Origin: a virus
Strand: one strand, 5' to 3'
IMG/VR virus record: IMGVR_UViG_3300035180_002574
Location: 117,178 to 181,177 of that record
DNA: 64,000 nt
Position numbers and translations under genes: made by a program. Shown here one piece after another: positions 1 through 64,000 of this stretch (positions are counted from its first letter, which is position 1; the number at the start of each line of letters is the position of its first letter). The notes under the pieces were generated by a model, which searched no databases, was not told the origin of the DNA, and was given only the letters and a program-made list of their open reading frames with translations.

Positions 1-3000
1 AGATTTTCTTGCCAACCTAATATTTTTACTGTTGGAGTATCCGTATCGTGAATCCATAATACTGGAGATTTATAAAGACCAATAATATCAGATGCAACTT
101 TATCTACACCTGGGGCACTTGTAACGAAGAAGGCTCCCGGGCTATATCCAGTGGTTGTTGAGAATCCAAACTCTCCAAATAAACCTGCATTGTTTGTGAT
201 TGGGATGGATAAATAACCAGTTTGATTAATATTTCTTTCGATAATCCATCTTCTAGCGTTACTGGTTCCTAAGAAAGTGATATTAACAGTTAATTCGCTA
301 ATATCGTTGTGTACAATATCAGTAATCCATGGGCTATCAAAGAAGTTTTCAGTAATAACACCATGAGAAGATGCTCCGTCCCAAGCTGGCATATCTACGG
401 TTCCGAAAGCAACGTAAGCTAAAATAGTCTTTCCATTTCTGTAGATTCTATTGTGGGTTACAATATTATTGGAGCCGGATACTAAAATTCCGATGTTAGC
501 AGGAATGCCAGATAATACGTTTTCATCCATACCTTTAACAGTATTATGGCTGATTTGACATGAGCCTTGTGAGAAAATTCCCCCATACTTATAAAGATAA
601 GTAATTGGAGTAATAGAGGTAGTATACCAATAACCCGCACCAATACTATTTCCAGTTATGATACATGGAGAATCTGGAACATCCGTGTCACTAGAAGACG
701 ATGCCGCTTGATGGATATTAGATGCAACTGTTATTGCATAGCCATAGGCATAGCCACCGGTAAATCCGTAACTTCCCGTTTCATTATCATTAAAATTATC
801 AAGATATGCTTGATCATATGCTACAAGTGAATTATTCACTACCTGTATAGAAGAGTCTGTGGTAGTAGTTATTGCGGCATGTATCCAATTTGATCTATTC
901 TTCGTGATAGTTACATGACCAGAAGCATATACGCACTTATTAACCGTTCTATCTCCAATAAGTGTATTAATCAGCTTGATTGGATACCAATAGTGGCCAG
1001 TGTGATCCATGGTTGCAATCAAGTGACACAAATTGTTTTCGATGATAAGATTTGACGTTTTATCATTTAATGAGTTAGGAACGATATTAATGAACTTAGT
1101 ATCGGCAGAAACCCAATATCCAATTGTTCCACAAATGTTATCTCTAATAACAACATTTTGCGCAATTAAACCTGATAGCATATTTCCGGTTGATGTTAGA
1201 TCAGTTTGAGAAGTTACCAATATCATTTGATTTCTATTGCATGTATTATTTGCAATTAATACATTAGCAACGGTTGGTCTTTGAGAGCCATCAATAGTTA
1301 CCGGCGCCTTATTAATAATAGCGATTGCTGCCGCAACATCATCCGCATTTGTTGAAACATTTAAGTTGTTGAACTTACAATTAGTAATTGTGACATTACT
1401 TAATATAGACGTATTGGTTGGTAGCTCAAAATTAATAAAACTTAATCTGAACTTGCTTCCCAATGGCGGATTATAATTAAATGTAACCCTATCTATAGTA
1501 ATATCTGTTATTGTACTAGCAACATTACAATAAATATATCCTCTTCCAGAATTAACAAAATCTCCAGGATTATAGGTAAATCCATTTGGCAAACCATTAG
1601 CCGGATCTGCTGCATAAATATCTGGTCCAATATTTGGATCATGTGTAGAGGTAACGCTCAATCTTGATAACACAAGGTTATTTGCGCTATTAACTAAAAA
1701 TTGAGAGAAATTTCCAATGAAAGAAGAATCAGTGATTCTAATTCCAGAATTTGGTACGTCAAATTCTGTTTGATGATTTATTAAGAATACGGTTCCCGGT
1801 GCTTGAGAGTCAACATATGCGAATTCAACTTCAACATGATTTCCTTCAAACCTAAAATCTTTATTATTTCCCAATTTGAATACGGCACCAGCATCGGCGG
1901 GAACTGTATAATTAACAAAGATTGTACAATCTTTAAAAGAAACATTTTCTGAATTAGTCAAATCAATAGCTATATTTCCAGACGGAGTAGTATCTACCTG
2001 CAAATGAATTTCGCAATTCTCGAAAGATAAATTTTTTGAGCTTGGTAAAATAGCTAGTTTTTTAAGGAAATCCACCCTCATGTTTCTGATGGTGAGATTA
2101 GATCCTAAGGTAACTAATGCATTGAATGTTAATTGCGCGTTATTTTCTCCTTCAAAAATTGTTGAGTGACCAAAATCCAATATCGTATTGCTGCTGATAG
2201 TTCCTGTAAGAGAATTTGCTCCATTAAAATTTGCAAAACTATTAAATGAATTATTATACTTAACCCAATTTATTATGGCTAGAGGATTCCTAAAATTACC
2301 CTGAGATTGTGCTAGGGTTAATTTCAATGGTAAATTACTATCAGCGTCATTAACATATCTTCTAGCATCTGTAGTCATTGAGAAAGATACATATGCTGGA
2401 AGTGGGGATGTTGTTAGCGTAGCTCCCACGATGTATAATATTGTTAAATCTTTTCTAGTATTGACGATATCTGAGAAAGTATTTGCATCAACAAAATAAG
2501 ATAGCCCGGTATTTGGATTAAATACCTTCATCATTCTGTTTGGATCATTTGGCGTGCCTAACGCAACATCATGGTCTAATAATGGTTGGAATTGATATTC
2601 TCCCTTTGAGTTAACACAAAGAGCCCAGTTTATACTGTAATATGTTCCGGAATAAAACTCTTGTAGAACTGGAATTGCTAATTTAGCATCATTCATTTGA
2701 ATGATCTTTCCATCTACTAGAACTTTACCACCATTAATATGAATTTGATCGTTATGAACAATAAATGGTGATGCCGACAAATCAAAACCAGAAATTACTC
2801 CATTCATATGCAATAATTTCTCTGGCAAAGAAATATAATTCAATGCAGAAGTGCTGAGATCTTTTTCTGAAGTATTTCCAAATTGACGGGCATCTTGAAG
2901 GTATGTGATTTTGTTTGTCACGTCATTTAATTGACATGTGCTAATCATCATTACTTCATCATCTAATGATAATGAAGGAAATAATTGAATATCAATATCT

Positions 3001-5642
3001 TGGTTCGTGAAAGAGCTTAATACGTCATTAGGATCAACATAAAAATCTATATAGTCATTTCCTGTGCTGTCATAGAATCTGGTGATTTCACCTTTTCTGC
3101 CGGTAGTATATTGACCATAAACAGTGTGTAGAGACCCGTCCCACTGAGTTAGCCAACCAGTATATACTCCGGTGGTATCATTATAGCTAGAAAGAGTAAG
3201 TGTAGTTTTTTGGATTTGTCCAAACTGAAAGCCTCTTAATTTTGGAGAAACTTTGATGATATTAAATTTCGCCAATTCTGAGTGAGAATATAATGGAATT
3301 GTACCGTTCACTGTGTTAGTTGAACCGCTAATATTCATTCTGGCGCGTTCATGAGTGAATGTTTTTCCATCCTGAGTAATGTAAACCTCTATATGTCTTT
3401 TAAATGCTGGTGGATTTGAAAGAGAAATATCGGATGCGTTTTCTTTATTAAAAGACACTGAACTGCTATCAAAATATAATGCCACACTACTTCCAATTGG
3501 AAGAGTAGCATATGGAGATAGTCCGGTAGCATGTATAGCATCATACACTACGACATCTGTAGTGGGTGTTGGCGTGCATCCAGAAAATGTTACTGATTTT
3601 ATAGTAAATCTTCCAAAATCAGTTAATGACCCACTTTTATTTAACGATTGAATTACTAAAGTCTTTCCAGCTTTCAAATTAGATGCAGAAAGATCTAGAG
3701 GTATTGAGTAGGTAACTTCTACGTGCCCAGATGGTGATGGCGCGGGAACCGGGTTAATTGCAGTCACGGTTGCTGTCCAATAAACATCACCATATCCATC
3801 AATGACTTGACCAATATCTGGGGCTAGCTGATCTCTTTCGGCTCCATTTACATAATAATTGTTTCTCTTTAAAGGAACAAATAATTTGGTTGCTTGAACG
3901 GCAGCGGCTGGAGAGCCATAAGAAGTCATGTATGGAGGACTTGCAATATTAGCTCCTGTCACACCAAATCCTAACGCATCTTTTATCAATCCTGTACTTC
4001 CAGCAAAAACGTCAACAACATTATTTGGGAAGTTTGATCTGGTAGCTGAAGTATCATATGATCCATCAGATGGATTAACAACTGCATTTAAAATTGAGAA
4101 AGCGGCATTGTTGTATGAGTCTGCTAGTTTTATTCCAAAATTACCATTATAAGAGAATGCAATGAATCTATAATTAAATCCTGGTACTCTAAAAGCATTG
4201 TTAGTTGTATTGACAATATAATCAATAGTATACTTACCTGGTGTTGTTCCTTGATTTCCAGTAATATCAATTGCTGGAAGAATAGTATATCCATCACTTG
4301 GATTACCAGTTGGATAAATTGCAAGATATAAGTTATAGTGACTACTATCTAACTGATCAGGATCAAACCAAACTCCTAGCACTTCGGCGCCTCTTGGAGA
4401 GCCGATAATTAAACTTGGAATTTCTGAGAAAGAATTGTTTGCTGGCGCAACTGCCAATACTCCATATTTATTTGGATTGACTAATGAACGATCAATTCTA
4501 GCAGTTGCGTTGGCTGTATATTGTAAATTCTTTCCGTTTATTCTAATAAGGAACTTTTTAATTAGTCCATTTTGAATATATTTTTTTTCTTTTATTAAGA
4601 AAGGAACTTCTACAGTTCCATAATTGACTCTTATGACGTCGCCAATTTTAACCAAAGCAAATTGTGCATCAAAAGAATTGGATGACAATAAACCTGCTGG
4701 TGGCAATAGTTCTACAATATCATCTCCCTTATCAATATCATCAAATGGCGAACTCATAGTTCCAGTGCTTAATAAGTAGGCTACTGCCGGAACAGTTTGC
4801 ACCAATGCCTGACCATAACCATCCGCTGTTAAAGAAGATGATCTTGATATCTTTGAAATGCCATTACTATATAAATTTTGAATTCTGCTACCAAGCAAAA
4901 AGATACTGGAACTATCGATGAAATCAGCAAATAATTGCAAATCATTCATTGTTTGAGGAATAGTATTAAATCTGTTCGTATTTAAAAATACTCCACTTGC
5001 AGTGTGAGCATAATTAGATGGATAGGTAGACCCATTGTTTGTTTTAATCTTACCTATTGTTCCGAAAGGAGAGCCATCTGCAAATTGATGCGCCAATAAC
5101 TCATTATTTATATCGTTTATTAACGAATAAGATTCAGCATTGTCTCTCAATAAGCCAAATTTATTCTTTAGATATCCAGATGGATCCGAAACTAAAATAT
5201 GTCTTAATTCATGGAAAAAAGAAAATCCAGAAATATGTGGCTCTAATTTTATTCCAGAGTCAGAAATCCATCCAGTGTCAATATTGATTTCTCTTGATAG
5301 GTCTCTTATGTAATTAAACAAATCAGAAGTCCTATAATCAAGACGTAGCTTTGATTCTGGAATGCCTGCATTATCAGCAATTTGTAAGTTAGTTACAGGT
5401 AATGTAACCAATCCTAAACTGGTAATTTCTGATGGTTTAATATGACCATCTGGTTGAATAGCAACGCCAAGTCTTTCAGCGAGAGAATTCATAATACCAG
5501 GGGCACCAATTCCCATTTGCTCTTCTAAAGTAATTACACCTTCGCGAGTAGCATTGATCGCATCGCCACCAATTTCGTTGATGTTATCATTTACGACTGG
5601 AATGCTAGAGTCATCATCAATTGCTGCTGGAAATTTTATCAT
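1..5642 (-). CDS. Giant virion protein (>=1880 aa, 3' end outside window) with parallel beta-helix (tailspike/depolymerase-like) C-terminal region
   Basis: ATG at 5642 (MIKFPAAIDDDSSIPVVNDNINEIGG...). Hand translation was open from the start to about 3770 and in later stretches checked, including the edge (..LWIHDTDTPTVKILGWQEN); absence from the ORF track fits a frame with no stop. Beta-helix-like repeats IANNTC/IRDNIC/IENNLC near 1000-1260. Confidence 0.85.
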   Translation of the reverse strand, partial: MIKFPAAIDDDSSIPVVNDNINEIGGDAINATREGVITLEEQMGIGAPGIMNSLAERLGVAIQPDGHIKPSEITSLGLVTLPVTNLQIADNAGIPESKLRLDYRTSDLFNYIRDLSREINIDTGWISDSGIKLEPHISGFSFFHELRHILVSDPSGYLKNKFGLLRDNAESYSLINDINNELLAHQFADGSPFGTIGKIKTNNGSTYPSNYAHTASGVFLNTNRFNTIPQTMNDLQLFADFIDSSSIFLLGSRIQNLYSNGISKISRSSSLTADGYGQALVQTVPAVAYLLSTGTMSSPFDDIDKGDDIVELLPPAGLLSSNSFDAQFALVKIGDVIRVNYGTVEVPFLIKEKKYIQNGLIKKFLIRINGKNLQYTANATARIDRSLVNPNKYGVLAVAPANNSFSEIPSLIIGSPRGAEVLGVWFDPDQLDSSHYNLYLAIYPTGNPSDGYTILPAIDITGNQGTTPGKYTIDYIVNTTNNAFRVPGFNYRFIAFSYNGNFGIKLADSYNNAAFSILNAVVNPSDGSYDTSATRSNFPNNVVDVFAGSTGLIKDALGFGVTGANIASPPYMTSYGSPAAAVQATKLFVPLKRNNYYVNGAERDQLAPDIGQVIDGYGDVYWTATVTAINPVPAPSPSGHVEVTYSIPLDLSASNLKAGKTLVIQSLNKSGSLTDFGRFTIKSVTFSGCTPTPTTDVVVYDAIHATGLSPYATLPIGSSVALYFDSSSVSFNKENASDISLSNPPAFKRHIEVYITQDGKTFTHERARMNISGSTNTVNGTIPLYSHSELAKFNIIKVSPKLRGFQFGQIQKTTLTLSSYNDTTGVYTGWLTQWDGSLHTVYGQYTTGRKGEITRFYDSTGNDYIDFYVDPNDVLSSFTNQDIDIQLFPSLSLDDEVMMISTCQLNDVTNKITYLQDARQFGNTSEKDLSTSALNYISLPEKLLHMNGVISGFDLSASPFIVHNDQIHINGGKVLVDGKIIQMNDAKLAIPVLQEFYSGTYYSINWALCVNSKGEYQFQPLLDHDVALGTPNDPNRMMKVFNPNTGLSYFVDANTFSDIVNTRKDLTILYIVGATLTTSPLPAYVSFSMTTDARRYVNDADSNLPLKLTLAQSQGNFRNPLAIINWVKYNNSFNSFANFNGANSLTGTISSNTILDFGHSTIFEGENNAQLTFNALVTLGSNLTIRNMRVDFLKKLAILPSSKNLSFENCEIHLQVDTTPSGNIAIDLTNSENVSFKDCTIFVNYTVPADAGAVFKLGNNKDFRFEGNHVEVEFAYVDSQAPGTVFLINHQTEFDVPNSGIRITDSSFIGNFSQFLVNSANNLVLSRLSVTSTHDPNIGPDIYAADPANGLPNGFTYNPGDFVNSGRGYIYCNVASTITDITIDRVTFNYNPPLGSKFRLSFINFELPTNTSILSNVTITNCKFNNLNVSTNADDVAAAIAIINKAPVTIDGSQRPTVANVLIANNTCNRNQMILVTSQTDLTSTGNMLSGLIAQNVVIRDNICGTIGYWVSADTKFINIVPNSLNDKTSNLIIENNLCHLIATMDHTGHYWYPIKLINTLIGDRTVNKCVYASGHVTITKNRSNWIHAAITTTTDSSIQVVNNSLVAYDQAYLDNFNDNETGSYGFTGGYAYGYAITVASNIHQAASSSSDTDVPDSPCIITGNSIGAGYWYTTSITPITYLYKYGGIFSQGSCQISHNTVKGMDENVLSGIPANIGILVSGSNNIVTHNRIYRNGKTILAYVAFGTVDMPAWDGASSHGVITENFFDSPWITDIVHNDISELTVNITFLGTSNARRWIIERNINQTGYLSIPITNNAGLFGEFGFSTTTGYSPGAFFVTSAPGVDKVASDIIGLYKSPVLWIHDTDTPTVKILGWQEN

Positions 5643-5693
5643 ATCTCACCATTTATGCTTGGTTTATTGTAGTTTATATATCTTATTTCAAGA

Positions 5694-6173
5694 TTATTGC
5701 TTGTTTTGGGTAGAATTATTTGCATCTGGTGCAGAAGGGGCGACATTTGTTACGTTCTGTGGCACAGGAATAGTTGTAACTACAGATGATACTGGGTCTG
5801 GAAGAATATTAGGGTCATTTATTTGAGCATTTGGAATTTTTGATAACACAAATGAAATAATAAATGAATTTACAATTCTATATCCTAATCCAGAAAGTAA
5901 TCCTCCTGCCAATCCCCAAGAAACTCGCGCACTTGTGGCACTCATATCCACCGGGTATGGATATTTCTTGGCAATTATAGCAAAAATAATTCCAATAATT
6001 ATTGGAAGAAGTGGAAGAATTAAATCTCTCCAAAGTTTTGATTCTTTAGCAACAAATTTGTTATTGACTAGCACATACTCGGCAATTCTTCTAATTATTA
6101 AAGTAATACCAAACACTGCAAGGCAAAAAAGGACAAACTGCCACGTAAAAAGGGCTAGCAATACATTATCCAT
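5694..6173 (-). CDS. Holin-like membrane protein (3 hydrophobic segments)
   Basis: Three hydrophobic stretches and a polar tail; start reassigned to ATG 6173 (MDNVLL) after SD GAGGAG. Confidence 0.55.
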   Translation of the reverse strand: MDNVLLALFTWQFVLFCLAVFGITLIIRRIAEYVLVNNKFVAKESKLWRDLILPLLPIIIGIIFAIIAKKYPYPVDMSATSARVSWGLAGGLLSGLGYRIVNSFIISFVLSKIPNAQINDPNILPDPVSSVVTTIPVPQNVTNVAPSAPDANNSTQNKQ

Positions 6174-6221
6174 CTGAATCTCCTCTTCAGTTATGCAAAA
6201 CAAGTAATATATGAGTAATTC

Positions 6222-6950
6222 TTATGTGGCATCAATATAAAAGCCAGCTATCCCATAATCTGTATTACATGGCGTTATACAACCATTCCCATGATAAAAA
6301 GCGGCTAAATAATATCTTTTACCTGCCGTCATAGTTCCTGCCGGAATTCTTGCAATTGCATGACCCTGATTTGTTAAATGTAACGAAAAACTCTGCAAAT
6401 TAACAAAAGAAAGATTGTCAGTATATAATTTAAAATCAACAATCCCATCAATAAAATTAAAAGAGCCTAAAGACTGTGTCAAATTAAATTGAAAATACCC
6501 ATCTGTTGCGGCTGATTGTGTATGACTGTTATAACCATCACTAATTATATTAGATATAGATTTTTGAACAATACACCTTTGAGTGGCACTATATGATGAT
6601 TTCCAAATATTGGATACACCAGAAAACAAAGCAAAAACGTTTCTATCTCCAAAAAAATATTCAGAACCATCCTCGCCCGGAATACCTCCCTGTAGATTTC
6701 CAGATACCATACTAATAGTAATATCCGTTATCCCAGTGGAATTATCTGCTTGTCCGAGAATTTCTTTTGTATCATTGTCAATAACAAAAACTGTACCACC
6801 ACTAATATAATCGCTTACATATTTTACGTGAATGGTAAATGTCATTGATTGACCACAATTAATTCCATTTGGATTATCCATAACAAATGTAGTTGTAGTA
6901 CCTCTAACATTTGTCATATTTATTTGCATGAATCCATTAATTATTGACAT
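6222..6950 (-). CDS. Ig-like beta-sandwich virion protein
   Basis: 242-aa beta-rich ORF in the structural operon; two DGY motifs. Confidence 0.5.
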   Translation of the reverse strand: MSIINGFMQINMTNVRGTTTTFVMDNPNGINCGQSMTFTIHVKYVSDYISGGTVFVIDNDTKEILGQADNSTGITDITISMVSGNLQGGIPGEDGSEYFFGDRNVFALFSGVSNIWKSSYSATQRCIVQKSISNIISDGYNSHTQSAATDGYFQFNLTQSLGSFNFIDGIVDFKLYTDNLSFVNLQSFSLHLTNQGHAIARIPAGTMTAGKRYYLAAFYHGNGCITPCNTDYGIAGFYIDAT

Positions 6951-6957
6951 GTGAACC

Positions 6958-8331
6958 TTAAGCGTCTGCTATGCAGACGGCTTGTATAACCATAATCCAA
7001 TTAACATTAGGATAACTTCCGCCATTAGTATATCCAGATTTAACCGTAATTGTATTTCCGGAGGAAATTATTGTAGGAGCCCCAAATAAGAAGGTGCCAT
7101 GTATAGATTCACTTTCATTAACTATATTAACTCCACCTGGAAATACTTGTACTGCGCTTCCATTCCAATAAAATGTAGCGCTTACATTTGCAGTATAAGA
7201 ATCTGCCTGCCCAACAAGCTTACCAACTAAAATAGCATCAACACGGGTAGTGGAATTAGATGGCACAGTAAAACTGTGTGTAATTGGAGTATCGCAGCTT
7301 GCTGATAAACCATGTGCTCGATATGAATATACGTATTCTTTTGACTCTCCCCATGTGCTGGGATTTGGTATTGATCCAATTGTAAAATTGTTACCATCAG
7401 ATTGTTTTATATTTAGTTTGCCACTATTTGAGTATAGAATCGCACCACCTACTGGTGTTCCTGTAGTTGGCATGCTTGCAGCGTCTGCTATGAACATTAC
7501 TAAATCGCCAGTTCCAGCCGGCATATTAGTATTTGTTATTAAAGATGATGCGCAAAGAGAAACTATTCTACCAGAAGAGGTATCTGGTTGTATTAATTGT
7601 AAGGCTGGAGATTCACTATTAGATAATGATAAAATTACTCCGCCTCTTTTTCTCCCCAAGGCTCCCGGTTCGCCTCCTTTTAACCAAAGATTTCCTCCAG
7701 AACCAATACCAAGACCCGTTTGAGCTTTTATTGTAAAATCAACTCCGCTTACATTGTGAGCTGGCGGAAATCCAGAACCAACAGCATCTGCCTGTGTAAT
7801 TAAAGGGGTGATAAATCTTGGATTGAATTTTATATTGGAACACAATACAGTTACAGACCCGGCGCCAGCCAAATCACCAGTAATTTGTACAATTTGTTGA
7901 ACTGAATTGGTTCCTATTAAATCTCCACCAGCAGTGAAATTATTTACTGGCGCCAATGGCGACCAAGAAAAACCATCCCAAGTTAATACATTACCTACTC
8001 CTGGCGTTGAGGTATTAACTGGGTTTCCCTGTATACCAATTACCTTCTGAATGTCCGCAGTTCCTCCAAGGTCTCCGCCTAACTTTATAAGTCCTTTAAC
8101 GGTGGGAGAGGCATCGGGCAAGACCGGAGGGGAAACAAGGTATGAAATTGCTTGCACAGCTTCCTGAACGGTATGTTTTATGTGACCGTCAACCATGACG
8201 GGAGGGGACATGTCGATTTGATTTGCTGTGTGTCTAAAATTATTTCCTTGAATATGATTTTCAAAATCATATCTGTCAGTAACAAGTCTTCCTACACCTG
8301 GTTTAAAATTTGGGGACGATGGATTGCTCAT
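6958..8331 (-). CDS. Tail fibre-like protein
   Basis: G/T/S-rich; repeated GDLxGT..Q.V..I.G units and GNVLTWDGFSW typical of fibre shafts. Confidence 0.6.
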   Translation of the reverse strand: MSNPSSPNFKPGVGRLVTDRYDFENHIQGNNFRHTANQIDMSPPVMVDGHIKHTVQEAVQAISYLVSPPVLPDASPTVKGLIKLGGDLGGTADIQKVIGIQGNPVNTSTPGVGNVLTWDGFSWSPLAPVNNFTAGGDLIGTNSVQQIVQITGDLAGAGSVTVLCSNIKFNPRFITPLITQADAVGSGFPPAHNVSGVDFTIKAQTGLGIGSGGNLWLKGGEPGALGRKRGGVILSLSNSESPALQLIQPDTSSGRIVSLCASSLITNTNMPAGTGDLVMFIADAASMPTTGTPVGGAILYSNSGKLNIKQSDGNNFTIGSIPNPSTWGESKEYVYSYRAHGLSASCDTPITHSFTVPSNSTTRVDAILVGKLVGQADSYTANVSATFYWNGSAVQVFPGGVNIVNESESIHGTFLFGAPTIISSGNTITVKSGYTNGGSYPNVNWIMVIQAVCIADA

Positions 8332-8338
8332 ATTTTCC

Positions 8339-9913
8339 TCAAGGAATTATTATTTTATGCGTATGACCAAGAGCAGGCTGAACAACACCATTTACAATTG
8401 AATGGTTATGACCCTGTGATACTGCTGTTGTTTGATTTATTTGAGATACTGATAAGATCTTCTCATTTATCACAATTTCATGTGTGTGCGGTGGTATTCC
8501 TAGAGAAAATCCTATTCCAGTATTTAATTTGGAAGGGAACATACTGGTGTCTCTGAAAATTCTAACCTGATAAGCCGGATCAGTCTTTCTAATTCTTTGG
8601 GCTCTAAACTTTTGTCCGCCCATTAGTGGTCCAAGAGTATTGTTTCTTGTAACTCCTAAAATTTCATATCTAAATTCTTCATTATTATCTTCGTCAAACA
8701 AAACAATAACATCTCTTTGCTTAATAATAGGTGCCGCCTGCATCCAACCATCTATTGTAAACTCTGATTCTAAACCAGCCTCATATACTTTTGTTTGTTC
8801 TTCAGCCGGGCTGACACGAACCATAATTCTACCATCAGATCTTCTTGGGTTGAAAAATTGCTCATATCCAATAACAAATTTTGTACCATGACATTTTGGA
8901 CATCTATCGTCTGGATTTTCTCCAGAAGCTAAGTAACAGGAACATATAATCCCAGTTCGTTCTCTTCTAATCAAAACTGCTGGACGACCATCAATGCTTA
9001 AGTGCAATTCTTGTCTTTGATTATTCTGGTCTTGTAATGACATGCCTCTTAAAATTTGCATATTTCCGTAACCATCAATACAGCCCATTTCTCCACCAAT
9101 GTAACTTCCGACACAAGTGCCATTCAATAATTGAACTGGATCTGTTCTATGATATCCTGCGTAATCATAAGCCGGATAATCAAGATTGCCTGGTTCACTG
9201 GCACTTAAATCGGTGCTCAAATAGTCTTTGGTAACTTGACGATAACCATCAACCAAAGTGAAAGAATTGTTAGGATATTCAAACCTGGCTTGACAAGCGA
9301 AAATTCTATCATAAATTTTAAATTCGGTTAATGTAAAAACGCTAACCGCTGGATCCCAAGTAAAATATCCATCATATCCGCCCACAGTATGTGAAGTTGC
9401 TATTGTATTGTGATAGCCTCTTTGAGCCAAAGATGCTAAAATCAAATTATTATTTACAGAGTCAACCGCAAGATATTGAATTAACTCCACTCCCACTTTA
9501 ATTATTCCAATAGTTGGGAATCCAGTAACATCCAACAAAGGAATGATGATGTCAGTTGCCGTAATATCATGTCTTAATAAACTAGTTGGATAAACTCTTA
9601 AATTATCATAAGCAATTGGAAGTAGCGATAGATCAGTTAAATTTTTATCATACTCTACTGGTCTAACTGCAAAAAAATATTCTTGCCCAGGAGTTAAATC
9701 AATAATGTTTGCCTCCAGAGAACCATCAATGGATACATATTTTACACCATCATAAAATACTCTATTTTTTTGGGTAGAATAATAAATATGATAAGCGATT
9801 CCATAGCCATCCGATGGAATCGCTTGAAACCACTTGACATTAATGGTCTGACCGTCGCCCAATGAGGAAACAGCGTCTGTGCCGACATTTACGTATTGCG
9901 GGTAATAAACCAT
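8339..9913 (-). CDS. Neck/head-closure-like protein with N-terminal Fn3-like domain, Cys cluster and C-terminal HxH repeats
   Basis: IIDLTPGQEYFFAVRPVEY (Fn3-like); CSC...CPKC; PHTH, GHNH, GHTH at the C-terminus; four DGY. Confidence 0.5.
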   Translation of the reverse strand: MVYYPQYVNVGTDAVSSLGDGQTINVKWFQAIPSDGYGIAYHIYYSTQKNRVFYDGVKYVSIDGSLEANIIDLTPGQEYFFAVRPVEYDKNLTDLSLLPIAYDNLRVYPTSLLRHDITATDIIIPLLDVTGFPTIGIIKVGVELIQYLAVDSVNNNLILASLAQRGYHNTIATSHTVGGYDGYFTWDPAVSVFTLTEFKIYDRIFACQARFEYPNNSFTLVDGYRQVTKDYLSTDLSASEPGNLDYPAYDYAGYHRTDPVQLLNGTCVGSYIGGEMGCIDGYGNMQILRGMSLQDQNNQRQELHLSIDGRPAVLIRRERTGIICSCYLASGENPDDRCPKCHGTKFVIGYEQFFNPRRSDGRIMVRVSPAEEQTKVYEAGLESEFTIDGWMQAAPIIKQRDVIVLFDEDNNEEFRYEILGVTRNNTLGPLMGGQKFRAQRIRKTDPAYQVRIFRDTSMFPSKLNTGIGFSLGIPPHTHEIVINEKILSVSQINQTTAVSQGHNHSIVNGVVQPALGHTHKIIIP

Positions 9914-9917
9914 ACTA

Positions 9918-9992
9918 TTATTCTAGTTTATTAGCCTTTTTTAAGGAGATTTTTATTTCGTGTAATTTGAAAGAGTTTCTCGACAAACACAT
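9918..9992 (-). CDS. Putative leaderless 24-aa ORF (MCLSRNSFKLHEIKISLKKANKLE) coupled to the downstream neck gene
   Basis: TATAAT at 10003-9998, ATG 5 nt later; stop 4 nt before the ATG at 9913, which lacks an SD. Confidence 0.35.
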   Translation of the reverse strand: MCLSRNSFKLHEIKISLKKANKLE

Positions 9993-10036
9993 GGGGTATT
10001 ATATAGGGAGAGTGTATATACTATCCGGGTCTAGTG

Positions 10037-10555
10037 TCAGACTTTTGCCATTAGGACTTCTTTTTTCTCTTCAATTTCTTTCTTACTATCAACATTATGA
10101 TGATCTAATAAGTTATCAACATAATCTTCAGCTTCATCCTCTCCAAAATGATCAGAGATATATTCAATCTGATTTTGAAAGCCTTCTTGTTCTGCTGGAT
10201 TGTCTAAATAACTTCCATCATCAGAACTTTGGGTAGGTCTATTTCCCGTTGTTTGTTGCAACCAATGAGTCATCTCATGAACACCATAAGAAAAGTCTTT
10301 GAAAAAATCACCATCTGTCAAAAGCTTATAATTATAAATGATAACGCCATGATCTGTTTTGGCGGACACATCAAGATCATCAAACATCATTGGAATATGA
10401 TCAAGTTCAGCAATATCAACGCCATACTCATCAAACATATTTTGCACAACCTTATCTTTTTTGAGATAGTTTCTCAACTTTGAAATAAGTCGGCGCTTAG
10501 TTCCATAAGATAGTTTTTTTACTTTAGATAGTGGTATTTTTTCTTCTTTTTTCAT
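10037..10555 (-). CDS. Zincin-like metallopeptidase (HExxH)
   Basis: VHEMTHWLQ plus downstream PAEQEG glutamate; ATGA overlap with the upstream gene. Confidence 0.55.
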   Translation of the reverse strand: MKKEEKIPLSKVKKLSYGTKRRLISKLRNYLKKDKVVQNMFDEYGVDIAELDHIPMMFDDLDVSAKTDHGVIIYNYKLLTDGDFFKDFSYGVHEMTHWLQQTTGNRPTQSSDDGSYLDNPAEQEGFQNQIEYISDHFGEDEAEDYVDNLLDHHNVDSKKEIEEKKEVLMAKV

Positions 10556-10950
10556 TTTGGATAATGTATCCAGCTTTTCATAAATGTATCATTATATTTT
10601 GTTAAATCTGGCTCTTTTATTTTTGCTTTTAAAGCATTTGTTAGAATGGCTGAACCTTCTGGGTCCGGAGTTGTAGAATTATTTATAAATACATTTCCAT
10701 ATGGAACTTTATTTTTAATTCCAGGAGATGCTGTAATTGTTTTAACATCTTCTATGGTTGTACCATTATAGATGTCTGTCATAATTTTGTTCTTATCAGC
10801 CGTTGAGAATAGCTTATTTAATAAATCTTCTAAATACAACATAGAAGTCTCCACTGGTGGTGTTTCCATTGGAGCAACCTGTGCGCGTTTATTTAATTTA
10901 TACTCAAACTTATCTGCCAATTTTTCTAACTGATCTACCGCTTTGCTCAT
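10552..10950 (-). CDS. Hypothetical protein with K-x-A motif
   Basis: SD AAGGAG; LNKRAQ motif near the N-terminus. Confidence 0.7.
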   Translation of the reverse strand: MSKAVDQLEKLADKFEYKLNKRAQVAPMETPPVETSMLYLEDLLNKLFSTADKNKIMTDIYNGTTIEDVKTITASPGIKNKVPYGNVFINNSTTPDPEGSAILTNALKAKIKEPDLTKYNDTFMKSWIHYPK

Positions 10951-11000
10951 GAAATAATCTCCTTAAAAATCTTACAAGTAATACGAAGAAAATGATATGG

Positions 11001-11117
11001 TTAATTATTTTTAATAAACTTTTTTGCTTTCATTGCTAAATCATATTTGCGTTTAAGATAAATTGTAGCATCCTTGTAGAGATAATATGCATAGGTCACG
11101 ACAACTGCGTCAACTAT
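11001..11117 (-). pseudogene. Possible relic C-terminus of a LAGLIDADG-type endonuclease
   Basis: Start-less frame IVDAVVVTYAYYLYKDATIYLKRKYDLAMKAKKFIKNN*; LYKDATIYLxRKY resembles LAGLIDADG endonuclease C-termini. Confidence 0.35.
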
Positions 11118-11145
11118 TTAATTTTCATTCAAAATAACTATAAAA

Positions 11146-12045
11146 TCAGTATATTCTACGCGCGCGCAAGTGCCTCATACGACTAAATGCCGGATTAATA
11201 GCACTATTCATTGAGAAAACTCCCAAGCCCTTTGGAGCTGGTCGCAAACTGTTCTTTATATATTTCAATTTATCCCAATAATGAGTTAACAATGTACTAT
11301 ATTGTGTGTTTAATAGTTCGCTAACTGTTGGTGGAGTAAAATTGATGCTATTATCAGTAATTTGAAATTCGCGACCTCTTTCAATCAGTGCCTTGGATGC
11401 TAGGGCATAAAGAGTAGCTCCTTCAACGAGTATTTCTCCAAATTGTTCTACGAAAGCATCATCGTCATACTGGAAGAAAGTAAAATATGGGACCTGATTA
11501 AAATCCCAAAGGGCAGTTGCTAAAAATGTATATAGCATATCAATAGCAAAAATATCGCAATCTACATAAATAACATTTCCATATGAATCTGTAGATTTAG
11601 CTTTTCCAGAACTATTAAGTCTGGCTTTTAAAGACTTAATCAGTTTATTCATATTTTTTAAAGCCGCCTGGGAATAATTGAATCCAGGATCATCACCCAT
11701 ATGAACATAACCGTCAGTATTTAATGCCGGCGTTTGTGTATGAGAAACAATGAATTCAAATGGTGATTCAACCCTAAATCCATTAATATACGCAGTCCAA
11801 ATATCATTAAATACTCCATAAGGACCATTAATTGGCACTGTAAAAATATAAGAGTATTTTCCTATTCCAATTCTAGTAACTCCAGCTGAGGTAGCTGCTA
11901 ATAGAATAAGACCGCTGGGTTGAATAATAGAAATCTTAGGGAAGGAATCCGCGTCCACTGGATTTCCCGCTGTGTCCTTAAATTGAACCACTAAGTTAAC
12001 TTGATCTGTAACGTCGATCAATTCTCCGCGAGCTTTGATTGTCAT
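11146..12045 (-). CDS. Head-tail adaptor/neck-like protein with N-terminal Ig-like domain
   Basis: N-terminal beta domain (GIGKYSYIFTVP) followed by a helical adaptor-like half; position in the operon. Confidence 0.5.
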   Translation of the reverse strand: MTIKARGELIDVTDQVNLVVQFKDTAGNPVDADSFPKISIIQPSGLILLAATSAGVTRIGIGKYSYIFTVPINGPYGVFNDIWTAYINGFRVESPFEFIVSHTQTPALNTDGYVHMGDDPGFNYSQAALKNMNKLIKSLKARLNSSGKAKSTDSYGNVIYVDCDIFAIDMLYTFLATALWDFNQVPYFTFFQYDDDAFVEQFGEILVEGATLYALASKALIERGREFQITDNSINFTPPTVSELLNTQYSTLLTHYWDKLKYIKNSLRPAPKGLGVFSMNSAINPAFSRMRHLRARRIY

Positions 12046-12047
12046 AT

Positions 12048-12386
12048 TTATCCTATCGGTGTGACGCTAAAATTACCATATGGAGCAGTGACTTCTATTT
12101 GATAGGCTTGTATCACATTAACACTATTTACTGGGTTAACATAAGAAACATCTACTAGGTAACTTCCAACTGATGAAGCACCAGAAGGTAAAGTAAATTG
12201 AAAATAATATAAACCAATATCTAATCTGGTCATATTTTGAGGATATCCACTCGCTAAAGTCATAGCAGGGAATATAATTCTAGAGACAACTGGAAGTGAA
12301 AGTGTGTCTGTACGAACACCATAACCATCTACAGTTTCTAGATAGATTGTAACTTTTTGTCCTGGGAAATATGATAAAACCTGCAC
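12048..12386 (-). CDS. Small Ig-like protein related to the N-terminus of 11146..12045
   Basis: GTG start after SD GAGGTG; MTRLDIGLYYFQFTLP vs VTRIGIGKYSYIFTVP. Confidence 0.6.
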   Translation of the reverse strand: MQVLSYFPGQKVTIYLETVDGYGVRTDTLSLPVVSRIIFPAMTLASGYPQNMTRLDIGLYYFQFTLPSGASSVGSYLVDVSYVNPVNSVNVIQAYQIEVTAPYGNFSVTPIG

Positions 12387-12422
12387 AGAAACACCTCTCT
12401 AGTTAATGTCCAAATATTAACC

Positions 12423-12438
12423 AATATTTTCCTATATT
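12423..12438 (+). promoter_or_regulatory. Candidate promoter AATATT-N4-TATATT for the plus-strand island
   Basis: In the divergent gap before ATG 12449; same spacing as elements at 43102, 47586, 47625. Confidence 0.3.
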
Positions 12439-12448
12439 AGTAACGACT

Positions 12449-12919
12449 ATGAGCAATGATTCATTTTGGATAACCAATTTAACAAATAGAAATGTTAGTT
12501 TAGCAGATCTAAACTTGACAATAAAGGCATTTTCAACTGTAAATTTGCTAGATTCTAAGCATTACAGTTACACGAGAGAGCAATTAGAGAAATCCAAAGA
12601 GAGCGGATCTCTTTTCATTAAAAGAAAAATGTTTGGATTTAGAACTGTTGCCCCGAAAATTATTAAAGAAGATATGCCAATAATTAGAACATTATATGAT
12701 GGAGATAATAAAGTTTGGTCTCAAGATGGCGCCTATCTTCCAAGTAGAGAAAAATCCGTATATAGAATTGCGGAAACTACTTACGAAGAATTAAGTTTTG
12801 CACCAGATCCTTCGCTGGATAATAAAACCGCGCAACAATTAGCGGATGAAAGATTCGCAGAAGAAAATGCGGAACTTGCAGAATTAGATGAACAAAAAAG
12901 CATAAAACACAAAGGATAA
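12449..12919 (+). CDS. Hypothetical protein
   Basis: 156-aa ORF; N-terminus weakly resembles that of 28273..29004. Confidence 0.7.
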   Translation: MSNDSFWITNLTNRNVSLADLNLTIKAFSTVNLLDSKHYSYTREQLEKSKESGSLFIKRKMFGFRTVAPKIIKEDMPIIRTLYDGDNKVWSQDGAYLPSREKSVYRIAETTYEELSFAPDPSLDNKTAQQLADERFAEENAELAELDEQKSIKHKG

Positions 12920-12920
12920 A

Positions 12921-13091
12921 ATGAATCTGCGTACGCCTGTTAAAGCAAAAAATGTTGATGCTTCTCTAAGTGAGTCTTCTTCAGAAGAGCCCGTATCTAT
13001 TCAAGACGAATATTCTCGTCTTAATGAAAAGTGTGATGTTGTAATTAAAAAAATTAAGTCAAGAAAATCCAAAAAACAAAATAACAAATAA
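12921..13091 (+). CDS. Small hypothetical protein (56 aa, below ORF-track cutoff)
   Basis: ATG at 12921 after AAGGA, MNLRTPVKAKNVDASLSESS...KKQNNK*; fills the gap between two plus-strand genes. Confidence 0.6.
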   Translation: MNLRTPVKAKNVDASLSESSSEEPVSIQDEYSRLNEKCDVVIKKIKSRKSKKQNNK

Positions 13092-13107
13092 CTCTACTTG
13101 AGCGATA

Positions 13108-13395
13108 ATGTCTGAAAATGATAACGATCAATTAAACAAAAAAGATCTTGAGCTTATTCTTGAAGTAAACAAGAAAGCCATCGAGGTGGAGACAGGCGTT
13201 GCCGAACAAAACGAAGAAATACTTGATTTATTAAATAAATCTAAAGATTCTCATGATAAAATACATGAGAAACTAGATAAAATAGTTAAACAAAATGATG
13301 AAATCAATAAAGATATCTTCAAAATGCAAGTATTATTTGTTACAGGTTTAATTAGTTTGGTTATACAAGTAATTCAAATTTTCTTACGAAAATAA
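13108..13395 (+). CDS. Coiled-coil protein with C-terminal membrane anchor (possible lysis accessory)
   Basis: Heptad-like charged region, then MQVLFVTGLISLVIQVIQIFLRK. Confidence 0.6.
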   Translation: MSENDNDQLNKKDLELILEVNKKAIEVETGVAEQNEEILDLLNKSKDSHDKIHEKLDKIVKQNDEINKDIFKMQVLFVTGLISLVIQVIQIFLRK

Positions 13396-13434
13396 TATTA
13401 ATAACAAACCAATTTCATTAGAAATTAAATAATC

Positions 13435-13668
13435 TTAATGTTTTAAAACTGTTACTTCGGTTCCTTTGGGGTCTCCGTGTTTATTTACGCCGAGACCAAA
13501 AGACACCTTTTGTCCTTTATAAAGAGTTTTAAACCCTTCACATGATACATCTGAAAAATGTACGAATAGATCCTTTTGTTTGACGCCATCTTTTTCCCAG
13601 CCAATGAATCCATAGCCTCGTTTAGAGTCAAACCACAATACTTCCCCAACAAATTTTCCATCGCTCAT
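13435..13668 (-). CDS. csp: Cold-shock domain protein
   Basis: RNP-1 KRGYGFI, RNP-2 DLFVHFS, GFKTLYKGQKVSF. Confidence 0.92.
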   Translation of the reverse strand: MSDGKFVGEVLWFDSKRGYGFIGWEKDGVKQKDLFVHFSDVSCEGFKTLYKGQKVSFGLGVNKHGDPKGTEVTVLKH

Positions 13669-13677
13669 TTTAATCCC

Positions 13678-13956
13678 TTAATCATCTTTACAAACAAGTT
13701 GACCATCTACTACTAATTCACCGCCGCCACCGAGCAACCTGTAAATCTCAACGGCTCCCAATTTGCCAATATCATTTCTTTCTTTTTCATTTGTGCAATT
13801 TCGTAATAGTTTATCGTATTTTGCAAAAATGAGCAACATTTCTTTTTCACAACCAATTAACCTGGCATGAGTTAATAATCTTTTCCTAGTTTCTTGTTCT
13901 GATAGGACTTTATCATTAAATCCAATAGTGCCAGTTGTATCCGTCTTAAAACTCAT
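13678..13956 (-). CDS. Hypothetical protein
   Basis: 92-aa ORF, ATGA overlap with the upstream HNH gene. Confidence 0.7.
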   Translation of the reverse strand: MSFKTDTTGTIGFNDKVLSEQETRKRLLTHARLIGCEKEMLLIFAKYDKLLRNCTNEKERNDIGKLGAVEIYRLLGGGGELVVDGQLVCKDD

Positions 13957-14273
13957 GTATTACTTCCATAAATCTTGAATGATTTTGCCTGAATTTGAAC
14001 GTAAGGCTCATCAATATCAATATTCTTTTTCCCATCTAATTCATATACCAAGGTTCTATAATTTGGCAGCTTGGTTGAAGGATAAACTCCTATGATCCTA
14101 AGTAGATTTTTGTGTACAAAATTATGATGATTAGGGCACAAAATACATAAATTTAGATTATCATTAGATGTGTTTGGATCTGTTCTTGGAATAATGTGAT
14201 GAAGGTGTAAGCATTCGGTTATAACGCAATCATCAATTTCACATTTATTAAGAATCAACTTTATTCTTTTCAA
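13953..14273 (-). CDS. HNH endonuclease with Zn finger
   Basis: CEIDDC...LHHIIP...NLNLCILCPNHHNFVH; TTG start after AAGGA overlapping the upstream ORF. Confidence 0.85.
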   Translation of the reverse strand: MKRIKLILNKCEIDDCVITECLHLHHIIPRTDPNTSNDNLNLCILCPNHHNFVHKNLLRIIGVYPSTKLPNYRTLVYELDGKKNIDIDEPYVQIQAKSFKIYGSNT

Positions 14274-15120
14274 TTAGGTCCTTATATAGATCTATAATTT
14301 TTTCTGCCCATTTTATCTTATCTTGAACTCTCTGTCCAGATGGCTGATTTACCGACCACAACTCTAAGTTATCAATATTATTGTTTAATCTGTTGCCATC
14401 TTTATGATGAACATTTTCATTATCCAATAAGTCCCTACCTATATGCCTTGACATTACCAGTCTGTGCTCAGGTATGTATCCGATTCCATTGGAATTGTTA
14501 TGTTCTGGAGCGTATACTAATTTATAACCACCCTTAGTTATTTGTGGTTTTCTTTCTTTGATTGGTAGGCTAGACGCTCCATATTTTTTAAACCTTAAAT
14601 AATGTTTGGCGCAAAATCCTCTTGCCTCATGAGTTTTATTGCAACCTTCAACACTACATAGACCAGTTTCACTTCTGCCAATTAATAGTTTATATGGATC
14701 GTTATATTTTAATTTCCTACGATAATGCTTATTGCATAGATCTAATCTATATCTAATATTAGAACAATTATCAATAATGCACATTGTATTTTTTATTGCT
14801 AGTGATAAATTTTCTAGCCTATTATCAGCTGTATCGCCATTTATATGAGTTACTATTTAATTATCATAAATTTGTCGTTTAATACTTTCAGACATCACGA
14901 ATATATGCTCTAAAACTTTTCCATTTTTCATAGCATTTGGATGTTCTGGCTTGTAAACATATATAAAGTTACTTGCAGATATAGTGCCAGATCCATTCTT
15001 TCTTCTTTTAACACAATTTACATTGCCATGTTTACGAAGTCTTGTATAATGTGCGGCACACAACCCTTTAGCCATTACAAACTTGATACAATCATCGATT
15101 TTACATTTTACTTTTACCAC
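14248..15120 (-). mobile_element. Tandem HNH homing-endonuclease gene with one in-frame TAA at 14857-14859 (ORF-track pieces 14857..15120 and 14248..14784)
   Basis: The two ORFs share a frame and the gap reads DN*IVTHINGDTADNRLENL; the second unit has intact DNENVHHKDGNRLNNNIDNLELW; repeated C..C..C..H Zn modules. Confidence 0.8.
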
Positions 15121-15134
15121 ATATTAATATGATA

Positions 15135-15239
15135 TTATTGATAGTTTGCACAAAATTTAGCTAAATGTAGTAGGTTGACATCCGTTACATTGCATGTTTC
15201 GATTTCACATTTGTTTTTAAGTAGTTTTTGACGCCTCAT
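15135..15239 (-). pseudogene. Orphan 5' fragment of an HNH gene homologous to the N-terminus of 13953..14273
   Basis: MRRQKLLKNKCEIETCNVTDVNLLHL vs MKRIKLILNKCEIDDCVITECLHL(HH). Confidence 0.7.
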
Positions 15240-15273
15240 AACAAAAATATATCAGCTACATACGGCATGTAAA

Positions 15274-15636
15274 TTATCTAATACCCCAAGCTTCAATTCT
15301 TAAATTGACAGGTCCGCTAGATCCGGCTTTTAATCTAAACCAAATTAAACTAGCAACTCTATTATTGAATACAAGACTTGCGGATAATGTTCCAGGAATT
15401 AAATCTCCATGAACGTGTTGTCCATCAAAAGAATATTCAATAGTATTTGTTGCACCACTTCCTTCATTTATAAAAGAAAATGCTTGTGTAGAAAATGGAA
15501 TAATAATATCTGGACCATAACCATCAGTAGGAGTATACCCGTCAAGCGCGCCAAATTGAGACCAATTTACCGCTAATTTGGTAAAAAAATTGAAATCATT
15601 TGGACGATTTTTTTGTTTTACGCCAGGATGTGCCAT
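15274..15636 (-). CDS. Small beta-rich virion protein
   Basis: Start reassigned to MAHPG after GGAG; LDGYTPTDGYG. Confidence 0.7.
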   Translation of the reverse strand: MAHPGVKQKNRPNDFNFFTKLAVNWSQFGALDGYTPTDGYGPDIIIPFSTQAFSFINEGSGATNTIEYSFDGQHVHGDLIPGTLSASLVFNNRVASLIWFRLKAGSSGPVNLRIEAWGIR

Positions 15637-15677
15637 ATTTGCTCCAAAATAAATATATTCAAATATATGTACCAATA

Positions 15678-16538
15678 TTACTTATATTGAGCACATGCAG
15701 CATCATAGCCTAATGATATCATGCGCAGAATATTTGCGTTGTCAAAATTTAAAGAATCACTAACTAAATCTTCTGTAGGTCTTATTACTTTTATATTAAC
15801 AGCCCTTTTATCGGGACATGCTCCAAGTAAAACCAGTTTATTATACATGTCAGCTATTTTTAAATCGTCAGTATTTATTTGATCTGTCATTAGATCAACG
15901 GTTCTTAACCCTAATGTTATTGTTTTGGAGGAGTCATCATATTTTGAGGTAGTTGATTCTGGACTGCACATAATTACATCAATATCGGTGGCTCCAAAAT
16001 CAATTGCTGATTTCAATGGCGTAATGTGCTTGACTCCGCCATCTGTCCACAATTGATTATCAATCTTAATAGGTTTCAACCCACCCGGAAATGCGGATGA
16101 TGCTAATACACCATCAACAAAAGAATCGTCATCTGGAGTAAATACTCTATATTCGCCCGTATCTAATGAGACGGCTCCCACAGAGATTTTTCTACCAGAA
16201 GATCTAATCTTGTCCAACTCTATTTGTTTATGTATTAAATCAATAAGTGGTTGACTGTTATATAGGCTTTTTTCCCACAAAGCATGTAACCTGCCAAATG
16301 GAAACCAACGCTTCCACACCTTATCATTATTTACAGTAATCCAAAATTCTTGTAATTTCTGAACTGCGATTTTTTCTTCAGACTTTGAATACATTGATAA
16401 GAATGAAGTATTTAATGCTCCTACAGAAACGCCACAAATAATATCATATGATAAACCGCGGTCATTAACCAAATGATTTAAGGCTCCAACCTGAAAGGCT
16501 CCTTTACATCCACCGCCTGATAAAACTAATGCTCTCAT
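15678..16538 (-). CDS. Patatin-like phospholipase
   Basis: GGGCKG oxyanion loop, GVSVG nucleophile elbow, DGG catalytic Asp; start MRALVL after GGAG. Confidence 0.92.
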   Translation of the reverse strand: MRALVLSGGGCKGAFQVGALNHLVNDRGLSYDIICGVSVGALNTSFLSMYSKSEEKIAVQKLQEFWITVNNDKVWKRWFPFGRLHALWEKSLYNSQPLIDLIHKQIELDKIRSSGRKISVGAVSLDTGEYRVFTPDDDSFVDGVLASSAFPGGLKPIKIDNQLWTDGGVKHITPLKSAIDFGATDIDVIMCSPESTTSKYDDSSKTITLGLRTVDLMTDQINTDDLKIADMYNKLVLLGACPDKRAVNIKVIRPTEDLVSDSLNFDNANILRMISLGYDAACAQYK

Positions 16539-16555
16539 ATGTTTCTCCAATGATT

Positions 16556-18088
16556 TTATACTGGATTATTAGCATTATGAGATGTACAATAAAATGTTAG
16601 CGTAACACTTTCTCCACCGATAGCTCTATCATGAGATGTAGTTACTCTAAGCTCTAATCCATATGCTGATTGTAATGTTCTTAAAGTAGCGTATCTAAAT
16701 GGTACTGATTGAGTAGGTCCCATCATTCCCCTAGATTGTCTTCTAAATTCTTTTATTGGTAAATTTCGCTCAACATCAGAAGATCCGACAACTGGAAGAT
16801 TTGGATAAGCGCCAATAGCTTCCTGTATAATATTTGTAAGTCTTTTATATCTGGTTCTTGATAATGGGATTTTTGTCAAGGAAGGATATATTCCAGTATA
16901 TCCGTCACAATAAGCAATTGTGGCAGTACTAGATGTTCCAGAATATGGTGCGGCTAAAGTAAGCGAAGTATTAGATTGTACGGAAGCCACAATCATATAT
17001 GATTCTGGTCCATCAGTTTCTAATCTAATATATTTTCCAGGAGTAACTTCGGTTGAAAATAATGTTCCAGTTCCAGTAACTGTTTGCGCTCCATTTACAA
17101 ATGTTGCTGTTCCAGTTAATCTTTTATACATATATTGTGGCGCAAAAACATCTACATAACCGTAAACATTATATTCAATTCCATCAGTCATTACAATATC
17201 ATGTGTAAAATCTGATTCAGCGGCTTCTATATGCAAATCTTTGCCGGGTAAAGGTCTAAGATAAAATGTAGATGTTGTGGCATGACTATAAGAGCAGCTG
17301 ACGGTATCGGTTGGAGATAATGGTGTAAAAAATTTGACATAACCATCCTCCCAATATACTTCATAATCGCCGCCTGAAAGCTCAAATGGCTCTCTCATGG
17401 TTTTTGTAACACCATTTACTGCCACCACCACTTGATAACCATGCGGATCAGATGGGTTTAACATTCTTTGTTCTTCAACCAATCCATCATCATCTTGAAG
17501 TCTACCAGAAATCATATCAATCCAGTTATTATAAGTTCCTGAATATTTTATATGATCACCTGCATCAACCAAATTCTCACTTACCCTTACACTATCTCCA
17601 AACCAAGTACACGGATCACATAAATTATGTGTGGAATAAATAACCTCATCACCAATTCTGGGAGCCTCTGCAAAAACTGGGATATTATTTTGTTGAGTAT
17701 ATTGTAGTTGAACTGTTTGAGTTTGAGGATTAAGTGGAGCAGACACTGTCGACCAAGAAGTACCATCAAATGCTTGACCAACAAAACCATCAACTGAAGC
17801 CGCAATATTATTTAATTCCGCCTGCTTGATATCGTATAAGGATTGTAGGTCTGCTTGAACTTCAAGTAAAGTAGTTCCATAAGAAAATTGACCACTAACA
17901 AATGGTACTTCAACAAGACTCCCGCTCTGCAATAATGCCAATTGATCTTGTGTTACATTTGGAATTTGACTTTTAACATCTGGAAATGGAACTAGATTTG
18001 TAGTTTTTTCTAACCAAAACACTCCAGAAACATTAAAACTTCCATCTATATGGGTATTTGTATTTAGTATAATTATTTTTAATGACAT
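16556..18088 (-). CDS. Mosaic virion/fibre-associated protein
   Basis: Contains the TGT.TF.N....VTGTGT.F...V..G module shared with 19609..22788. Confidence 0.55.
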   Translation of the reverse strand: MSLKIIILNTNTHIDGSFNVSGVFWLEKTTNLVPFPDVKSQIPNVTQDQLALLQSGSLVEVPFVSGQFSYGTTLLEVQADLQSLYDIKQAELNNIAASVDGFVGQAFDGTSWSTVSAPLNPQTQTVQLQYTQQNNIPVFAEAPRIGDEVIYSTHNLCDPCTWFGDSVRVSENLVDAGDHIKYSGTYNNWIDMISGRLQDDDGLVEEQRMLNPSDPHGYQVVVAVNGVTKTMREPFELSGGDYEVYWEDGYVKFFTPLSPTDTVSCSYSHATTSTFYLRPLPGKDLHIEAAESDFTHDIVMTDGIEYNVYGYVDVFAPQYMYKRLTGTATFVNGAQTVTGTGTLFSTEVTPGKYIRLETDGPESYMIVASVQSNTSLTLAAPYSGTSSTATIAYCDGYTGIYPSLTKIPLSRTRYKRLTNIIQEAIGAYPNLPVVGSSDVERNLPIKEFRRQSRGMMGPTQSVPFRYATLRTLQSAYGLELRVTTSHDRAIGGESVTLTFYCTSHNANNPV

Positions 18089-18097
18089 AATAATTCC

Positions 18098-18775
18098 TTA
18101 TAGAATAAAGTTTTTACCGTGTGCCTGATATGTTGTTTGAAACAATGGTCCTGCCTGCAATGCCGTGCCGGCACCAACCGTAGTTAACGTTATGTTTTGA
18201 CCACTTTTATCTTGAGTTAGATTATCATCTAATAAATACCAGGCAGCTATATCTCTTGCTACGGGTCTTGAGGACTGCATTTCTCTTTTAATTTCGAATG
18301 GGTTCATGCAGTGTCTAAAAATTCGTACATCTCTTACGTTTCCAAATAAAGGATACGTATAATTACCACCACCGCCATAATTTCCCACAATTATATTTGT
18401 GGCGTCAACAAATGTCGTTGTATCAGAAGCATGAACTTGCTGAACGCCATTTAGATATCCACTAATAATTCTGCTAGTAGAGCTGATGTTTATAAATGTA
18501 GTTGCAACATGATACCAAGTTCCAGCGGTTAACAGAGATCCTAAATAATTATTGCTTGAAGTTCCAAAATCTAAAGTTAATCCATCATTATTAGTTGATA
18601 AAAACATACTGCTTCCAGTTGTAGTATTAACTAAATTAACAAATCCACGATGAGCAGCAGGACCACCCGCTGATAAATTAATCCACTGCATTATCGTAAT
18701 ATCTTTAGTTGTGACAGGATATGCAAATATTCCAGTCAAATATACACCAGATGTATTAGGAATAAATAATGACAT
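18098..18775 (-). CDS. Laminin G/concanavalin A-like lectin domain protein
   Basis: AGTWYHVATTF...YLNGVQQ...LFGNVRDVRIF pattern. Confidence 0.75.
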   Translation of the reverse strand: MSLFIPNTSGVYLTGIFAYPVTTKDITIMQWINLSAGGPAAHRGFVNLVNTTTGSSMFLSTNNDGLTLDFGTSSNNYLGSLLTAGTWYHVATTFINISSTSRIISGYLNGVQQVHASDTTTFVDATNIIVGNYGGGGNYTYPLFGNVRDVRIFRHCMNPFEIKREMQSSRPVARDIAAWYLLDDNLTQDKSGQNITLTTVGAGTALQAGPLFQTTYQAHGKNFIL

Positions 18776-18778
18776 AAT

Positions 18779-19609
18779 TTACACCACTTGACCATTAATG
18801 CCTTGATACCAAATGGCAAAGTTACTAGCAGTGGCGTTAGCTGTACCAGTTGTGAGATTAGATACGACAAGTCCCCAATATAATGGTAATCTGTCCACTC
18901 CAAATGTTCTACAAAAACTAAAAGGACCCGCTATTTTTACGGTATTTGCGGTAGGAGTATTTACCTGTGCCAATAATGGTAAATTAGGAGGTGATGTTAA
19001 AGTCACCGCACTATCAGTTCCCGTAATACCTTCTGGATATGCAGTACCATCGCTAGCATAACCATATACGTTAAAATAGCTGGTAGCAACTACAGTAGAA
19101 CCCGGACAAACTTTAACCCAAAATAAAACATCTTCATATAGGGTTGTAGAATTATTTATTGCAGTACTAGCTCTTGACGCCGCAGCGCCTAAGCTCGCTA
19201 AAGTAATGGTTACGCCCTGATTAGCGGCGCCATATACTGGCTTGATTGTTCCACGCACGGTGGTGGCTACTAATTTAGAAAATGCAGTTACAGTTGTTCC
19301 AGAAAATGATGGAGTGGTGCCTCCCACTGTCCAAGATATTTTAGCAGTTGGAGAATTTACTAGCAACATTGTTACTACCTGCGTGCCCGCCGCATTGATA
19401 GTTGTGGAAGATTTTGAAATTCCAACTTGGGTTGATTCGTCTGCTGGATCAACCTCTGTTATTGTAAATACAATTGTTGGGGAGGTCCCTGTAGGAGCGT
19501 TAGCTATATGTATAACTATAGATACTTCTTGAGAGGCTCCGGCTCTAAAAACGTAGCTACCATTGGTAGTAACGGTGGCATTACTTAATACTGCATCTAC
19601 GGTTCCCAT
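18779..19609 (-). CDS. Two-domain beta-sandwich virion protein
   Basis: Start at MGTVDAV (TAATG overlap with the upstream stop); T/S/A-rich beta strands. Confidence 0.65.
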   Translation of the reverse strand: MGTVDAVLSNATVTTNGSYVFRAGASQEVSIVIHIANAPTGTSPTIVFTITEVDPADESTQVGISKSSTTINAAGTQVVTMLLVNSPTAKISWTVGGTTPSFSGTTVTAFSKLVATTVRGTIKPVYGAANQGVTITLASLGAAASRASTAINNSTTLYEDVLFWVKVCPGSTVVATSYFNVYGYASDGTAYPEGITGTDSAVTLTSPPNLPLLAQVNTPTANTVKIAGPFSFCRTFGVDRLPLYWGLVVSNLTTGTANATASNFAIWYQGINGQVV

Positions 19610-22600
19610 TATCTTACCTCTACCCAAGTAATATTTGCTCTGGCTCTAGTTTTGCCAACCGATTCACATGTTGCAACCAATGTCAATGTGTCTTGGCTCG
19701 TGTTGGATCCTAGACCGGCAAAACCAGGCATTCTTAATTTTCTTCCTAACATATCAAATAATGGCGATAAATCGACATAATCAGAATCTATGTCATTATT
19801 CAAAAATCCACGCAAAATTAATTCTCCGCCAGAATATGAAGTGGCTGACACATCATATTCAACTCCAGAAAGAGCTGATGCTGAAGTATATGACGCACCC
19901 GTTAACGTAGCATTATATATCAGTTTCCAGCTCATTTTATAACCTTCGGTACTGACGGTGAGTACTTTTGGTAAGATGACCATTCTATTGGTAATAGAAT
20001 TGTATAATGATTTTGGTCTAATAGTCATAATTGGAATTTCTGTTGTACCAACCAACAAATCACTTGCAGTAAATGCAGAGAATGACCACTCAAATGGTTC
20101 ATGAATTTGACCTTGTGCCCCAACACGAGCACAAATCATTGTCAATGAGCCCGCAGATGAAGCTCCAGAATTTGCAATTCTAAATTGAACCGGCAATTGA
20201 GCTGTAGCCGTATAAGGAACTGTCAAAGTATTTGCGTGTAATGATTCGTGAACTAATATATTGTCTATAAAATATCTTACAGTTCCAACTCCATACCACT
20301 GTACTTCAATTTCATATAAATTGCCCTTTGTAACATCTAGTGTAATTGAGCTAAGACCGGTGCCATCAAGCTTATCAACGTTCCATAAGTTTTGAGGAAT
20401 TATTGTATCAACAACAGATCCTGAAGTATTTGATCTTTCTACTATATTTAGAGCAGTTCCAGATAATCTAAAGAACAATCCGTTATATCCATCAAAATAT
20501 CCCCATTCACGAACCTGATTTGCTTGACCAGAATCTGAATTAATTATAGATAAGGCGATTAATTGAGTATAACCTGCCTGATATTTGAAATAAGTATTTG
20601 TGCAAATAGCTGCGGTGGACCCAGAAGTTCCAGTTACTGATACCCTTAATGCTGATAATGCTGGAACATGAACTGCAGTTCCGCCAGTTGCAGTTAAAGT
20701 ATCCCACTGCCTAGTGTCTAATTCATATTTATTTGTTAAATCAGATAGCGTATAAAGCCCAGCAACTTTTATTTCTTGAGAAATAGTTGCTCTGATGGTC
20801 CTATTATTAGTATCTTTTATACTAGATAATGTATTTAGTGGGTCTCCAATAAATGAATTTGCTACCTCTAAACGATCACTATTACAGAAATAAACAGAGT
20901 CGCAATAGAGAGTAGTGTTGCTTGCAGGTGTTCCAGTATTGGTTATTCCAACTACATAATTTAGTTGATCATATGGTCCTGGAATATGCAAATTATTAAC
21001 GGCAACCAAAGTTCCATTAATAGAAAGAGTTGCTTTTGCTCCAGTAATATCTATTTGAAATAAATTATTATTTAATAATGACGCACCTGCTGGCAAAATA
21101 ACATTCGTAATTTCAGTTGCATATGATGCATTTAAACTTGATGTAATAAAGCTTACTTGATTGTTATTAGTTCCGCTAATTTGAACCATAACTTGTTTTA
21201 TTGGATTAGCCGGCGTGCTTGCAGTATCAATAAATCCAAAAAACGCAGTTTGATTTGCAATGTTTTGCGAAATATTAACCCAGGCGCTACAACTAAATGG
21301 CAAATAATCAGCTTTTCTTTGAATATAAGTAGAGCTTCCGCTTGTTGTTCCAGAAGCTATCACAAGATTCGAATTTGATATTGTAAGACTTCCTCCAGAA
21401 CCAGTAAATGTTTTCCAATTACTTACTACGGCTGTCGTTGCCGCAGTAGTTCCAGTATATACGGAACTTAATGTTAAGCTTGTATCGCTATTTACAGAAG
21501 AAACTAACACATATAATGTTTCTGCGTCTGATGATTTTTTAATAAATTGACCAACAAGAACTGATTTTGTAAAGTTTGTTCCAGATCCAGTTACTATATT
21601 TGAATTATTAGTGAAAGTTACTGTTCCAGCCAGAGTTGTTGTTAAAGTAGTTCCAACAAAATCGTCTCTAAAACTACCCTCATCTGTAGTTATTGATCCG
21701 TGTGTTTCTAATCTTCCAGAAGTATCTAACGCAATTCCATTATTAACTAATGTGTCAGTGCTTGACGGATCTGGTTGATATGACGTATAAACAGCACCGG
21801 CTACAGGCTGGTATGTTGCAGTACCATCAATGCGTAATGCCCCCGCAGTTGTAAGTGATAGCGCGCTCATCTGCCCAGTCGTATAAGTTGGCGGCAAAGT
21901 TGTTACAGAACCACCAATGTATGTGGCAGAAGCGGGTGGAGCTGTACCAGTAGTTGATACAGATGGGTTGGATGTAGAAACAGATCCTGTAATTCTTAAA
22001 TTGCCGCTACCATCGACAGATAATGGCGCCATGTTACCATCGGTCCATGTTGGCGCCGATGTATTTGCCTTGGCTACTAAAACTGGTAATTTAGCGGTTG
22101 AATTTGCGGTGTTATCAGTACCCGTTCCAATTACAGTAAAATTTCCAGATCCAGAAACAGTTTGAGTTCCAGAGGGAATATTTCTAGTAATTAATCCATA
22201 TTCAGTTCCACCTGGTGCAGATGCGGAGGTGCGTAATGCTTGTATATTTACAGAATCGCTTCCACCAAGTAATACTGCTTGCGTTGGAAGATTAGATCCC
22301 ACGTTTGAAGCAAATGTAGAATTAATTGTTAATGGATTTGATCCAGTACCAAGTTCTACCGAGCCCCCAGATGAAGATTGCCTTAGATTGACGCCAAGTA
22401 CATATTGTGTTCCAGCTCCAGAGTCAACATCAAATACCCTTCCCATTTGCATGTTAGTTCCATCACTAAAGCCACTTGCACTACCGGCTGGTGGTGTTGC
22501 AGAACCAAACATAGATGTTAATGATGCTAATCCAGGAACTGAAACTGGTACCGGAGTTCCAGATGGCGAACCTTGAATAGTAATAACACCACCAGCAGGT

Positions 22601-22788
22601 GTTCCGGCAGTGCCGGCACCCACCACTAATTGCCTTCCTGTAGTATCTAGCGCAATTAATCTATTATTTGATCCATCTGATCCGGCAATCAGTAAAGCTC
22701 TATTTGATGCCGTTGTTGTTGAGGCATTGGAAATTGAAATTTCATAACCATCAGATGAATATAATATAGACGTCGGAGTATTTCCCAT
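19609..22788 (-). CDS. Long tail fibre/adhesin-like protein (1059 aa)
   Basis: S/T/G-rich repeats; N-terminal module shared with 22828..24834; lectin-like C-terminal domains; extended -10 TGATATAAT upstream. Confidence 0.65.
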   Translation of the reverse strand: MGNTPTSILYSSDGYEISISNASTTTASNRALLIAGSDGSNNRLIALDTTGRQLVVGAGTAGTPAGGVITIQGSPSGTPVPVSVPGLASLTSMFGSATPPAGSASGFSDGTNMQMGRVFDVDSGAGTQYVLGVNLRQSSSGGSVELGTGSNPLTINSTFASNVGSNLPTQAVLLGGSDSVNIQALRTSASAPGGTEYGLITRNIPSGTQTVSGSGNFTVIGTGTDNTANSTAKLPVLVAKANTSAPTWTDGNMAPLSVDGSGNLRITGSVSTSNPSVSTTGTAPPASATYIGGSVTTLPPTYTTGQMSALSLTTAGALRIDGTATYQPVAGAVYTSYQPDPSSTDTLVNNGIALDTSGRLETHGSITTDEGSFRDDFVGTTLTTTLAGTVTFTNNSNIVTGSGTNFTKSVLVGQFIKKSSDAETLYVLVSSVNSDTSLTLSSVYTGTTAATTAVVSNWKTFTGSGGSLTISNSNLVIASGTTSGSSTYIQRKADYLPFSCSAWVNISQNIANQTAFFGFIDTASTPANPIKQVMVQISGTNNNQVSFITSSLNASYATEITNVILPAGASLLNNNLFQIDITGAKATLSINGTLVAVNNLHIPGPYDQLNYVVGITNTGTPASNTTLYCDSVYFCNSDRLEVANSFIGDPLNTLSSIKDTNNRTIRATISQEIKVAGLYTLSDLTNKYELDTRQWDTLTATGGTAVHVPALSALRVSVTGTSGSTAAICTNTYFKYQAGYTQLIALSIINSDSGQANQVREWGYFDGYNGLFFRLSGTALNIVERSNTSGSVVDTIIPQNLWNVDKLDGTGLSSITLDVTKGNLYEIEVQWYGVGTVRYFIDNILVHESLHANTLTVPYTATAQLPVQFRIANSGASSAGSLTMICARVGAQGQIHEPFEWSFSAFTASDLLVGTTEIPIMTIRPKSLYNSITNRMVILPKVLTVSTEGYKMSWKLIYNATLTGASYTSASALSGVEYDVSATSYSGGELILRGFLNNDIDSDYVDLSPLFDMLGRKLRMPGFAGLGSNTSQDTLTLVATCESVGKTRARANITWVEVR

Positions 22789-22827
22789 ATGATTTCCTTA
22801 TTATCTTATTATATCAAGATAATATTA

Positions 22828-24834
22828 TTATGTAAATTCTGTAATTTTAGCAGAGCCAGCAACGGAGGTCCAGATAGCATCTATCTGTCCAGTATAATTA
22901 ACTGGAATATCCCAAGAACCCTGTCCAAAGATCTTTACAGTAAAACTTGTGCTGGAGGCAGTGGCTCCACACTTAACGAGAACGGTTCCATTATTAGAAT
23001 CATTATAAATTGTTCCGCCCAACCTGTTTGCATTAGAAGCTAGCAAAGTAGTATTTGTTCCAGTAGCTGCAACAGATGTTACTGTCGCAATGGAAGATTT
23101 AACTGGGGTTGCTGTAGTTGCTAATGCGCCAGTTGCATCAGTCTTAAGACTTCTTGCATTGGTTCCATCAGAACCTGCAATTAATACTGGGTTTCCAGCA
23201 ACGGCGGAACCATTTGCTGCTGCACCAATAACAATTTGTCTTCCAGATGAATCTGTAAGTAATGCTTTTAAATTAGAGCCATCTGAACCACCGGACAAAC
23301 TGGCAGAAGCTGGAGCGGCAGATCCAGTAGTTCCAATAGATGCGTTAGTAAAGTTTCCTGTACCAGCGTTGGCTGTTACTGTCCAAGTGCCAGATTGAGT
23401 GGCTAGAATATTTGAATCGCTAGATACCGTTACTCTTGGAATACCAGCACCAGAAGTTCCTGTACCAGTTACAACGTTACTTCCACCAAATTGTGTAACG
23501 TTTTGTGACCAAGGAGCACCACCTTGATTTGCTGTTACAGTTCCGCTTACCGGCTGAGTTACAGCGGAGCCGTCAACACGCAATGCACCGCCAGTAGTTA
23601 ATGATAAATAATTGAAAGTATTATTTGTATATGTTGGGGCTGAAGTTGTTACATAGCCGTCAATATTTGTTGCAATTGACGTATTTGGGCTAATAGAAAC
23701 AACCAATGCTGGATCGGTGGCGGTTGCTGCTGTAGATGCAGGTTTAACAGCCGCGGTATTTCCTCCGGCGTTAATAGATGTTAACCAAGGAGTGCTATTA
23801 GCAGTATTTCCTGGCTGAACAGTCCATGTACCAGATTGAGTTGCTAAAATGTTTGAGTCATTGGCAACAGTAACTCTTGGGATTCCAACTCCAGATGCGC
23901 CAGTTCCAGTTACAACGTTATTTCCGCCAAACTGAGTGATATTTTGGGTCCAAGGAGCGCCACCCTGGTTAGAGGTGACTGTTCCTGAAACTGGAATTGG
24001 TGTGCCAGAAGCATTACCTTGAACGGTTACTAATCCGGTAGAAGATCCAGATCCAGCAGCGGTTGTACCAACAATGGTAGCATTCAAGTTTGCGGCAGTT
24101 GCCTGAGAAACTTGAATTGGGGTCATGCTTGCAATACCCTGAACGGTTACAACTCCAGTTGCAGCAGATCCAGCAGAACCAGTACCAATAACATTGAAAT
24201 TGCCAGTGCCTGCATTTGCTGTTACCGTACCGGAAACTGGTTGAGTTACAGCTGATCCGTCAACCTTTAATGCTCCGCCAGCAGATACAGTTGCTGAATT
24301 TCCACCCTGATTAATTGTAAATAGCCATGGAGTGCTATTAGCAGTATTTCCAGGTTGAACTATCCACGTACCAGATTGAGTTGACGCAACGGTACCAGAA
24401 ACAGTTTGGGTTCCTGAAGGGATGTTTCTTGTAATTAGTCCAAATTCAGTTCCAGCAGGATTGGAGGTTGACCCTCTAAGAACTTGTAAGTTTGTACCAT
24501 CAGAAACACCTATTTGAGTTGAAGATCCTGGTATAGCAGAACCGTTTACTCCGATAGAAGCGTTGTTTGCGGTAATAGAACCGGAAATTGGAATTGGAGT
24601 TCCAGATGCTGAACCTTGAATGGTTATTACACCACCAGCCGGGGATCCTGCGGTTCCAGCACCCACCATAACTTGTCTGCCAGAAGAATCTACTGATAAA
24701 TATCTTGCGTTAGCGCCATCAGAACCAGCTAAAATTAGCGCTGAGGTACTTGCTGGTATTGCAATACCATTTTTTACTGTTACTTCATAGCCGTCTGAGC
24801 TATAAAGAATTGCAACTGGCGAATTAGAACCCAT
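22828..24834 (-). CDS. Tail fibre-like protein with internal duplications (668 aa)
   Basis: Repeated TQSGTWxV (3x) and NQGGAPWxQNxTQFGG.NVVTGTG.SG.GIPRVTV (2x) units. Confidence 0.65.
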   Translation of the reverse strand: MGSNSPVAILYSSDGYEVTVKNGIAIPASTSALILAGSDGANARYLSVDSSGRQVMVGAGTAGSPAGGVITIQGSASGTPIPISGSITANNASIGVNGSAIPGSSTQIGVSDGTNLQVLRGSTSNPAGTEFGLITRNIPSGTQTVSGTVASTQSGTWIVQPGNTANSTPWLFTINQGGNSATVSAGGALKVDGSAVTQPVSGTVTANAGTGNFNVIGTGSAGSAATGVVTVQGIASMTPIQVSQATAANLNATIVGTTAAGSGSSTGLVTVQGNASGTPIPVSGTVTSNQGGAPWTQNITQFGGNNVVTGTGASGVGIPRVTVANDSNILATQSGTWTVQPGNTANSTPWLTSINAGGNTAAVKPASTAATATDPALVVSISPNTSIATNIDGYVTTSAPTYTNNTFNYLSLTTGGALRVDGSAVTQPVSGTVTANQGGAPWSQNVTQFGGSNVVTGTGTSGAGIPRVTVSSDSNILATQSGTWTVTANAGTGNFTNASIGTTGSAAPASASLSGGSDGSNLKALLTDSSGRQIVIGAAANGSAVAGNPVLIAGSDGTNARSLKTDATGALATTATPVKSSIATVTSVAATGTNTTLLASNANRLGGTIYNDSNNGTVLVKCGATASSTSFTVKIFGQGSWDIPVNYTGQIDAIWTSVAGSAKITEFT

Positions 24835-24845
24835 AATTTACCCCA

Positions 24846-25370
24846 TTAAATAACAGTTCTTATCCTATTAATTTCGAAAACACCACTATAATTAATAGTA
24901 TCCACTGCTGTAACTAAAATTGTTGTACCGTCTGTATCATATACCTTCCAAGTAATAGTAGATATAGTTTTATTTGGATTATATACGTAATTTTCTTCTA
25001 AAATCTTATATGTTTTGGTAGCATCTGTATACCAAATTACAGATGTTGGAAATGGGCTAGCTGTAGGCGTAATCTCTCTATAAAGAGCAGGTCCAAATGA
25101 TTCATAAGGACCACCGCCATCCGCCAAATGTATAAGTTGTCTTAAACCTTTATGAGTATTTACGGTTACTTCATCCGCGCCGCCAACTCCAACCCATGCA
25201 GGAGTTACTGCAGTTAACATCCATAAACTGTTGTCATCTAATTGTCTAGCTAATTTACCAACATCGGATGATAAAAATCCGGTGGCACTAGTACGTTCCG
25301 AGGCATTATTATAAACAAACGCATACGGAAGATGTATATTTTCTGGCTGTAAGTTTTTATGCAAACTCAT
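24846..25370 (-). CDS. Hypothetical virion protein
   Basis: 174-aa ORF in the operon; TAATG-type overlap. Confidence 0.7.
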   Translation of the reverse strand: MSLHKNLQPENIHLPYAFVYNNASERTSATGFLSSDVGKLARQLDDNSLWMLTAVTPAWVGVGGADEVTVNTHKGLRQLIHLADGGGPYESFGPALYREITPTASPFPTSVIWYTDATKTYKILEENYVYNPNKTISTITWKVYDTDGTTILVTAVDTINYSGVFEINRIRTVI

Positions 25371-25996
25371 TAAACCGCCTTTTTCAATGCGTCACCATCA
25401 TTGATATAAGTAATGCTTCCGTCTATATCTAAGATAAAACTATTAGCAGATAGTGTTAAAATGCCTCCAACTACTTTTGCATCAAGAAATCCATCAGTCA
25501 AAACATTTACCGTACCAACAGTGCCATAAGGAACGCCATCAATTTGCACACCTACACCAGATGGTAAGCTAACAATTTGCTTAATTGCATCTTCCACATT
25601 ATTGGCACTAAGTCCAGTACCTCTTGGGTCAAATCCTACTTTTTTTGCACCCGCTGGATATCTGAATTGAACTGTTCCACCAGTAGAACTGGTTATCGTT
25701 TCATTAATAGAAAATGATGTGTCACTCAAGACAGAATTGACGGTATAATATCCATCTGCAATTCCGCCGGGCAACGTTCCATAAATCCAAGCAATGTCAT
25801 TTGGCTCGACAGGATGATCAGTGCTATATAAAATGCCATTACCATCCGAAGCCACATTAATATTGATTATATTTGGCGTAATTGTAGAAACAATAGATGT
25901 AGATAAGTAGATGCTATTATCCCCATATCCATCTGAGGCTAACTCATATGCATCTACTATATCTGTATCAAATATGTCTTGTTTTCTAATTGGCAT
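25370..25996 (-). CDS. Hypothetical virion protein
   Basis: ATG at 25996; two DGY motifs. Confidence 0.7.
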   Translation of the reverse strand: MPIRKQDIFDTDIVDAYELASDGYGDNSIYLSTSIVSTITPNIININVASDGNGILYSTDHPVEPNDIAWIYGTLPGGIADGYYTVNSVLSDTSFSINETITSSTGGTVQFRYPAGAKKVGFDPRGTGLSANNVEDAIKQIVSLPSGVGVQIDGVPYGTVGTVNVLTDGFLDAKVVGGILTLSANSFILDIDGSITYINDGDALKKAV

Positions 25997-26026
25997 CAAA
26001 ATTTATGCCAAATTATTCATTTGAAA

Positions 26027-26446
26027 TTAAGATCTCTTCTTTTTGCTGGAAACTTTTTTGTCCTCAGAACGATCCTCATTTATTTGCTTTTCTAAAGATT
26101 CTTTTTCAAGTGCATCTTTTATTAATTTTTCTTTTTCAGATTGTTCATCAGCCAGCATTTGCTTCTCTTGTTCTGCCTTTTCAGCAAGTGTTACAAACCC
26201 GCTAAGTACTCCATATATAATACTGCTAACTGAAGCAAATGCACCGGCTTGACCATCAAAAACTGCGGCTTGGCGACGTAAATTTTCAGCTTGCGTCAAA
26301 CAGTTTTGTCTGTTTTTTTCGGCATCATTCATAATTTGAATAAGGGTTGCTTCAAAAATATCCCTTCCATCTTCAGCAATTACTCCCTTTAAAATTGCGT
26401 CTTGAAATTTTTGTCTTAATTTTGCAATATCTTCAGTAAATGACAT
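26027..26446 (-). CDS. Coiled-coil hypothetical protein
   Basis: Helical, charged C-terminus. Confidence 0.7.
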   Translation of the reverse strand: MSFTEDIAKLRQKFQDAILKGVIAEDGRDIFEATLIQIMNDAEKNRQNCLTQAENLRRQAAVFDGQAGAFASVSSIIYGVLSGFVTLAEKAEQEKQMLADEQSEKEKLIKDALEKESLEKQINEDRSEDKKVSSKKKRS

Positions 26447-26466
26447 AATACTTTCTTTCTTTTATT

Positions 26467-26700
26467 TTATTTTATTAATCCTTGTTTTTTGCATTTAGCC
26501 ATATGATGCGCTACTATTAAGCACAATTCACAATAAATGCCATGTATACCGTGACCAGATACTTCGAAAAATTTTGTAGGTTCTTCTGGATTATCTGGAC
26601 CTTGCCTCTTAAAAAAAGGAGGCGCCTCATGACCACTGGCGCACCAATGATTATGAGGCGGATCAACTTCTTTTTGAATAAAATCTTCTTCCAAAAACAT
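26467..26700 (-). CDS. Small Cys/His (Zn-binding-like) protein
   Basis: HNHWC..GH...YCELC; TGATATAAT 10 nt upstream of the ATG. Confidence 0.6.
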   Translation of the reverse strand: MFLEEDFIQKEVDPPHNHWCASGHEAPPFFKRQGPDNPEEPTKFFEVSGHGIHGIYCELCLIVAHHMAKCKKQGLIK

Positions 26701-26719
26701 CTTACATCATATTATATCA

Positions 26720-28228
26720 TTAAGTCTTAATAAAGTAATTTATGTGGTCGTTTTTGTTTATCATTTGATAGAATGTTACTGAAGTCGTGCTTGTTTCTGC
26801 ATAATCATTTCCAGCAGCCACTGGTCCTGGATCTCTTAATAATCCACGAGTAAATATCCACAAATTCTGACCATTTCCAGTACCATCTAATGTGTATGAA
26901 ATTCCACCAGGCAATGTGTGGGCGGTATTTGCCGAAATATGTCCAGACAATCTTTCAATCGTACGGGTTACGTGAGAAGAGGTAATTGCGTTAGATAGTG
27001 CCTGTAAAGATGCCGTTATTGTCTGTCCACTTGTTAAAATAGATCCAGTATAAGTTCTATTTCCAATTTGGGAATTCAAAGTATTTAAAGCATCAACAAC
27101 GGTTGGTGTAGCATTAGGCAAATTATAGAATGGGAAATATGTTGTTGTATTTGTTAATAAACCATTAAGATTGGTAGTTGTACTAACCGTACCTAAAGTT
27201 TCTAAAATATTATTAACTTGACCACTCAAAGCTGCATCCGTCAAAACACCAAGTGCCGGAACAGTTCTAAAAGCGTTCTCATCTAATTGGTCTAGTCTTT
27301 CATTATAACCATACAATAAATTAATTGTTGTTGGCTGTCCAGCTTCCCAAGTATATGCTGTGTGTGTTCCGGTATAATCTGCCCAGAATGGAGATGAATA
27401 GAAATGAACTTCTACAGAGTTTGGAGAAGTAGATAATCCCGCATAGGTAACACCAAAAATTCTTTCACCGGCATGAGGTCCCGTAAGTACGGTTAATTCA
27501 CTTCCACTGGAATATCCATCTGTAATATGAACATAACATGAAGTCCAGTCCCCACTAAATGGGGCTGCATCGAAACAAGGAACTCCAGTATTATCAACAG
27601 CATCAGCATGTTTTAAATTTCCAACAGATGATAAAGTTACCAAAGTATTGGTTGCAGCTACAGAAACATTAAAAAATGCTCTGTTAACGTTATAAGCAAT
27701 GGCGTCTGTTGTTTTTCCTGCAATATTTGTTAAATTGGCGCTAACATTTGTACCAACTGCGGTTGGTCTTTGATATGTTGGAACAGCGTCATACCAATTT
27801 GTGGTACCTTTAATTCCTTTACGATCTGTTCTGGTATAATTGATGTCATCTTCTAAAGAATATGGCTGTCTTTCTGTCCATACAATGGCGCCGTTGTTGG
27901 CATCAGATGGTACGGCATTAACATTGTAAATATCAACAGAGGTTGATGAGTTAAAATTAGCAATTAAAAATGTTCCATTGTTTGCAGAAGATGCTGCGCC
28001 AGAAATAGTTAACATATTAGTTACGCTAGCTGCAGTCATTCCTGTTAGACCAGTTATTGTTGCAATTCCCGAAGAAACCGTGGTAATACTAGCAGCAGAG
28101 CCAGTTTGTCCGGCTATTGCCGCACCAAATCCAGCAGCTTCATCAGATAATGTTAATGTTTGAGATTGAGTGTATGAACCAGCAATATCAAGAGCTTGGT
28201 TTAGTGCATTTTGTCTAGAAAAACCCAT
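26720..28228 (-). CDS. Virion structural protein (T/S/N-rich)
   Basis: 502 aa; SD GAGGA; C-terminal ..G....DY......F small beta domain. Confidence 0.6.
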   Translation of the reverse strand: MGFSRQNALNQALDIAGSYTQSQTLTLSDEAAGFGAAIAGQTGSAASITTVSSGIATITGLTGMTAASVTNMLTISGAASSANNGTFLIANFNSSTSVDIYNVNAVPSDANNGAIVWTERQPYSLEDDINYTRTDRKGIKGTTNWYDAVPTYQRPTAVGTNVSANLTNIAGKTTDAIAYNVNRAFFNVSVAATNTLVTLSSVGNLKHADAVDNTGVPCFDAAPFSGDWTSCYVHITDGYSSGSELTVLTGPHAGERIFGVTYAGLSTSPNSVEVHFYSSPFWADYTGTHTAYTWEAGQPTTINLLYGYNERLDQLDENAFRTVPALGVLTDAALSGQVNNILETLGTVSTTTNLNGLLTNTTTYFPFYNLPNATPTVVDALNTLNSQIGNRTYTGSILTSGQTITASLQALSNAITSSHVTRTIERLSGHISANTAHTLPGGISYTLDGTGNGQNLWIFTRGLLRDPGPVAAGNDYAETSTTSVTFYQMINKNDHINYFIKT

Positions 28229-28272
28229 TATATATCCTCGTGTAAGCTAATTTCCAAAACTATTACTATTTA

Positions 28273-29004
28273 TTATACTTTTTTAACGACATATGTGGCA
28301 AATAATATGCTATGATTGCTTGGAGTAAATGAAAATATATTGATAGTATCATATCCTGTACCAGCTCCGCCTGACTCAGCAATAGAATAATCTATTGCCT
28401 CATATAAATCTTTACCATTATGTTTTATATGAATATGAAACTGATCACCAGATGGTGTAAGACCATTTAAAAATTTTTCTGGAGTATAAAATGTTCTATT
28501 GGTACCATTTCTAAGTCCAATAAGCGGAATTTCTTCTCTCCACAAATAAGATACTCCGCCAGTTTGACTTTGAATATAAGCCTTCGTATCGTCGCCCAGC
28601 TCATCAACTCCAATATCAATTCCTTCTGTAAATCCGAAAGATTTCAAAAATTCTCGTTGTTTGTCGCTAAATTGAAGCAAATCTATATTGCTAGATACTA
28701 GAGCAATATCTCCGCATAAAAATTTATGTCTTAATTCGCCTTTAAGAAGTGATGCTCTAATATCTGATTCTTGAACTCCCGGGATTTGAAGCAAATCTCG
28801 CGTTTGACCAGCATTAATTGGATAATGAAAAATCTTTATTGTTTTTTGAGGCGACAAACGAAATACTTCAGATCTATATGGTGGAGGAATTTTAGGATCA
28901 TCATTTTCTATGTGAAGTTTTGAACTAGCAGTGCCAGTTATGTTTTTCACAATAAAATGAGTATTGTACTTCAAAGAATAAGCAAAATCACTTTCACTGC
29001 TCAT
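28273..29004 (-). CDS. Virion-associated hypothetical protein
   Basis: C-terminal NGTNRTF...NG..L....DY beta domain of phage-tail type. Confidence 0.6.
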   Translation of the reverse strand: MSSESDFAYSLKYNTHFIVKNITGTASSKLHIENDDPKIPPPYRSEVFRLSPQKTIKIFHYPINAGQTRDLLQIPGVQESDIRASLLKGELRHKFLCGDIALVSSNIDLLQFSDKQREFLKSFGFTEGIDIGVDELGDDTKAYIQSQTGGVSYLWREEIPLIGLRNGTNRTFYTPEKFLNGLTPSGDQFHIHIKHNGKDLYEAIDYSIAESGGAGTGYDTINIFSFTPSNHSILFATYVVKKV

Positions 29005-29709
29005 TTACTTCTCCACAAACTTATCTCTAATAGTGATTGTAACCGTTCTCTCAACATCTGGATTTTCGGCAGTTGCTTTTACTCCGCCAAATAATTTTTC
29101 AAGAAGTGTATCATATGATTCTTTTCCAATATCACTCTTCTTGATTTCTAATGCAGAGTTAATATCTTTTCTAGTTAGTTCTTCGTCTTTTGATAAAATG
29201 ACTCTTTTTAACTCACTAGCCCCCATTTTTTGTAAATCATCTGGAGTTAAACGATATCTCATATGTAAAAGCTCTTCAATATAATTCAAGCTTCCCATAG
29301 CCGGTTGTGCTTCAGTATAATCACCATCTAATTGCTCTACTCTCAACCCTTTATCAAGAGTAGATAATAATACACGGGCATTGCTATCTTGCCACTCTGG
29401 TTCTTTACCATAAATGGATTTTAAATCTCCAACAATAGTTTTTAGCTTATTAAGATTCTTTATCTTATTGGCAAATCCTTCAGAAATGAAGGCTTCACTA
29501 CGATTATAATTTTGCAGCCCACGTCTTGGATTATATTCTGTCTCTTGATCAATTCTGCGAGTATCAAATGCCAATTTTTTGAATCCAGAGCCATTAATAT
29601 AAGACTCAAATCCCTTTTTTCTAAGGAGCATACACATTTTTCTAGACGGAACATCTGCTGTCCCCCTAGTAATTAATGAATATAGATCCAAAACGGTATT
29701 TAATTTCAT
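29005..29709 (-). CDS. Hypothetical protein with K-x-A motif
   Basis: SD GGAG; FKKLAF. Confidence 0.7.
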   Translation of the reverse strand: MKLNTVLDLYSLITRGTADVPSRKMCMLLRKKGFESYINGSGFKKLAFDTRRIDQETEYNPRRGLQNYNRSEAFISEGFANKIKNLNKLKTIVGDLKSIYGKEPEWQDSNARVLLSTLDKGLRVEQLDGDYTEAQPAMGSLNYIEELLHMRYRLTPDDLQKMGASELKRVILSKDEELTRKDINSALEIKKSDIGKESYDTLLEKLFGGVKATAENPDVERTVTITIRDKFVEK

Positions 29710-29770
29710 GCTGTTTCGCTCTCCGTATACTTATCACAAGTAATGCAGTAATATTGTCATCCGCCCGCCC

Positions 29771-29798
29771 TTGACTGTATTTTTTTACGATATATTGT
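29771..29798 (+). promoter_or_regulatory. Sigma70-like promoter (TTGACT-N16-TATTGT), predicting a leaderless cca mRNA
   Basis: -35 at 29771-29776, -10 at 29793-29798, ATG 6 nt later, no SD. Confidence 0.5.
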
Positions 29799-29804
29799 GC
29801 GTGC

Positions 29805-31025
29805 ATGTCGTCTATTCACATATCAAACGAAAAAATTAACCATTATGCAATTGATATTTGTTCCATTCTGCAAAAACACGGATACCAAGCCTATATTGTG
29901 GGAGGATGTGTTCGAGATTTGATCTTAGGCAAGCAACCTAAAGATTGGGACATTTGTACCGATGCAAAACCAGAAAAAGTGATGGAATTATTTCCTAAAC
30001 ATTATCCCACTGGTCTTAAACATGGCACTATAACTGTCGCCATGGCAGAAGGCGTTGAAAACAACTTTGAAGTTACTACTTTTAGAGTAGAGGGTAAATA
30101 TACTGATGGTAGAAGACCAGAAGAAGTTTCATTTGTCAGTAATGTTATTGAAGATTTAGCCAGAAGAGATCTAACCATTAACGCAATGGCATATGATCCT
30201 CTAGCTAAGATAATTCTAGATCCATTTTACGGTCAGCAAGATATAAAATGGGGATTTATTCAAGCGGTAGGTAATGCCAATGATAGATTCCAAGAAGATG
30301 GGCTAAGAATTATGCGCGCAGCGAGGTTTGCTGCTCGATTTGAATACATAATCGAATCAAAAACATTCGAAGCCATGTGCAATAACCTACCAACATTGGC
30401 AAAAGTCTCTGTTGAACGTATTAAAGATGAACTTTGTAAAACTTTAATGACCAACAATCCATACTTAGGAATAAAATATCTACAAGATTGTGGCGCTTTA
30501 CAACAAATCTGTCCAGAAATTACTCTTACTGAAGCTTTAGAGAAGTGTAAGGGCGGCTTAGAAACTAAAATTGCTTGTCTTTTCACTCATACAACCTTTA
30601 CCATCGCTGAACGGGCAATGATATCCCTTAAATTTTCCAATAATGAAATCAAAAAAGTTAAATTATTATTGCAACTTTTTGAATGGACAAGTGCCGACTG
30701 GAGCACCACAAAAGTTTATCGTAAATTTATGGCGTTTCTTAAGAATCAGGCACAGGAAGACTGGCAAGACATCTTAAGAGAATTTATACATTTGTCTGAG
30801 GCGTTTGGAAGGGACGTTAAAACGACCCTTGAGGCATGCAAAAACGAAATTGTCTGGGCTCGCAAAGAAATGGCAATCAATGGCGATGATTTGATTGAAC
30901 TTGGAATTAAACCAGGACCGGAATTGAAAAAACTTTTGGATAGATGTTATGAAGAAATTCTAGAGCATCCTGAAAAGAACACTCTAGAACATCTTTCAAC
31001 AATTGTTAAGACAATCTCTTTATAA
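29805..31025 (+). CDS. cca: Class II tRNA nucleotidyltransferase (CCA-adding enzyme)
   Basis: GGCVRD..DWD (motif A), EVTTFR, intact YTDGRRP loop, RRD, EDGLR template, ERIKDE; no HD domain evident. Confidence 0.9.
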   Translation: MSSIHISNEKINHYAIDICSILQKHGYQAYIVGGCVRDLILGKQPKDWDICTDAKPEKVMELFPKHYPTGLKHGTITVAMAEGVENNFEVTTFRVEGKYTDGRRPEEVSFVSNVIEDLARRDLTINAMAYDPLAKIILDPFYGQQDIKWGFIQAVGNANDRFQEDGLRIMRAARFAARFEYIIESKTFEAMCNNLPTLAKVSVERIKDELCKTLMTNNPYLGIKYLQDCGALQQICPEITLTEALEKCKGGLETKIACLFTHTTFTIAERAMISLKFSNNEIKKVKLLLQLFEWTSADWSTTKVYRKFMAFLKNQAQEDWQDILREFIHLSEAFGRDVKTTLEACKNEIVWARKEMAINGDDLIELGIKPGPELKKLLDRCYEEILEHPEKNTLEHLSTIVKTISL

Positions 31026-31578
31026 GAAGAGATGTTGCTTGAGAATGGATTAGACCGCCATCAGGATCAGAAATGTCAAAAGCAGGACTGTTTCCTGGGG
31101 GACTAATTACTTCTACTATAGAGTTGACGGTTGAAGTAGTACTCAATACATCATTAACAAGTTGTGATATTCCTATTTTTTCTTCCAACTACTGAATACA
31201 CCATTGATTCTTAACATTAGTTGTGCCGGCTGGCTTATAGATGCCTGCCAGAAATTTCATATGTGCCAATTGCTGACCAGTGCTAGAACGAGTTATTCCA
31301 ACTCCACTAGTTGGTCTCGCGTCTCCTTCGAGACCTGTTGGTCAAATTGGACCCATAGCACCCATAGCACCACCACACGCACCAGTTTGTCCAGGAACAC
31401 CAGTAGCCCCTATTGCTCCTGTAGGTCCAATAAATCCAGTTGGACCTCTCCTTCCAGTATGATCTTTAATTGCTAATGCAAGTAATAGATCAGTACCAAT
31501 AGAACTATTAGAGGTTCTAATTATTGGTTTTGGAATTGGTGGTATACAACAATATTTACTAGATTTACATGAGCGCAT
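31006..31578 (-). pseudogene. Decayed collagen-like (BclA-type) gene
   Basis: G-X-Y run with TGA at a Gly position; the C-terminal domain is recoverable only across several frameshifts (IGTYEIS / QASISQPAQLMLRING / YSVVGRK / IGISQLV...SPPGNSPAF...SLLIKRLS). Confidence 0.75.
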
Positions 31579-31655
31579 AGATTCCCCTATGTAAACATAA
31601 TGAATAATTAATATAATTTAGTTGTAGCATACATTGCCTGCTATGATACAAAATG

Positions 31656-31681
31656 AAAAAGCCACCCGAAGGTGGCTTTTT
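31656..31681 (-). terminator. Intrinsic terminator after the capsid gene (potentially bidirectional)
   Basis: AAAAAGCCACC-CGAA-GGTGGCTTTTT; cUUCGg loop on the minus strand. Confidence 0.9.
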
Positions 31682-31727
31682 CTTTATATTTTATCTACAC
31701 GCTAACTAGTAGGTGTATATGTTAGGA

Positions 31728-32741
31728 TCAGGCGCCTACGACGACTGATTTCCTTCCGGCTGCGACACCACGAGGATTGACGATTGCCAAACCAATGATT
31801 TCGCTTACAACCCAGCCTAATTTAAGCTGTTTTGGCTCATCGGCAGGAAGCACTTCAATGTCCTGACGGATTGGCATAACTCCAACGAATTCTGGGTCGG
31901 CTGCGCCATATATCGTTCCAGGTGGAACGATCTTGGATACCATAATATCAGTACCCCAAATATGAGCATAAAGACCAGTTTGAAGAACTTCACGCATGGT
32001 GACTGGATCGAAATCACCGCCACCAGTTCCTTGACCACCACCTGAACCCCACTTAAGGATATCAGTAAATTCATTGATGTTCATGAAGTACTTGGTTGTA
32101 ACTAAGTCCCAACGATCGATTTGTTGCTTGATTTCAACAAGGTCTCTCTTCAAAAGACCGGCGTCAGCAATGTCAGTCAAGGTGTTTTCGACTGATGCGG
32201 CAGCGTCTAATGCTGCGAAGATGTTAGCATCTTCCTGAGCCATAATTTCTTGACGAGCCTTCTGAACAGCTCTGTCGATTACGTTGAATCTACGACGCTT
32301 GACTTCGGCGATTCTAACAGTTGGGTTTGCAAAGATTTCAAACTCTGGAACAACAACACGGTCACCGAAAACACGGGACTCTGGTCCTGTACCGTTGCTA
32401 GAAATAACAACTGCTGCTACGTCGATATCGCGATCGTAGGTTGGCATTGCGCCCTGTGGAAGAGGGTCTACAACAAGTGCTCTACGTGCAATTCCGTGGT
32501 AATCTAAGTTTCTACGGATTGGGTTTGCCATTGCCTGAGCAAGAGCAATCTTTCCATCCTGAGTCATAATTGCGCGAGAAATTAATTCATCACGCTTGTC
32601 GTCACTTAATTGAGGCTGTCCTGCAAGACCAATATTTGATGGCGCATTTTCTTCCAAAATTGATGCATATTTAACAAGAGTTGTTAACGCATCCTTCAAA
32701 GATGAGGCGTTCATTTCGCCTTTGCTATTGAACATATTCAT
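31728..32741 (-). CDS. Major capsid protein (HK97-like fold)
   Basis: 337 aa; SD AGGAG; downstream of protease/scaffold and decoration genes, followed by a strong terminator; capsid-like motifs (DPLPQGA..YDRD, IMAQED..IF, GWVVSEIIG..IVNPRG). Confidence 0.85.
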   Translation of the reverse strand: MNMFNSKGEMNASSLKDALTTLVKYASILEENAPSNIGLAGQPQLSDDKRDELISRAIMTQDGKIALAQAMANPIRRNLDYHGIARRALVVDPLPQGAMPTYDRDIDVAAVVISSNGTGPESRVFGDRVVVPEFEIFANPTVRIAEVKRRRFNVIDRAVQKARQEIMAQEDANIFAALDAAASVENTLTDIADAGLLKRDLVEIKQQIDRWDLVTTKYFMNINEFTDILKWGSGGGQGTGGGDFDPVTMREVLQTGLYAHIWGTDIMVSKIVPPGTIYGAADPEFVGVMPIRQDIEVLPADEPKQLKLGWVVSEIIGLAIVNPRGVAAGRKSVVVGA

Positions 32742-32789
32742 AAATTTTCTCCTAAATGGATTATTGCCAGTCTTACCAGCTTAAAGAAC

Positions 32790-32862
32790 TTACTTTAAAA
32801 GAGCGAGGGATTCCCGATTAGGGGATTGAGACATCCAGTCTCCTCCTGTCCCTCGGCAGGAT
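32790..32862 (-). promoter_or_regulatory. Structured leader (three-way junction) with 14-aa uORF (32790..32834) upstream of the capsid gene
   Basis: Stems CGAGGGA/TCCCTCG, GAGAC/GTCTC, TCCC/GGGA; AGGAGG-N7-ATG, MSQSPNRESLALLK*. Confidence 0.55.
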
Positions 32863-32883
32863 TTTTAATTCAGATTACCCTAA

Positions 32884-33534
32884 TTAGGCAGCTGGTGGAT
32901 TGAAGTAGAAGGTTGCGAAGCCTAATACTGCAGTTCCAAGAGCAGATGCTAACTTGCTTGGGGTGTTTACCAAAGAACCGTTGGTCTCGAATTCAACGAA
33001 ACGTCCAACTACTGGAGCTGAACCAACAGCGTTTACTGAACCAACTGGAGTCAAAAGACCCGTTGCGGTATAGGTAAGTGCTGCGCCTGTGTCAAGAGTT
33101 GCATTGGTTGGAACCAATCCGGTTGCTGCAGTGTCAACTGCATCAAGTGATACAGCGTACATACCTGGTTTTTCCCAAAGAGTTACTTTGCCTGAACCAG
33201 TTGCGGTGTGAGGTCCAAGAACTGCGCCGCCAGTTGATACCTGACCAACAGTTCCACCGACTACTGTACCGAAAAGAGTACCGTACCCGGAAATACCATC
33301 ATCAGCTAACATCAATGGACGAGAGCTGGAGGTAAGAGTTCTAGTAGCTACGACTCTCTTGTTTGGATTTACATATCCATCAAATACGTCGAAAGCTGCT
33401 TTATCAGTTGCTGCACTTGCAACAATAGACTTAAAGGTAAGTAATTCTCCACCCTTAAGTGTCAAAACTTCTGTATCAAGACCATCAAATTGACCTAATG
33501 GTTGAGTACCTGGTTGTAATAGTTTTAAAGCCAT
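32884..33534 (-). CDS. Capsid decoration/cement-like protein
   Basis: Small G/A/T-rich gene directly upstream of the capsid gene; paralogous to 41036..41722. Confidence 0.6.
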   Translation of the reverse strand: MALKLLQPGTQPLGQFDGLDTEVLTLKGGELLTFKSIVASAATDKAAFDVFDGYVNPNKRVVATRTLTSSSRPLMLADDGISGYGTLFGTVVGGTVGQVSTGGAVLGPHTATGSGKVTLWEKPGMYAVSLDAVDTAATGLVPTNATLDTGAALTYTATGLLTPVGSVNAVGSAPVVGRFVEFETNGSLVNTPSKLASALGTAVLGFATFYFNPPAA

Positions 33535-33679
33535 TTTGTTATCCTATGAATCTTCAATGCTTATACAAGCAATGTTGTCTTACACCTAACTTACAAATTC
33601 AAGTAACATATTTTCTTATGCGTATATTTAATGAAAAATATGTAAAACTTAAAAAAATATCTTGTTATGCCCAGATTTT

Positions 33680-34888
33680 TCAGCCACCTATCTGTTTTTT
33701 GATTTCATCTAGTTCTTCCTCATTCATTTTCATATCTGGAACTGCATTACCCGATCCGCCTTCGCGGAAAGAAGATACTAAAGACTGCCCAACTACAGCT
33801 GCTTGACTCTGTGAGTCATTTAATACTTTTATAATCTCATCTATGGATGAAATATATGCAGGAATTTCTGTAACAATACTCTCAAATTTATCAGCGAAGA
33901 GCAATGAAGTAGCTCCACCATATAAATGAACTTGTTCTGCAAGATCGGTCACATATCCCGTATCTTTGGTAACCATAGCCTTATATGAGGGCTTGGAGAA
34001 ATTAGCTTTCACTTGCATCATAAATGGTCTAAAATAATCCAACTTCTTCTTCAATAATTGAATTGCTTTAGATGCATTCTTTGCCTTCTCTTGATTATCT
34101 TGCTCGAATAATTCTTTTGCATCTAGTGGTTTTTCAAGAGCTACAATGATTGGATACAGACGATCATACGTGGTCTCAAAATCGTTTAGGTATTTTAAGA
34201 ACTTTGCCATGTCCGCTTTAACATTATCCGCCACTTCAATTCCAAAACCATAATCTACAGTACTTGTCATTAAAGAAGTAACAGCATCTTTTAATCTGGC
34301 GCTATCTTGTTTAAAACCTCTAGATATATTTGGCAAATGTTGCCAGGCATAAATTGCGCCAAAAGAGGCAGCAATTAATTCAGTAATAGCTAACATAGAT
34401 AAAGCAGTCTTAACTAAACTTTTTCTTTGAGCGAAATTAACCTGTTCTAAACAGGTATCAGCTAAAACCATTAACTCGTCTTTGTTTTGATTGTCTAAAT
34501 CATTGCCCAATCTTACAAGAGATAGAATTAATTCTTGTTCAGCATATCTTTTATTAGTTAATTGTCCGGTTGGAACCTTATCAATAATGTTGAGAATAAT
34601 ATTTTGTCTTTCGATATTATTTTCGACAAGACCATTCAAACGATCATAAGCGGGAGAAAGAACAACTGAGTCTGGATGAGCATCCTCCATAATGTTCTTT
34701 TTATATTCCATACTTTTGGGCATGTCTGGTTTAACACCATAAAGAGCCTCAATGTCTTTGATATCCAAAGAGTCAGCTCTTGGATTATTCTCTAACTTTT
34801 TCTTAGCTTTTTCAGGCGCATCTTCTGACACAAGACCTTTTTCTTGTGCAATTTTGATAAAGTTATCGAAAATTTCGCTTCTTCTCAT
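33680..34888 (-). CDS. Putative internal head protein
   Basis: KIAQEKGLV and AHP motifs shared with 38826..40163; K-x-A motifs. Confidence 0.55.
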   Translation of the reverse strand: MRRSEIFDNFIKIAQEKGLVSEDAPEKAKKKLENNPRADSLDIKDIEALYGVKPDMPKSMEYKKNIMEDAHPDSVVLSPAYDRLNGLVENNIERQNIILNIIDKVPTGQLTNKRYAEQELILSLVRLGNDLDNQNKDELMVLADTCLEQVNFAQRKSLVKTALSMLAITELIAASFGAIYAWQHLPNISRGFKQDSARLKDAVTSLMTSTVDYGFGIEVADNVKADMAKFLKYLNDFETTYDRLYPIIVALEKPLDAKELFEQDNQEKAKNASKAIQLLKKKLDYFRPFMMQVKANFSKPSYKAMVTKDTGYVTDLAEQVHLYGGATSLLFADKFESIVTEIPAYISSIDEIIKVLNDSQSQAAVVGQSLVSSFREGGSGNAVPDMKMNEEELDEIKKQIGG

Positions 34889-34936
34889 TAGACTCTCACC
34901 ATGGTTAATTTACATTAATATGTTAGTATATGCCCT

Positions 34937-36019
34937 TTATTGCTTTTTTGCAGCAACATCGTCAATAAAGAAATCCACCATTTGTTTCTTAGAAACAAAT
35001 TGCCTTGGTATGAAAACGTATGGATCTCCGACGCTCATCCTATTGAAGAATACAATTTGATCAACTAAAGTATTGAATACGGGAGACGATTTAATTACAT
35101 CCTCAACACCATCAAGTCCAGAATATACCTCTTTGGCAAAACCAATTACCATATTTTCAATAGATGAGCGATCATTCATTACATGTTCTGCCCATTCAAC
35201 ACCCGACTGGTTTCTCTTAATGTCAGTATATCCAGGTCTCTTGGGAAATTTGGTTTGGTTGGTAGAAACCATTGCCGATTGTGAAGGTTCGGTTTCTTTA
35301 GAACCGCCAAAAAATGATTTTTCTGGTTTAGTTGGCTTGCCGCCCTGCAAAGAAGAATCTAATGCATTAGATCTTCCTAATAACTTGTTAGCAACATCAC
35401 CTGCAGCCATTAATCCGGCAGACGCTAAAACCGTTTTAAATATCCAACCAATAATAGTGGTGAATATTTTTATTGCTTTTGCTGAAAGCATTGTAGTAAA
35501 AGCAGCGTTCTTTATTGTTCCTGTAGCATGATATTCCATCACAGCCAACTTTAACATACGTGCATCGCGCATTCTCTGAGCAACTGATTCAATATCGTCC
35601 GCAGATTCAGAATCAGTTGGAGTGTGCGCTTGAGCAGCTTCTGTAGTAGCCGCATCAACATCTGCGGATGTTATTGGTTTCCCACTACCTAATAAGCTAG
35701 AAATTTTACTGTGAATGCTCTTTAAAATTGAAGCCACATCTATATGCATTATGACGGTCAAGAACCCTAGTAAGCGCCCTGTCCAAGTAAATCCTAATGC
35801 TTGAAATAAAGTGACAATAGCACCCGGCGCAAGAAAATTGATAACACTATCAATTTTATTGTTTGGGTCTATATGACCAGACACATATGATTTTACTTTG
35901 TCAATTAATGACATAATAAAACCACTCCCAGCACCCATTTTGACGAATTTATCGTCAGCAAATGCCTGGACAACCATAGTGTCTACATATAAACTTATTT
36001 CACTATTACTTGGCTTCAT
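34937..36019 (-). CDS. Putative internal head/ejection protein with hydrophobic segments
   Basis: Start at MKPSN (TAATG overlap); two hydrophobic helical regions; IKNAA motif. Confidence 0.55.
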   Translation of the reverse strand: MKPSNSEISLYVDTMVVQAFADDKFVKMGAGSGFIMSLIDKVKSYVSGHIDPNNKIDSVINFLAPGAIVTLFQALGFTWTGRLLGFLTVIMHIDVASILKSIHSKISSLLGSGKPITSADVDAATTEAAQAHTPTDSESADDIESVAQRMRDARMLKLAVMEYHATGTIKNAAFTTMLSAKAIKIFTTIIGWIFKTVLASAGLMAAGDVANKLLGRSNALDSSLQGGKPTKPEKSFFGGSKETEPSQSAMVSTNQTKFPKRPGYTDIKRNQSGVEWAEHVMNDRSSIENMVIGFAKEVYSGLDGVEDVIKSSPVFNTLVDQIVFFNRMSVGDPYVFIPRQFVSKKQMVDFFIDDVAAKKQ

Positions 36020-37662
36020 TATTTCTGTCCTACTTGTGATGTTGGTAAAGAATTCCATTCTCTCAATGCGCCATCCAATAGCATATTATTATCACCTGCG
36101 GTTCTCATATTAGATGTTAGGTATGATAATTGTTCTGGAGTAAGTTTGGTTGATTGTGTTGGAGCCATGCCCCTTCCACCTTCGCCATATGTATCCATAA
36201 TGTCTTGAAGGATTGCGTATTCCATTCCAACAAGTTTTTTAAGTTCGGCTATCAATCTTCTAAAGTTTTGTCCAGGAGGGTCCTTGGTATAAAGAGTTGC
36301 AAGTTCCTCGGCAAAACCAGGCGTATTTTTAAGCGGATATGCTATTAGATCAGGGCGCTTAGAGAAATCATGTACAATAGCCATTTGAGAAAACACCTGA
36401 TCGATCATTTGTTTTACTCTAATTGCATGATCTCCAGTTGCATGAGCTCCAGAAGTGAAGCTTAAGTACGCCTCATTAAATTGTTGCATTCTTTGAAGAT
36501 TGATATCAATTTCTCTGAAAGGTAAGTTGTTCATTATATAATACAATGATCCTATACCTGCACCTGCACCACCAGCGCCAGTGCCACCTATTCCGGCTCC
36601 GGCTCCGGCTCCGGGAACTGAAATTGCACCGGTAATTGAACATACCTTTCCATCTGGTCCCGTATATTGAGACGAAAGTTCTTGCACTTTTCTTAAATAA
36701 AACCCAACGTTAGTTCTTTGTTCGGCATTGGTTTGACGCTGAATTAAATACTTAGCTCTCCAATATAAAGCATTAATCATGCTACAGAAGTTAACCTGTG
36801 CATCTGCCAACGGCAAATCTACTGAAGTAGTTCTTCCTGTTTTATCACCCTCAATTGGAATTTGGGTTCTAATTTTAATACCATTTTTAGAAAGCCAATT
36901 GTTTAAAGCGCCAGCATCTGTTAAATCGCCAGCAGTCAATTCTACCGCACCAGTTTCATATTTCTGGTTGGCAGGATCCAATATATAATTTGGTGGAAAT
37001 GAATCTACTTGGATATATGCTGGTAAATCAGCAGGAGCTGTTCCAGGAGCTGTTGTTGGCGTAGCTGTAAGTCCAGTATCATAGTATTGGTTTGTTGAAT
37101 TAATCAATTTACCAATCATAACTTGCAATACTTTATTGCGCTCGTTAAATGCTTTTCTCTGTAAATAGGCAAGATATTTTGTTACTTCGGGAAATAGCAA
37201 CTTATAGTCGGCTTCACCAAATCGTAAATCCTTGTCTGCTCCACCTTCTTGTGTACTAACTTTAACGCCAAGAGAGCCGTATCTTCTTTGAACCATAGGG
37301 TTTTTTAAAGCTGCCCAATCTTGCATAGAATAAGCCAATCTCTGACCATCAATTGTGATTTTACTTTCTTCCAGATATTTAGCAAATTGATCTATATTTT
37401 GAAGATCTTTTACCTCTGGTCCTTTTTCTACACCACCTTCACCATAAGCTAAATTTGGCATACCATTTAGATTTTGTCCTAATCTCATAAACAGGAATTT
37501 AGCAATATCTAAATCAGATACTGGTTTTGGAGCCTCTGTTGGGGTTGGCAATGGAGTTGGAGCCGTCGTAGGAGTTGGTAATGGAGCTAGCTTTGCCTGG
37601 CTCTCCTTAATAATTCTCTCAAACTCTCTCAATAATGCTGGATCTTTTGTAATAAAACTCAT
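36019..37662 (-). CDS. Putative internal head protein
   Basis: 547 aa with P/T-rich and G/A-rich linkers. Confidence 0.55.
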   Translation of the reverse strand: MSFITKDPALLREFERIIKESQAKLAPLPTPTTAPTPLPTPTEAPKPVSDLDIAKFLFMRLGQNLNGMPNLAYGEGGVEKGPEVKDLQNIDQFAKYLEESKITIDGQRLAYSMQDWAALKNPMVQRRYGSLGVKVSTQEGGADKDLRFGEADYKLLFPEVTKYLAYLQRKAFNERNKVLQVMIGKLINSTNQYYDTGLTATPTTAPGTAPADLPAYIQVDSFPPNYILDPANQKYETGAVELTAGDLTDAGALNNWLSKNGIKIRTQIPIEGDKTGRTTSVDLPLADAQVNFCSMINALYWRAKYLIQRQTNAEQRTNVGFYLRKVQELSSQYTGPDGKVCSITGAISVPGAGAGAGIGGTGAGGAGAGIGSLYYIMNNLPFREIDINLQRMQQFNEAYLSFTSGAHATGDHAIRVKQMIDQVFSQMAIVHDFSKRPDLIAYPLKNTPGFAEELATLYTKDPPGQNFRRLIAELKKLVGMEYAILQDIMDTYGEGGRGMAPTQSTKLTPEQLSYLTSNMRTAGDNNMLLDGALREWNSLPTSQVGQK

Positions 37663-37671
37663 TTACAATCC

Positions 37672-38823
37672 TTATATTGACATTCCGCCACCAGATCCGG
37701 TAGGCATTGTTGTTGACGCAGGGGTTTGGGTTGGCGCTTCTTCTGTCATACGGAATAATTGTGCTTCTATTTGTTGATAGATTGGAAAAATTTGTTGATC
37801 GGCTAAGTTGGCAGGACATTTTAGCGTCTTGACAATAAAGTTTTTGAATCTTTCGCGATCCGTTAAGCTAACCATAAACAATTTCACAGATTGCGGAGCG
37901 CCTGGCGAAGTACCTTCCCATATTGGGAGTTCTACATTTATTGATTTATGACCAGAAATTGCATCATCAATATGCTGCTGAGTAACATTTGAGGCAACGC
38001 CTTTTGGCAATTCATCAAAAGTATGATCTCCTTCAATATAATTACGGTACATTGGTCGAGCAAAAATAGCCCTTCTTACTTCGCCATATAGTTTTGTAAT
38101 TGCCTTAAGATGCCTAGTTATTTCTGCAGCTCTTTTGTTTTGTTCATCTAATGGAAGACTAATAGTTTTATCATTTGTAGGATCTACGTCATATCCATTT
38201 AATGCATTGATAAACCAATTCCAATTATCTTTTCTGTAGATATTTGTCTTAATTCCAAAGTCTTCTTCTAATTGAAGAAGCGCATATGCGAATCCAGCCA
38301 TATTTCTTAATGCATTATCAGTTCTAAAACCCCAAAATCCATCAGCCTTGAACTCTCCGCTTTTAACGTTTCCAATTCTTCTGATGGTATCCATTACTAC
38401 ATCAAGTTCATATATGGCTGATTCAGTTGGAAGTTTTTTACTATAGGTATCTTTACCAGTATCAGTGGACCACTCTACACCTTTGTAATCGTCATCAAGT
38501 GTGCCAACGTATTGTTCAGCAATGAAATCGGCAAATCCTTTTTTCGAACGAGCTTTTGGCGTACCTGGCGCAACTTTCTTTGGATCTCTTATTTCTTGCG
38601 TTTTTTGCATAATATCAAGCGAAGAATCTCTAATAACCGTTTCTGCCAATTCTTGCATTGCTTTTTGCATATTGATGATCGGACCTTTAGATCCAGTTGG
38701 CGCGGCATATCCACCACCGCCACCCCCAGGCGCAGGTTTTGGAGCAGGTTTAGACCCTCCCCCACTTAAGTCGGTCTGAGCGTATTTTTGTATTTCTAAT
38801 ACTAGTTTCTTAAAGTTGCTCAT
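37672..38823 (-). CDS. Putative internal head protein (possible peptidoglycan-binding-like motif)
   Basis: IQKYAQ motif; ADGFWGFRTDNAL resembles PG-binding DG..G..T..AL. Confidence 0.5.
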   Translation of the reverse strand: MSNFKKLVLEIQKYAQTDLSGGGSKPAPKPAPGGGGGGYAAPTGSKGPIINMQKAMQELAETVIRDSSLDIMQKTQEIRDPKKVAPGTPKARSKKGFADFIAEQYVGTLDDDYKGVEWSTDTGKDTYSKKLPTESAIYELDVVMDTIRRIGNVKSGEFKADGFWGFRTDNALRNMAGFAYALLQLEEDFGIKTNIYRKDNWNWFINALNGYDVDPTNDKTISLPLDEQNKRAAEITRHLKAITKLYGEVRRAIFARPMYRNYIEGDHTFDELPKGVASNVTQQHIDDAISGHKSINVELPIWEGTSPGAPQSVKLFMVSLTDRERFKNFIVKTLKCPANLADQQIFPIYQQIEAQLFRMTEEAPTQTPASTTMPTGSGGGMSI

Positions 38824-38825
38824 TA

Positions 38826-40163
38826 TTATTCCTCTACATTAGGAGCTGGAGAACCGGCTTCAGTTAACCAATCTTCAATGATTCCAAGGTTTTTTCTATA
38901 CATAGCCACAACTTTATCGCACTTGGCAGATAAATCTTCTAAGCTTTTTACATTTTTTATTTGAGTAATTGGTGCTGCAAACAATCCGCCCAAAACATCT
39001 GCCGAAACTAATCCCATACCATCTTTCTTTCCATCCACAGCTTTATAAGCATTAGTTGCTGATGTAATAGATGAGTCAATCTCTCCAATTACTTTGTCTG
39101 CAAGTTCTTTCCTATTCACACCGTTAGCATTAGTTGGCAATTTTGATTTACGTTCCCCATAATTCATATTTGCAACGTCTGTTTTAATTTTTCCAAGTGG
39201 TCGCAGTAGTCTAATAACAATTACATTCTTAATATCGTCTGGATTTAATAATTTTCTTCTGTATTCTAAATCTCCAAGATTTCCATTAAGAGCATTTCCG
39301 CCAGCCCAAGATAATGATTGGGCTCTTAATACATTTGCTGCGGCAGCATTATATGCATTTATAAATGCCTGATCAATATTTTGTTTTTGCTTTTCTTCAT
39401 TATTTGCAGCCGAATTGGTAGCAAGCCAATTTTTATCTGATTTAGTTTTTTCTGCGGCATTAAAAATTGCGCCAGCTATTTTGCCAGGCAAATCAGTAGG
39501 GAATCCCGCATTTACATCTACTGCATCAATATCTTTTTGCAAGCCATTTAAAACAGAAATGAAACCACTAAATTGATTTCTGGCTCCCCACCAAGAGGTC
39601 TTATTATATAGGTCCACTATTTTTTGAAGAGATGGCACCATTAATTTAATGGCTTCAGAATACGCATCTTTAGCGGTTTGATTGGCTTCTGAGTCTACTA
39701 CCTGACCTAAAGCCATCTTCACAGCATTGATTATTTGGTGATTACTAGCCAATTTACCCTTTGGAGTTTTATTAACTACATCTAACATTTTTAAATGTCT
39801 GTCAACGATTGTTTCTACTGTCGCATCCCCATCCACACCTTCCAGCTTATGACTGCCTTTTGGATGGGCTTGATCAACTAGATCCTCGCCAGTTTCTTTG
39901 AAGGTCTCATATAATGTTTGAGCTTTTTTGTAATTTATGAATTTTAATTCAAGGTCTTCTGCAAACTTTGACATGCCTTGTGCCCTAAGACCGGCGCACA
40001 ATTTAATAATATTGTCCGTTAAATTGCTAGAAGGAGTTAAATCAAGAGTCTTGGCGGCAGTCTTAACAACTTCGGTATTTTTTACCAATCCCTTTTCTTG
40101 GGCAATTTTTTCTAGAGATCTAAAGACGGTAGAATCTTCAAATTTGGCGTGTTTCCAACTCAT
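38826..40163 (-). CDS. Putative internal head protein
   Basis: KIAQEKGLV, VKTAA, KKAQ, AHPKG motifs. Confidence 0.55.
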   Translation of the reverse strand: MSWKHAKFEDSTVFRSLEKIAQEKGLVKNTEVVKTAAKTLDLTPSSNLTDNIIKLCAGLRAQGMSKFAEDLELKFINYKKAQTLYETFKETGEDLVDQAHPKGSHKLEGVDGDATVETIVDRHLKMLDVVNKTPKGKLASNHQIINAVKMALGQVVDSEANQTAKDAYSEAIKLMVPSLQKIVDLYNKTSWWGARNQFSGFISVLNGLQKDIDAVDVNAGFPTDLPGKIAGAIFNAAEKTKSDKNWLATNSAANNEEKQKQNIDQAFINAYNAAAANVLRAQSLSWAGGNALNGNLGDLEYRRKLLNPDDIKNVIVIRLLRPLGKIKTDVANMNYGERKSKLPTNANGVNRKELADKVIGEIDSSITSATNAYKAVDGKKDGMGLVSADVLGGLFAAPITQIKNVKSLEDLSAKCDKVVAMYRKNLGIIEDWLTEAGSPAPNVEE

Positions 40164-40209
40164 AGTGGTCCCTTCAACAAAATAATTTAGCTATATTTAT
40201 GCTCTAGTA

Positions 40210-40992
40210 TTAGTTATTTAATGCATCTAATCTCTGGTACCTAAGCATTCTCAAACCATGCTTGTTACAATAACGAATTCCATTAACTATTTTGTACTTC
40301 GCTTTTCCATGAACATCGCAATTTGGAGCTTCGCATTTTCTAGAATAATCTATACGATCTTCCCATGCCTTCTTGGCTTGCTCCGACTTCTTTTGCTTCG
40401 TTTCTTCGGAATCCTTTATTCCAATATGAGCCTCCGAAAATCTTTTTCTCACTTCTTCCGTATAAATAGCAGCATTATCTTTTGATTTTTGGATGGCACT
40501 CATTTTAGCTTTTTGCTCTTCAGTTCTTTTGGTTCCTTGAGCTGGATGACCTTTGTCAGCAATTTGTTTAAGAGTGGCTTGAGATAAATCTTCTGATCTT
40601 TTGGCTTTTTCTTCCGGAGTTAAAGAAGCATGCCAATCACTTAGTTTTTTCTTCCACTCCTCAGTTTTTGGTGCGTTCATGCCACCATGAGTTGCATTAT
40701 AACCATTATTTGAGATAAAACTGTCATATTGTGCAATTAATAGGGTTTCTAATTCGTTAGCATTATCTTGCCCTTTACATGTGGCAATTACTTCAAATTC
40801 GAAATTTTGGGCGCCATATTTTTTTATGGCGAAATGAAATGGAACTTTGGGATTTATCGAATCATTTCTATGTTGCCACCAACGAGCAGAAGGCTTAACG
40901 GTTTGCCCAATATAAACTTTATTATTTACAAGGCACCTCACACAATAAATGTAAATAATTCGATCGCTTTCATATGTAATGTCGTTTGTCAT
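40210..40992 (-). mobile_element. Free-standing GIY-YIG homing endonuclease with NUMOD3-like repeats
   Basis: IYIY..C..NNKVYIGQT..RW.QH; repeated ...EE.K.KMS/R.S motifs; own TATAAT and GGAGG just upstream of ATG 40992. Confidence 0.88.
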
Positions 40993-41035
40993 GCCTGACC
41001 TCCAAAACATTATATATCAGCGTATATTCAAATTT

Positions 41036-41722
41036 TTATAACCAAAGAGCTTCGATCATGGGATTCATTGGAGAAGGAGGGGCAGTTACCATTGCTACGG
41101 CTGGATGTAACAAACTTGGACGTCTGGTTGTTAATAAGCCCATTTCACTAACAAATAAATTAGCCCTAACAGGGAATTGCTGGTTGGTTTCAAATTGATC
41201 AGTTTGAAAAAACATTCTTTGAAACCAGACAGTAACTCTATTAGAGCCTAACGTGCTATCATCGCCAGGAACATTAGATACCTGATATGTATAATTTACT
41301 ACTGTTCTAATTGCATTCGGTTGTCCCGACCCAGTTAAATCAAAATTTAATGGAGTGCCAGCCACAAAAACAATAACTCCATTTACTGGATTTAATACAA
41401 CATCTACTGTTGAATTAAAACTAGAAGATACTATATTTGGCTTTTTTAATTCTGCTTTAATATCAACTGGAGTTACTAATTGATTATTTGATAATACTCC
41501 AACCGCTGGCACAATAACAACTTCATTCCAAGAAACATTAGTAAATGCTCTCGTCTTAATGTCGTCAATAATTCCAATAGGCGCCGTTCCGTTGCTAACG
41601 GTTGCCATAACCTGATTGCCAATAATGGTTAATTCAGCAATCATTCCAGGCTGAAATTCCGCACTTGGATCGCAAATAAAAGATGCAGGTAAAGCGTTTC
41701 CTGTTTGAACCAATCTTAACAT
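41036..41722 (-). CDS. Second decoration-like protein
   Basis: MLRLVQTG / GSNRVTVW / GLLTT aligns with MALKLLQPG / GSGKVTLW / GLLTP of 32884..33534. Confidence 0.55.
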   Translation of the reverse strand: MLRLVQTGNALPASFICDPSAEFQPGMIAELTIIGNQVMATVSNGTAPIGIIDDIKTRAFTNVSWNEVVIVPAVGVLSNNQLVTPVDIKAELKKPNIVSSSFNSTVDVVLNPVNGVIVFVAGTPLNFDLTGSGQPNAIRTVVNYTYQVSNVPGDDSTLGSNRVTVWFQRMFFQTDQFETNQQFPVRANLFVSEMGLLTTRRPSLLHPAVAMVTAPPSPMNPMIEALWL

Positions 41723-41790
41723 AATGTTGCCTTTCTTACTCCACTATACTCACATATAGCTATATCAGTGCAACATATATTGTATATTAT

Positions 41791-42852
41791 TTAAGTTTCT
41801 TCTTCGAAAGTAGGTTCATCATCCAATAAATCATCGATTTCTTTGTCATCAATATCCATATTGTCTTCAGACATTTGACCATCATCAGAAAGATTGAAAA
41901 CCGTACCATGATGTTTAAGATTTTCGATCATTTTTTCCGAAGTTAATCCTTTGGTATGACGATCATGTTTCTTGTTTTTAGCTTCTATTTTGGGCAAATC
42001 TTTACCTAAAAAGTCTTTACCCCTAGAAATATCATCCATTAATTCTTGTGAACTGTTCTTGGGAGATAAATATCGTCTTAATTCATCGAGAGACATTGTA
42101 TATTTTTCTCCAAGCAAAGACTTCATTTTTTCTTTAATCTCTTTACCGCGCATTCCTAAATTACCCAATTTAGTGATTAAATGAGCATTTACTGCGGCAA
42201 TTACTTTTTTATCACCATAATACATTCTTAAAATGGCATCTGGAGAAACGCCTAATTCCAATAATTCTTCATCTAGGGTCGCATCAACGGGTGGACCTCC
42301 CAAAGCTTCTAAAAAATTGTCAATCGCAGCATCAATAACATATGGGTTTTTAGGAGTCCCCATATCTAGCATGGCAGGGGATTCGACCTTGATAGGTTCT
42401 TCAATTTCAATAGTATGAACTTCTTGAGAAGGCTTCTCTGCTGCAGGGGTTTCATGGTGAGCTTTCGGTGGAATTGCATAATCTTTGCCAATGAAATCTA
42501 CAATTTCATTATATGTAAATCCAGCATCATACAAATATCTATTCAATACTGCATTAACTATTTCACTGCGTTTATAATCTTTTAATAGCCACCCCAATTT
42601 CTCCAATAATTCTGGAGTAAGTTTGCTAAAATCTTTTCTTTTTCTGCCATGAACTTGTGCTACTTTGGCTAAAAGACCGAGAATTTTTTCAGATTGTTCT
42701 TGAAAATTTGCATTATCAAGAATTTCGGCAGCAGAATTCAAACACTCAATTGCATGAGCTAATTTTTCCATGGCAGATTCTTGTGTTTTTGACACAAGGT
42801 TTCTCTGCATGCTAGAAACAATATCTTCTTCAAATACTTTTTTGTTAATCAT
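41791..42852 (-). CDS. Putative head protein
   Basis: N-terminus homologous to 42867..43073; LAKVAQ motif. Confidence 0.6.
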   Translation of the reverse strand: MINKKVFEEDIVSSMQRNLVSKTQESAMEKLAHAIECLNSAAEILDNANFQEQSEKILGLLAKVAQVHGRKRKDFSKLTPELLEKLGWLLKDYKRSEIVNAVLNRYLYDAGFTYNEIVDFIGKDYAIPPKAHHETPAAEKPSQEVHTIEIEEPIKVESPAMLDMGTPKNPYVIDAAIDNFLEALGGPPVDATLDEELLELGVSPDAILRMYYGDKKVIAAVNAHLITKLGNLGMRGKEIKEKMKSLLGEKYTMSLDELRRYLSPKNSSQELMDDISRGKDFLGKDLPKIEAKNKKHDRHTKGLTSEKMIENLKHHGTVFNLSDDGQMSEDNMDIDDKEIDDLLDDEPTFEEET

Positions 42853-42866
42853 GTTTACCCAAATAG

Positions 42867-43073
42867 TTATTTAGTTAGACTTTCCAAAATATCAGTAACC
42901 TCGGCAGCTTCTTCTGTCATTTCTGCGTCATCAAAAATGTCGGCGGCAGCAGCCAAATACTCGATAGCTTTGGCAATCTTGTTGAATTTATAAGTTTCTT
43001 CTAGCTCTTGAGAAACAAGGTTCTTTCCCATAATTTCCATGATTTCTGCTTCACTACTAGCGTTTTTGAACAT
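42867..43073 (-). CDS. Small helical head protein (68 aa)
   Basis: Start MFKNASS after AAGGA; the ORF-track extension runs through a hairpin. Confidence 0.7.
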   Translation of the reverse strand: MFKNASSEAEIMEIMGKNLVSQELEETYKFNKIAKAIEYLAAAADIFDDAEMTEEAAEVTDILESLTK

Positions 43074-43126
43074 AATTAATTCCTTTTGGCGGATTACACA
43101 AAAGATACTGTAATATTGACAAAAAC

Positions 43127-43160
43127 ATGAAACCCACAAGAAGAATCTTGTGGGTTTCAT
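43127..43160 (-). terminator. 14-bp perfect hairpin, probable terminator
   Basis: ATGAAACCCACAAG-aagaat-CTTGTGGGTTTCAT, followed by GTTTTT on the minus strand. Confidence 0.7.
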
Positions 43161-43179
43161 TATATCTTTTTATCAAGAA

Positions 43180-43788
43180 TTACTTCTTGCTCTTCTTTTC
43201 ATCTTTCTTAGGAGCTGGTTTCTTAGCAGAATATGAAGAGGAGGTGGTGGACTTGGAAGAGGATTTATCACTCTTCTTGTCTTTTGCGGAATTTGAGACA
43301 CCCTTACCAGATGACTTTTCAGATGATTTCTCATCTTTTTTCCCGCTCTTCTTCTCTTTTTCCTTCTTTTTTGCTTCTGCAACGAAGGAGGCAATTCTTA
43401 AACTAAGAGAAGCGCTCTTTTCGAATCCAACGGAATCTAATGCTGCGGAAGCAGTTAGCAATCCATCTATTGCGATGTCAAATGCGGATGAAATCTTATC
43501 GGAAGAGCCATCTTTTACATCATTAGAGTCCGATGATGAAGATGATCCGTCGGTGGATGAATCTTCTGCCTTATTTTTATCTCTTACCCAACCACAGGTG
43601 GTACATTGACCTCCTTGTATTATTCCGTCACACTTTGTATTAGGGTCTAAGTCTTTATGACGAGTAACCTTAAATCCCTCAAGTTGAGCTCGTTTATTGA
43701 AGTTTCCGAATAGTGATTTATGTTCATCACTTTCTAATACTGCATTCATTGTTGCAGCCACAAAATCTGATACACTTTTGTTATTCAT
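43180..43788 (-). CDS. Head protein with Zn-ribbon and K/S-rich basic tail
   Basis: FNKRAQ; C......QCTTC; histone-like lysine-rich C-terminus. Confidence 0.6.
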   Translation of the reverse strand: MNNKSVSDFVAATMNAVLESDEHKSLFGNFNKRAQLEGFKVTRHKDLDPNTKCDGIIQGGQCTTCGWVRDKNKAEDSSTDGSSSSSDSNDVKDGSSDKISSAFDIAIDGLLTASAALDSVGFEKSASLSLRIASFVAEAKKKEKEKKSGKKDEKSSEKSSGKGVSNSAKDKKSDKSSSKSTTSSSYSAKKPAPKKDEKKSKK

Positions 43789-43817
43789 AATATCCTCGGT
43801 TTTATGTTTTAATTGCT

Positions 43818-46800
43818 TTAGAACAACTTTTTAGAAGTCTTAGCAAATGCTGCTGACAACTGATCGTATAAGCTACCATCTGCCTGAGTGGAGGTGTTAA
43901 CTTCTCCGGATCCAATTACGCCAACTTGCGGCATGCGACCTGCGTCTTTGCGCATAAGAGGTGCGTGTTTTGCAACGACCTTCTTAAGTGAATCAAAACT
44001 TTCATCATTGAACTTCATGATTTCGTCAACCTGAGCAGAAACTGAGCTTCTGTCACTGTGGCAAAGACCGCGGTCAACCATATCATATGCTAATTCATAT
44101 GCTCTAGCCATCTTGATTCTATATGATTGAAGTTCTGCATCAATCTGGGCTTTAACGTGCTCTTTTACAAGCTCGCTTGCGAATTCAGATCCACCATCTG
44201 CTTCACCAAAATATTTCTTCCAATATGCGACGGCATCCTTATCTAAACCTTCTGCGACAAGAGCATCAAGATCAGATACGGCAATCTTTCCTTCACTAAT
44301 TAAGGCTTGAATTGCTTCTGCTTCTTTGCGAATCTTTGGAGGTGCATTAGCAAGATCCATCATTGCATCATGTGTCTCTTCAATATCTTCTACTTTGGCT
44401 AAATCACCAGTTGGCTTTACATCTAATTGAGTTGTAAATCCGCCCTTTGGATGAGCTTCGTGAAGGTGAGGAGAAACCTTAAGAGTTTCTGCTGCCAACT
44501 TAGCACGAAGAGCTGCGCGATCTGCCTTAGAAGCTGTTGCTTTAAATACGTCGGCTGGAAGCTGGGTTTCTGGCTTCAAATCTCCTGCCTTAAGATCATT
44601 ATCATCGGCAAGATCAAGTTCTGGTAGAACTTCATGATCAACTCCCTCAAGTCCTTCGTGATGTGGTTCTTCAACCTCATCGTCAAGCCCTGTTTCATCT
44701 TCTTCTAATAACTTTGCCAAGTGATCTACATCAGCATTTGAATCATTAACCAAATCCATTAAGTTGTTGTCATCTTCTCCCATTGAGGTCTCCGTTGATT
44801 CTTGTTCTGCCAATGCTTGAAGTTCAGCTTCAATTGCTGCGCGCTTCTCGATAGCCTTGGTTCCACGAGCATACTTAACGAATGCCGTCATTAGTTTGAA
44901 TCCATCGGCAATGGCTGCCTTTGCCTCAGCGATTGCATCTTGTGCAATTGAGCTTACTACATCAGTGTTTGAAGGAGTAATTGCTCCAGTATCGTACATA
45001 CCAGAAATCATCTCTAATTCTTCTTTGTGATCGTTAAGTTCTGCAACTGATTCTTTCATTGCGTGAATCAATGCTCCATTCAACTCTTTTCTAAGAGTAT
45101 TAAGAGTAGAATCTCCGGCAGAAGCTGCGGTACCCATTTCTGGAGCTGGTTCTGAACCCATTTCTTTTTGATCACCAAACAATTTGTTAATTGCTTCTTG
45201 TAAATCTGATGATTGTTCGACAAGCTGAGGAACAATAGATTGTATTTGTTCTTTTGGATCACCTGATTTACCAGAGTCTCCAACTGGTGGCTCGGTTCCC
45301 GTTGCAGGAGCTGGTTCAGCGGCTGGTGAAGCTGCATCGGCTGGAGGAGCTGGAGGAGCTGGAGGAGCTGGAGGAGCTGCTTCTTGTGCCTTCTTTACCA
45401 TAGCGCGAACTCTATCCGCACCCTGAATTTTAATCTTTTCAATTAATCTTGCACCGAAATCGGCGGTTGCAACTTTATCATAGAACAAGTCAGAATTACC
45501 GTTTGTCAACTCATTAACAGTTGCGGTCAAAATTAACTTGTCACCTAAAAAGACGTTCCAAACGTGATCGCCTAATGATTCGGCTGACTTGTGGAAAGTT
45601 GCTTTAAGAGTATTTGCTCTACGAAGAAGTTCTTTACGCTTTAATTCATCAGAAGTATCTGCTGAATTTGGACTTGGGTGAAGACCATCTACGGAACCAA
45701 CACCAGGGAATGGTTTTTGACCAACCATGTGCTTATCTTCATCACGAAGATCAACGTTCATCTTGTCAACTTGATACTTTGGCTTACCAGGAGTTGGTGT
45801 ATTAGGATTATTTGGTCCCTCGCCATTTTGAAAGTATCCTAATTTCTTTTGCTCAAGAGTTTCTTTGGCAAGATTAACAATAGCATTACGACGCATTGCT
45901 CTCTCTTCAGAGGTTGCGCGAGCCAACATTTTCTTACGTTCTAATTCGCTCATGCCAACAGAATCTGGACCTGGATGCATGCCATCAACAGGACCGGTGT
46001 CCATTTGACCGACCATTTGTTTGTCTTCATTCCTCAACTTCTCATTAGTTGGGTCTTTTTGGTATTTTGGTTGACCAGGAGAAGGCTCCTCTGTTCCTTG
46101 ATAGTAAGCCTTCTTGTTGATATTATCTTTTGATCCAGACATATTTTCCTCTTGTTTGTTTAATTTATTAAGGGTTTCTAACTTATCCAAGCTTTCTTTC
46201 ATTTGACTCAATTTAGCCTCGATAGCAGAAGCTACGGCTCGAAGCTCGGTAAGAGAGTCTGCATCAAAAGTGGCAGACGCGAATTTGTCAGTTGATGGAA
46301 GAGCCAATCCAAAATCAGTACTTACTGTGGTCCCTTCTGCCATAGCAGAAGTTCCCGACGATTGATTAGATGCAAGATCATTGCCAGATTTTGGATTATT
46401 TTCATCTTCATCATTAAATGAAGATTGTAATTTTGCAAAATCAGCAATTGCCTTGTTAACATCCTCGCGGAATGTTTCTAAATCTTTAGAAGTTACTGTA
46501 ATGCTAGTGACAGCACCAGTTCCTTCTTCCACAAATTGGTTAGGGTTACCAGTTGTAAAAGTAATAGAAGCTTGATAATTATCTGCTAATTTCTTTAGCT
46601 CCCGAGTCTTACTATCTACATATGCATTTAATGTATTGGCAGCCGCAATAATATGTTTAATGTGAGCTTTTGGATCCGCACCATTAACAACAATTGAAAG
46701 TTCAATTGGATTTAAATCTACGTTAATTTCACCATAACCACTTTTTCTTCTCATGTGGTCACAGAAATCAGATTCTGTTCTAGCCACTCTAGCACAATCA

Positions 46801-47381
46801 CTACAAATTGCTCTACCAACGGCTGTGCCCATAGATACGGAGTGGGAATAACCTGTCGCAACTTTTCTGGCTAAATCTGGGTAATTTTGTTTATCAAGAG
46901 CACAAAGCGCGATGACACGTTTCAAATTACGATCATAATAGGTATCAACTATAAAACCTCTAACATGATCTACCGAACTGGATTTATGATCTATGCAAAG
47001 AGGTTTACCGATCCATTTTTTGTGCGCTTTAATCAACTCTTCTTCTGGGAAGATATCTCCGTTGGAATTCTTATAAGGTCTGACATTATTGTCATTACTG
47101 GTCCAGCGCCATGTATTATCACTTTTATCCCAACCAACCTTTACAGGTTCACCGGCGGGTGTTAATCGAGGAGTTCCATCATCATTGAGAGCAGACGCTT
47201 CCGCAGCGTGCATCATTACAGCAGAGAAATATAAAAAGTCTTCAGCTTTAGGAGCTACCTTCTTTAAATTGCTGGCAAACTTCTTAAAATTATCTAGAAT
47301 CTCTTGACTAACAACAGGAATACAAGAAGCAACGTCCTCTATCTTGTTAATCTCTATAGACTCACCAATTTTTTTAAACAT
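43818..47381 (-). CDS. Prohead maturation protease fused to a long scaffold polyprotein (1187 aa)
   Basis: N-terminal NGD.F...E, LCIDH, VSMG, C..C...C.H, ELSIV..GADPKA (HK97/herpes-like protease pattern); acidic coiled-coil C-terminus with repeats. Confidence 0.75.
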   Translation of the reverse strand: MFKKIGESIEINKIEDVASCIPVVSQEILDNFKKFASNLKKVAPKAEDFLYFSAVMMHAAEASALNDDGTPRLTPAGEPVKVGWDKSDNTWRWTSNDNNVRPYKNSNGDIFPEEELIKAHKKWIGKPLCIDHKSSSVDHVRGFIVDTYYDRNLKRVIALCALDKQNYPDLARKVATGYSHSVSMGTAVGRAICSDCARVARTESDFCDHMRRKSGYGEINVDLNPIELSIVVNGADPKAHIKHIIAAANTLNAYVDSKTRELKKLADNYQASITFTTGNPNQFVEEGTGAVTSITVTSKDLETFREDVNKAIADFAKLQSSFNDEDENNPKSGNDLASNQSSGTSAMAEGTTVSTDFGLALPSTDKFASATFDADSLTELRAVASAIEAKLSQMKESLDKLETLNKLNKQEENMSGSKDNINKKAYYQGTEEPSPGQPKYQKDPTNEKLRNEDKQMVGQMDTGPVDGMHPGPDSVGMSELERKKMLARATSEERAMRRNAIVNLAKETLEQKKLGYFQNGEGPNNPNTPTPGKPKYQVDKMNVDLRDEDKHMVGQKPFPGVGSVDGLHPSPNSADTSDELKRKELLRRANTLKATFHKSAESLGDHVWNVFLGDKLILTATVNELTNGNSDLFYDKVATADFGARLIEKIKIQGADRVRAMVKKAQEAAPPAPPAPPAPPADAASPAAEPAPATGTEPPVGDSGKSGDPKEQIQSIVPQLVEQSSDLQEAINKLFGDQKEMGSEPAPEMGTAASAGDSTLNTLRKELNGALIHAMKESVAELNDHKEELEMISGMYDTGAITPSNTDVVSSIAQDAIAEAKAAIADGFKLMTAFVKYARGTKAIEKRAAIEAELQALAEQESTETSMGEDDNNLMDLVNDSNADVDHLAKLLEEDETGLDDEVEEPHHEGLEGVDHEVLPELDLADDNDLKAGDLKPETQLPADVFKATASKADRAALRAKLAAETLKVSPHLHEAHPKGGFTTQLDVKPTGDLAKVEDIEETHDAMMDLANAPPKIRKEAEAIQALISEGKIAVSDLDALVAEGLDKDAVAYWKKYFGEADGGSEFASELVKEHVKAQIDAELQSYRIKMARAYELAYDMVDRGLCHSDRSSVSAQVDEIMKFNDESFDSLKKVVAKHAPLMRKDAGRMPQVGVIGSGEVNTSTQADGSLYDQLSAAFAKTSKKLF
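45340..45375. repeat. 9-bp tandem repeat x4 encoding (APP)n
   Basis: (gctggagga)4 inside the scaffold region, just after MVKKAQ. Confidence 0.85.
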
Positions 47382-47384
47382 GAA

Positions 47385-47543
47385 TTATCTCCCTGACTTC
47401 TTATTAGAAGAATCAGTCTGTCCCTCTTGAGAGGCAACTTGTTGTGATATCTTTTTAACAGACTTCTTTTGTTCCTCTGTTAATTCTTCATCCGTATCTA
47501 ATACGGACACTATTTTTCCATCACCGTGTTTAATAAAACCCAT
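47385..47543 (-). CDS. Small hypothetical protein (52 aa, below ORF-track cutoff)
   Basis: GGAGAG SD; MGFIKHGDGKIVSVLDTDEELTEEQKK...GR*; ends 3 nt before the protease start. Confidence 0.7.
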   Translation of the reverse strand: MGFIKHGDGKIVSVLDTDEELTEEQKKSVKKISQQVASQEGQTDSSNKKSGR

Positions 47544-47585
47544 TTAACGCTCTCCAATTATGAGAGAAATACAACATATTCTGTT

Positions 47586-47640
47586 AGTATAATGAAATAT
47601 TGCTACAAATTATGTAAACCTACTAGTATATAGTAATATT
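47586..47640 (-). promoter_or_regulatory. Tandem candidate promoters AATATT-N4-TATACT
   Basis: Two copies with identical hexamers and spacing (47625-47640, 47586-47601) ahead of the protease-scaffold operon. Confidence 0.45.
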
Positions 47641-47662
47641 CCCAGTATTTGTTATATTGTAT

Positions 47663-48313
47663 TTATTTTCTCCCGCCCTTTTCATTGACCAAGACATCAT
47701 TAAGCTGATTTTGTCTTTGATTAAAGAGTTCCAATAATAATGGCTTTTTCTTTTCAATTTTAACCTGCAGCTCTTTACTGACTGAATCAACCCAATTTGT
47801 TGCTAAAATATTTGATTGTATGTGATTTTTAATTCTATCATCCAATATTTCAGAGATACTATCACATTGTTTTTGAATATCATCCATCGACTTAGTGACA
47901 TTGCCTATAAAATCTTTTGCCTCTAGATTATCAAATAAATCTACAAATTTATTTACTTTTACTTCCAAATCATTAATTGAAGAAATAAGCGATTTAGTTA
48001 ATTTTATAGTCTGAGTGTCAGATGAAAATAATTGCATTAGATTTACGCATTTAAATGCTAAATGTTTAAATTCATTGAAATTATCTACTGCTTTATCCCT
48101 AAATCTACGAATAGCGACTCTTGCATCCATAACTTCTTTTGGCTTAATATCAGGATTATCTGTAAAAGGAGTCTTCATAATATCTAAATGAAGAGATGCT
48201 CTTTCTAGAGACTTATTTGCGCTATTCAAACACATAATAGCGCGTTCAGCCTGACGTTTTTCTTCGTCAGTCACGCTGTATGTCATTTGAATGGTATAAG
48301 CCCTTTTAATCAT
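47663..48313 (-). CDS. Helical hypothetical head protein
   Basis: MIKRAY motif at the N-terminus; overlaps the phosphatase stop. Confidence 0.65.
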   Translation of the reverse strand: MIKRAYTIQMTYSVTDEEKRQAERAIMCLNSANKSLERASLHLDIMKTPFTDNPDIKPKEVMDARVAIRRFRDKAVDNFNEFKHLAFKCVNLMQLFSSDTQTIKLTKSLISSINDLEVKVNKFVDLFDNLEAKDFIGNVTKSMDDIQKQCDSISEILDDRIKNHIQSNILATNWVDSVSKELQVKIEKKKPLLLELFNQRQNQLNDVLVNEKGGRK

Positions 48314-49070
48314 ATATAAACCCGCCTGGATTTAATACCGGACCAAATCCTTGGACTCCAGCATCATTATTATATTGACCAACTGGTGGTATCTTACCAG
48401 CAGTCTCCTCTTTATCATGTTCTTTTATTGACTTATAATTTTGATAATTTTGACGGGTAGGAGATTGATCATTAATAAAATTATCTACAGAATCCATTGG
48501 GTACTGTCTTGTTTCGTCTAGGAATGGCGCAAAAGATCCCTGATGAGCCTCATCCAATATCCCGGTACGATTATCGCTGATGTATTCACGCGTATTTGAA
48601 ACTATATCAGCTGCATTCTCATCTTTCATCGGCTGACATGATTTAATTATTTTTTTGTATAGGTCTACAACTTTAGGATCAACCCCTATACCAAAACCAA
48701 AAGACATAGCTTCTTCAATGGCTGCTTCTGGTTTCATATTCATGTATTTGCATTTATACATTGCAACTACTAATCCAGTTCTATCTTTACCAAATTTACA
48801 ATGTACGAAAGTAGGTCCGCCTTTTATTAATAAATCATGCAAATTCTGATTTAAGAGTTTAAGAATAGATTTCCTATCCATTTCTAACGGAAACATTACG
48901 TGGTCTATCCCCAATAATTTGCAAACTCTATGTATTCTTTCTCCAGCATCTTTATCCAAACTAACAATTTTTTTAATACCCAAACGATCTTTTAACCATT
49001 TCACTTCTTTAGGGCTGGGAGCGGATCCTCGATACAATTTATTATTTACTTTGTCTAGATTCCTAATCAT
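48306..49070 (-). CDS. Cysteine-dependent (PTP/DSP, Siw14-like) phosphatase
   Basis: LYRGSAP and P-loop HCKFGKDRTG (C-x5-R). Confidence 0.9.
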   Translation of the reverse strand: MIRNLDKVNNKLYRGSAPSPKEVKWLKDRLGIKKIVSLDKDAGERIHRVCKLLGIDHVMFPLEMDRKSILKLLNQNLHDLLIKGGPTFVHCKFGKDRTGLVVAMYKCKYMNMKPEAAIEEAMSFGFGIGVDPKVVDLYKKIIKSCQPMKDENAADIVSNTREYISDNRTGILDEAHQGSFAPFLDETRQYPMDSVDNFINDQSPTRQNYQNYKSIKEHDKEETAGKIPPVGQYNNDAGVQGFGPVLNPGGFIYD

Positions 49071-49805
49071 TTATAGGCTCCTGACTAGATTATTAATTAC
49101 GTTTCTAATGTATCTTGGATCATGATTGAATAATACATTCTTAACTAAGGTTATTGATTGTCCCATAGCTGAAGAAGATGGTAGGTTTTTATTGGAAATA
49201 TCTGTTTCATTAAGATAGTATAGTTTATTTTTAACTTTTTCTATAGCTGATTGTCGTTTCTCTGGAGATATTCTAACTAAAATAAATCTAATCATATCTG
49301 CTAAATATCTACCTACCAAAGCGGCATCTCCCAATTCAGTAATTGCTGCATTTTTAACAAGATCATTATCTAAAATTAACTTGTGATTTTTCCCGAACTG
49401 GACAAGTGAATTTTGCAATGATACCTTTTCAGGTTCTTGTAATTTTTTCTTAACTGCTTTCTCGAAATTAACATTGAATAATTTTAAGAATTCTCTCACT
49501 TGCTTAGGAGAGGCTTTTTCTCTCATCCGTCTCATAATAGCAGAAAAGGAAAAATCGTCCGTTTTAGATAAGTCAATAGAAGAATCATTGGCAGAAGACT
49601 CATCTTTATGTTTGAAATATTCAACCTCTTTTAATCTTTGCTTAGCCTTTTCTCTAGAATCGCAAGTTCCTAGATTTTTTCCCTTTTCTGATAAAACACG
49701 ATATTTCCCATTGGGCAACTTTTTAATAAAAGCAAATTTTTCTAATGCGGCAGCCCGACTGTAATAGTCATTAGCTTTTTTTAGAATATCATCTACGTTT
49801 ATCAT
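49071..49805 (-). CDS. Putative head protein
   Basis: LEKFAF, VKNAA motifs; KNLGT..S...A..RL..VEYFKH module. Confidence 0.6.
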   Translation of the reverse strand: MINVDDILKKANDYYSRAAALEKFAFIKKLPNGKYRVLSEKGKNLGTCDSREKAKQRLKEVEYFKHKDESSANDSSIDLSKTDDFSFSAIMRRMREKASPKQVREFLKLFNVNFEKAVKKKLQEPEKVSLQNSLVQFGKNHKLILDNDLVKNAAITELGDAALVGRYLADMIRFILVRISPEKRQSAIEKVKNKLYYLNETDISNKNLPSSSAMGQSITLVKNVLFNHDPRYIRNVINNLVRSL

Positions 49806-49810
49806 GTTTT

Positions 49811-50203
49811 TTATTTTTTATCAAAATACTCTTTAACTTCTAATGACTCTTTGCTTCTTAGGAACATTTCTTCCATAATTCCGTCACCATCAACTTCGTT
49901 GAGTGCCCTAATAGCTCTTTCGTTAATAAACATTAAATTGCCTAATTTTAGAACCTTGTCTTTTCCAATATAGGCGGCACTTATTACCAAACACTCTTTA
50001 AATGCGGTGACTACCTTACCACAAAACACAGCCGGATAATCAGTAGATATTTGTTCTGTGCTGACATTTTCATATGTATCACCGACATAGATTTCAATAA
50101 ATCTATCCTTAAAAACAGTCGCAATAAATTCTGCAAAAGTTTTTGTTCTATCTTGATTCATTTCTGATACTTTGTCTTTGATTTCTTGTTCTGTATAAGC
50201 CAT
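49811..50203 (-). CDS. Hypothetical protein (Sm-like beta-barrel possible)
   Basis: 130 aa beta-rich ORF. Confidence 0.6.
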   Translation of the reverse strand: MAYTEQEIKDKVSEMNQDRTKTFAEFIATVFKDRFIEIYVGDTYENVSTEQISTDYPAVFCGKVVTAFKECLVISAAYIGKDKVLKLGNLMFINERAIRALNEVDGDGIMEEMFLRSKESLEVKEYFDKK

Positions 50204-50210
50204 TGGTTCC

Positions 50211-51320
50211 TTAAATGAATTTGAGCAAAAACTTGCGGTAATTGATATCGGCGGTTTTCCAACTGATTTGTTGATATGATGACTTTTTATTCATAAAAAT
50301 ATTGGTTTTAACTGAAATTGATCCAATTTTTTTAGTTGCTAAAACAAATGCTTCTTCTATTGCTGCGGTCAACTCTTTCACTGTATCTAAACAAATTTTT
50401 TCTGGACCAGCAATTGAACACTCGATCTCAACGTCAGCACCGTTTGAACACGTATATGCTGATGCCCCTAGCTCTTCATCTAGAGCTGCGCATAATATTC
50501 TAGAAAATTCTAATTCGTTTTCTAGACTGTCGGCATTGACTTTGATTAAAATATTGTGAGATGGCAAATAACGTCTAAAAAGTTTTTTATCATTAGATGA
50601 CATAGTTTGAAGTTTTTCATTCAACATATTTACTAGATCATCAACCTTAATATCAGAATTAGTTATATCTGGCTCTTTTGGTTGCTTGGGGGTGACAGAT
50701 GTACTAGTATATCCTGAACCATGCAATTCCTCTAAAGCCTTTTTATAAATTGGATTAGAAGCATTCTTCTCAACTTGTTTTAACATATCGCCATAAGTTA
50801 TTACTCCGGGAATGTCTCCATGAAATAATGGATTGGATTTGTAAGCGGAAGATTCCGTTGCCACCTCAACATGATTGTTTCCATATTTTTTAGAATATTT
50901 TTTGCCATTTTCAATGAATGATTCTGGATTTTCTTCTAATATTGGAGTAGATGGATCGCCGCGCTTAACGCCTGCCAATTTTAAAGCCGCGGGAAAAAAT
51001 ATGCCAAGATAAACTAGTGCGGGAGAATCTAATGGTTTTCCATAAATTCGTGATATGCCCTGAAATAATTGCTTTACCAATGGCAATTGTTCTACACCAG
51101 ACATACGTCTTAAATCTTCTGGAGTTCCTTGAAATTTCAAACCTTTAAGAGTGGCAGGCATAAATTGAATTAAACCAGATGCCCCACCGTGCGCATTATG
51201 TGCGCTTGGATCAATACCAGATTCTGAAACCATGACATTTAATATGTCTTCTGGCTTCATTCCAAGTTCCGATGCGATCTGAACTAATTTTGGATAGAAT
51301 CCCTCTCCCAAATTAGACAT
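50211..51320 (-). CDS. Lytic transglycosylase (SLT) domain protein
   Basis: MVSESG.DP.A....ASGLIQFMP.T motif. Confidence 0.85.
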   Translation of the reverse strand: MSNLGEGFYPKLVQIASELGMKPEDILNVMVSESGIDPSAHNAHGGASGLIQFMPATLKGLKFQGTPEDLRRMSGVEQLPLVKQLFQGISRIYGKPLDSPALVYLGIFFPAALKLAGVKRGDPSTPILEENPESFIENGKKYSKKYGNNHVEVATESSAYKSNPLFHGDIPGVITYGDMLKQVEKNASNPIYKKALEELHGSGYTSTSVTPKQPKEPDITNSDIKVDDLVNMLNEKLQTMSSNDKKLFRRYLPSHNILIKVNADSLENELEFSRILCAALDEELGASAYTCSNGADVEIECSIAGPEKICLDTVKELTAAIEEAFVLATKKIGSISVKTNIFMNKKSSYQQISWKTADINYRKFLLKFI

Positions 51321-51321
51321 A

Positions 51322-52653
51322 TTACACCTCTATTCTATTTACAATCTCAATTAATGATTGAGCAAGTTTTGCGTCTTTTTTTTGTATCATTGCTGCATAT
51401 TTTGCCAAATACCTCTTTACGATTAGCGGGCTTTCATTTGACAATGATTCCAATGTAGATATCAATGCGGCTTGTGCTTGACCAAAACCACTAACCTGAG
51501 TTTTTTCATCTGTAGGAATTGGAATTTCCAATGCTCCCGGTTGAGAGCTAATAGCTTCTGGTGCTGGTGGGAAAAGTGTTTGTGAACGCGGAGATATTTG
51601 TATTTTTCCTTCCGGCAAACTAAATGTCTTATCAGTATCGTGAGGTAAAGAAACTGATGGAGACGACGATGGAGGTGGAATAATTGATGTTTGTTCTTTA
51701 AGAGTTTTTGCAGGGACAGATACGCTAGGAGCGCTCATCGCTGGAGGAGAAAATTCTTTTGAAGTGCTTTGCTCAGAAGAAAGGGGCGCTGATATTGGCA
51801 AATTTAAACTTTGAACTTTTTCTTTAGAAGATGGTTTTCCAGATTCTTCTTTAGAAGAAGGAGGTGTAACTTCTAATGGTTTGTCTACCAGTTTATCTGC
51901 ATACGCTTTGATATTCTTGGCATAAAAATTTCTAAAACTAGCGTCATACTTAGGGAATGACTTCAAAATTGTACTCAAAATAGCTTCATACTCGCCAACC
52001 AATCTTTTATTTCTTGCTTTAGATAAATCTTTAAATGATCTCGACAAAGCATTAAACATACTATTAGAAATTGACAAAATGTTTTTTATATCTGCCTTTA
52101 ATGTAAATCCATTTTTATTGTATATTCTTTCCCAAGCAGCTAATGCACGACCACGGTCGTCTGAAAATAAATTAACAAAGAAATCTTTGATTCCGGCTTC
52201 CTTTACAAAATTATATTGCTTATAAGCAAGTCTTCCTCTTAAGGAAGAAATATGTTCTCTTGTTTCTGGATCTAATCCTTCCAACAAAAACTTTTCGTGA
52301 ATATCGGAAAGATTAGATTTGAATGAACTAAAAACGTTAACAATATCTTCCATTTTTTTATGGAAACGACCCAAATACGCAGCCGCACGCATATATTCGT
52401 TTTTGCCAAGAGATTCTTCCGCACCTTTTAGCATGTCTTTTAAGCTCATCCCATCTGTTGGAGCAGTCCCATTACCAACTGCTTTGCCTAAAGCGATTGA
52501 TCTAGCATTATCATCTACCTCTCTCAAATTATCCATGACATCTTTAAATCCAGGATGATTTAAGAAAGGCACTCTCTCAGTAGCAATTCCGCCAAGGTCA
52601 GTCTTTTCGCTAATCCAATCAAGCAATCCTCTTTTTTGAGCGTTTTTTTGCAT
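51322..52653 (-). CDS. Putative head protein
   Basis: Start MQKNAQ after GAGGG; FVKEAG; P/S-rich linker. Confidence 0.6.
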   Translation of the reverse strand: MQKNAQKRGLLDWISEKTDLGGIATERVPFLNHPGFKDVMDNLREVDDNARSIALGKAVGNGTAPTDGMSLKDMLKGAEESLGKNEYMRAAAYLGRFHKKMEDIVNVFSSFKSNLSDIHEKFLLEGLDPETREHISSLRGRLAYKQYNFVKEAGIKDFFVNLFSDDRGRALAAWERIYNKNGFTLKADIKNILSISNSMFNALSRSFKDLSKARNKRLVGEYEAILSTILKSFPKYDASFRNFYAKNIKAYADKLVDKPLEVTPPSSKEESGKPSSKEKVQSLNLPISAPLSSEQSTSKEFSPPAMSAPSVSVPAKTLKEQTSIIPPPSSSPSVSLPHDTDKTFSLPEGKIQISPRSQTLFPPAPEAISSQPGALEIPIPTDEKTQVSGFGQAQAALISTLESLSNESPLIVKRYLAKYAAMIQKKDAKLAQSLIEIVNRIEV

Positions 52654-52725
52654 AAATCCCTCTATCAACGTATTATTCGAAAATAATACGAGATTATACA
52701 TAAGTTAAATAACTATTATATTGAA

Positions 52726-54540
52726 TTAAACTGGTGGAGGTGGCGGAGGCGGTCCTCCACCTGGGAGTCCACCTGCTGGTGGAGCGCCCAAATCTAATCC
52801 AGGTAATCCGCCTGGTGGTGGTCCTTCACTTGGCATTCCTGGTGCGCCTGGGGCTCCCGGTGCTCCTGGCGTTGCGCCCGCTGCTGTGACGGCTGCCTCA
52901 GATATTTCATCTTCTTCATCCAAAGATCTCAAAGCGTTTAAATCCATTGCTTGCAATACAATTTTTTCTTTTTGCACAATTGCGGATTGTACAGCTTCTC
53001 TACGCATCTTACGAACTTCATCTTCAAATTCTAAACCTAAAGCACGATACAATGTATGTAAAGAAACTCTCTTCTGAGACTCATCACCTTGTGTTAAGGT
53101 TACTAATGTGTTAATATAGTCTCCAGCATCAAACAAAGACATATGGTTCCAATCAACCTCTGGAACAATTAATTGTTTTTCTCCGCCAGAATAATCATAA
53201 AATCCTTGGATTTTAGATATTGGTGCAAAGATTTTTCTCTTCAACCATTGAGATAACATATTTCTAAATTGCATATATCTCTGACGTAATACGTCAAGAG
53301 CTACGCCACCGTTAGCATAGGTAGTATCGGCTCCACCATCCATTAATACGGATGGTACTTGCAATCCAACATAGATCTCTTTGATAATTTGTGTGATATC
53401 GTTACCAATATCAAAAATTCCTTGACCATATCCTACGCGCTCAACAGCTACACCTTCATGAGTAAATATCTTGAAATCTTTATCATACTGTGCTTCTTCA
53501 AATACGCTTCTCCAAGCCTCCAAGTCGGCATGGGTTGGTTTAAAATCTGCCGAGCCTATCTTAACCAATGTCAATGGATTGATCATATTATCAGCTTGAG
53601 CGTATTTGGATTCTCTTAACTTATCAAATAACATCAATTGTCTAAAAATACAAACTGGCAAACCAGTTCCTCTTATTTCATAAGGACTAATTCTTCTAGC
53701 TAAATGAGAAACTTGGAAGTTATCCAGTTGAATATTATCGCCACGCTTAACAGAATCAATAATATATTGATTTAATTGTTTTCTTTGTTCAATATCGCTT
53801 GGTTTATTGGAGAAAACGATACGTTTCAAATTTTCATCTGGACGCATCATAATAACTGGCTCATTGGCAGCCACGGTACGTTTAACTACCATATAGTCTG
53901 GATTTTGAATTAATAAGCGACTCCACTTTCCCTTACTTTCATCAAGCTCAGCAAACACAAATGCTTCGCCCAAAAGCCAATACTCTTGCGCTATTTGCAC
54001 GGATATATTCATTAAATCAATTTCTTCAATCATATCATTGAAGAATTTTTCAATATCCTTATTAGGGCACTTGATGTTTAATTTGCTAATCGGGTATGTA
54101 CTATGCAAATTAATAGCATTATGAACGAATGGGTTTAAGGCATAGAAGCTACGACACCAGGCGTTAATAGTGGCTCTGTCTCTTGGAAGATTTATATTGC
54201 TGTTGAGCCATAATGGAGAGTATACTTCCGGAGTTTGTTTTACAGAATCTCCACTTCCGCCACGATAATTACTACTGCTAACAACTTGCGCAAATTTATT
54301 CAATCCAATGGAAGATGTTACATTGGAATTAGAAGTCATTATATTTTCTTTGGTGGGAGAAGAGGATCCATCTCTAAATAATCCGTTTTCTACCTCTGTT
54401 CCTAACACTTCTCTTCGATGTTGAGAAACACCATATGCCATTAATGCGCTAACTTGAGGGACAGCCGACCTATTTGTAAGAAATTTTTCAGAATTGGAGG
54501 GACCGACCCACTGACTCTGTTTTTTGTTATTATTAGACAT
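52726..54540 (-). CDS. Portal protein
   Basis: Directly downstream of TerL; 604 aa; portal-like core (NPFVHNAINLH, YWLLGEAFVF, HLARR.SPY..RG); Pro/Gly-rich tail. Confidence 0.8.
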   Translation of the reverse strand: MSNNNKKQSQWVGPSNSEKFLTNRSAVPQVSALMAYGVSQHRREVLGTEVENGLFRDGSSSPTKENIMTSNSNVTSSIGLNKFAQVVSSSNYRGGSGDSVKQTPEVYSPLWLNSNINLPRDRATINAWCRSFYALNPFVHNAINLHSTYPISKLNIKCPNKDIEKFFNDMIEEIDLMNISVQIAQEYWLLGEAFVFAELDESKGKWSRLLIQNPDYMVVKRTVAANEPVIMMRPDENLKRIVFSNKPSDIEQRKQLNQYIIDSVKRGDNIQLDNFQVSHLARRISPYEIRGTGLPVCIFRQLMLFDKLRESKYAQADNMINPLTLVKIGSADFKPTHADLEAWRSVFEEAQYDKDFKIFTHEGVAVERVGYGQGIFDIGNDITQIIKEIYVGLQVPSVLMDGGADTTYANGGVALDVLRQRYMQFRNMLSQWLKRKIFAPISKIQGFYDYSGGEKQLIVPEVDWNHMSLFDAGDYINTLVTLTQGDESQKRVSLHTLYRALGLEFEDEVRKMRREAVQSAIVQKEKIVLQAMDLNALRSLDEEDEISEAAVTAAGATPGAPGAPGAPGMPSEGPPPGGLPGLDLGAPPAGGLPGGGPPPPPPPV

Positions 54541-54604
54541 TTAGCCTCGTTCTCATTACAATTATACTATCCCTACATAGTAATATATCCAATATCACCT
54601 TATT

Positions 54605-57508
54605 TTATACCCTACGTTTAATATATCCCGTGATCGCTAGCGGTTTATTTTGATCTTTCAATGATTGCTGAAAGTTTAGAGGATTATTGCTAGTAAACCC
54701 TTTAGTTATGATGAATTTATATGCAATATATGCATTCAATAAAGCCATAAAACCATCGTTAGGGGTGCTTCCTTTGACATAATGAATCGTTGGATCTCCG
54801 CCCCTAGAAATGGAAGGTTTAATTTCCATACTTGCACAATGATCTATTAACCATGCTATTTTTTCATAGTCTCCATACGGAAATCTAATCATACCTTTTT
54901 TCATCTGCTCATATAATTCGCCAATATAATAATCTCTTTCAAAAACCAATTCTTTTGGAAATGAATCAGCAGAGAATTTTACATAACCATTAACTTTAGG
55001 ATGAGCGCGAGAAACTAGATATTTATCTCCATATGAATTATGAAGAATGATAGAGAAATCGTTAGAGTATCCAATATCTCCGATCGCCAGATTTACAGAG
55101 TATTGTCTCATTATTTGGTCAATAACCCCCTTTTTACTTTCTGGGTCATTGCGTTTGAATTTTGTTGCAAACTCAATTGATAATAATCCTGGACCCTTAG
55201 CAACCAATACTACTGCGGTACTGTATGATTGACCGCCTTTAGATTTTTCTGGATCAGCCAATTGTTCTAAATCAGCCCTAGCTCCATAGTCAATTCCAAC
55301 AACAACTATTTGTTCTTCGCCAGGTAAAATCTTAGGTCTAAATTTTCTGCCAAAATCTGCACAAAATTGTCTAATTTCTTCTGGAGTGATCGGGCTAGAA
55401 TCTCCTTGAAAGAACTCTCCTAGAACTTCGTTCTGATAAACTCTTTCAGTATTAACTGGGTGCTTGCCTGGTTTTTCATTCATAATGTCTTCCTTAGTAA
55501 AAAAAGGCATGTATAACTGATTAATATGAAAACCAATCAAATCAGACTCAGATTCTGGTCTTGAAGAAATCCATTTCCCTCTTTCTGCCGCATCTCTTTT
55601 GTCTTGCTGATGATTACAGTGAGTACATTGGACGGTAAATCCAGTAATCCAAATTTTTTCCCAATCATCTGATCCGGGCGTATAAAGTGGGAAATGTTTG
55701 CCACACTTTTCACAACCCAAATAATAATATTGCTGAGTTGACATTGCCCATCTCTTATAAAACCCCGAACCTTTTTTACGAGGAGTTCCAAAGAATACTT
55801 GGATTCCTTTATTACCATATTTGGCAGTGGTTAAAATTTTAAGAGCATTACCAATGGCTTGATCAGATGTTTTTTGAACTTCATCAAAGAAAATTCCATC
55901 AGCAGTATTATGTGTAGCAATATATTTTTTTGTAACTAAAAATAAATGAGAAGGGCTATCTACAGTAATACACCTCATTGGAATTGGATTTATTTTTTTA
56001 ATATCTGTAATGAATCTATGGGTGCTTTTTGTTGAAATATTATTTTTTATTCTATCTAATTTTCTTTTCATGCGAAAAACTGGTAAATTTGTGATAAATC
56101 TAATTCTATATTTATCAGCGTATTTTTTTCCATATCTTTTGCTATCTCTTTTATAAAAATATGCTTTAATACCTAAGCTTAATACTAAGTCATAAACTTG
56201 TTTCGCTAAATCCTCACGTACTTGTACAAATTCTATATTTCCATTTTTATCACAATGCCCGTCAGTATCTAATAAACCTTGTAATAAAGCAAGCCTTTGA
56301 TTAAAGGAACTTTTCATATAAATTTCTGGAATATATTTTTTATATAGATTATGCTCTATATTCTTGCCATTAACCAATAAATTAAGAGATCTTAATTTTG
56401 TAGTTAATCCTTTTATTCTATATGAGCATGATTTTGATGGTATTGAATTAAAATTTCCTATATGATTTATTGAAGATTTAATTACATGATATTCATATCC
56501 ATTAAAAATTTCTGGATCTGCTGACTCAATTCTACCATTGCCATCACCATTTCCTAACCATAATCCAAGTAAATATGGATCTAATAATAAATTTTTATCA
56601 GAATAATTAAGTGGTTTAGTACACAAAATTGAATGATTTGCTTCACCAGATTTTTTTAATGTTTCGAATAATTCTTTAGTATTTTTTACTGTTGGTTTTC
56701 TTTTTTTATTACGATCTGATTTAGTATACGTTAACCATAAATGATCTGCGCAAGCATCTATTGTCGTATCATCATCAAAAGTAATTTTATATGATTCGGG
56801 ATTAAAATCTATAGGATGTAATTTAGTAACAGTGCAAATATTTCCATTTTCATCAAATAGTTGATCTCCTTCTTTTAACTCTTTTAATTTGACGAATCCA
56901 TTTATTGTAGGAATATCAGTCTCAAGAGATAGCATTCGCCCCATGATACGGTCAGCATCAAGCCCAGTAGATTCAATCCATAAATGGTTTCCTCCAATGA
57001 ATTGTTTAAAATGCAACGAATCATTTGTAGTAGTAGATTGATCTAACAATGTTTGCATAAATGTTTTTGGTTTGGCGCCCTTTTTATCAGTATCTGAATT
57101 GATTGCTACAGATGAATTAATCATTTGATTAAGCTTAGTTTTTGAATAAGCAGCAGCCAATTCCAATTGAGGAAATGTATGAATAATACGAATGGGCGGT
57201 TTATCGCCAACTCCAAAAAGACCTGAACCCATGAAATACATCTCAAGAACGCTTGCCATAGTGGTTGCTCCCACCTGACGTCCTTTAACGATGATTATGG
57301 GCTTAGAATTTGGCTCTAAAGCTTTAATACCAATGTAACGATAAATGTCTGCAAATGGTCGATAACCATTTCCATGTAAACGAAATGGCTTGCCATCTAA
57401 TGTTAGATATTTCTCAGCGAAGCTGACTGGGTCCAAGGACAATAATTGTTGTTTTAGTTTTTCAAATAAATCTTTATCGGTTGCTGCCGACGAATTTATA
57501 GTTGGCAT
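54605..57508 (-). CDS. terL: Terminase large subunit (intein-containing)
   Basis: KGRQVGATT Walker A, FFDEVQ Walker B after intein removal, GTP motif III, Zn-finger CEKC..CTHC, VGIDYG nuclease Asp. Confidence 0.92.
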   Translation of the reverse strand: MPTINSSAATDKDLFEKLKQQLLSLDPVSFAEKYLTLDGKPFRLHGNGYRPFADIYRYIGIKALEPNSKPIIIVKGRQVGATTMASVLEMYFMGSGLFGVGDKPPIRIIHTFPQLELAAAYSKTKLNQMINSSVAINSDTDKKGAKPKTFMQTLLDQSTTTNDSLHFKQFIGGNHLWIESTGLDADRIMGRMLSLETDIPTINGFVKLKELKEGDQLFDENGNICTVTKLHPIDFNPESYKITFDDDTTIDACADHLWLTYTKSDRNKKRKPTVKNTKELFETLKKSGEANHSILCTKPLNYSDKNLLLDPYLLGLWLGNGDGNGRIESADPEIFNGYEYHVIKSSINHIGNFNSIPSKSCSYRIKGLTTKLRSLNLLVNGKNIEHNLYKKYIPEIYMKSSFNQRLALLQGLLDTDGHCDKNGNIEFVQVREDLAKQVYDLVLSLGIKAYFYKRDSKRYGKKYADKYRIRFITNLPVFRMKRKLDRIKNNISTKSTHRFITDIKKINPIPMRCITVDSPSHLFLVTKKYIATHNTADGIFFDEVQKTSDQAIGNALKILTTAKYGNKGIQVFFGTPRKKGSGFYKRWAMSTQQYYYLGCEKCGKHFPLYTPGSDDWEKIWITGFTVQCTHCNHQQDKRDAAERGKWISSRPESESDLIGFHINQLYMPFFTKEDIMNEKPGKHPVNTERVYQNEVLGEFFQGDSSPITPEEIRQFCADFGRKFRPKILPGEEQIVVVGIDYGARADLEQLADPEKSKGGQSYSTAVVLVAKGPGLLSIEFATKFKRNDPESKKGVIDQIMRQYSVNLAIGDIGYSNDFSIILHNSYGDKYLVSRAHPKVNGYVKFSADSFPKELVFERDYYIGELYEQMKKGMIRFPYGDYEKIAWLIDHCASMEIKPSISRGGDPTIHYVKGSTPNDGFMALLNAYIAYKFIITKGFTSNNPLNFQQSLKDQNKPLAITGYIKRRV
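55907..56935 (-). mobile_element. Class-3-type intein (343 aa) with LAGLIDADG endonuclease
   Basis: Starts MLSLETDIPT, block B ADHLW, block F MRCITV, ends ATHN/T; exteins rejoin as RIMGR-TADGIFFDE; motifs LGLWLGNG and LQGLLDTDG. Confidence 0.88.
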
Positions 57509-57520
57509 ATAAAATGCTCC

Positions 57521-58144
57521 TTATATCTTGGCGGGATTCAAGGCATAAAAAGCATCAGTGTTTGTTGGATCAATATCCAAGTTGTTGTTAGAATCACTCT
57601 TGCCTAAATTTTGACTCTCTTCATTACGCGCGTGAATTCTCTTTTCTTTTAAATTGAGACCACTAACATAAATAATAAGATCATCACCATCCCATAATTT
57701 ATCATCAGAAATATCATTATGATGAATTGATTTTACTTTTTCTATAATTGCAATTACAGGAAGGTTGCCTTTCGACTCCCTAACAATATTGTCAATGGTT
57801 TGAACAATATTTTTATTTTTCTTTAATAATGCAGGTAATTGTTCCTCTTCTGCGGAAGCCGTCTTTGTCTGTCCTCTATCACCTTCTTCTGATAATGTGA
57901 CTTTACTCAAATAAGCTGTTAAACCGCTTCTATTCTTCATATCTTCAACAGCTGCTTCGACAGAAGTATATTTTGGCTTACCATTCATAATAGTGGTTAT
58001 CTGCTCAAACAATGAACGATCTACAGCGCGCGGTTGCACGGCTTCTTTTTGCATTTTTTCAAATTGTTTTAACCAATGATCTCCTTCTATCGACTCATCA
58101 GCCTGTCTAGAAATTACCGATTGGTGCCTGACATATTTTGACAT
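57521..58144 (-). CDS. Putative head protein
   Basis: SD AGGAG; QKEAV, TKTAS motifs. Confidence 0.6.
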   Translation of the reverse strand: MSKYVRHQSVISRQADESIEGDHWLKQFEKMQKEAVQPRAVDRSLFEQITTIMNGKPKYTSVEAAVEDMKNRSGLTAYLSKVTLSEEGDRGQTKTASAEEEQLPALLKKNKNIVQTIDNIVRESKGNLPVIAIIEKVKSIHHNDISDDKLWDGDDLIIYVSGLNLKEKRIHARNEESQNLGKSDSNNNLDIDPTNTDAFYALNPAKI

Positions 58145-58147
58145 TAG

Positions 58148-59107
58148 TTATCCCTTGAAGTTTTGATTCCAGTCCATTCCATCTTCTACTTCGATATCAT
58201 CATCGGGCATAAAACCCCTATCTTGACGAAGTGGATATCCCATATCTGCAAGAAGCTGCATAGTTTCAGCCTGCTCTCTTTCAGTAAGTTTATATCTCTT
58301 AACTAGTCTATTATAAGTATCTTCAATGTCATGACCGGCAGAAACAGCGCTATTTACACAAATTCTAGCAATTCTAGAGATGAATAATGGTGCCATAATG
58401 TAAATACCACTAACTCCGGTAACTTTTTGAGCCTCTTTAACAAGAGAAGAAGTTTCGGCGTCGGCTTTTTTGCCCTTTCTTTTCTTTTTCTTAGTATCTT
58501 TAACCTTATTAATTCGGTCCTGAAGCATATCCAAACCTTTTTCGATCTGAGATCTTACATGCTCTATTTGGTTAGAGTCTAACTCACCATCCAAATCAAG
58601 TCTCATTGCTTTTGAAATCTCATTATCTAATCTCTCAAGATAAGAGGACGCCCTCTCCAGCCCGGCGGTATCATAGCCGGAATGTCTTGGAACATCTCCC
58701 AATCTCTCTTTAACCCAAGATAAAAAGCCCTTGGCACCTTTGGATTCCCAGTCCCACTTGTCATTCTTCTTGGACTTGCGAGCATCGTTATTGTCTTCTG
58801 TCTCGTCCTCTTTATCGTCTTCATCATCTTCATCATCTTCATCAGTGACAACAATTGCTTCTTGAGCAGCTACGTTTGGATCAAAATCAGGAGCGCCCAA
58901 TAATTGACCATCCAAATTAACTTCTAATATCAAATTTGGCTCTCCCGCTTTTGGGTCATCCACCGTAATAATTGGTTCATGAGACTCAACAACCTCAATT
59001 GGAGCCTCTTGGATTGCGGGCATAGGAGGCGTAATTGGAACCAAGTGAATTGGTCCACCCATTCCCTGTTGTTCATCAACAATTATTTGTGCTGTTGTCT
59101 CTAACAT
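58148..59107 (-). CDS. Acidic putative head protein
   Basis: D/E tract, basic tract, LVKEAQ motif. Confidence 0.6.
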   Translation of the reverse strand: MLETTAQIIVDEQQGMGGPIHLVPITPPMPAIQEAPIEVVESHEPIITVDDPKAGEPNLILEVNLDGQLLGAPDFDPNVAAQEAIVVTDEDDEDDEDDKEDETEDNNDARKSKKNDKWDWESKGAKGFLSWVKERLGDVPRHSGYDTAGLERASSYLERLDNEISKAMRLDLDGELDSNQIEHVRSQIEKGLDMLQDRINKVKDTKKKKRKGKKADAETSSLVKEAQKVTGVSGIYIMAPLFISRIARICVNSAVSAGHDIEDTYNRLVKRYKLTEREQAETMQLLADMGYPLRQDRGFMPDDDIEVEDGMDWNQNFKG

Positions 59108-59167
59108 TGATACCTCTAAAGCTACGAATTTGTGCTTATATACATTATTATGTAATAATAGTCATTG

Positions 59168-60010
59168 TTAATACGACATATTATCGTAAATAGTGGTTCC
59201 TGATTCGGATTTTCCATATGGATTATCCGTTACTCTATCTAATCCATCTTCTCTAGCATCCATGCCTTCAAGACCATCAGGAAGTCCGTAAAAAGGCTCT
59301 TCTCCATAATTTAGATATTTTTCCAATAAAGACTGTAAGTAATCATGCATATCTTCTTTATTTTCAAAAGAATAATCTCTGCCATAATTTAACTCGGAAG
59401 GTAATTTACCTTCCTCATCTGGTCCAGGAAGATATTCATCTAAATTGCCGCCAATCTGAGCAGCTCCAGATACAGAAGAATCATCTTCTTTTATCATACC
59501 AGAATTTATCTGGTCATCAATTGGGAAATCTATATTATTTACATCTGAACAATTATAGCACGAATCAACTTCAATGGTTTTCTTTGGACCGGGGCATCTG
59601 CATGTTGTTATTTTTCCGCAGTTCTTACAATGTTTATTAAAATGTTCTCCAGCTGTTTTAACTAATCCAGTTAGTATTTCCATTCTTGCTTTAATTTTCT
59701 TTTGAGATTTGGTTAAAGAACCATCATCTTGAATCCAAGAATCATCTGCTTTATATTTATCCTTTAATTTTTTACGCCTATCTTTTAAGAAATCAGATAT
59801 GCTCTTATAATTTTGCATAGAATGCCAGCCCGCTCCTGGTCCATGTTTTGGATGGTCGGTTATACCTGGCGCATTATATAAGTCATAATTTCTATATAAA
59901 GGCTCTTCAAAACGAGGCTGTACTACAATAGCAGGCTCCGCTTTGTATTTTCTTTTTCCTGGAGTTGGCTCTTCTGTTCCTTGAAAATATCCTTTTTTAT
60001 TTGGCAACAT
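59168..60010 (-). CDS. Head protein with scaffold-like N-terminal peptide and Zn finger
   Basis: KKGYFQGTEEPTPGKRKY matches the scaffold repeat; LVKTAG followed by C..C....C.C...C..C. Confidence 0.6.
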   Translation of the reverse strand: MLPNKKGYFQGTEEPTPGKRKYKAEPAIVVQPRFEEPLYRNYDLYNAPGITDHPKHGPGAGWHSMQNYKSISDFLKDRRKKLKDKYKADDSWIQDDGSLTKSQKKIKARMEILTGLVKTAGEHFNKHCKNCGKITTCRCPGPKKTIEVDSCYNCSDVNNIDFPIDDQINSGMIKEDDSSVSGAAQIGGNLDEYLPGPDEEGKLPSELNYGRDYSFENKEDMHDYLQSLLEKYLNYGEEPFYGLPDGLEGMDAREDGLDRVTDNPYGKSESGTTIYDNMSY

Positions 60011-60770
60011 TAATGTTCCCCTTTACATGTTTAGCATAATATGGTCTCATTGGCTCTGTAATTGGAACATAATTCCATAAACCCATTTGTGTTAATAAAT
60101 AACTTGCTTTATCAGCATCTTTTGCAAATGCTTCATTTAATTTTTCCGCAAGTGACTTCTCAGAAGATATTTTGATAGAGTCAGGATTTTTTTTAACAAA
60201 TTCAATGATGGGTTTATCAACATCAAAATCTAACTTAGCTGCGAGATAAATTGCTCTCACCACTCTATTTTTATTTGATGTCAATGTTATTTCTGGAGCT
60301 AAACAAGTTTTTATTTTCTTTTCTTTTAGATCAGCAAATGCTCTTCCTGTAGGATCATATACCGTTTTCAAATCAAAATCTAACAATAAAGCATTGCAAG
60401 TAAAATCTCTGCTGAATATTTCTTTTTTTATGTCCGATGGATTTTTAATGCCCATTTTTGCAAGAATTTGCTCTATGTTTGGTACAATAAAATTGGATGA
60501 AAAATCCAACTTAAATTGACCTATATAAATAGAGCTATGACCGTCTGACATTGTTTTTCTAACTATATTATATTCCCTTTTGAATTTTTCAGCAAATTCT
60601 TGTGAAAGATAATCTATAGTATTATCACCGGTGGTGATGTCCAAATCTGATAGATCTTTTAATCTATCCAAATACCTATCTCTGGGCGTACCTCCGCAAA
60701 TATACGGCTTAGAAGAGCCAATACTTTGTTGAACTTCCAATATTTGTTGCAGCAATTCGCGAAGTTTCAT
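59997..60770 (-). CDS. Divergent, truncated class II (CCA/poly(A) polymerase-like) nucleotidyltransferase
   Basis: GGTPRD..DLD catalytic motif, SRDFTCNA (RRD variant), SNKNR in place of EDxxR; 257 aa, no body/tail domains. Confidence 0.82.
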   Translation of the reverse strand: MKLRELLQQILEVQQSIGSSKPYICGGTPRDRYLDRLKDLSDLDITTGDNTIDYLSQEFAEKFKREYNIVRKTMSDGHSSIYIGQFKLDFSSNFIVPNIEQILAKMGIKNPSDIKKEIFSRDFTCNALLLDFDLKTVYDPTGRAFADLKEKKIKTCLAPEITLTSNKNRVVRAIYLAAKLDFDVDKPIIEFVKKNPDSIKISSEKSLAEKLNEAFAKDADKASYLLTQMGLWNYVPITEPMRPYYAKHVKGNINVAK

Positions 60771-60777
60771 TTATCCC

Positions 60778-62625
60778 TTAAACTGCTGGTTTTGGAGGAG
60801 GCGGTGCAGGAGGTGCAGGAGGTGACGGAGCTTCTGGAGCTAAATCTTCGGCAACCTCTATTTCTGGAGTTTCCTTTGACTTCTGTTCTAGCTCTTCATT
60901 CTCCTGTTGCTTTCTCATTTCTTTTCGAACCTTTTCTTTATCAGCATCCTGCTGAAGTTTGTTCTTAACGGCATCCACTTCTGGATTTTGTTCAACTTCA
61001 TTTCCCTTCAAATCAATATCATGAGTGGTCATGGCTCCACGAAGTTTAGAAATGATATCTTCAATACGAGTAGAAATATAGTTGTTAGACTCTAACGCCT
61101 TATTAGTGGCTTCTGATAAAGATGGAAAGAAAGAAGCTAATCCAAGACTATCTAACATCATATCAACAATAGCTAATTGTCTTGGTATTTCTCTTGTTTT
61201 GAAAACCTTGGCTAAATCTTCTAGTTTAATAACAACATCATCTACGGTAATATTAGCGAAAACAACATCTATTTTTGAATCGAAAGATTCTGGAGATTTT
61301 GTTGTAGGCTGATTTGGAGATGGAGATTTATTTTCTGTAACCTCAATTGGAGCTTCTTCTGGAACTTTTGATGGCGATGTAGCTTCTGGAGGTGGCGTCA
61401 TTTCTGTTGGAGGTGGTGGCGCCTCTGGCGCTAACTGAGCTTCAACAACAATATCTCCCGGATCTTGGACCTCTAAAATATCATCTACTGATCCTTTATC
61501 AGCCGATAATCCTTTATTAAGATTTTTCATGAATTGATTGATACCAACAGAAGTTGTTTTTGTTGGGGTGGGAGGATTATTTGGAGCACTATCCGGAGGA
61601 TTTTGAGGCATTCCTGGTCCAGTTGATGGTAATCCACCAACAGACCCACTTCCTTGCATTGGTGGGGCAGGGGAGGCGGGAGGAGGCATTTTATTGCTTT
61701 GTGGAGACTTTTTTGGATCTTGTGGCTTGTTAGGAACAGGTTGCGCTGGCTCGGGGGCGGATTGTAATTTTGTATCTTCCTCCGCAATTGAATGTAAAGC
61801 TTGCGCAGCTTTGTAAAAACCATTTTTTGACAAAATGTTTGCTTGTCTCACAATTAAATCTTCGTAAGAACGAGTAGATAAACTTTTCTTATTAATCAAT
61901 TGAATTCTTTTCTTTAAATCATAGATTGCGTCTAATAATGATTCAAGCTCTTTCCCAGAAAACAATTGACCATCATCTGATCTTAATAATTTTTCAGCAG
62001 AATCAAGCCTGCCAATTATTTTATTTCTTTGTTTTTCGATGAGTTCTTTTCTGGAAGAATCTCCATCTACTGGTAGATCTTTACTAAAATCTATGTCTGT
62101 TGTGGGGTTTGATTCTTCGCGATTTCTTCCAATAGGAAGCATATATCCCCTATCAGCATCGCCATAGAAGAACTGAGCAAACTTATATTTCAAATGAACC
62201 CCTTCCTGGTAGTATCTTACCCAATTCATAAAATCAAAGATTTCCATCTCGCGCCATCCTCTTGTGGCTTGAGCGATAGCTACTTTTCTATCCACTCCTT
62301 GATGTTCGCTGGCAAGAATATCTCTAATTGCTGTTAGCCATTTTTCAATATTATGCTGACCCGGAATGTGCATGTATTGACTATCATTATTTGGATAGGC
62401 AGTTACATCATCTAAAGCGGTCTCCATATCCACCGGAGAACCCTCTCTAGTTTTAATTTTTTCTAACCACTTCAACATATTTTTTATTTGAGGGCTATCT
62501 AGTAAAACAGCCAGCTCTTCCTCACTATATGGTTTGATATAGTCTGGAATTTTAACTTTTTCTAATGATTCTACGTTTACCGGATCGGTAATATGAGATA
62601 TTTTGGTGCGCTCTTTGTTACTCAT
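60778..62625 (-). CDS. Large putative head protein with Pro-rich linkers
   Basis: 615 aa; KYKFAQ motif; poly-Pro segments. Confidence 0.6.
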   Translation of the reverse strand: MSNKERTKISHITDPVNVESLEKVKIPDYIKPYSEEELAVLLDSPQIKNMLKWLEKIKTREGSPVDMETALDDVTAYPNNDSQYMHIPGQHNIEKWLTAIRDILASEHQGVDRKVAIAQATRGWREMEIFDFMNWVRYYQEGVHLKYKFAQFFYGDADRGYMLPIGRNREESNPTTDIDFSKDLPVDGDSSRKELIEKQRNKIIGRLDSAEKLLRSDDGQLFSGKELESLLDAIYDLKKRIQLINKKSLSTRSYEDLIVRQANILSKNGFYKAAQALHSIAEEDTKLQSAPEPAQPVPNKPQDPKKSPQSNKMPPPASPAPPMQGSGSVGGLPSTGPGMPQNPPDSAPNNPPTPTKTTSVGINQFMKNLNKGLSADKGSVDDILEVQDPGDIVVEAQLAPEAPPPPTEMTPPPEATSPSKVPEEAPIEVTENKSPSPNQPTTKSPESFDSKIDVVFANITVDDVVIKLEDLAKVFKTREIPRQLAIVDMMLDSLGLASFFPSLSEATNKALESNNYISTRIEDIISKLRGAMTTHDIDLKGNEVEQNPEVDAVKNKLQQDADKEKVRKEMRKQQENEELEQKSKETPEIEVAEDLAPEAPSPPAPPAPPPPKPAV

Positions 62626-62630
62626 GGTTA

Positions 62631-63389
62631 TTACTCGTTTATCTTCTTATTAATAGTTTCACTGAGAATTTTAGCATCAGCCAAACGATCCTCATAAGAT
62701 TGACTATCTGGAGATGGCATTTTTAATCTGCTAATTCTTTCATTAACTTTTTCCATAAAATGCAAAGATTTTTCGTTATCAAATTCTGCAATTACTTCTT
62801 TTAAAGCATTATGTAAAATTGAAACCTGCTGATCCACAATTTGAATGGCAACATTATGTTGAACTATTTGATCAGATTTTTCTTCAGTAAATTTATAATA
62901 CCTATCAAGTAATGTGCCAAGAAGCTCACCATACTCTTTTAACATACGATCAACGCGGGTATTGATATTTCTAGGATCAGATTGAATTTCATCGAATACT
63001 TGTGCAAATCTAATCTCGATTGCTGCACATAATCTAGATACCATCTGACGTACATCTAAATTTTCACTTGCTATTTCAATCATCTTACTATTATATGTAG
63101 GATTGCTTTGAACAGCTAACTCAAGCTGATCTTCAATCGATCCCGTCTTAGTTAATGCGGCTTTAGTTTTGGAAATGTCTTCCAGCATATAATTATACAT
63201 ATCAAGATAGTTGTCTTGAAATGACTTAATAGATTTTTCAGAGATAACGAATTTTGATTCACTTACATTTGTATATTTAAGGGCAAGCCAATCGTGAATG
63301 TCTTTGGTAGGCGTACCAATGACCAATTTAGATATAATTTCATCCTTGTCGGGATGTTCCAATATTTTTTTGAATGACGTTTTGTTCAT
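62631..63389 (-). CDS. Possible terminase small subunit
   Basis: N-terminal HTH-like segment then coiled coil; upstream of TerL; no diagnostic motif. Confidence 0.3.
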   Translation of the reverse strand: MNKTSFKKILEHPDKDEIISKLVIGTPTKDIHDWLALKYTNVSESKFVISEKSIKSFQDNYLDMYNYMLEDISKTKAALTKTGSIEDQLELAVQSNPTYNSKMIEIASENLDVRQMVSRLCAAIEIRFAQVFDEIQSDPRNINTRVDRMLKEYGELLGTLLDRYYKFTEEKSDQIVQHNVAIQIVDQQVSILHNALKEVIAEFDNEKSLHFMEKVNERISRLKMPSPDSQSYEDRLADAKILSETINKKINE

Positions 63390-63412
63390 AAACACCCACA
63401 TAGATGCAAAAA

Positions 63413-63439
63413 AATTGGCTTGCTAATAGCAAGCCAATT
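63413..63439 (-). terminator. 12-bp hairpin, probable terminator
   Basis: AATTGGCTTGCT-aat-AGCAAGCCAATT followed by a T tract on the minus strand. Confidence 0.7.
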
Positions 63440-63460
63440 AAGATTATATCAGAATTTTGA

Positions 63461-64000
63461 TTAATTTGAACCTAATCTACCTTCTCTAGTGTCAAATATG
63501 GCTTGTTCTTGAATTCCTAATCCTTTTGTCTGTTCTGAAACATCGCCTCCAGGAACTTTACTACCATTAATTAAATCGAATCCAGTATCGAAATTATATG
63601 TTTTCTTATCTAATTCACACTGCCAGACATGCTCACCAATACGGTAAATTTGTGTACCAGGATGATCTGGGCAATATCTTGTGCTCAATGGAGCCTCAAG
63701 TATTCTATATTCTTTTGTCATATCACTTTTATCAATTGCTTTTTTAGTATCAGCTATTTTGTTAGTGTCTTCTAAATTTTTACGAGGAGTTTCGTACTTC
63801 CTTTTTATTTCGTCTATTTTTTTCTCATCGGCAGCTTTTTTATTAGCTAATGTTTCTGGATTTGCTGCAATTGTTAATAATAATTCGTCAATAACTGATG
63901 CTTGTTTTTTGAGATTAGGGTCGTCTGACGAATCAAGCGCACTGGCTAAATTAGCCAATTCTTCTAATGATTCTGGCGTAATGTGAGACTCTTCTGGTGG
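63461..64000 (-). CDS. Hypothetical head protein (5' end outside window) with C/H Zn-binding motif
   Basis: Frame open to 64000 (PPEESHITPESLEELANLASALD...); YCPDH...WQC. Confidence 0.7.
   Translation of the reverse strand, partial: PPEESHITPESLEELANLASALDSSDDPNLKKQASVIDELLLTIAANPETLANKKAADEKKIDEIKRKYETPRKNLEDTNKIADTKKAIDKSDMTKEYRILEAPLSTRYCPDHPGTQIYRIGEHVWQCELDKKTYNFDTGFDLINGSKVPGGDVSEQTKGLGIQEQAIFDTREGRLGSN

What the first reader, a model, noticed from the sequence alone, without database searches (positions are those of the whole stretch)
1..33534. A D-G-Y tripeptide marks neck/fibre-module proteins and is absent from the head-cargo cluster
Seen: by eye at least 23 DGY in 12 proteins (1..5642 x3; 6222 x2; 8339 x4; 11146; 12048; 15274 x2; 16556 x2; 19609 x2; 22828 x2; 25370 x2; 26720; 32884), seven as xDGYG. 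In the ORFs from 33.6 to 64 kb I count roughly 35-40 DG dipeptides and none is followed by Y. Simple composition would give only about 2 in the left module. The proteins have different folds, so homology does not explain it. Inference: a linear tag on outward-facing virion proteins, such as a Tyr modification site (glycosylation, phosphorylation or nucleotidylation; the phage encodes a Cys phosphatase and an odd NTase), a docking site for a shared chaperone or decoration, or a metal-binding turn.
Basis: partly seen in the sequence, partly recalled or inferred. Interest (0 to 1): 0.8.

Follow-up and report, generated by a model that had tools for sequence, protein, structure and literature searches.

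The report
DGY tag on megaphage outer proteins
The outer virion proteins of this giant, phage-G-like phage carry the tripeptide Asp-Gly-Tyr about twelve times more often than chance, in exposed loops. A sister lineage that lacks the motif also lacks the glycosyltransferase genes at the matching spot, one of which every motif-rich genome checked keeps, so this is probably an undescribed surface tag, perhaps a sugar-attachment site, though no modification has been shown.

Summary
There are 23 in-frame DGY in 12 ORFs of window 1-33534, against 1.85 expected from per-protein shuffles, and none in 33.6-64 kb. DGY is by far the most enriched of the 8000 tripeptides. Codons vary, so the signal is in the protein, not the DNA.

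The window is the end of a 181-kb fragment of a roughly 450-kb megaphage related to Bacillus phage G. In 27 related tail loci the enrichment is 13-fold. It is specific to D-G-Y: NGY, DGF and the permutations are not enriched. The flanks share no similarity.

Where I could place them, sites sit in loops of FN3 and Ig-like domains. Across orthologues they are islands of conservation, yet they also shift, duplicate and arise anew.

A sister lineage has the same tail genes at 25-47% identity but almost no DGY (3 against our 20 in 16 orthologous pairs). At the syntenic spot it lacks three glycosyltransferase genes. One of them, a GT-B enzyme, is present in all four complete DGY-rich relatives.

My best reading is a tag read by another factor, most likely a glycosylation sequon. 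This is unproven.

The absence from the head cluster is not significant on its own.

This scan has noted the same motif before on other genomes (8 earlier notes).

The parts
3..5642 (-). Giant tail protein, 2032 aa in the full record and cut by the window edge. DGY at residues 274, 450 and 615 (nt 4815-4823, 4287-4295, 3792-3800).
   Evidence: In 17 orthologues the three sites are kept in 17, 15 and 11 sequences, and DGY occupies 20 alignment columns in all. The sister-lineage orthologue (2184 aa) has none.
6222..6950 (-). 242-aa protein with a weak Ig-like (Big_3_5) N-terminus. DGY at residues 138 and 150.
8339..9913 (-). 524-aa protein with an N-terminal FN3 domain, a weak neck/stopper-like fold match and C-terminal CxC/CxxC and HxH motifs. 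DGY at residues 35, 181, 222 and 280.
   Evidence: Alignment A1. FN3 assignment. In 120 homologues there are 2-9 DGY each in 24 columns, and 40 carry a DGYDGY tandem. Distant homologues P0267 and P0265 have replaced every site.
11146..12045 (-). 299-aa conserved protein. DGY at residue 111.
   Evidence: The site is kept in 17 of 17 orthologues. The sister orthologue (309 aa) has none.
12048..12386 (-). 112-aa free-standing Ig-like protein. DGY at residues 20-22, at the start of the loop between strands 11-17 and 33-38.
   Evidence: AF2 model with pLDDT 87.6, with Ig-like fold matches. Orthologues carry 0-2 DGY at shifting positions and in insertions within this loop.
15274..15675 (-). 133-aa protein with two DGY six residues apart (DGYTPTDGYG, residues 45 and 51).
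   Evidence: The first copy sits in an insertion that most orthologues lack.
16556..18088 (-). 510-aa tail-fibre-like protein. DGY at residues 248 and 395.
   Evidence: PHROG tail-fibre segment at residues 325-389. Weak match to a distal tail protein in the PDB.
19609..22788 (-). 1059-aa virion structural protein (C-terminal phrog_1645 domain). DGY at residues 13 and 766.
   Evidence: The N-terminus ILYSSDGYE is paralogous to that of 22828..24834. No orthologue in complete relatives G007 and G009.
22828..24834 (-). 668-aa glycine-rich fibre-like protein. DGY at residues 14 and 392.
   Evidence: Part of the variable cassette 16.5-29.7 kb.
25370..25999 (-). 209-aa protein. DGY at residues 23 and 82.
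26720..28228 (-). 502-aa protein. DGY at residue 237.
   Evidence: No family match.
32884..33534 (-). 216-aa protein just upstream of the major head protein, at the position where phage G has its capsid-decoration gene. DGY at residue 52.
   Evidence: The site is kept in G007 and G009, and G007 has a second DGY. There is no sequence similarity to phage G gp26, so the decoration role rests on position only.
31728..32741 (-). No DGY.
   Evidence: phrog_2522 E 2.9e-79. 55% identity to phage G major head protein.
33680..64000 (-). Head and packaging cluster: portal 52726-54540, large terminase 54605-57508, protease-bearing 1187-aa protein 43818-47381, PTP-fold phosphatase 48306-49070. No DGY.
   Evidence: 0 observed against 1.3 expected here. 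Across 80 related loci 6 against 49, at the 0.7th percentile of comparable tripeptides.

Best explanation
DGY is a lineage-specific short linear motif under positive selection. It is displayed on exposed loops of the outer virion proteins (fibre, baseplate, neck and decoration-type proteins) of a clade of roughly 450-kb phage-G-like megaphages. Something else reads it; the proteins do not need it to fold.

The most likely reader is the clade-conserved GT-B (GT4-like) glycosyltransferase. Its gene follows directly after the last fibre gene (genome 79318-80460, outside the window). A dTDP-glucose 4,6-dehydratase and strain-variable GT2 enzymes lie beside it. On this reading DGY is a sequon for cytoplasmic glycosylation, probably on the Tyr hydroxyl, that coats the outer virion.

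Shown: the enrichment, its specificity, the loop location in two domains, conservation together with turnover, dispensability in a sister lineage, and the co-occurrence with GT-B.

Inferred: that a factor reads the motif, that this factor is GT-B, and that Tyr is the modified residue.

I put the 'read by another factor' part at about 0.65 and the full statement including GT-B at about 0.42.
For: 1. Enrichment is 12-fold here and 13-fold (367 against 27.4) in 27 related loci. DGY is the top tripeptide by a wide margin.
2. The order and chemistry are strict. NGY, EGY, DGF, DGW, DAY and the five permutations lie near expectation, except YDG at about 3-fold (it overlaps YDGY) and DSY at about 2-fold. 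Generic turn propensity would not give this.
3. The flanks share no similarity. Codons vary.
4. Location: the AB and BC loops of an FN3 domain, and the long loop between strands 2 and 3 of a confidently modelled Ig-like protein.
5. Evolution:
- The whole motif is kept in 62% of orthologue comparisons, against 23% for all tripeptides and 34% for DG-not-Y. The flanks are less conserved than average.
- DGY occupies 38 alignment columns with 13 singletons, against 2-13 columns for the permutations. In 120 homologues it occupies 24 columns against 0-8.
- Tandem and shifted copies occur: DGYDGY, DGYRADGY, TDGYADGY.
6. Dispensability: a sister lineage with syntenic orthologues at 25-47% identity has 3 DGY (expected 2.35) where ours has 20 (expected 2.44). 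The site that is invariant in 119 of 120 clade members is also lost there.
7. Co-occurrence:
- GT-B is present next to the fibre module in 4 of 4 complete DGY-rich relatives and in more than 1000 homologous proteins (the best 120 are 69-80% identical).
- GT-B is absent from phage G.
- GT-B and both GT2 genes are missing from the sister's syntenic block. That block keeps the flanking 1308-like, 347-like, RmlB-like and ResIII genes.
- The two GT2 genes are in only 2 of 4 DGY-rich genomes, so they cannot be the universal reader.
8. No Pkinase, Fic or Sulfotransfer_3 gene is conserved in the clade.
9. T4, phiKZ, SPO1 and 0305phi8-36 show no such clustering.
Against: - No modification has been observed. 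No GT-B or GT4 enzyme is known to me to glycosylate tyrosine.
- The co-absence rests on one sister lineage. About 105 kb of its contig, and any part of that genome beyond the contig, were not seen.
- GT-B could instead act on host envelope or other glycans.
- Some sites look structural. Positions -4 to -1 are hydrophobic. At site 181 Y is replaced by I, L, V or F. In phage G the tripeptide sits inside paralogous hairpin-like repeats.
- The phage's early proteins do not avoid DGY (3 against 3.1). Some avoidance might be expected if mis-tagging were costly.
- The sheath faces outward but has no DGY in our genome, although its expectation is only about 0.2.
- The sister lineage still has 4 DGY in one 1117-aa protein.
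Confidence: 0.42

Rival explanations
1. DGY is a tag read by a partner that is not an enzyme. The partner could be a shared assembly chaperone, a cement or decoration protein, or a host-surface molecule that recognises the DGY turn. No covalent modification is involved.
For: The same evidence of specificity, loop location, turnover and dispensability applies. None of it requires an enzyme.
Against: No candidate partner was identified. Tandem and variable copy numbers (2-9 per homologue) fit stoichiometric docking poorly. The co-absence of the glycosyltransferase genes in the DGY-poor sister would then be coincidence.
Confidence: 0.18
2. DGY is itself a small ligand-contacting element, like a paratope, on the loops of Ig-like and FN3 domains and fibres. 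The Tyr ring and the Asp carboxylate would bind glycans or cations of the host envelope or the environment directly. Nothing else reads the motif.
For: Sites lie in CDR-like loops of Ig-like and FN3 domains. From general knowledge, Tyr, Asp and Gly dominate natural and synthetic binding loops, and Ig-like domains on phages are thought to bind carbohydrates weakly. Copy number varies between strains, as expected for an adhesive trait.
Against: The ordered tripeptide is enriched 10-13-fold while YGD, GDY, DYG and GYD are not. That is hard to explain for a compositional 'sticky' patch placed in many unrelated structural contexts. No three-residue autonomous binding site of this kind is known to me. 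This reading does not explain the link with GT-B.
Confidence: 0.17
3. DGY is a structural element, a strand-turn-Tyr hairpin corner, that happens to be favoured in the beta-rich tail proteins of this lineage.
For: A hydrophobic run precedes the motif. Tyr 37 begins a strand in the FN3 model. At site 181 Y is replaced by I, L, V or F, and DG is invariant at site 20. Phage G has DGY inside conserved repeat modules such as vLvDGYlvKiG.
Against: NGY and DGF are not enriched. Sites shift, duplicate and sit in indel-rich loops. Syntenic orthologues of a sister lineage fold without them, including the otherwise invariant site 222. Unrelated large myoviruses show no enrichment.
Confidence: 0.07
4. The enrichment is an artefact of composition, hidden paralogy or a DNA-level signal.
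For: Two of the 23 sites are paralogous N-termini. In phage G the enrichment comes from paralogous repeats.
Against: The shuffle maximum was 8 of 3000 runs against 23 observed. The dipeptide-aware P is 5.5e-7. Flanks are unrelated. Codons vary and the signal is frame-specific. Independent columns outnumber those of the permutations about sixfold.
Confidence: 0.01

Closest known systems
Bacterial protein-glycosylation sequons: the Bacteroidota general O-glycosylation motif D-(S/T)-(A/I/L/V/M/T), Campylobacter PglB D/E-X-N-X-S/T, and cytoplasmic HMW1C N-X-S/T (from general knowledge)
   Same: A three- to five-residue linear motif, starting with an acidic residue, lies in exposed regions of many unrelated proteins. 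A transferase reads it. Sites are gained and lost freely while the overall density is maintained.
   Different: The candidate acceptor here would be Tyr, not Ser, Thr or Asn. The reaction would have to occur in the cytoplasm on phage proteins.
Virion glycosylation of mycobacteriophages by phage-encoded glycosyltransferases (Freeman et al. 2023, recalled from memory; papers citing it appear)
   Same: Phage glycosyltransferase genes sit next to structural genes, and the products decorate outward-facing virion proteins.
   Different: As I recall, the mycobacteriophage targets are capsid and tail-tube C-terminal Ser/Thr-rich stretches. No defined tripeptide is involved, and the enzymes and phage lineage are different.
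Tyrosine O-glycosylation of S-layer proteins in Paenibacillus alvei and Thermoanaerobacter (review PMC2943079)
   Same: There, O-glycans are linked to Tyr (beta-Gal or beta-Glc to Tyr) with rhamnose-rich adaptors. They are built by dTDP-sugar enzymes and GT4-family transferases. The phage cluster likewise has a dTDP-glucose 4,6-dehydratase, a GT4-like GT-B enzyme and GT2 enzymes with weak rhamnosyltransferase similarity.
   Different: S-layer glycans are assembled on a lipid carrier and transferred outside the membrane by an oligosaccharyltransferase. I could not retrieve a sequon for those sites. Phage virions assemble in the cytoplasm.
Ig-like and FN3 decoration domains on tailed phages, such as T4 Hoc (general knowledge)
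   Same: Two of the DGY carriers are an FN3 domain and a free-standing Ig-like protein, and the motif lies in their apical loops.
   Different: No shared tripeptide is known on such domains. Here the motif also occurs on fibres and giant baseplate-type proteins.
Giant tail proteins gp420-gp431 of Bacillus phage G, the nearest cultured relative (portal 34%, major head protein 55% identical)
   Same: They also show DGY in excess: 14 against 2.2 expected.
   Different: There the tripeptide sits in paralogous repeat modules (NGRHTDGYWYVRG x5, vLvDGYlvKiG x5), not in scattered unrelated loops. Phage G has no GT-B homologue.

Membership tests
Glycosylation sequon | The motif is over-represented in the target class of proteins beyond composition | tested here: met
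   23 against 1.85 here, and 367 against 27.4 in relatives. DGY is the top tripeptide.
Glycosylation sequon | The motif lies in exposed, accessible regions and is not needed for folding | tested here: met
   Sites lie in FN3 AB and BC loops and in an Ig-like inter-strand loop. Sister-lineage orthologues lack the sites. Only 3-4 of the 23 sites were placed on a model; no coordinates or accessibility values were available.
Glycosylation sequon | A cognate transferase is encoded and co-occurs with the motif | tested here: inconclusive
   GT-B is in 5 of 5 DGY-rich genomes. It is absent from phage G and from 64 kb of the DGY-poor sister, including the syntenic block. This is one contrast only, and the rest of the sister contig was not seen.
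Glycosylation sequon | A glycan is covalently attached at the motif | not testable with these tools
   This needs mass spectrometry or glycan staining of virions or co-expressed proteins.
Structural beta-turn or tyrosine-corner-type motif | Chemically equivalent variants (N for D, F for Y) are favoured as well | tested here: not met
   In relatives NGY is 24 against 37, DGF 36 against 33.5, and DGW 8 against 6.7.
Structural beta-turn or tyrosine-corner-type motif | The motif is required at fixed positions of the fold across homologues | tested here: not met
   Positions shift and duplicate within loops. P0267 and P0265 have replaced every conserved site. The 16 orthologous pairs hold 20 against 3.
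Homologous repeat or shared domain | Sequence similarity extends beyond the tripeptide | tested here: not met
   The pairwise BLOSUM62 score of 28 flanking residues averages -23.2 for DGY sites and -24.9 for random anchors. The only exception is the N-termini of 19609 and 22828.
DNA-level motif (restriction, methylation or recombination site) | A fixed nucleotide word, independent of reading frame | tested here: not met
   Nine codon combinations are used. 23 of 24 coding-strand matches are in frame, and there is 1 on the other strand.

The most novel reading that the evidence does not exclude
Megaphages of this clade encode a previously unknown cytoplasmic system that glycosylates protein tyrosine. 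A GT-B transferase recognises the three-residue sequon Asp-Gly-Tyr and starts a deoxyhexose-containing glycan. Strain-variable GT2 enzymes extend it. The result is a sugar coat on fibres, baseplate, neck and decoration proteins of the virion.
Probability: 0.3. Interest if true: 0.85.

Novelty: new variant of a known kind. Interest (0 to 1): 0.72.

Why it matters
If DGY is a sequon, it would be the first defined acceptor motif for virion glycosylation in a phage. It would also be a rare case of enzymatic Tyr glycosylation in the cytoplasm. A three-residue, easily transplanted tag with one candidate transferase would be directly useful for glyco-engineering.

For phage biology it would show that the largest known phages coat their outer surface. 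That bears on host recognition, survival in soil and water, and evasion of adsorption traps.

If the sequon idea is wrong, a tripeptide kept at 10-13 times its expected density across hundreds of genomes, and erased in a sister lineage, still marks an unknown interaction. The interaction is now testable with one small protein (112 aa) and one enzyme.

Tried and rejected
- DNA-level cause: rejected because codons vary and the signal is frame-specific.
- Hidden homology of flanks: rejected.
- Avoidance outside the tail module: not shown. The early region has 3 against 3.1 and the head 0 against 1.3. In 80 related head loci the count is 6 against 49, but many tripeptides are equally rare there because the loci are related. 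By rank DGY lies at the 0.7th percentile, which is only suggestive.
- Compensation between the AB-loop and BC-loop sites of the FN3 domain: Fisher P 0.056 without phylogenetic correction. I treat this as not significant.
- Phage G as a cultured model of the tag: rejected. Its DGY excess lies in paralogous repeats, and a second apparent cluster at 391-421 kb lies in small non-structural genes.
- PDB sequence searches for DGY carriers gave nothing useful.
- Literature searches for 'DGY motif' and 'Asp-Gly-Tyr' found nothing relevant. The paper on Tyr glycosylation sites of SpaA is not held.
- The AF2 model of the 524-aa protein is poor for residues 211-300, so sites 222 and 280 could not be placed.
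- The search for related loci with the 1059-aa protein and with P0308 found no usable loci.
- The lineage of P0310 shows only about 3-fold DGY in small fragments. GT-B was not found there, but the records are 8-26% complete, so this is uninformative.
- One look-up of encoding contigs was wasted on a wrong minus-strand reference.
- Complex prediction was not run. An enzyme-substrate pair is a poor case for that test, and neither outcome would have moved my odds much.
Full report
**What is there**

The window is the last 64 kb of a single 181,177-bp virus record. I took the long non-overlapping ORFs and counted DGY.

- Per-protein shuffles give 1.85 ± 1.37, with a maximum of 8 in 3000 runs.
- Among all tripeptides DGY stands alone (P 8e-18; the next is 3e-7).
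- A quarter of all DG are followed by Y, and 43% of all GY are preceded by D.
- A dipeptide-aware expectation (6.6) still leaves P 5.5e-7.
- The codons follow ordinary usage (nine combinations). The degenerate DNA word occurs 24 times on the coding strand, 23 of them in frame, and once on the other strand. The signal is therefore in the protein.

**Where it lies**

In the whole record there are 41 DGY. Of these, 38 fall in genome 80.5-150.8 kb (expected 3.9). The early region has 3 against 3.1, and the head and packaging end has 0 against 1.3.

- 31728-32741 is the major head protein. It is 55% identical to that of Bacillus phage G and carries no DGY.
- The portal, large terminase and a protease-bearing 1187-aa protein lie in the right part.
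- The sheath and a tape-measure-like protein lie just left of the window. Neither has DGY.
- 29805-31025 is a CCA-adding enzyme.
- 48306-49070 is a PTP-fold phosphatase, and 59997-60770 is a PolyA_pol head domain only.

**The lineage**

More than 300 IMG/VR contigs share the portal at 71-89% identity. Complete relatives are 447-480 kb. The nearest cultured phage is phage G, with 34% portal identity.

- In 27 loci around orthologues of the 524-aa protein, DGY is 367 against 27.4 expected. It is the top of 2902 tripeptides; the next is 4.5-fold.
- Only the ordered D-G-Y is enriched. NGY, EGY, DGF, DGW, DAY and the permutations are not, except YDG at about 3-fold (it overlaps YDGY) and DSY at about 2-fold.
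- T4, phiKZ, SPO1 and 0305phi8-36 show no clustering of the DNA word.
- Phage G has 14 against 2.2 in its giant tail proteins, but there the tripeptide sits in paralogous repeats.

**Not homology**

The 28 residues flanking the sites are no more alike than random segments. The only shared feature is a hydrophobic run at positions -4 to -1.

**Structure**

- The N-terminus of the 524-aa protein is an FN3 domain. Our site 35 lies in its BC loop. Most relatives carry a DGY in the AB turn instead, and ours reads GDGQ there.
- The 112-aa protein is a confidently modelled Ig-like sandwich with pLDDT 87.6. Its DGY opens the long loop between strands 2 and 3.
- In orthologues that loop holds 0-2 DGY at shifting places, some within insertions. 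Examples are ETKDGYGQRGDNNTSFDGYL and DSDGYRSDGYL.

**Evolution**

- The whole motif is kept in 62% of orthologue comparisons. The figure is 23% for all tripeptides and 34% for DG-not-Y. The flanks are less conserved than average.
- New sites also arise far more often than for control words. DGY occupies 38 alignment columns against 2-13 for the permutations. In 120 homologues it occupies 24 against 0-8, each homologue carries 2-9 copies, and 40 have a DGYDGY tandem.

**The natural experiment**

A search of cluster representatives found homologues of the 524-aa protein down to 26% identity. Most carry 3-10 DGY. A few carry none, and in those every conserved site is replaced, including the site that is invariant in 119 of 120 clade members.

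One of these, P0267, lies on a 169.7-kb JGI contig. I walked along it. It holds the same tail and fibre module.

- In 16 orthologous pairs at 25-47% identity, our phage has 20 DGY (expected 2.4) and the sister has 3 (expected 2.35).
- These proteins therefore do not need DGY.

**The candidate reader**

Directly after our last fibre gene, outside the window, come these genes in order:
- a GT-B (GT4-like) transferase
- a GT2
- an Fpg glycosylase
- an unknown gene
- a second GT2
- a dTDP-glucose 4,6-dehydratase

Their distribution is as follows:
- GT-B is present at that place in all four complete DGY-rich relatives and in over 1000 homologous proteins.
- GT-B is absent from phage G.
- The two GT2 genes occur in only two of the four relatives.
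- The sister's syntenic block keeps the 1308-like fibre, the unknown gene, the dehydratase and the ResIII helicase. It lacks GT-B and both GT2 genes.
- There is no tblastn match to them in the 64 kb seen, and no glycosyltransferase family on record there.
- No kinase, Fic or sulfotransferase is conserved in the clade.

**Reading**

The motif behaves as a selected tag on exposed loops that another factor reads. GT-B is the best candidate for that factor. The link rests on one lineage contrast, and no modification has been seen, so I give the full model about 0.4.

**Earlier work**

Eight earlier notes of this scan describe the same motif on related genomes and reach a similar tentative reading. 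The sister-lineage contrast, and the narrowing from several glycosyltransferases to GT-B, come from tests made here.

Noticed in passing
window 54605-57508 (-): The large terminase is 967 aa and matches terminase profiles in two separate stretches (188-430 and 535-939), with extra N-terminal sequence. Only 3 of 80 related loci gave an orthologue covering at least 60% of it. This suggests an insertion (intein or homing element) or a split gene in relatives.
   Followed up: no
window 43818-47381 (-): A 1187-aa protein has a head-maturation-protease-like domain at residues 105-333. The right-hand cluster is strongly enriched in PPP, PAP and APP tripeptides, which points to proline-rich linkers.
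   Followed up: no
window 48306-49070 (-): A PTP-fold Cys phosphatase (Y_phosphatase2, 39 bits) lies inside the head module and is conserved in 45 related loci. It may be a packaged or injected enzyme.
   Followed up: partly
window 29805-31025 (+) and 59997-60770 (-): A complete CCA-adding tRNA nucleotidyltransferase lies on the opposite strand in the middle of the structural genes. A second, shorter protein has only the PolyA_pol head domain.
   Followed up: partly
window 15678-16550 (-): A patatin-like phospholipase (E 6e-29) is encoded among the neck and tail genes.
   Followed up: no
window 8339-9913 (-), residues about 320-345 and 470-524: The 524-aa protein has invariant CxC...CxxC cysteines and three conserved HxH motifs (PPHTHE, GHNHS, GHTHK) at its C-terminus. 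These recall the metal-binding HxH motifs of T4-type fibres and spike tips.
   Followed up: no
window 16556-29709: This block of about 12 genes, including the 1059-aa and 668-aa DGY carriers, has no orthologues in complete relatives G007 and G009. Those genomes carry other large genes there without DGY. It is a strain-variable cassette between the head and neck genes.
   Followed up: partly
window 14248-14784 (-) and 40210-41010 (-): HNH and GIY-YIG homing-endonuclease genes are inserted in the structural modules. The few DGY found in related head loci mostly lie in a recurring Cys-rich ORF on the opposite strand that I took to be HNH-like from its sequence context (not tested).
   Followed up: no
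genome 72897-74261 (outside the window; L114:10898-12259): A TubZ-like tubulin gene lies next to the sugar cluster. It is absent from the sister lineage's syntenic block.
   Followed up: no
sister contig JGI 3300045700 Ga0486075_000049, 91213-94566 (L150:14143-17496): A 1117-aa protein without an orthologue in our phage carries 4 of the sister's 7 DGY. All four have a similar context (vYDGYi, ivDGYi), which suggests a repeat as in phage G.
   Followed up: no

Follow-up and report, generated by a model that had tools for sequence, protein, structure and literature searches.

A minimal class II nucleotidyltransferase with a changed templating motif in the terminase-portal gene run of giant phages, possibly associated with the capsid

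Results

Genes around the mini nucleotidyltransferase

The window, i.e., the whole stretch of 64,000 nucleotides analysed here, belongs to a 181-kb viral contig. It carries a gene for a small class II nucleotidyltransferase (hereafter the mini enzyme), which forms one co-directional run with the genes of the large terminase (TerL), the portal and the prohead protease-scaffold protein.

43818-47381, minus strand: prohead protease-scaffold protein, 1187 aa (residues 105-333 match PHROG 18299, head maturation protease, E 2e-14)
48306-49070, minus strand: DSP-PTPase-type phosphatase, PTP-SAK-like (Pfam PF03162, PF22784)
52726-54540, minus strand: portal protein (PHROG 16240, E 2e-54; 34% identity to the Bacillus phage G portal)
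54605-57508, minus strand: TerL with an intein (PHROG 675 and 15; Pfam GpA_ATPase, LAGLIDADG_3)
58148-59107, minus strand: conserved downstream neighbour, 319 aa, with an invariant K224-E-A226 before a conserved C-terminal domain
59168-60010, minus strand: partner gene, 280 aa, predicted disordered, overlapping the end of the mini-enzyme gene by 14 nt in the +1 frame
59997-60770, minus strand: mini class II nucleotidyltransferase, 257 aa, head and neck only (Pfam, PHROG, PDB alignments, AlphaFold)
60778-62625, minus strand: conserved upstream neighbour, 615 aa, Pro-rich, syntenic in 158/160 loci
63413-63439, minus strand: terminator-like hairpin ahead of the enzyme's gene run, a 12-bp stem followed by a T run

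No intergenic terminator-like hairpin was found on the coding strand from position 63401 down to TerL, in keeping with a single transcription unit. A weak 5-pair stem (60720-60705) lies inside the mini-enzyme gene.

The first-pass annotation had described the gene as embedded among head genes. This holds for the shared run with TerL, portal and protease-scaffold protein, and the head-module place proved deeply conserved in related phages, the gene being fixed three genes upstream of TerL in 160 related loci. The immediate neighbours have no recognisable family. In 80 close loci the order 165-256-615-nucleotidyltransferase-partner-319-207-TerL-portal is kept, and 80 distant loci have the same order at 27-46% identity, without a detectable 207-aa gene. 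Across 80 loci the mini enzyme is 57-75% identical and the flanking genes are ~31-66% identical; this higher identity suggests that the mini enzyme is under purifying selection. The DSP phosphatase is syntenic in 5/5 related genomes. The 615-aa neighbour has no Pfam or PHROG family and no PDB match; Pfam/PHROG scans with the single window proteins found nothing for the 319-, 256- and 615-aa neighbours, and profile searches against PDB (all three) and PHROGs (256-aa protein only) gave no matches. For the 256-aa upstream protein, a candidate small terminase, the AlphaFold model reached pLDDT 74 and Foldseek returned no match at E <=0.001, the G20c small terminase appearing only among the noise.

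A class II head and neck with intact catalytic residues

The open reading frame is real and its product is, as first annotated, a minimal class II nucleotidyltransferase. The Pfam profile PF01743 (PolyA_pol head) hits it with E 5e-12 and 46.7 bits (gathering cut-off 23). Its PHROG matches, 2244 and 24229, are both labelled tRNA nucleotidyltransferase, and its database name is tRNA nucleotidyltransferase/poly(A) polymerase. When the AlphaFold model (pLDDT 90.9) was compared with known structures (Foldseek, VIA-align), a check that the annotation had suggested for CCA enzymes and poly(A) polymerases, it scored Z 17-19.6 over ~225 residues against the head and neck of class II CCA-, A- and CC-adding enzymes, with 19.6 for both 3h3a and 4wby, and Z 14, below the CCA enzymes, against bacterial poly(A) polymerase I (PcnB). 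The closest folds are all RNA-end enzymes (Z 17-20), compared to Z <7 for aminoglycoside and other small nucleotidyltransferases, and by sequence the Aquifex A-adding enzyme comes out on top in PDB. Model residues 1-256 cover only residues 17-294, i.e., the head and neck, of the T. maritima CCA enzyme 3h3a, so the tRNA-binding body and tail domains are absent, as had been claimed. The mini enzyme scores 56.4 bits with NF009814 (CCA equivalog), under the cut-off of 290, and 35.7 bits with TIGR01942 (PcnB), under the cut-off of 305.65.

Motifs were read from alignments with PDB chains and 50 homologues. Two of them are of particular importance here.

60639-60647, minus strand: catalytic D42-L-D44, the motif A carboxylates, invariant in 50/50 homologues
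60264-60278, minus strand: S165-N166-K167-N168-R169 at the EDxxR template position (codons TCA AAT AAA AAT AGA; PDB alignments, homologue counts)

The retention of DxD, the third carboxylate and the central Arg of RRD, reported in the first-pass annotation, is confirmed: G26-G27-x-x-R30-D31, D42-L-D44 and D89 (in DFSSNF) are invariant in 50/50 homologues, as is S120-R121-D122-F-T-C-N, in which the first R of motif B has become S family-wide and the central R and the D are kept. The flexible loop, which CCA-adding enzymes need to switch from C to A, is indeed replaced; the segment between the third carboxylate and SRD has the canonical length of 25 aa, shows no sequence similarity to the canonical loop, and is modelled as an ordered helix at residues 99-105 (pLDDT ~90). 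The statement that ERxxxE is lost was too strong, as an invariant [E/D]209-K210 persists, which the 9ns4 alignment places opposite the ER of S. pombe cca2. Against 6ibp the register is different, and motif E of the mini enzyme thus appears degenerate or ambiguous. Since all three carboxylates, GGxxRD and SRD are invariant across hundreds of sequences of the family, catalysis can be argued for, and the mini enzyme is probably active. A decayed CCA gene was considered and rejected, because length and motifs are kept in >800 homologues and identity is above that of the flanking genes.

The templating motif and base choice

In class II CCA enzymes, the Asp and Arg of EDxxR are the textbook protein side-chain template that selects nucleotides. 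In every PDB alignment of the mini enzyme this motif D is occupied by SNKNR, in agreement with the first-pass annotation. Within the clade, N166 is found in 48/50 homologues and N168, R169 and R172 in 50/50, and the first position varies (S/T/A/N/V). Arg169 is thus kept alongside Asn166, and the amino group of C or A can still donate a hydrogen bond to Asn; a switch to U or G, which had been proposed, would be pure inference. According to the family tree, distant syntenic relatives still carry xDPxR, therefore the Asn of SNxNR is read as a derived state within an older family. When EDxxR of the human CCA enzyme was randomised with a library that included N, K and S, and selected in vivo for A- or CCA-addition, D or R was never replaced (PMC11784652). 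It follows that plain CCA- or A-adding by the canonical mechanism would be unlikely for the mini enzyme. The hallmarks of CC-adding enzymes are a variable first template position, loss of the flexible loop, and retention of the templating D and R (PMC11784652); in the mini enzyme the first position varies and the canonical loop sequence is gone, but the loop has its usual length and N stands in place of D.

A disordered partner is coupled or fused to the mini enzyme

The protein encoded by the partner gene is basic and predicted to be disordered (pLDDT 0.38 in an ESM model), with the invariant Tyr motifs Y-F-Q-G and Y-R-N-Y-D-L-Y. Enzyme and partner are one fused open reading frame in 19/63 loci (~30%), and a conserved overlap of the two genes is found in 39/63; on the tree, the fused and split states were exchanged at least 4-7 times. 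A programmed +1 frameshift joining enzyme and partner is probably not needed: the partner has its own ATG with an upstream AAGGGG run that resembles a Shine-Dalgarno sequence, and the conserved K-G codons would account for the arrangement. The Cys-rich residues 121-155 are an insert specific to the lineage of the window, and a zinc ribbon was rejected for the partner. A peptide near the N-terminus of the partner recurs in the prohead protease-scaffold protein, with 65% identity over 23 aa.

59933-60001, minus strand: partner residues 4-26, N-K-K-G-Y-F-Q-G-T-E-E-P-T-P-G...
46050-46118, minus strand: copy in the 1187-aa protease-scaffold protein, N-K-K-A-Y-Y-Q-G-T-E-E-P-S-P-G...

These are its only two occurrences in the contig. 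The junction peptide of the partner reads K-x-[AGS]-Y-F-Q-G..P.PG..KY, and K-x-[AGS]-Y-[FY]-Q-G is present in 60/65 partners. The GTEEP and GGGGVNEP variants of the peptide co-vary between partner and protease-scaffold protein within two related genomes (G001, G002), and the protease of a third (G003) carries both. One criterion for head cargo is a peptide in common with a head-assembly protein; such a peptide is found here, with the identity given above and with co-variation in relatives. It should be noted that enzyme and partner are separate polypeptides in the window, so that the link to the capsid is direct for the partner only, and that the common peptide could serve a purpose other than docking or cleavage. 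The protease-scaffold protein has 13 hydrophobic-x-K-x-A motifs, compared to 3.3 expected; as a rule for the junction this motif was discarded, since it fits 16/65 partners only.

In distant relatives, the mini enzyme is fused to further domains: (i) Phage_lysozyme2 with a sub-threshold M15 match (P0194, from locus L108, which has the same synteny); (ii) an M15 peptidase (P0231); (iii) HAD_SAK, an RNA-repair HAD domain (P0218). Lysozyme fusions in late genes have been taken as a sign of injected proteins (PMC5512222). Together, the common peptide and the fusions to cell-wall hydrolases speak for packaging, if only circumstantially.

A canonical CCA enzyme in the same window

The first-pass annotation missed the coupled or fused partner gene, the derivation of SNxNR within a family that keeps xDPxR, and a second enzyme of this class in the window.

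29805-31025, plus strand: canonical full-length CCA tRNA nucleotidyltransferase, 406 aa, with RRD, EDGLR and ERIKDE intact

This protein scores 323.5 bits with NCBIfam NF009814 (cut-off 290) and matches PDB 6ibp with E 3e-55. The canonical enzyme is present in 3/5 related genomes, and the mini enzyme in 5/5. With the canonical copy encoded in the window, the mini enzyme is to be seen as a specialised second paralogue and not as the phage's CCA enzyme. In relatives, CCA is already encoded in 66/76 tRNA genes, so its de novo synthesis is not needed; for these two reasons, the mini enzyme as sole CCA enzyme for CCA-less tRNAs was rejected. The opposite argument, that absence of tRNA genes speaks against a tRNA role, was rejected as well, because the contig is 42% complete and near-complete relatives are tRNA-rich: relatives that are >=97% complete have 34-56 tRNA genes each, and complete relatives have 3-5 RNA ligase genes.

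Discussion

Comparison with known systems

The head and neck of the mini enzyme resemble those of the class II tRNA nucleotidyltransferases that add CCA (T. maritima 3h37/3h3a, G. stearothermophilus 1miv, P. halocryophilus 6ibp), A (A. aeolicus 4wby/1vfg) or CC (A. aeolicus 3wfo-3wfs). Common to all are GGxxRD, DxD, the third carboxylate, the R-D of motif B, and the motif D Arg with the R that follows. Unlike these enzymes, the mini enzyme has no body or tail, S-N-[KR]-N-R for the template, SRD, an ordered helix for the loop and a degenerate motif E, and its gene, fixed in a head-packaging operon, is coupled to or fused with that of a disordered partner. PcnB (3aqk-3aqn) likewise has a head and neck of class II. 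It matches the mini enzyme less well in structure (Z 14; the mini enzyme scores 36 bits with TIGR01942, compared to a cut-off of 306) and keeps body-like domains. To bind RNA, PcnB depends on a C-terminal region that is basic and disordered, a likeness to the mini enzyme with its partner. The canonical enzyme of the window and those of jumbo phages (Iyer et al. 2021, PMC7824862) belong to the same Pfam family, PF01743; in contrast to the mini enzyme, the canonical copy has all motifs and four domains, passes the equivalog cut-off, is accessory, and lies outside the packaging operon.

Short phage nucleotidyltransferase-like proteins (PHROG 24229; mycobacteriophage Wildcat gp8; phage G gp199; those of Lak megaphages) also consist of head and neck only (~220-300 aa). 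They are 25-27% identical to the mini enzyme, and the terminase-proximal synteny is absent where checked (phage G). We found no experimental characterisation of these proteins in the literature searched, and no cultured relative, the nearest being Bacillus phage G; this phage was rejected as a cultured proxy, since its gp199, 27% identical, is encoded elsewhere in the genome. T4 Alt and the internal proteins of T4, with their capsid-targeting sequence and gp21 cleavage, and the polyvalent proteins (Iyer et al. 2017, PMC5512222) offer another comparison. As with these, the mini-enzyme gene is a presumed late gene of the head module, and relatives have lysozyme or peptidase fusions. The head protease-scaffold protein contains a copy of the short peptide at which the modules here are fused or split. 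The T4 cargo has an N-terminal leader, unlike the mini enzyme, where the peptide is at the C-terminal junction of the enzyme. CCA-type nucleotidyltransferases are not among the domains described for polyvalent proteins, and CCA is not mentioned there (PMC5512222).

Proposed role and its alternatives

We propose, with a probability of roughly 0.4 for the reading as a whole, that the mini enzyme associates with the capsid, transfers nucleotides to RNA 3' ends and has an altered choice of base, and that its gene belongs to the late core of the terminase-portal-protease module in phage-G-like megaphages. Fold, catalytic motifs, the motif change, synteny, coupling or fusion and the common peptide are seen directly, and it is from these that we infer activity, RNA substrate, packaging and timing. 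The protein would be an active, template-independent nucleotidyltransferase of the CCA/poly(A)-polymerase family, cut down to its catalytic head and neck. It would be made together with its disordered basic partner, the two genes overlapping here for translational coupling and being fused in ~30% of the loci. The partner peptide would dock the pair into the prohead or be cut by the prohead protease, and by either way the enzyme would come to travel in the capsid. In the newly infected cell, the mini enzyme would extend RNA 3' ends by one nucleotide or a few; ends of the tRNA-acceptor type would be the most plausible substrate, and the DSP phosphatase of the head module may act alongside as part of an end-healing kit. 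Having Asn where true CCA enzymes have the templating Asp, and lacking both the Glu clamp and the flexible loop, the pocket would no longer permit their switch from C to A.

Several points run counter to this proposal besides those noted above for the separate polypeptides and the peptide: the immediate neighbours have no assignable function, a few packaged copies seem insufficient for bulk tRNA repair, tRNA binding is unexplained without the body and tail domains, and nucleotide choice is not readable from the sequence. A fuller version appears quite unlikely. It holds that phage-G-like megaphages pack the mini enzyme, with its Asn/Arg template, and the DSP phosphatase via the peptide common with the protease, that both are injected with the DNA and, before phage gene expression, restore RNA 3' ends or tag them anew (tRNA acceptor ends hit by host defences, for instance), and that the SNxNR clade adds neither C nor A.

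A late, unpackaged cytoplasmic enzyme for tRNA 3'-end repair, adding only C or only A, could instead top up damaged CCA ends of phage tRNAs, with the basic disordered partner binding RNA in place of body and tail. The wealth of tRNA and RNA ligase genes in complete relatives is consistent with such a role, as are the HAD_SAK fusion in one relative and the Aquifex A-adding enzyme as best match in PDB. The variable first template position and the absence of the canonical flexible loop are hallmarks of CC-adding enzymes (PMC11784652), and on chemical grounds the amino group of C or A should still find a pairing partner in Asn. However, a canonical CCA enzyme is already encoded in the window, the place in the TerL-portal operon is fixed over deep divergence, unlike that of scattered accessory tRNA- and RNA-repair genes, and the partner peptide common with the protease and the cell-wall hydrolase fusions are left unexplained. 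We consider tRNA repair somewhat unlikely, with a real chance of being correct. An ordinary CCA enzyme that is merely redundant would agree with the database name, but not with 56 bits against a 290-bit equivalog cut-off or with the lack of templating Asp, body and tail; a role in assembly or structure, for which enzymatic activity does not matter, would agree with the head-module position, but not with three carboxylates, GGxxRD and SRD that are invariant over hundreds of sequences. Taken together, these two possibilities are very improbable.

The invariant gene position, between conserved genes of no assigned function and TerL, would also suit a packaging-linked enzyme that adds nucleotides to phage DNA 3' ends after the terminase cut, for protection or priming, and bacterial CCA enzymes are reported to accept tDNA minihelices. 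This is a long shot: the ribose-reading Arg and Asp of motif B are kept (SRD), the mini enzyme has no DNA-binding domain, and we know of no precedent among class II enzymes. To our knowledge, no class II member modifies proteins either, and the retained neck with its nucleotide pocket and the nearest folds, which are those of RNA-end enzymes rather than of small nucleotidyltransferases, speak against a protein nucleotidylyltransferase that AMPylates or UMPylates other head proteins or the conserved Tyr of its partner (Y-F-Q-G, Y-R-N-Y-D-L-Y). We give this last alternative little credence, although the partner, disordered and with invariant Tyr motifs, is made at a fixed ratio to the enzyme, and Pol-beta nucleotidyltransferases are among the protein-modifying domains of injected polyvalent proteins (PMC5512222).

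Implications

The family provides hundreds of natural minimal enzymes without the tRNA-binding half, one large clade of which is also without the templating Asp. Nature thus offers a test of how the choice of base is encoded and of the minimum size of such a polymerase. The fusion peptide common with the protease would be a candidate portable capsid-targeting or cleavage tag from an uncultured phage lineage. If the capsid link is true, an RNA-end enzyme would join the short list of phage enzymes delivered with the DNA, and this would suggest that host attacks on RNA 3' ends are an immediate-early battleground for giant phages.

Fold and template motif of the mini nucleotidyltransferase

The reduced class II nucleotidyltransferase analyzed here (mini enzyme) is encoded by a single ORF:

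59997-60770 (-): mini nucleotidyltransferase, 257 aa

This protein matched Pfam PF01743 (PolyA_pol head) with an E-value of 5e-12, over the gathering score, as well as two PHROGs named tRNA nucleotidyltransferase, and scored far under the NCBIfam cut-offs (56 bits vs. 290 for the CCA model; 36 vs. 306 for the PcnB model). The top PDB sequence matches were the A. aeolicus A-adding enzyme, S. pombe cca2 and the P. halocryophilus CCA enzyme. An AlphaFold2 model was built from 50 homologues (pLDDT 90.9); Foldseek placed class II CCA-, A- and CC-adding enzymes and PAP at the top, and VIA-align yielded Z-scores of 19.6 to 3h3a and 4wby, 17-18 to CC-adding enzymes, 14 to PAP and 9-10 to TENT5. Residues 1-256 of this model aligned with no part of the targets other than head and neck; the mini enzyme is therefore a complete catalytic head and neck, without body or tail.

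The motifs G26-G27-x-x-R30-D31, D42-x-D44, D89-F-S-S-N and S120-R-D-F-T-C-N are invariant among the 50 homologues. In every PDB alignment, S165-N166-K167-N168-R169 lies opposite EDxxR, the amino-acid template for CTP and ATP; N166 is present in 48 of the 50 homologues, and N168, R169 and R172 in all of them. The third carboxylate and SRD are 25 residues apart, the same length as the canonical flexible loop (e.g., in the window's own canonical enzyme); the segment is unrelated to that loop in sequence and forms an ordered helix in the model. Thus, the alignments, homologues and model bear out the first-pass annotation in describing a reduced enzyme with the catalytic motifs kept, EDxxR rewritten to SNKNR, the loop replaced and the body and tail absent. 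The statement that ERxxxE was lost went too far: in motif E, the invariant [E/D]209-K210 is opposite ER in one PDB alignment, with the register shifted in another.

A library of the human CCA enzyme randomized at EDxxR, with N, K and S among the residues covered, never yielded a replacement of D or R under in vivo selection, and CC-adding enzymes are reported to have a variable first template position and no loop (PMC11784652); the mini enzyme is therefore unlikely to work by the canonical C-then-A mechanism. With Asn at the template, a hydrogen bond donated by the amino group of C or A can still be accepted, and pairing with U or G is conceivable as well; the sequence does not tell in which direction base choice would have changed, if it did.

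Origin of the template Asn

Metagenomes contain over 800 homologues of ~257 aa, many of them on contigs 250-480 kb long. In a 50%-identity clustered library, ~200 representatives had E <1e-10, and most of these were 240-260 aa. SRD, DFSSNF, GGxxRD and DxD are kept in this wider family, and the template position is variable. In a tree of 192 rows (FastTree, as for all trees), rooted with the canonical enzyme as a single long outgroup branch, all basal groups have x-D-P-x-R, and a derived 53-row clade, with a support of 98, has mostly x-N-x-N-R (41 N, 10 with another residue, and 2 D). The window's enzyme belongs to a 24-row subclade with N in 21 rows. Given this distribution, the template Asn is a derived, later conserved state inside an older family of short enzymes, and not decay. 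To our knowledge, the templating Asp is universal in class II enzymes, which, besides the tree root, also points to Asp as the ancestral state.

Separate canonical enzyme and tRNA genes

A PF01743 search of the contig revealed another gene:

29805-31025 (+): canonical CCA enzyme, 406 aa

The product passed the NCBIfam CCA equivalog cut-off (323.5 bits vs. 290), contains GGCVRD, DWD, RRD, EDGLR and ERIKDE, and matched PDB 6ibp with an E-value of 3e-55. Five related genomes (354-481 kb, 8-56 tRNA genes) all have the mini enzyme, and three have the canonical one. No tRNA genes were found in this contig, which we attribute to its 42% completeness. In relatives (genomes G001-G004, loci L082-L086), 76 tRNA genes were inspected, and 66 already encode CCA. 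Given this and the separate canonical enzyme, the mini enzyme is neither the CCA synthase of the phage nor required to finish its tRNAs. One relative (G002) has a predicted suppressor tRNA (L083:9074-9150) with the anticodon TTA, which reads TAA.

Packaging operon

In 80 close loci, the genes are ordered 165-aa, 256-aa, 615-aa, mini enzyme, 280-aa partner, 319-aa, 207-aa, TerL, portal. This order is retained in 80 distant loci (enzyme 27-46% identical, xDPxR kept), minus the 207-aa gene, which is undetectable by similarity. Conservation is higher for the mini enzyme (57-75% identity) than for the flanking genes (~31-66%). The following features belong to this region:

63413-63439 (-): strong terminator-like hairpin with a 12-bp stem, ahead of the 256-aa gene
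43818-47381 (-): protease-scaffold protein, 1187 aa, with a prohead-protease domain (residues 105-333) and a long C-terminal extension
48306-49070 (-): DSP-type phosphatase (PTP-SAK-like; dual-specificity/Tyr-phosphatase fold), in the head module between portal-side genes and the protease

The hairpin overlaps a promoter-like site (63443-63470), and no further terminator-like hairpins were found between genes from there to TerL; it likely marks the start of a transcription unit running through the mini enzyme to TerL. The proposed location among head genes holds at the level of the operon, in which TerL, the portal and the prohead protease (PHROG 18299) were identified; the immediate neighbors, at most putative head genes, had no match in Pfam, PHROGs or PDB, and a model of the 256-aa protein had no fold match. 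The phosphatase is syntenic in 5/5 related genomes, and it is possible that it is an RNA-end phosphatase acting with the mini enzyme. RNA ligase genes of relatives are elsewhere in the genome, not at this locus.

TerL (54605-57508, -) has 967 aa vs. ~620-635 aa in most relatives and carries an intein (LAGLIDADG homing-endonuclease/HINT, roughly residues 190-535); long TerL genes (776-986 aa) are also present in a few relatives. Two genes past the portal, 50211-51320 (-) encodes 369 aa with an N-terminal SLT lytic-transglycosylase domain, likely a virion-associated cell-wall hydrolase. In the 319-aa neighbor (58148-59107, -), K224-E-A226 is invariant over 21 very divergent homologues and directly precedes the sole well-conserved domain (C-terminal), a position compatible with a processing site. 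Directly after the enzyme, distant loci of the xDPxR clade often encode a protein of 130-146 aa that starts M-I-R-G-K..C-P-F-G-L-P..G-C (L105:8856-9287, L126:8780-9169 and many more); this Cys motif is conserved and had no match in Pfam.

Partner gene and shared peptide

The gene following the mini enzyme overlaps it:

59168-60010 (-): partner gene, +1 frame, starting 14 nt before the enzyme stop codon

Both genes are present in 63 close loci: in 19 of these, enzyme and partner form a single continuous protein (466-783 aa), and in another 39 the short overlap is kept (...N-V-x-K-stop over M-S-x-N-K-K-A-Y-F-Q-G). Across the tree, there were at least 4-7 switches between the fused and split states, which marks enzyme and partner as a single functional unit. 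Disorder is predicted for the partner (ESM pLDDT 0.38), in which a basic stretch of ~95 aa at the N-terminus and a region at the C-terminus are conserved. The window's partner also has a Cys-rich stretch (C-x2-C ... C-x-C ... C-x2-C; 59546-59650, -), a lineage-specific insert absent from most homologues.

Residues 4-26 of the partner share 65% identity with residues 423-445 of the protease-scaffold protein (BLAST numbering; 422-444 counted from the ATG), and a weaker second copy lies further downstream; both protease-scaffold copies have the form Y-[FY]-Q-G...P.PG..KY. In the 181-kb contig, only these two proteins carry the peptide. K-x-[AGS]-Y-[FY]-Q-G is found in 60 of 65 partners. Moreover, the variants ...Q-G-T-E-E-P... 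(G001) and ...Q-G-G-G-G-V-N-E-P... (G002) each occur in both the partner and the protease-scaffold protein of the same genome, and the protease of a third genome (G003) has both. The motif hydrophobic-x-K-x-A is 2.3-fold enriched in the head half of the window, with 13 occurrences vs. 3.3 expected in the protease-scaffold protein; as a junction rule it fits only 16/65 junctions, and is kept as a lead.

Distant relatives have other fusions, to an M15 peptidase (P0231), to an RNA-repair HAD_SAK domain (P0218), or to Phage_lysozyme2 with a sub-threshold M15 match (P0194, at a locus with the same synteny). Fusion to a lysozyme in a late gene is an accepted clue that the product is injected (PMC5512222).

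Possible roles of the mini enzyme

Homologues are named tRNA nucleotidyltransferase/poly(A) polymerase in databases. Jumbo- and huge-phage surveys refer to CCA-adding enzymes in general terms only (PMC7824862, PMC7162821), and we found no description of the head-module mini enzyme, the altered template or the partner in the literature searched.

An unpackaged enzyme repairing tRNA ends is a less probable alternative. A structural or redundant role is improbable, and roles at DNA ends or in protein modification are equally improbable. We favor, with a probability of about 0.4, a capsid-associated RNA-end enzyme. Such an enzyme would be catalytically active, would use RNA 3' ends as its substrate, and would be carried in the capsid.
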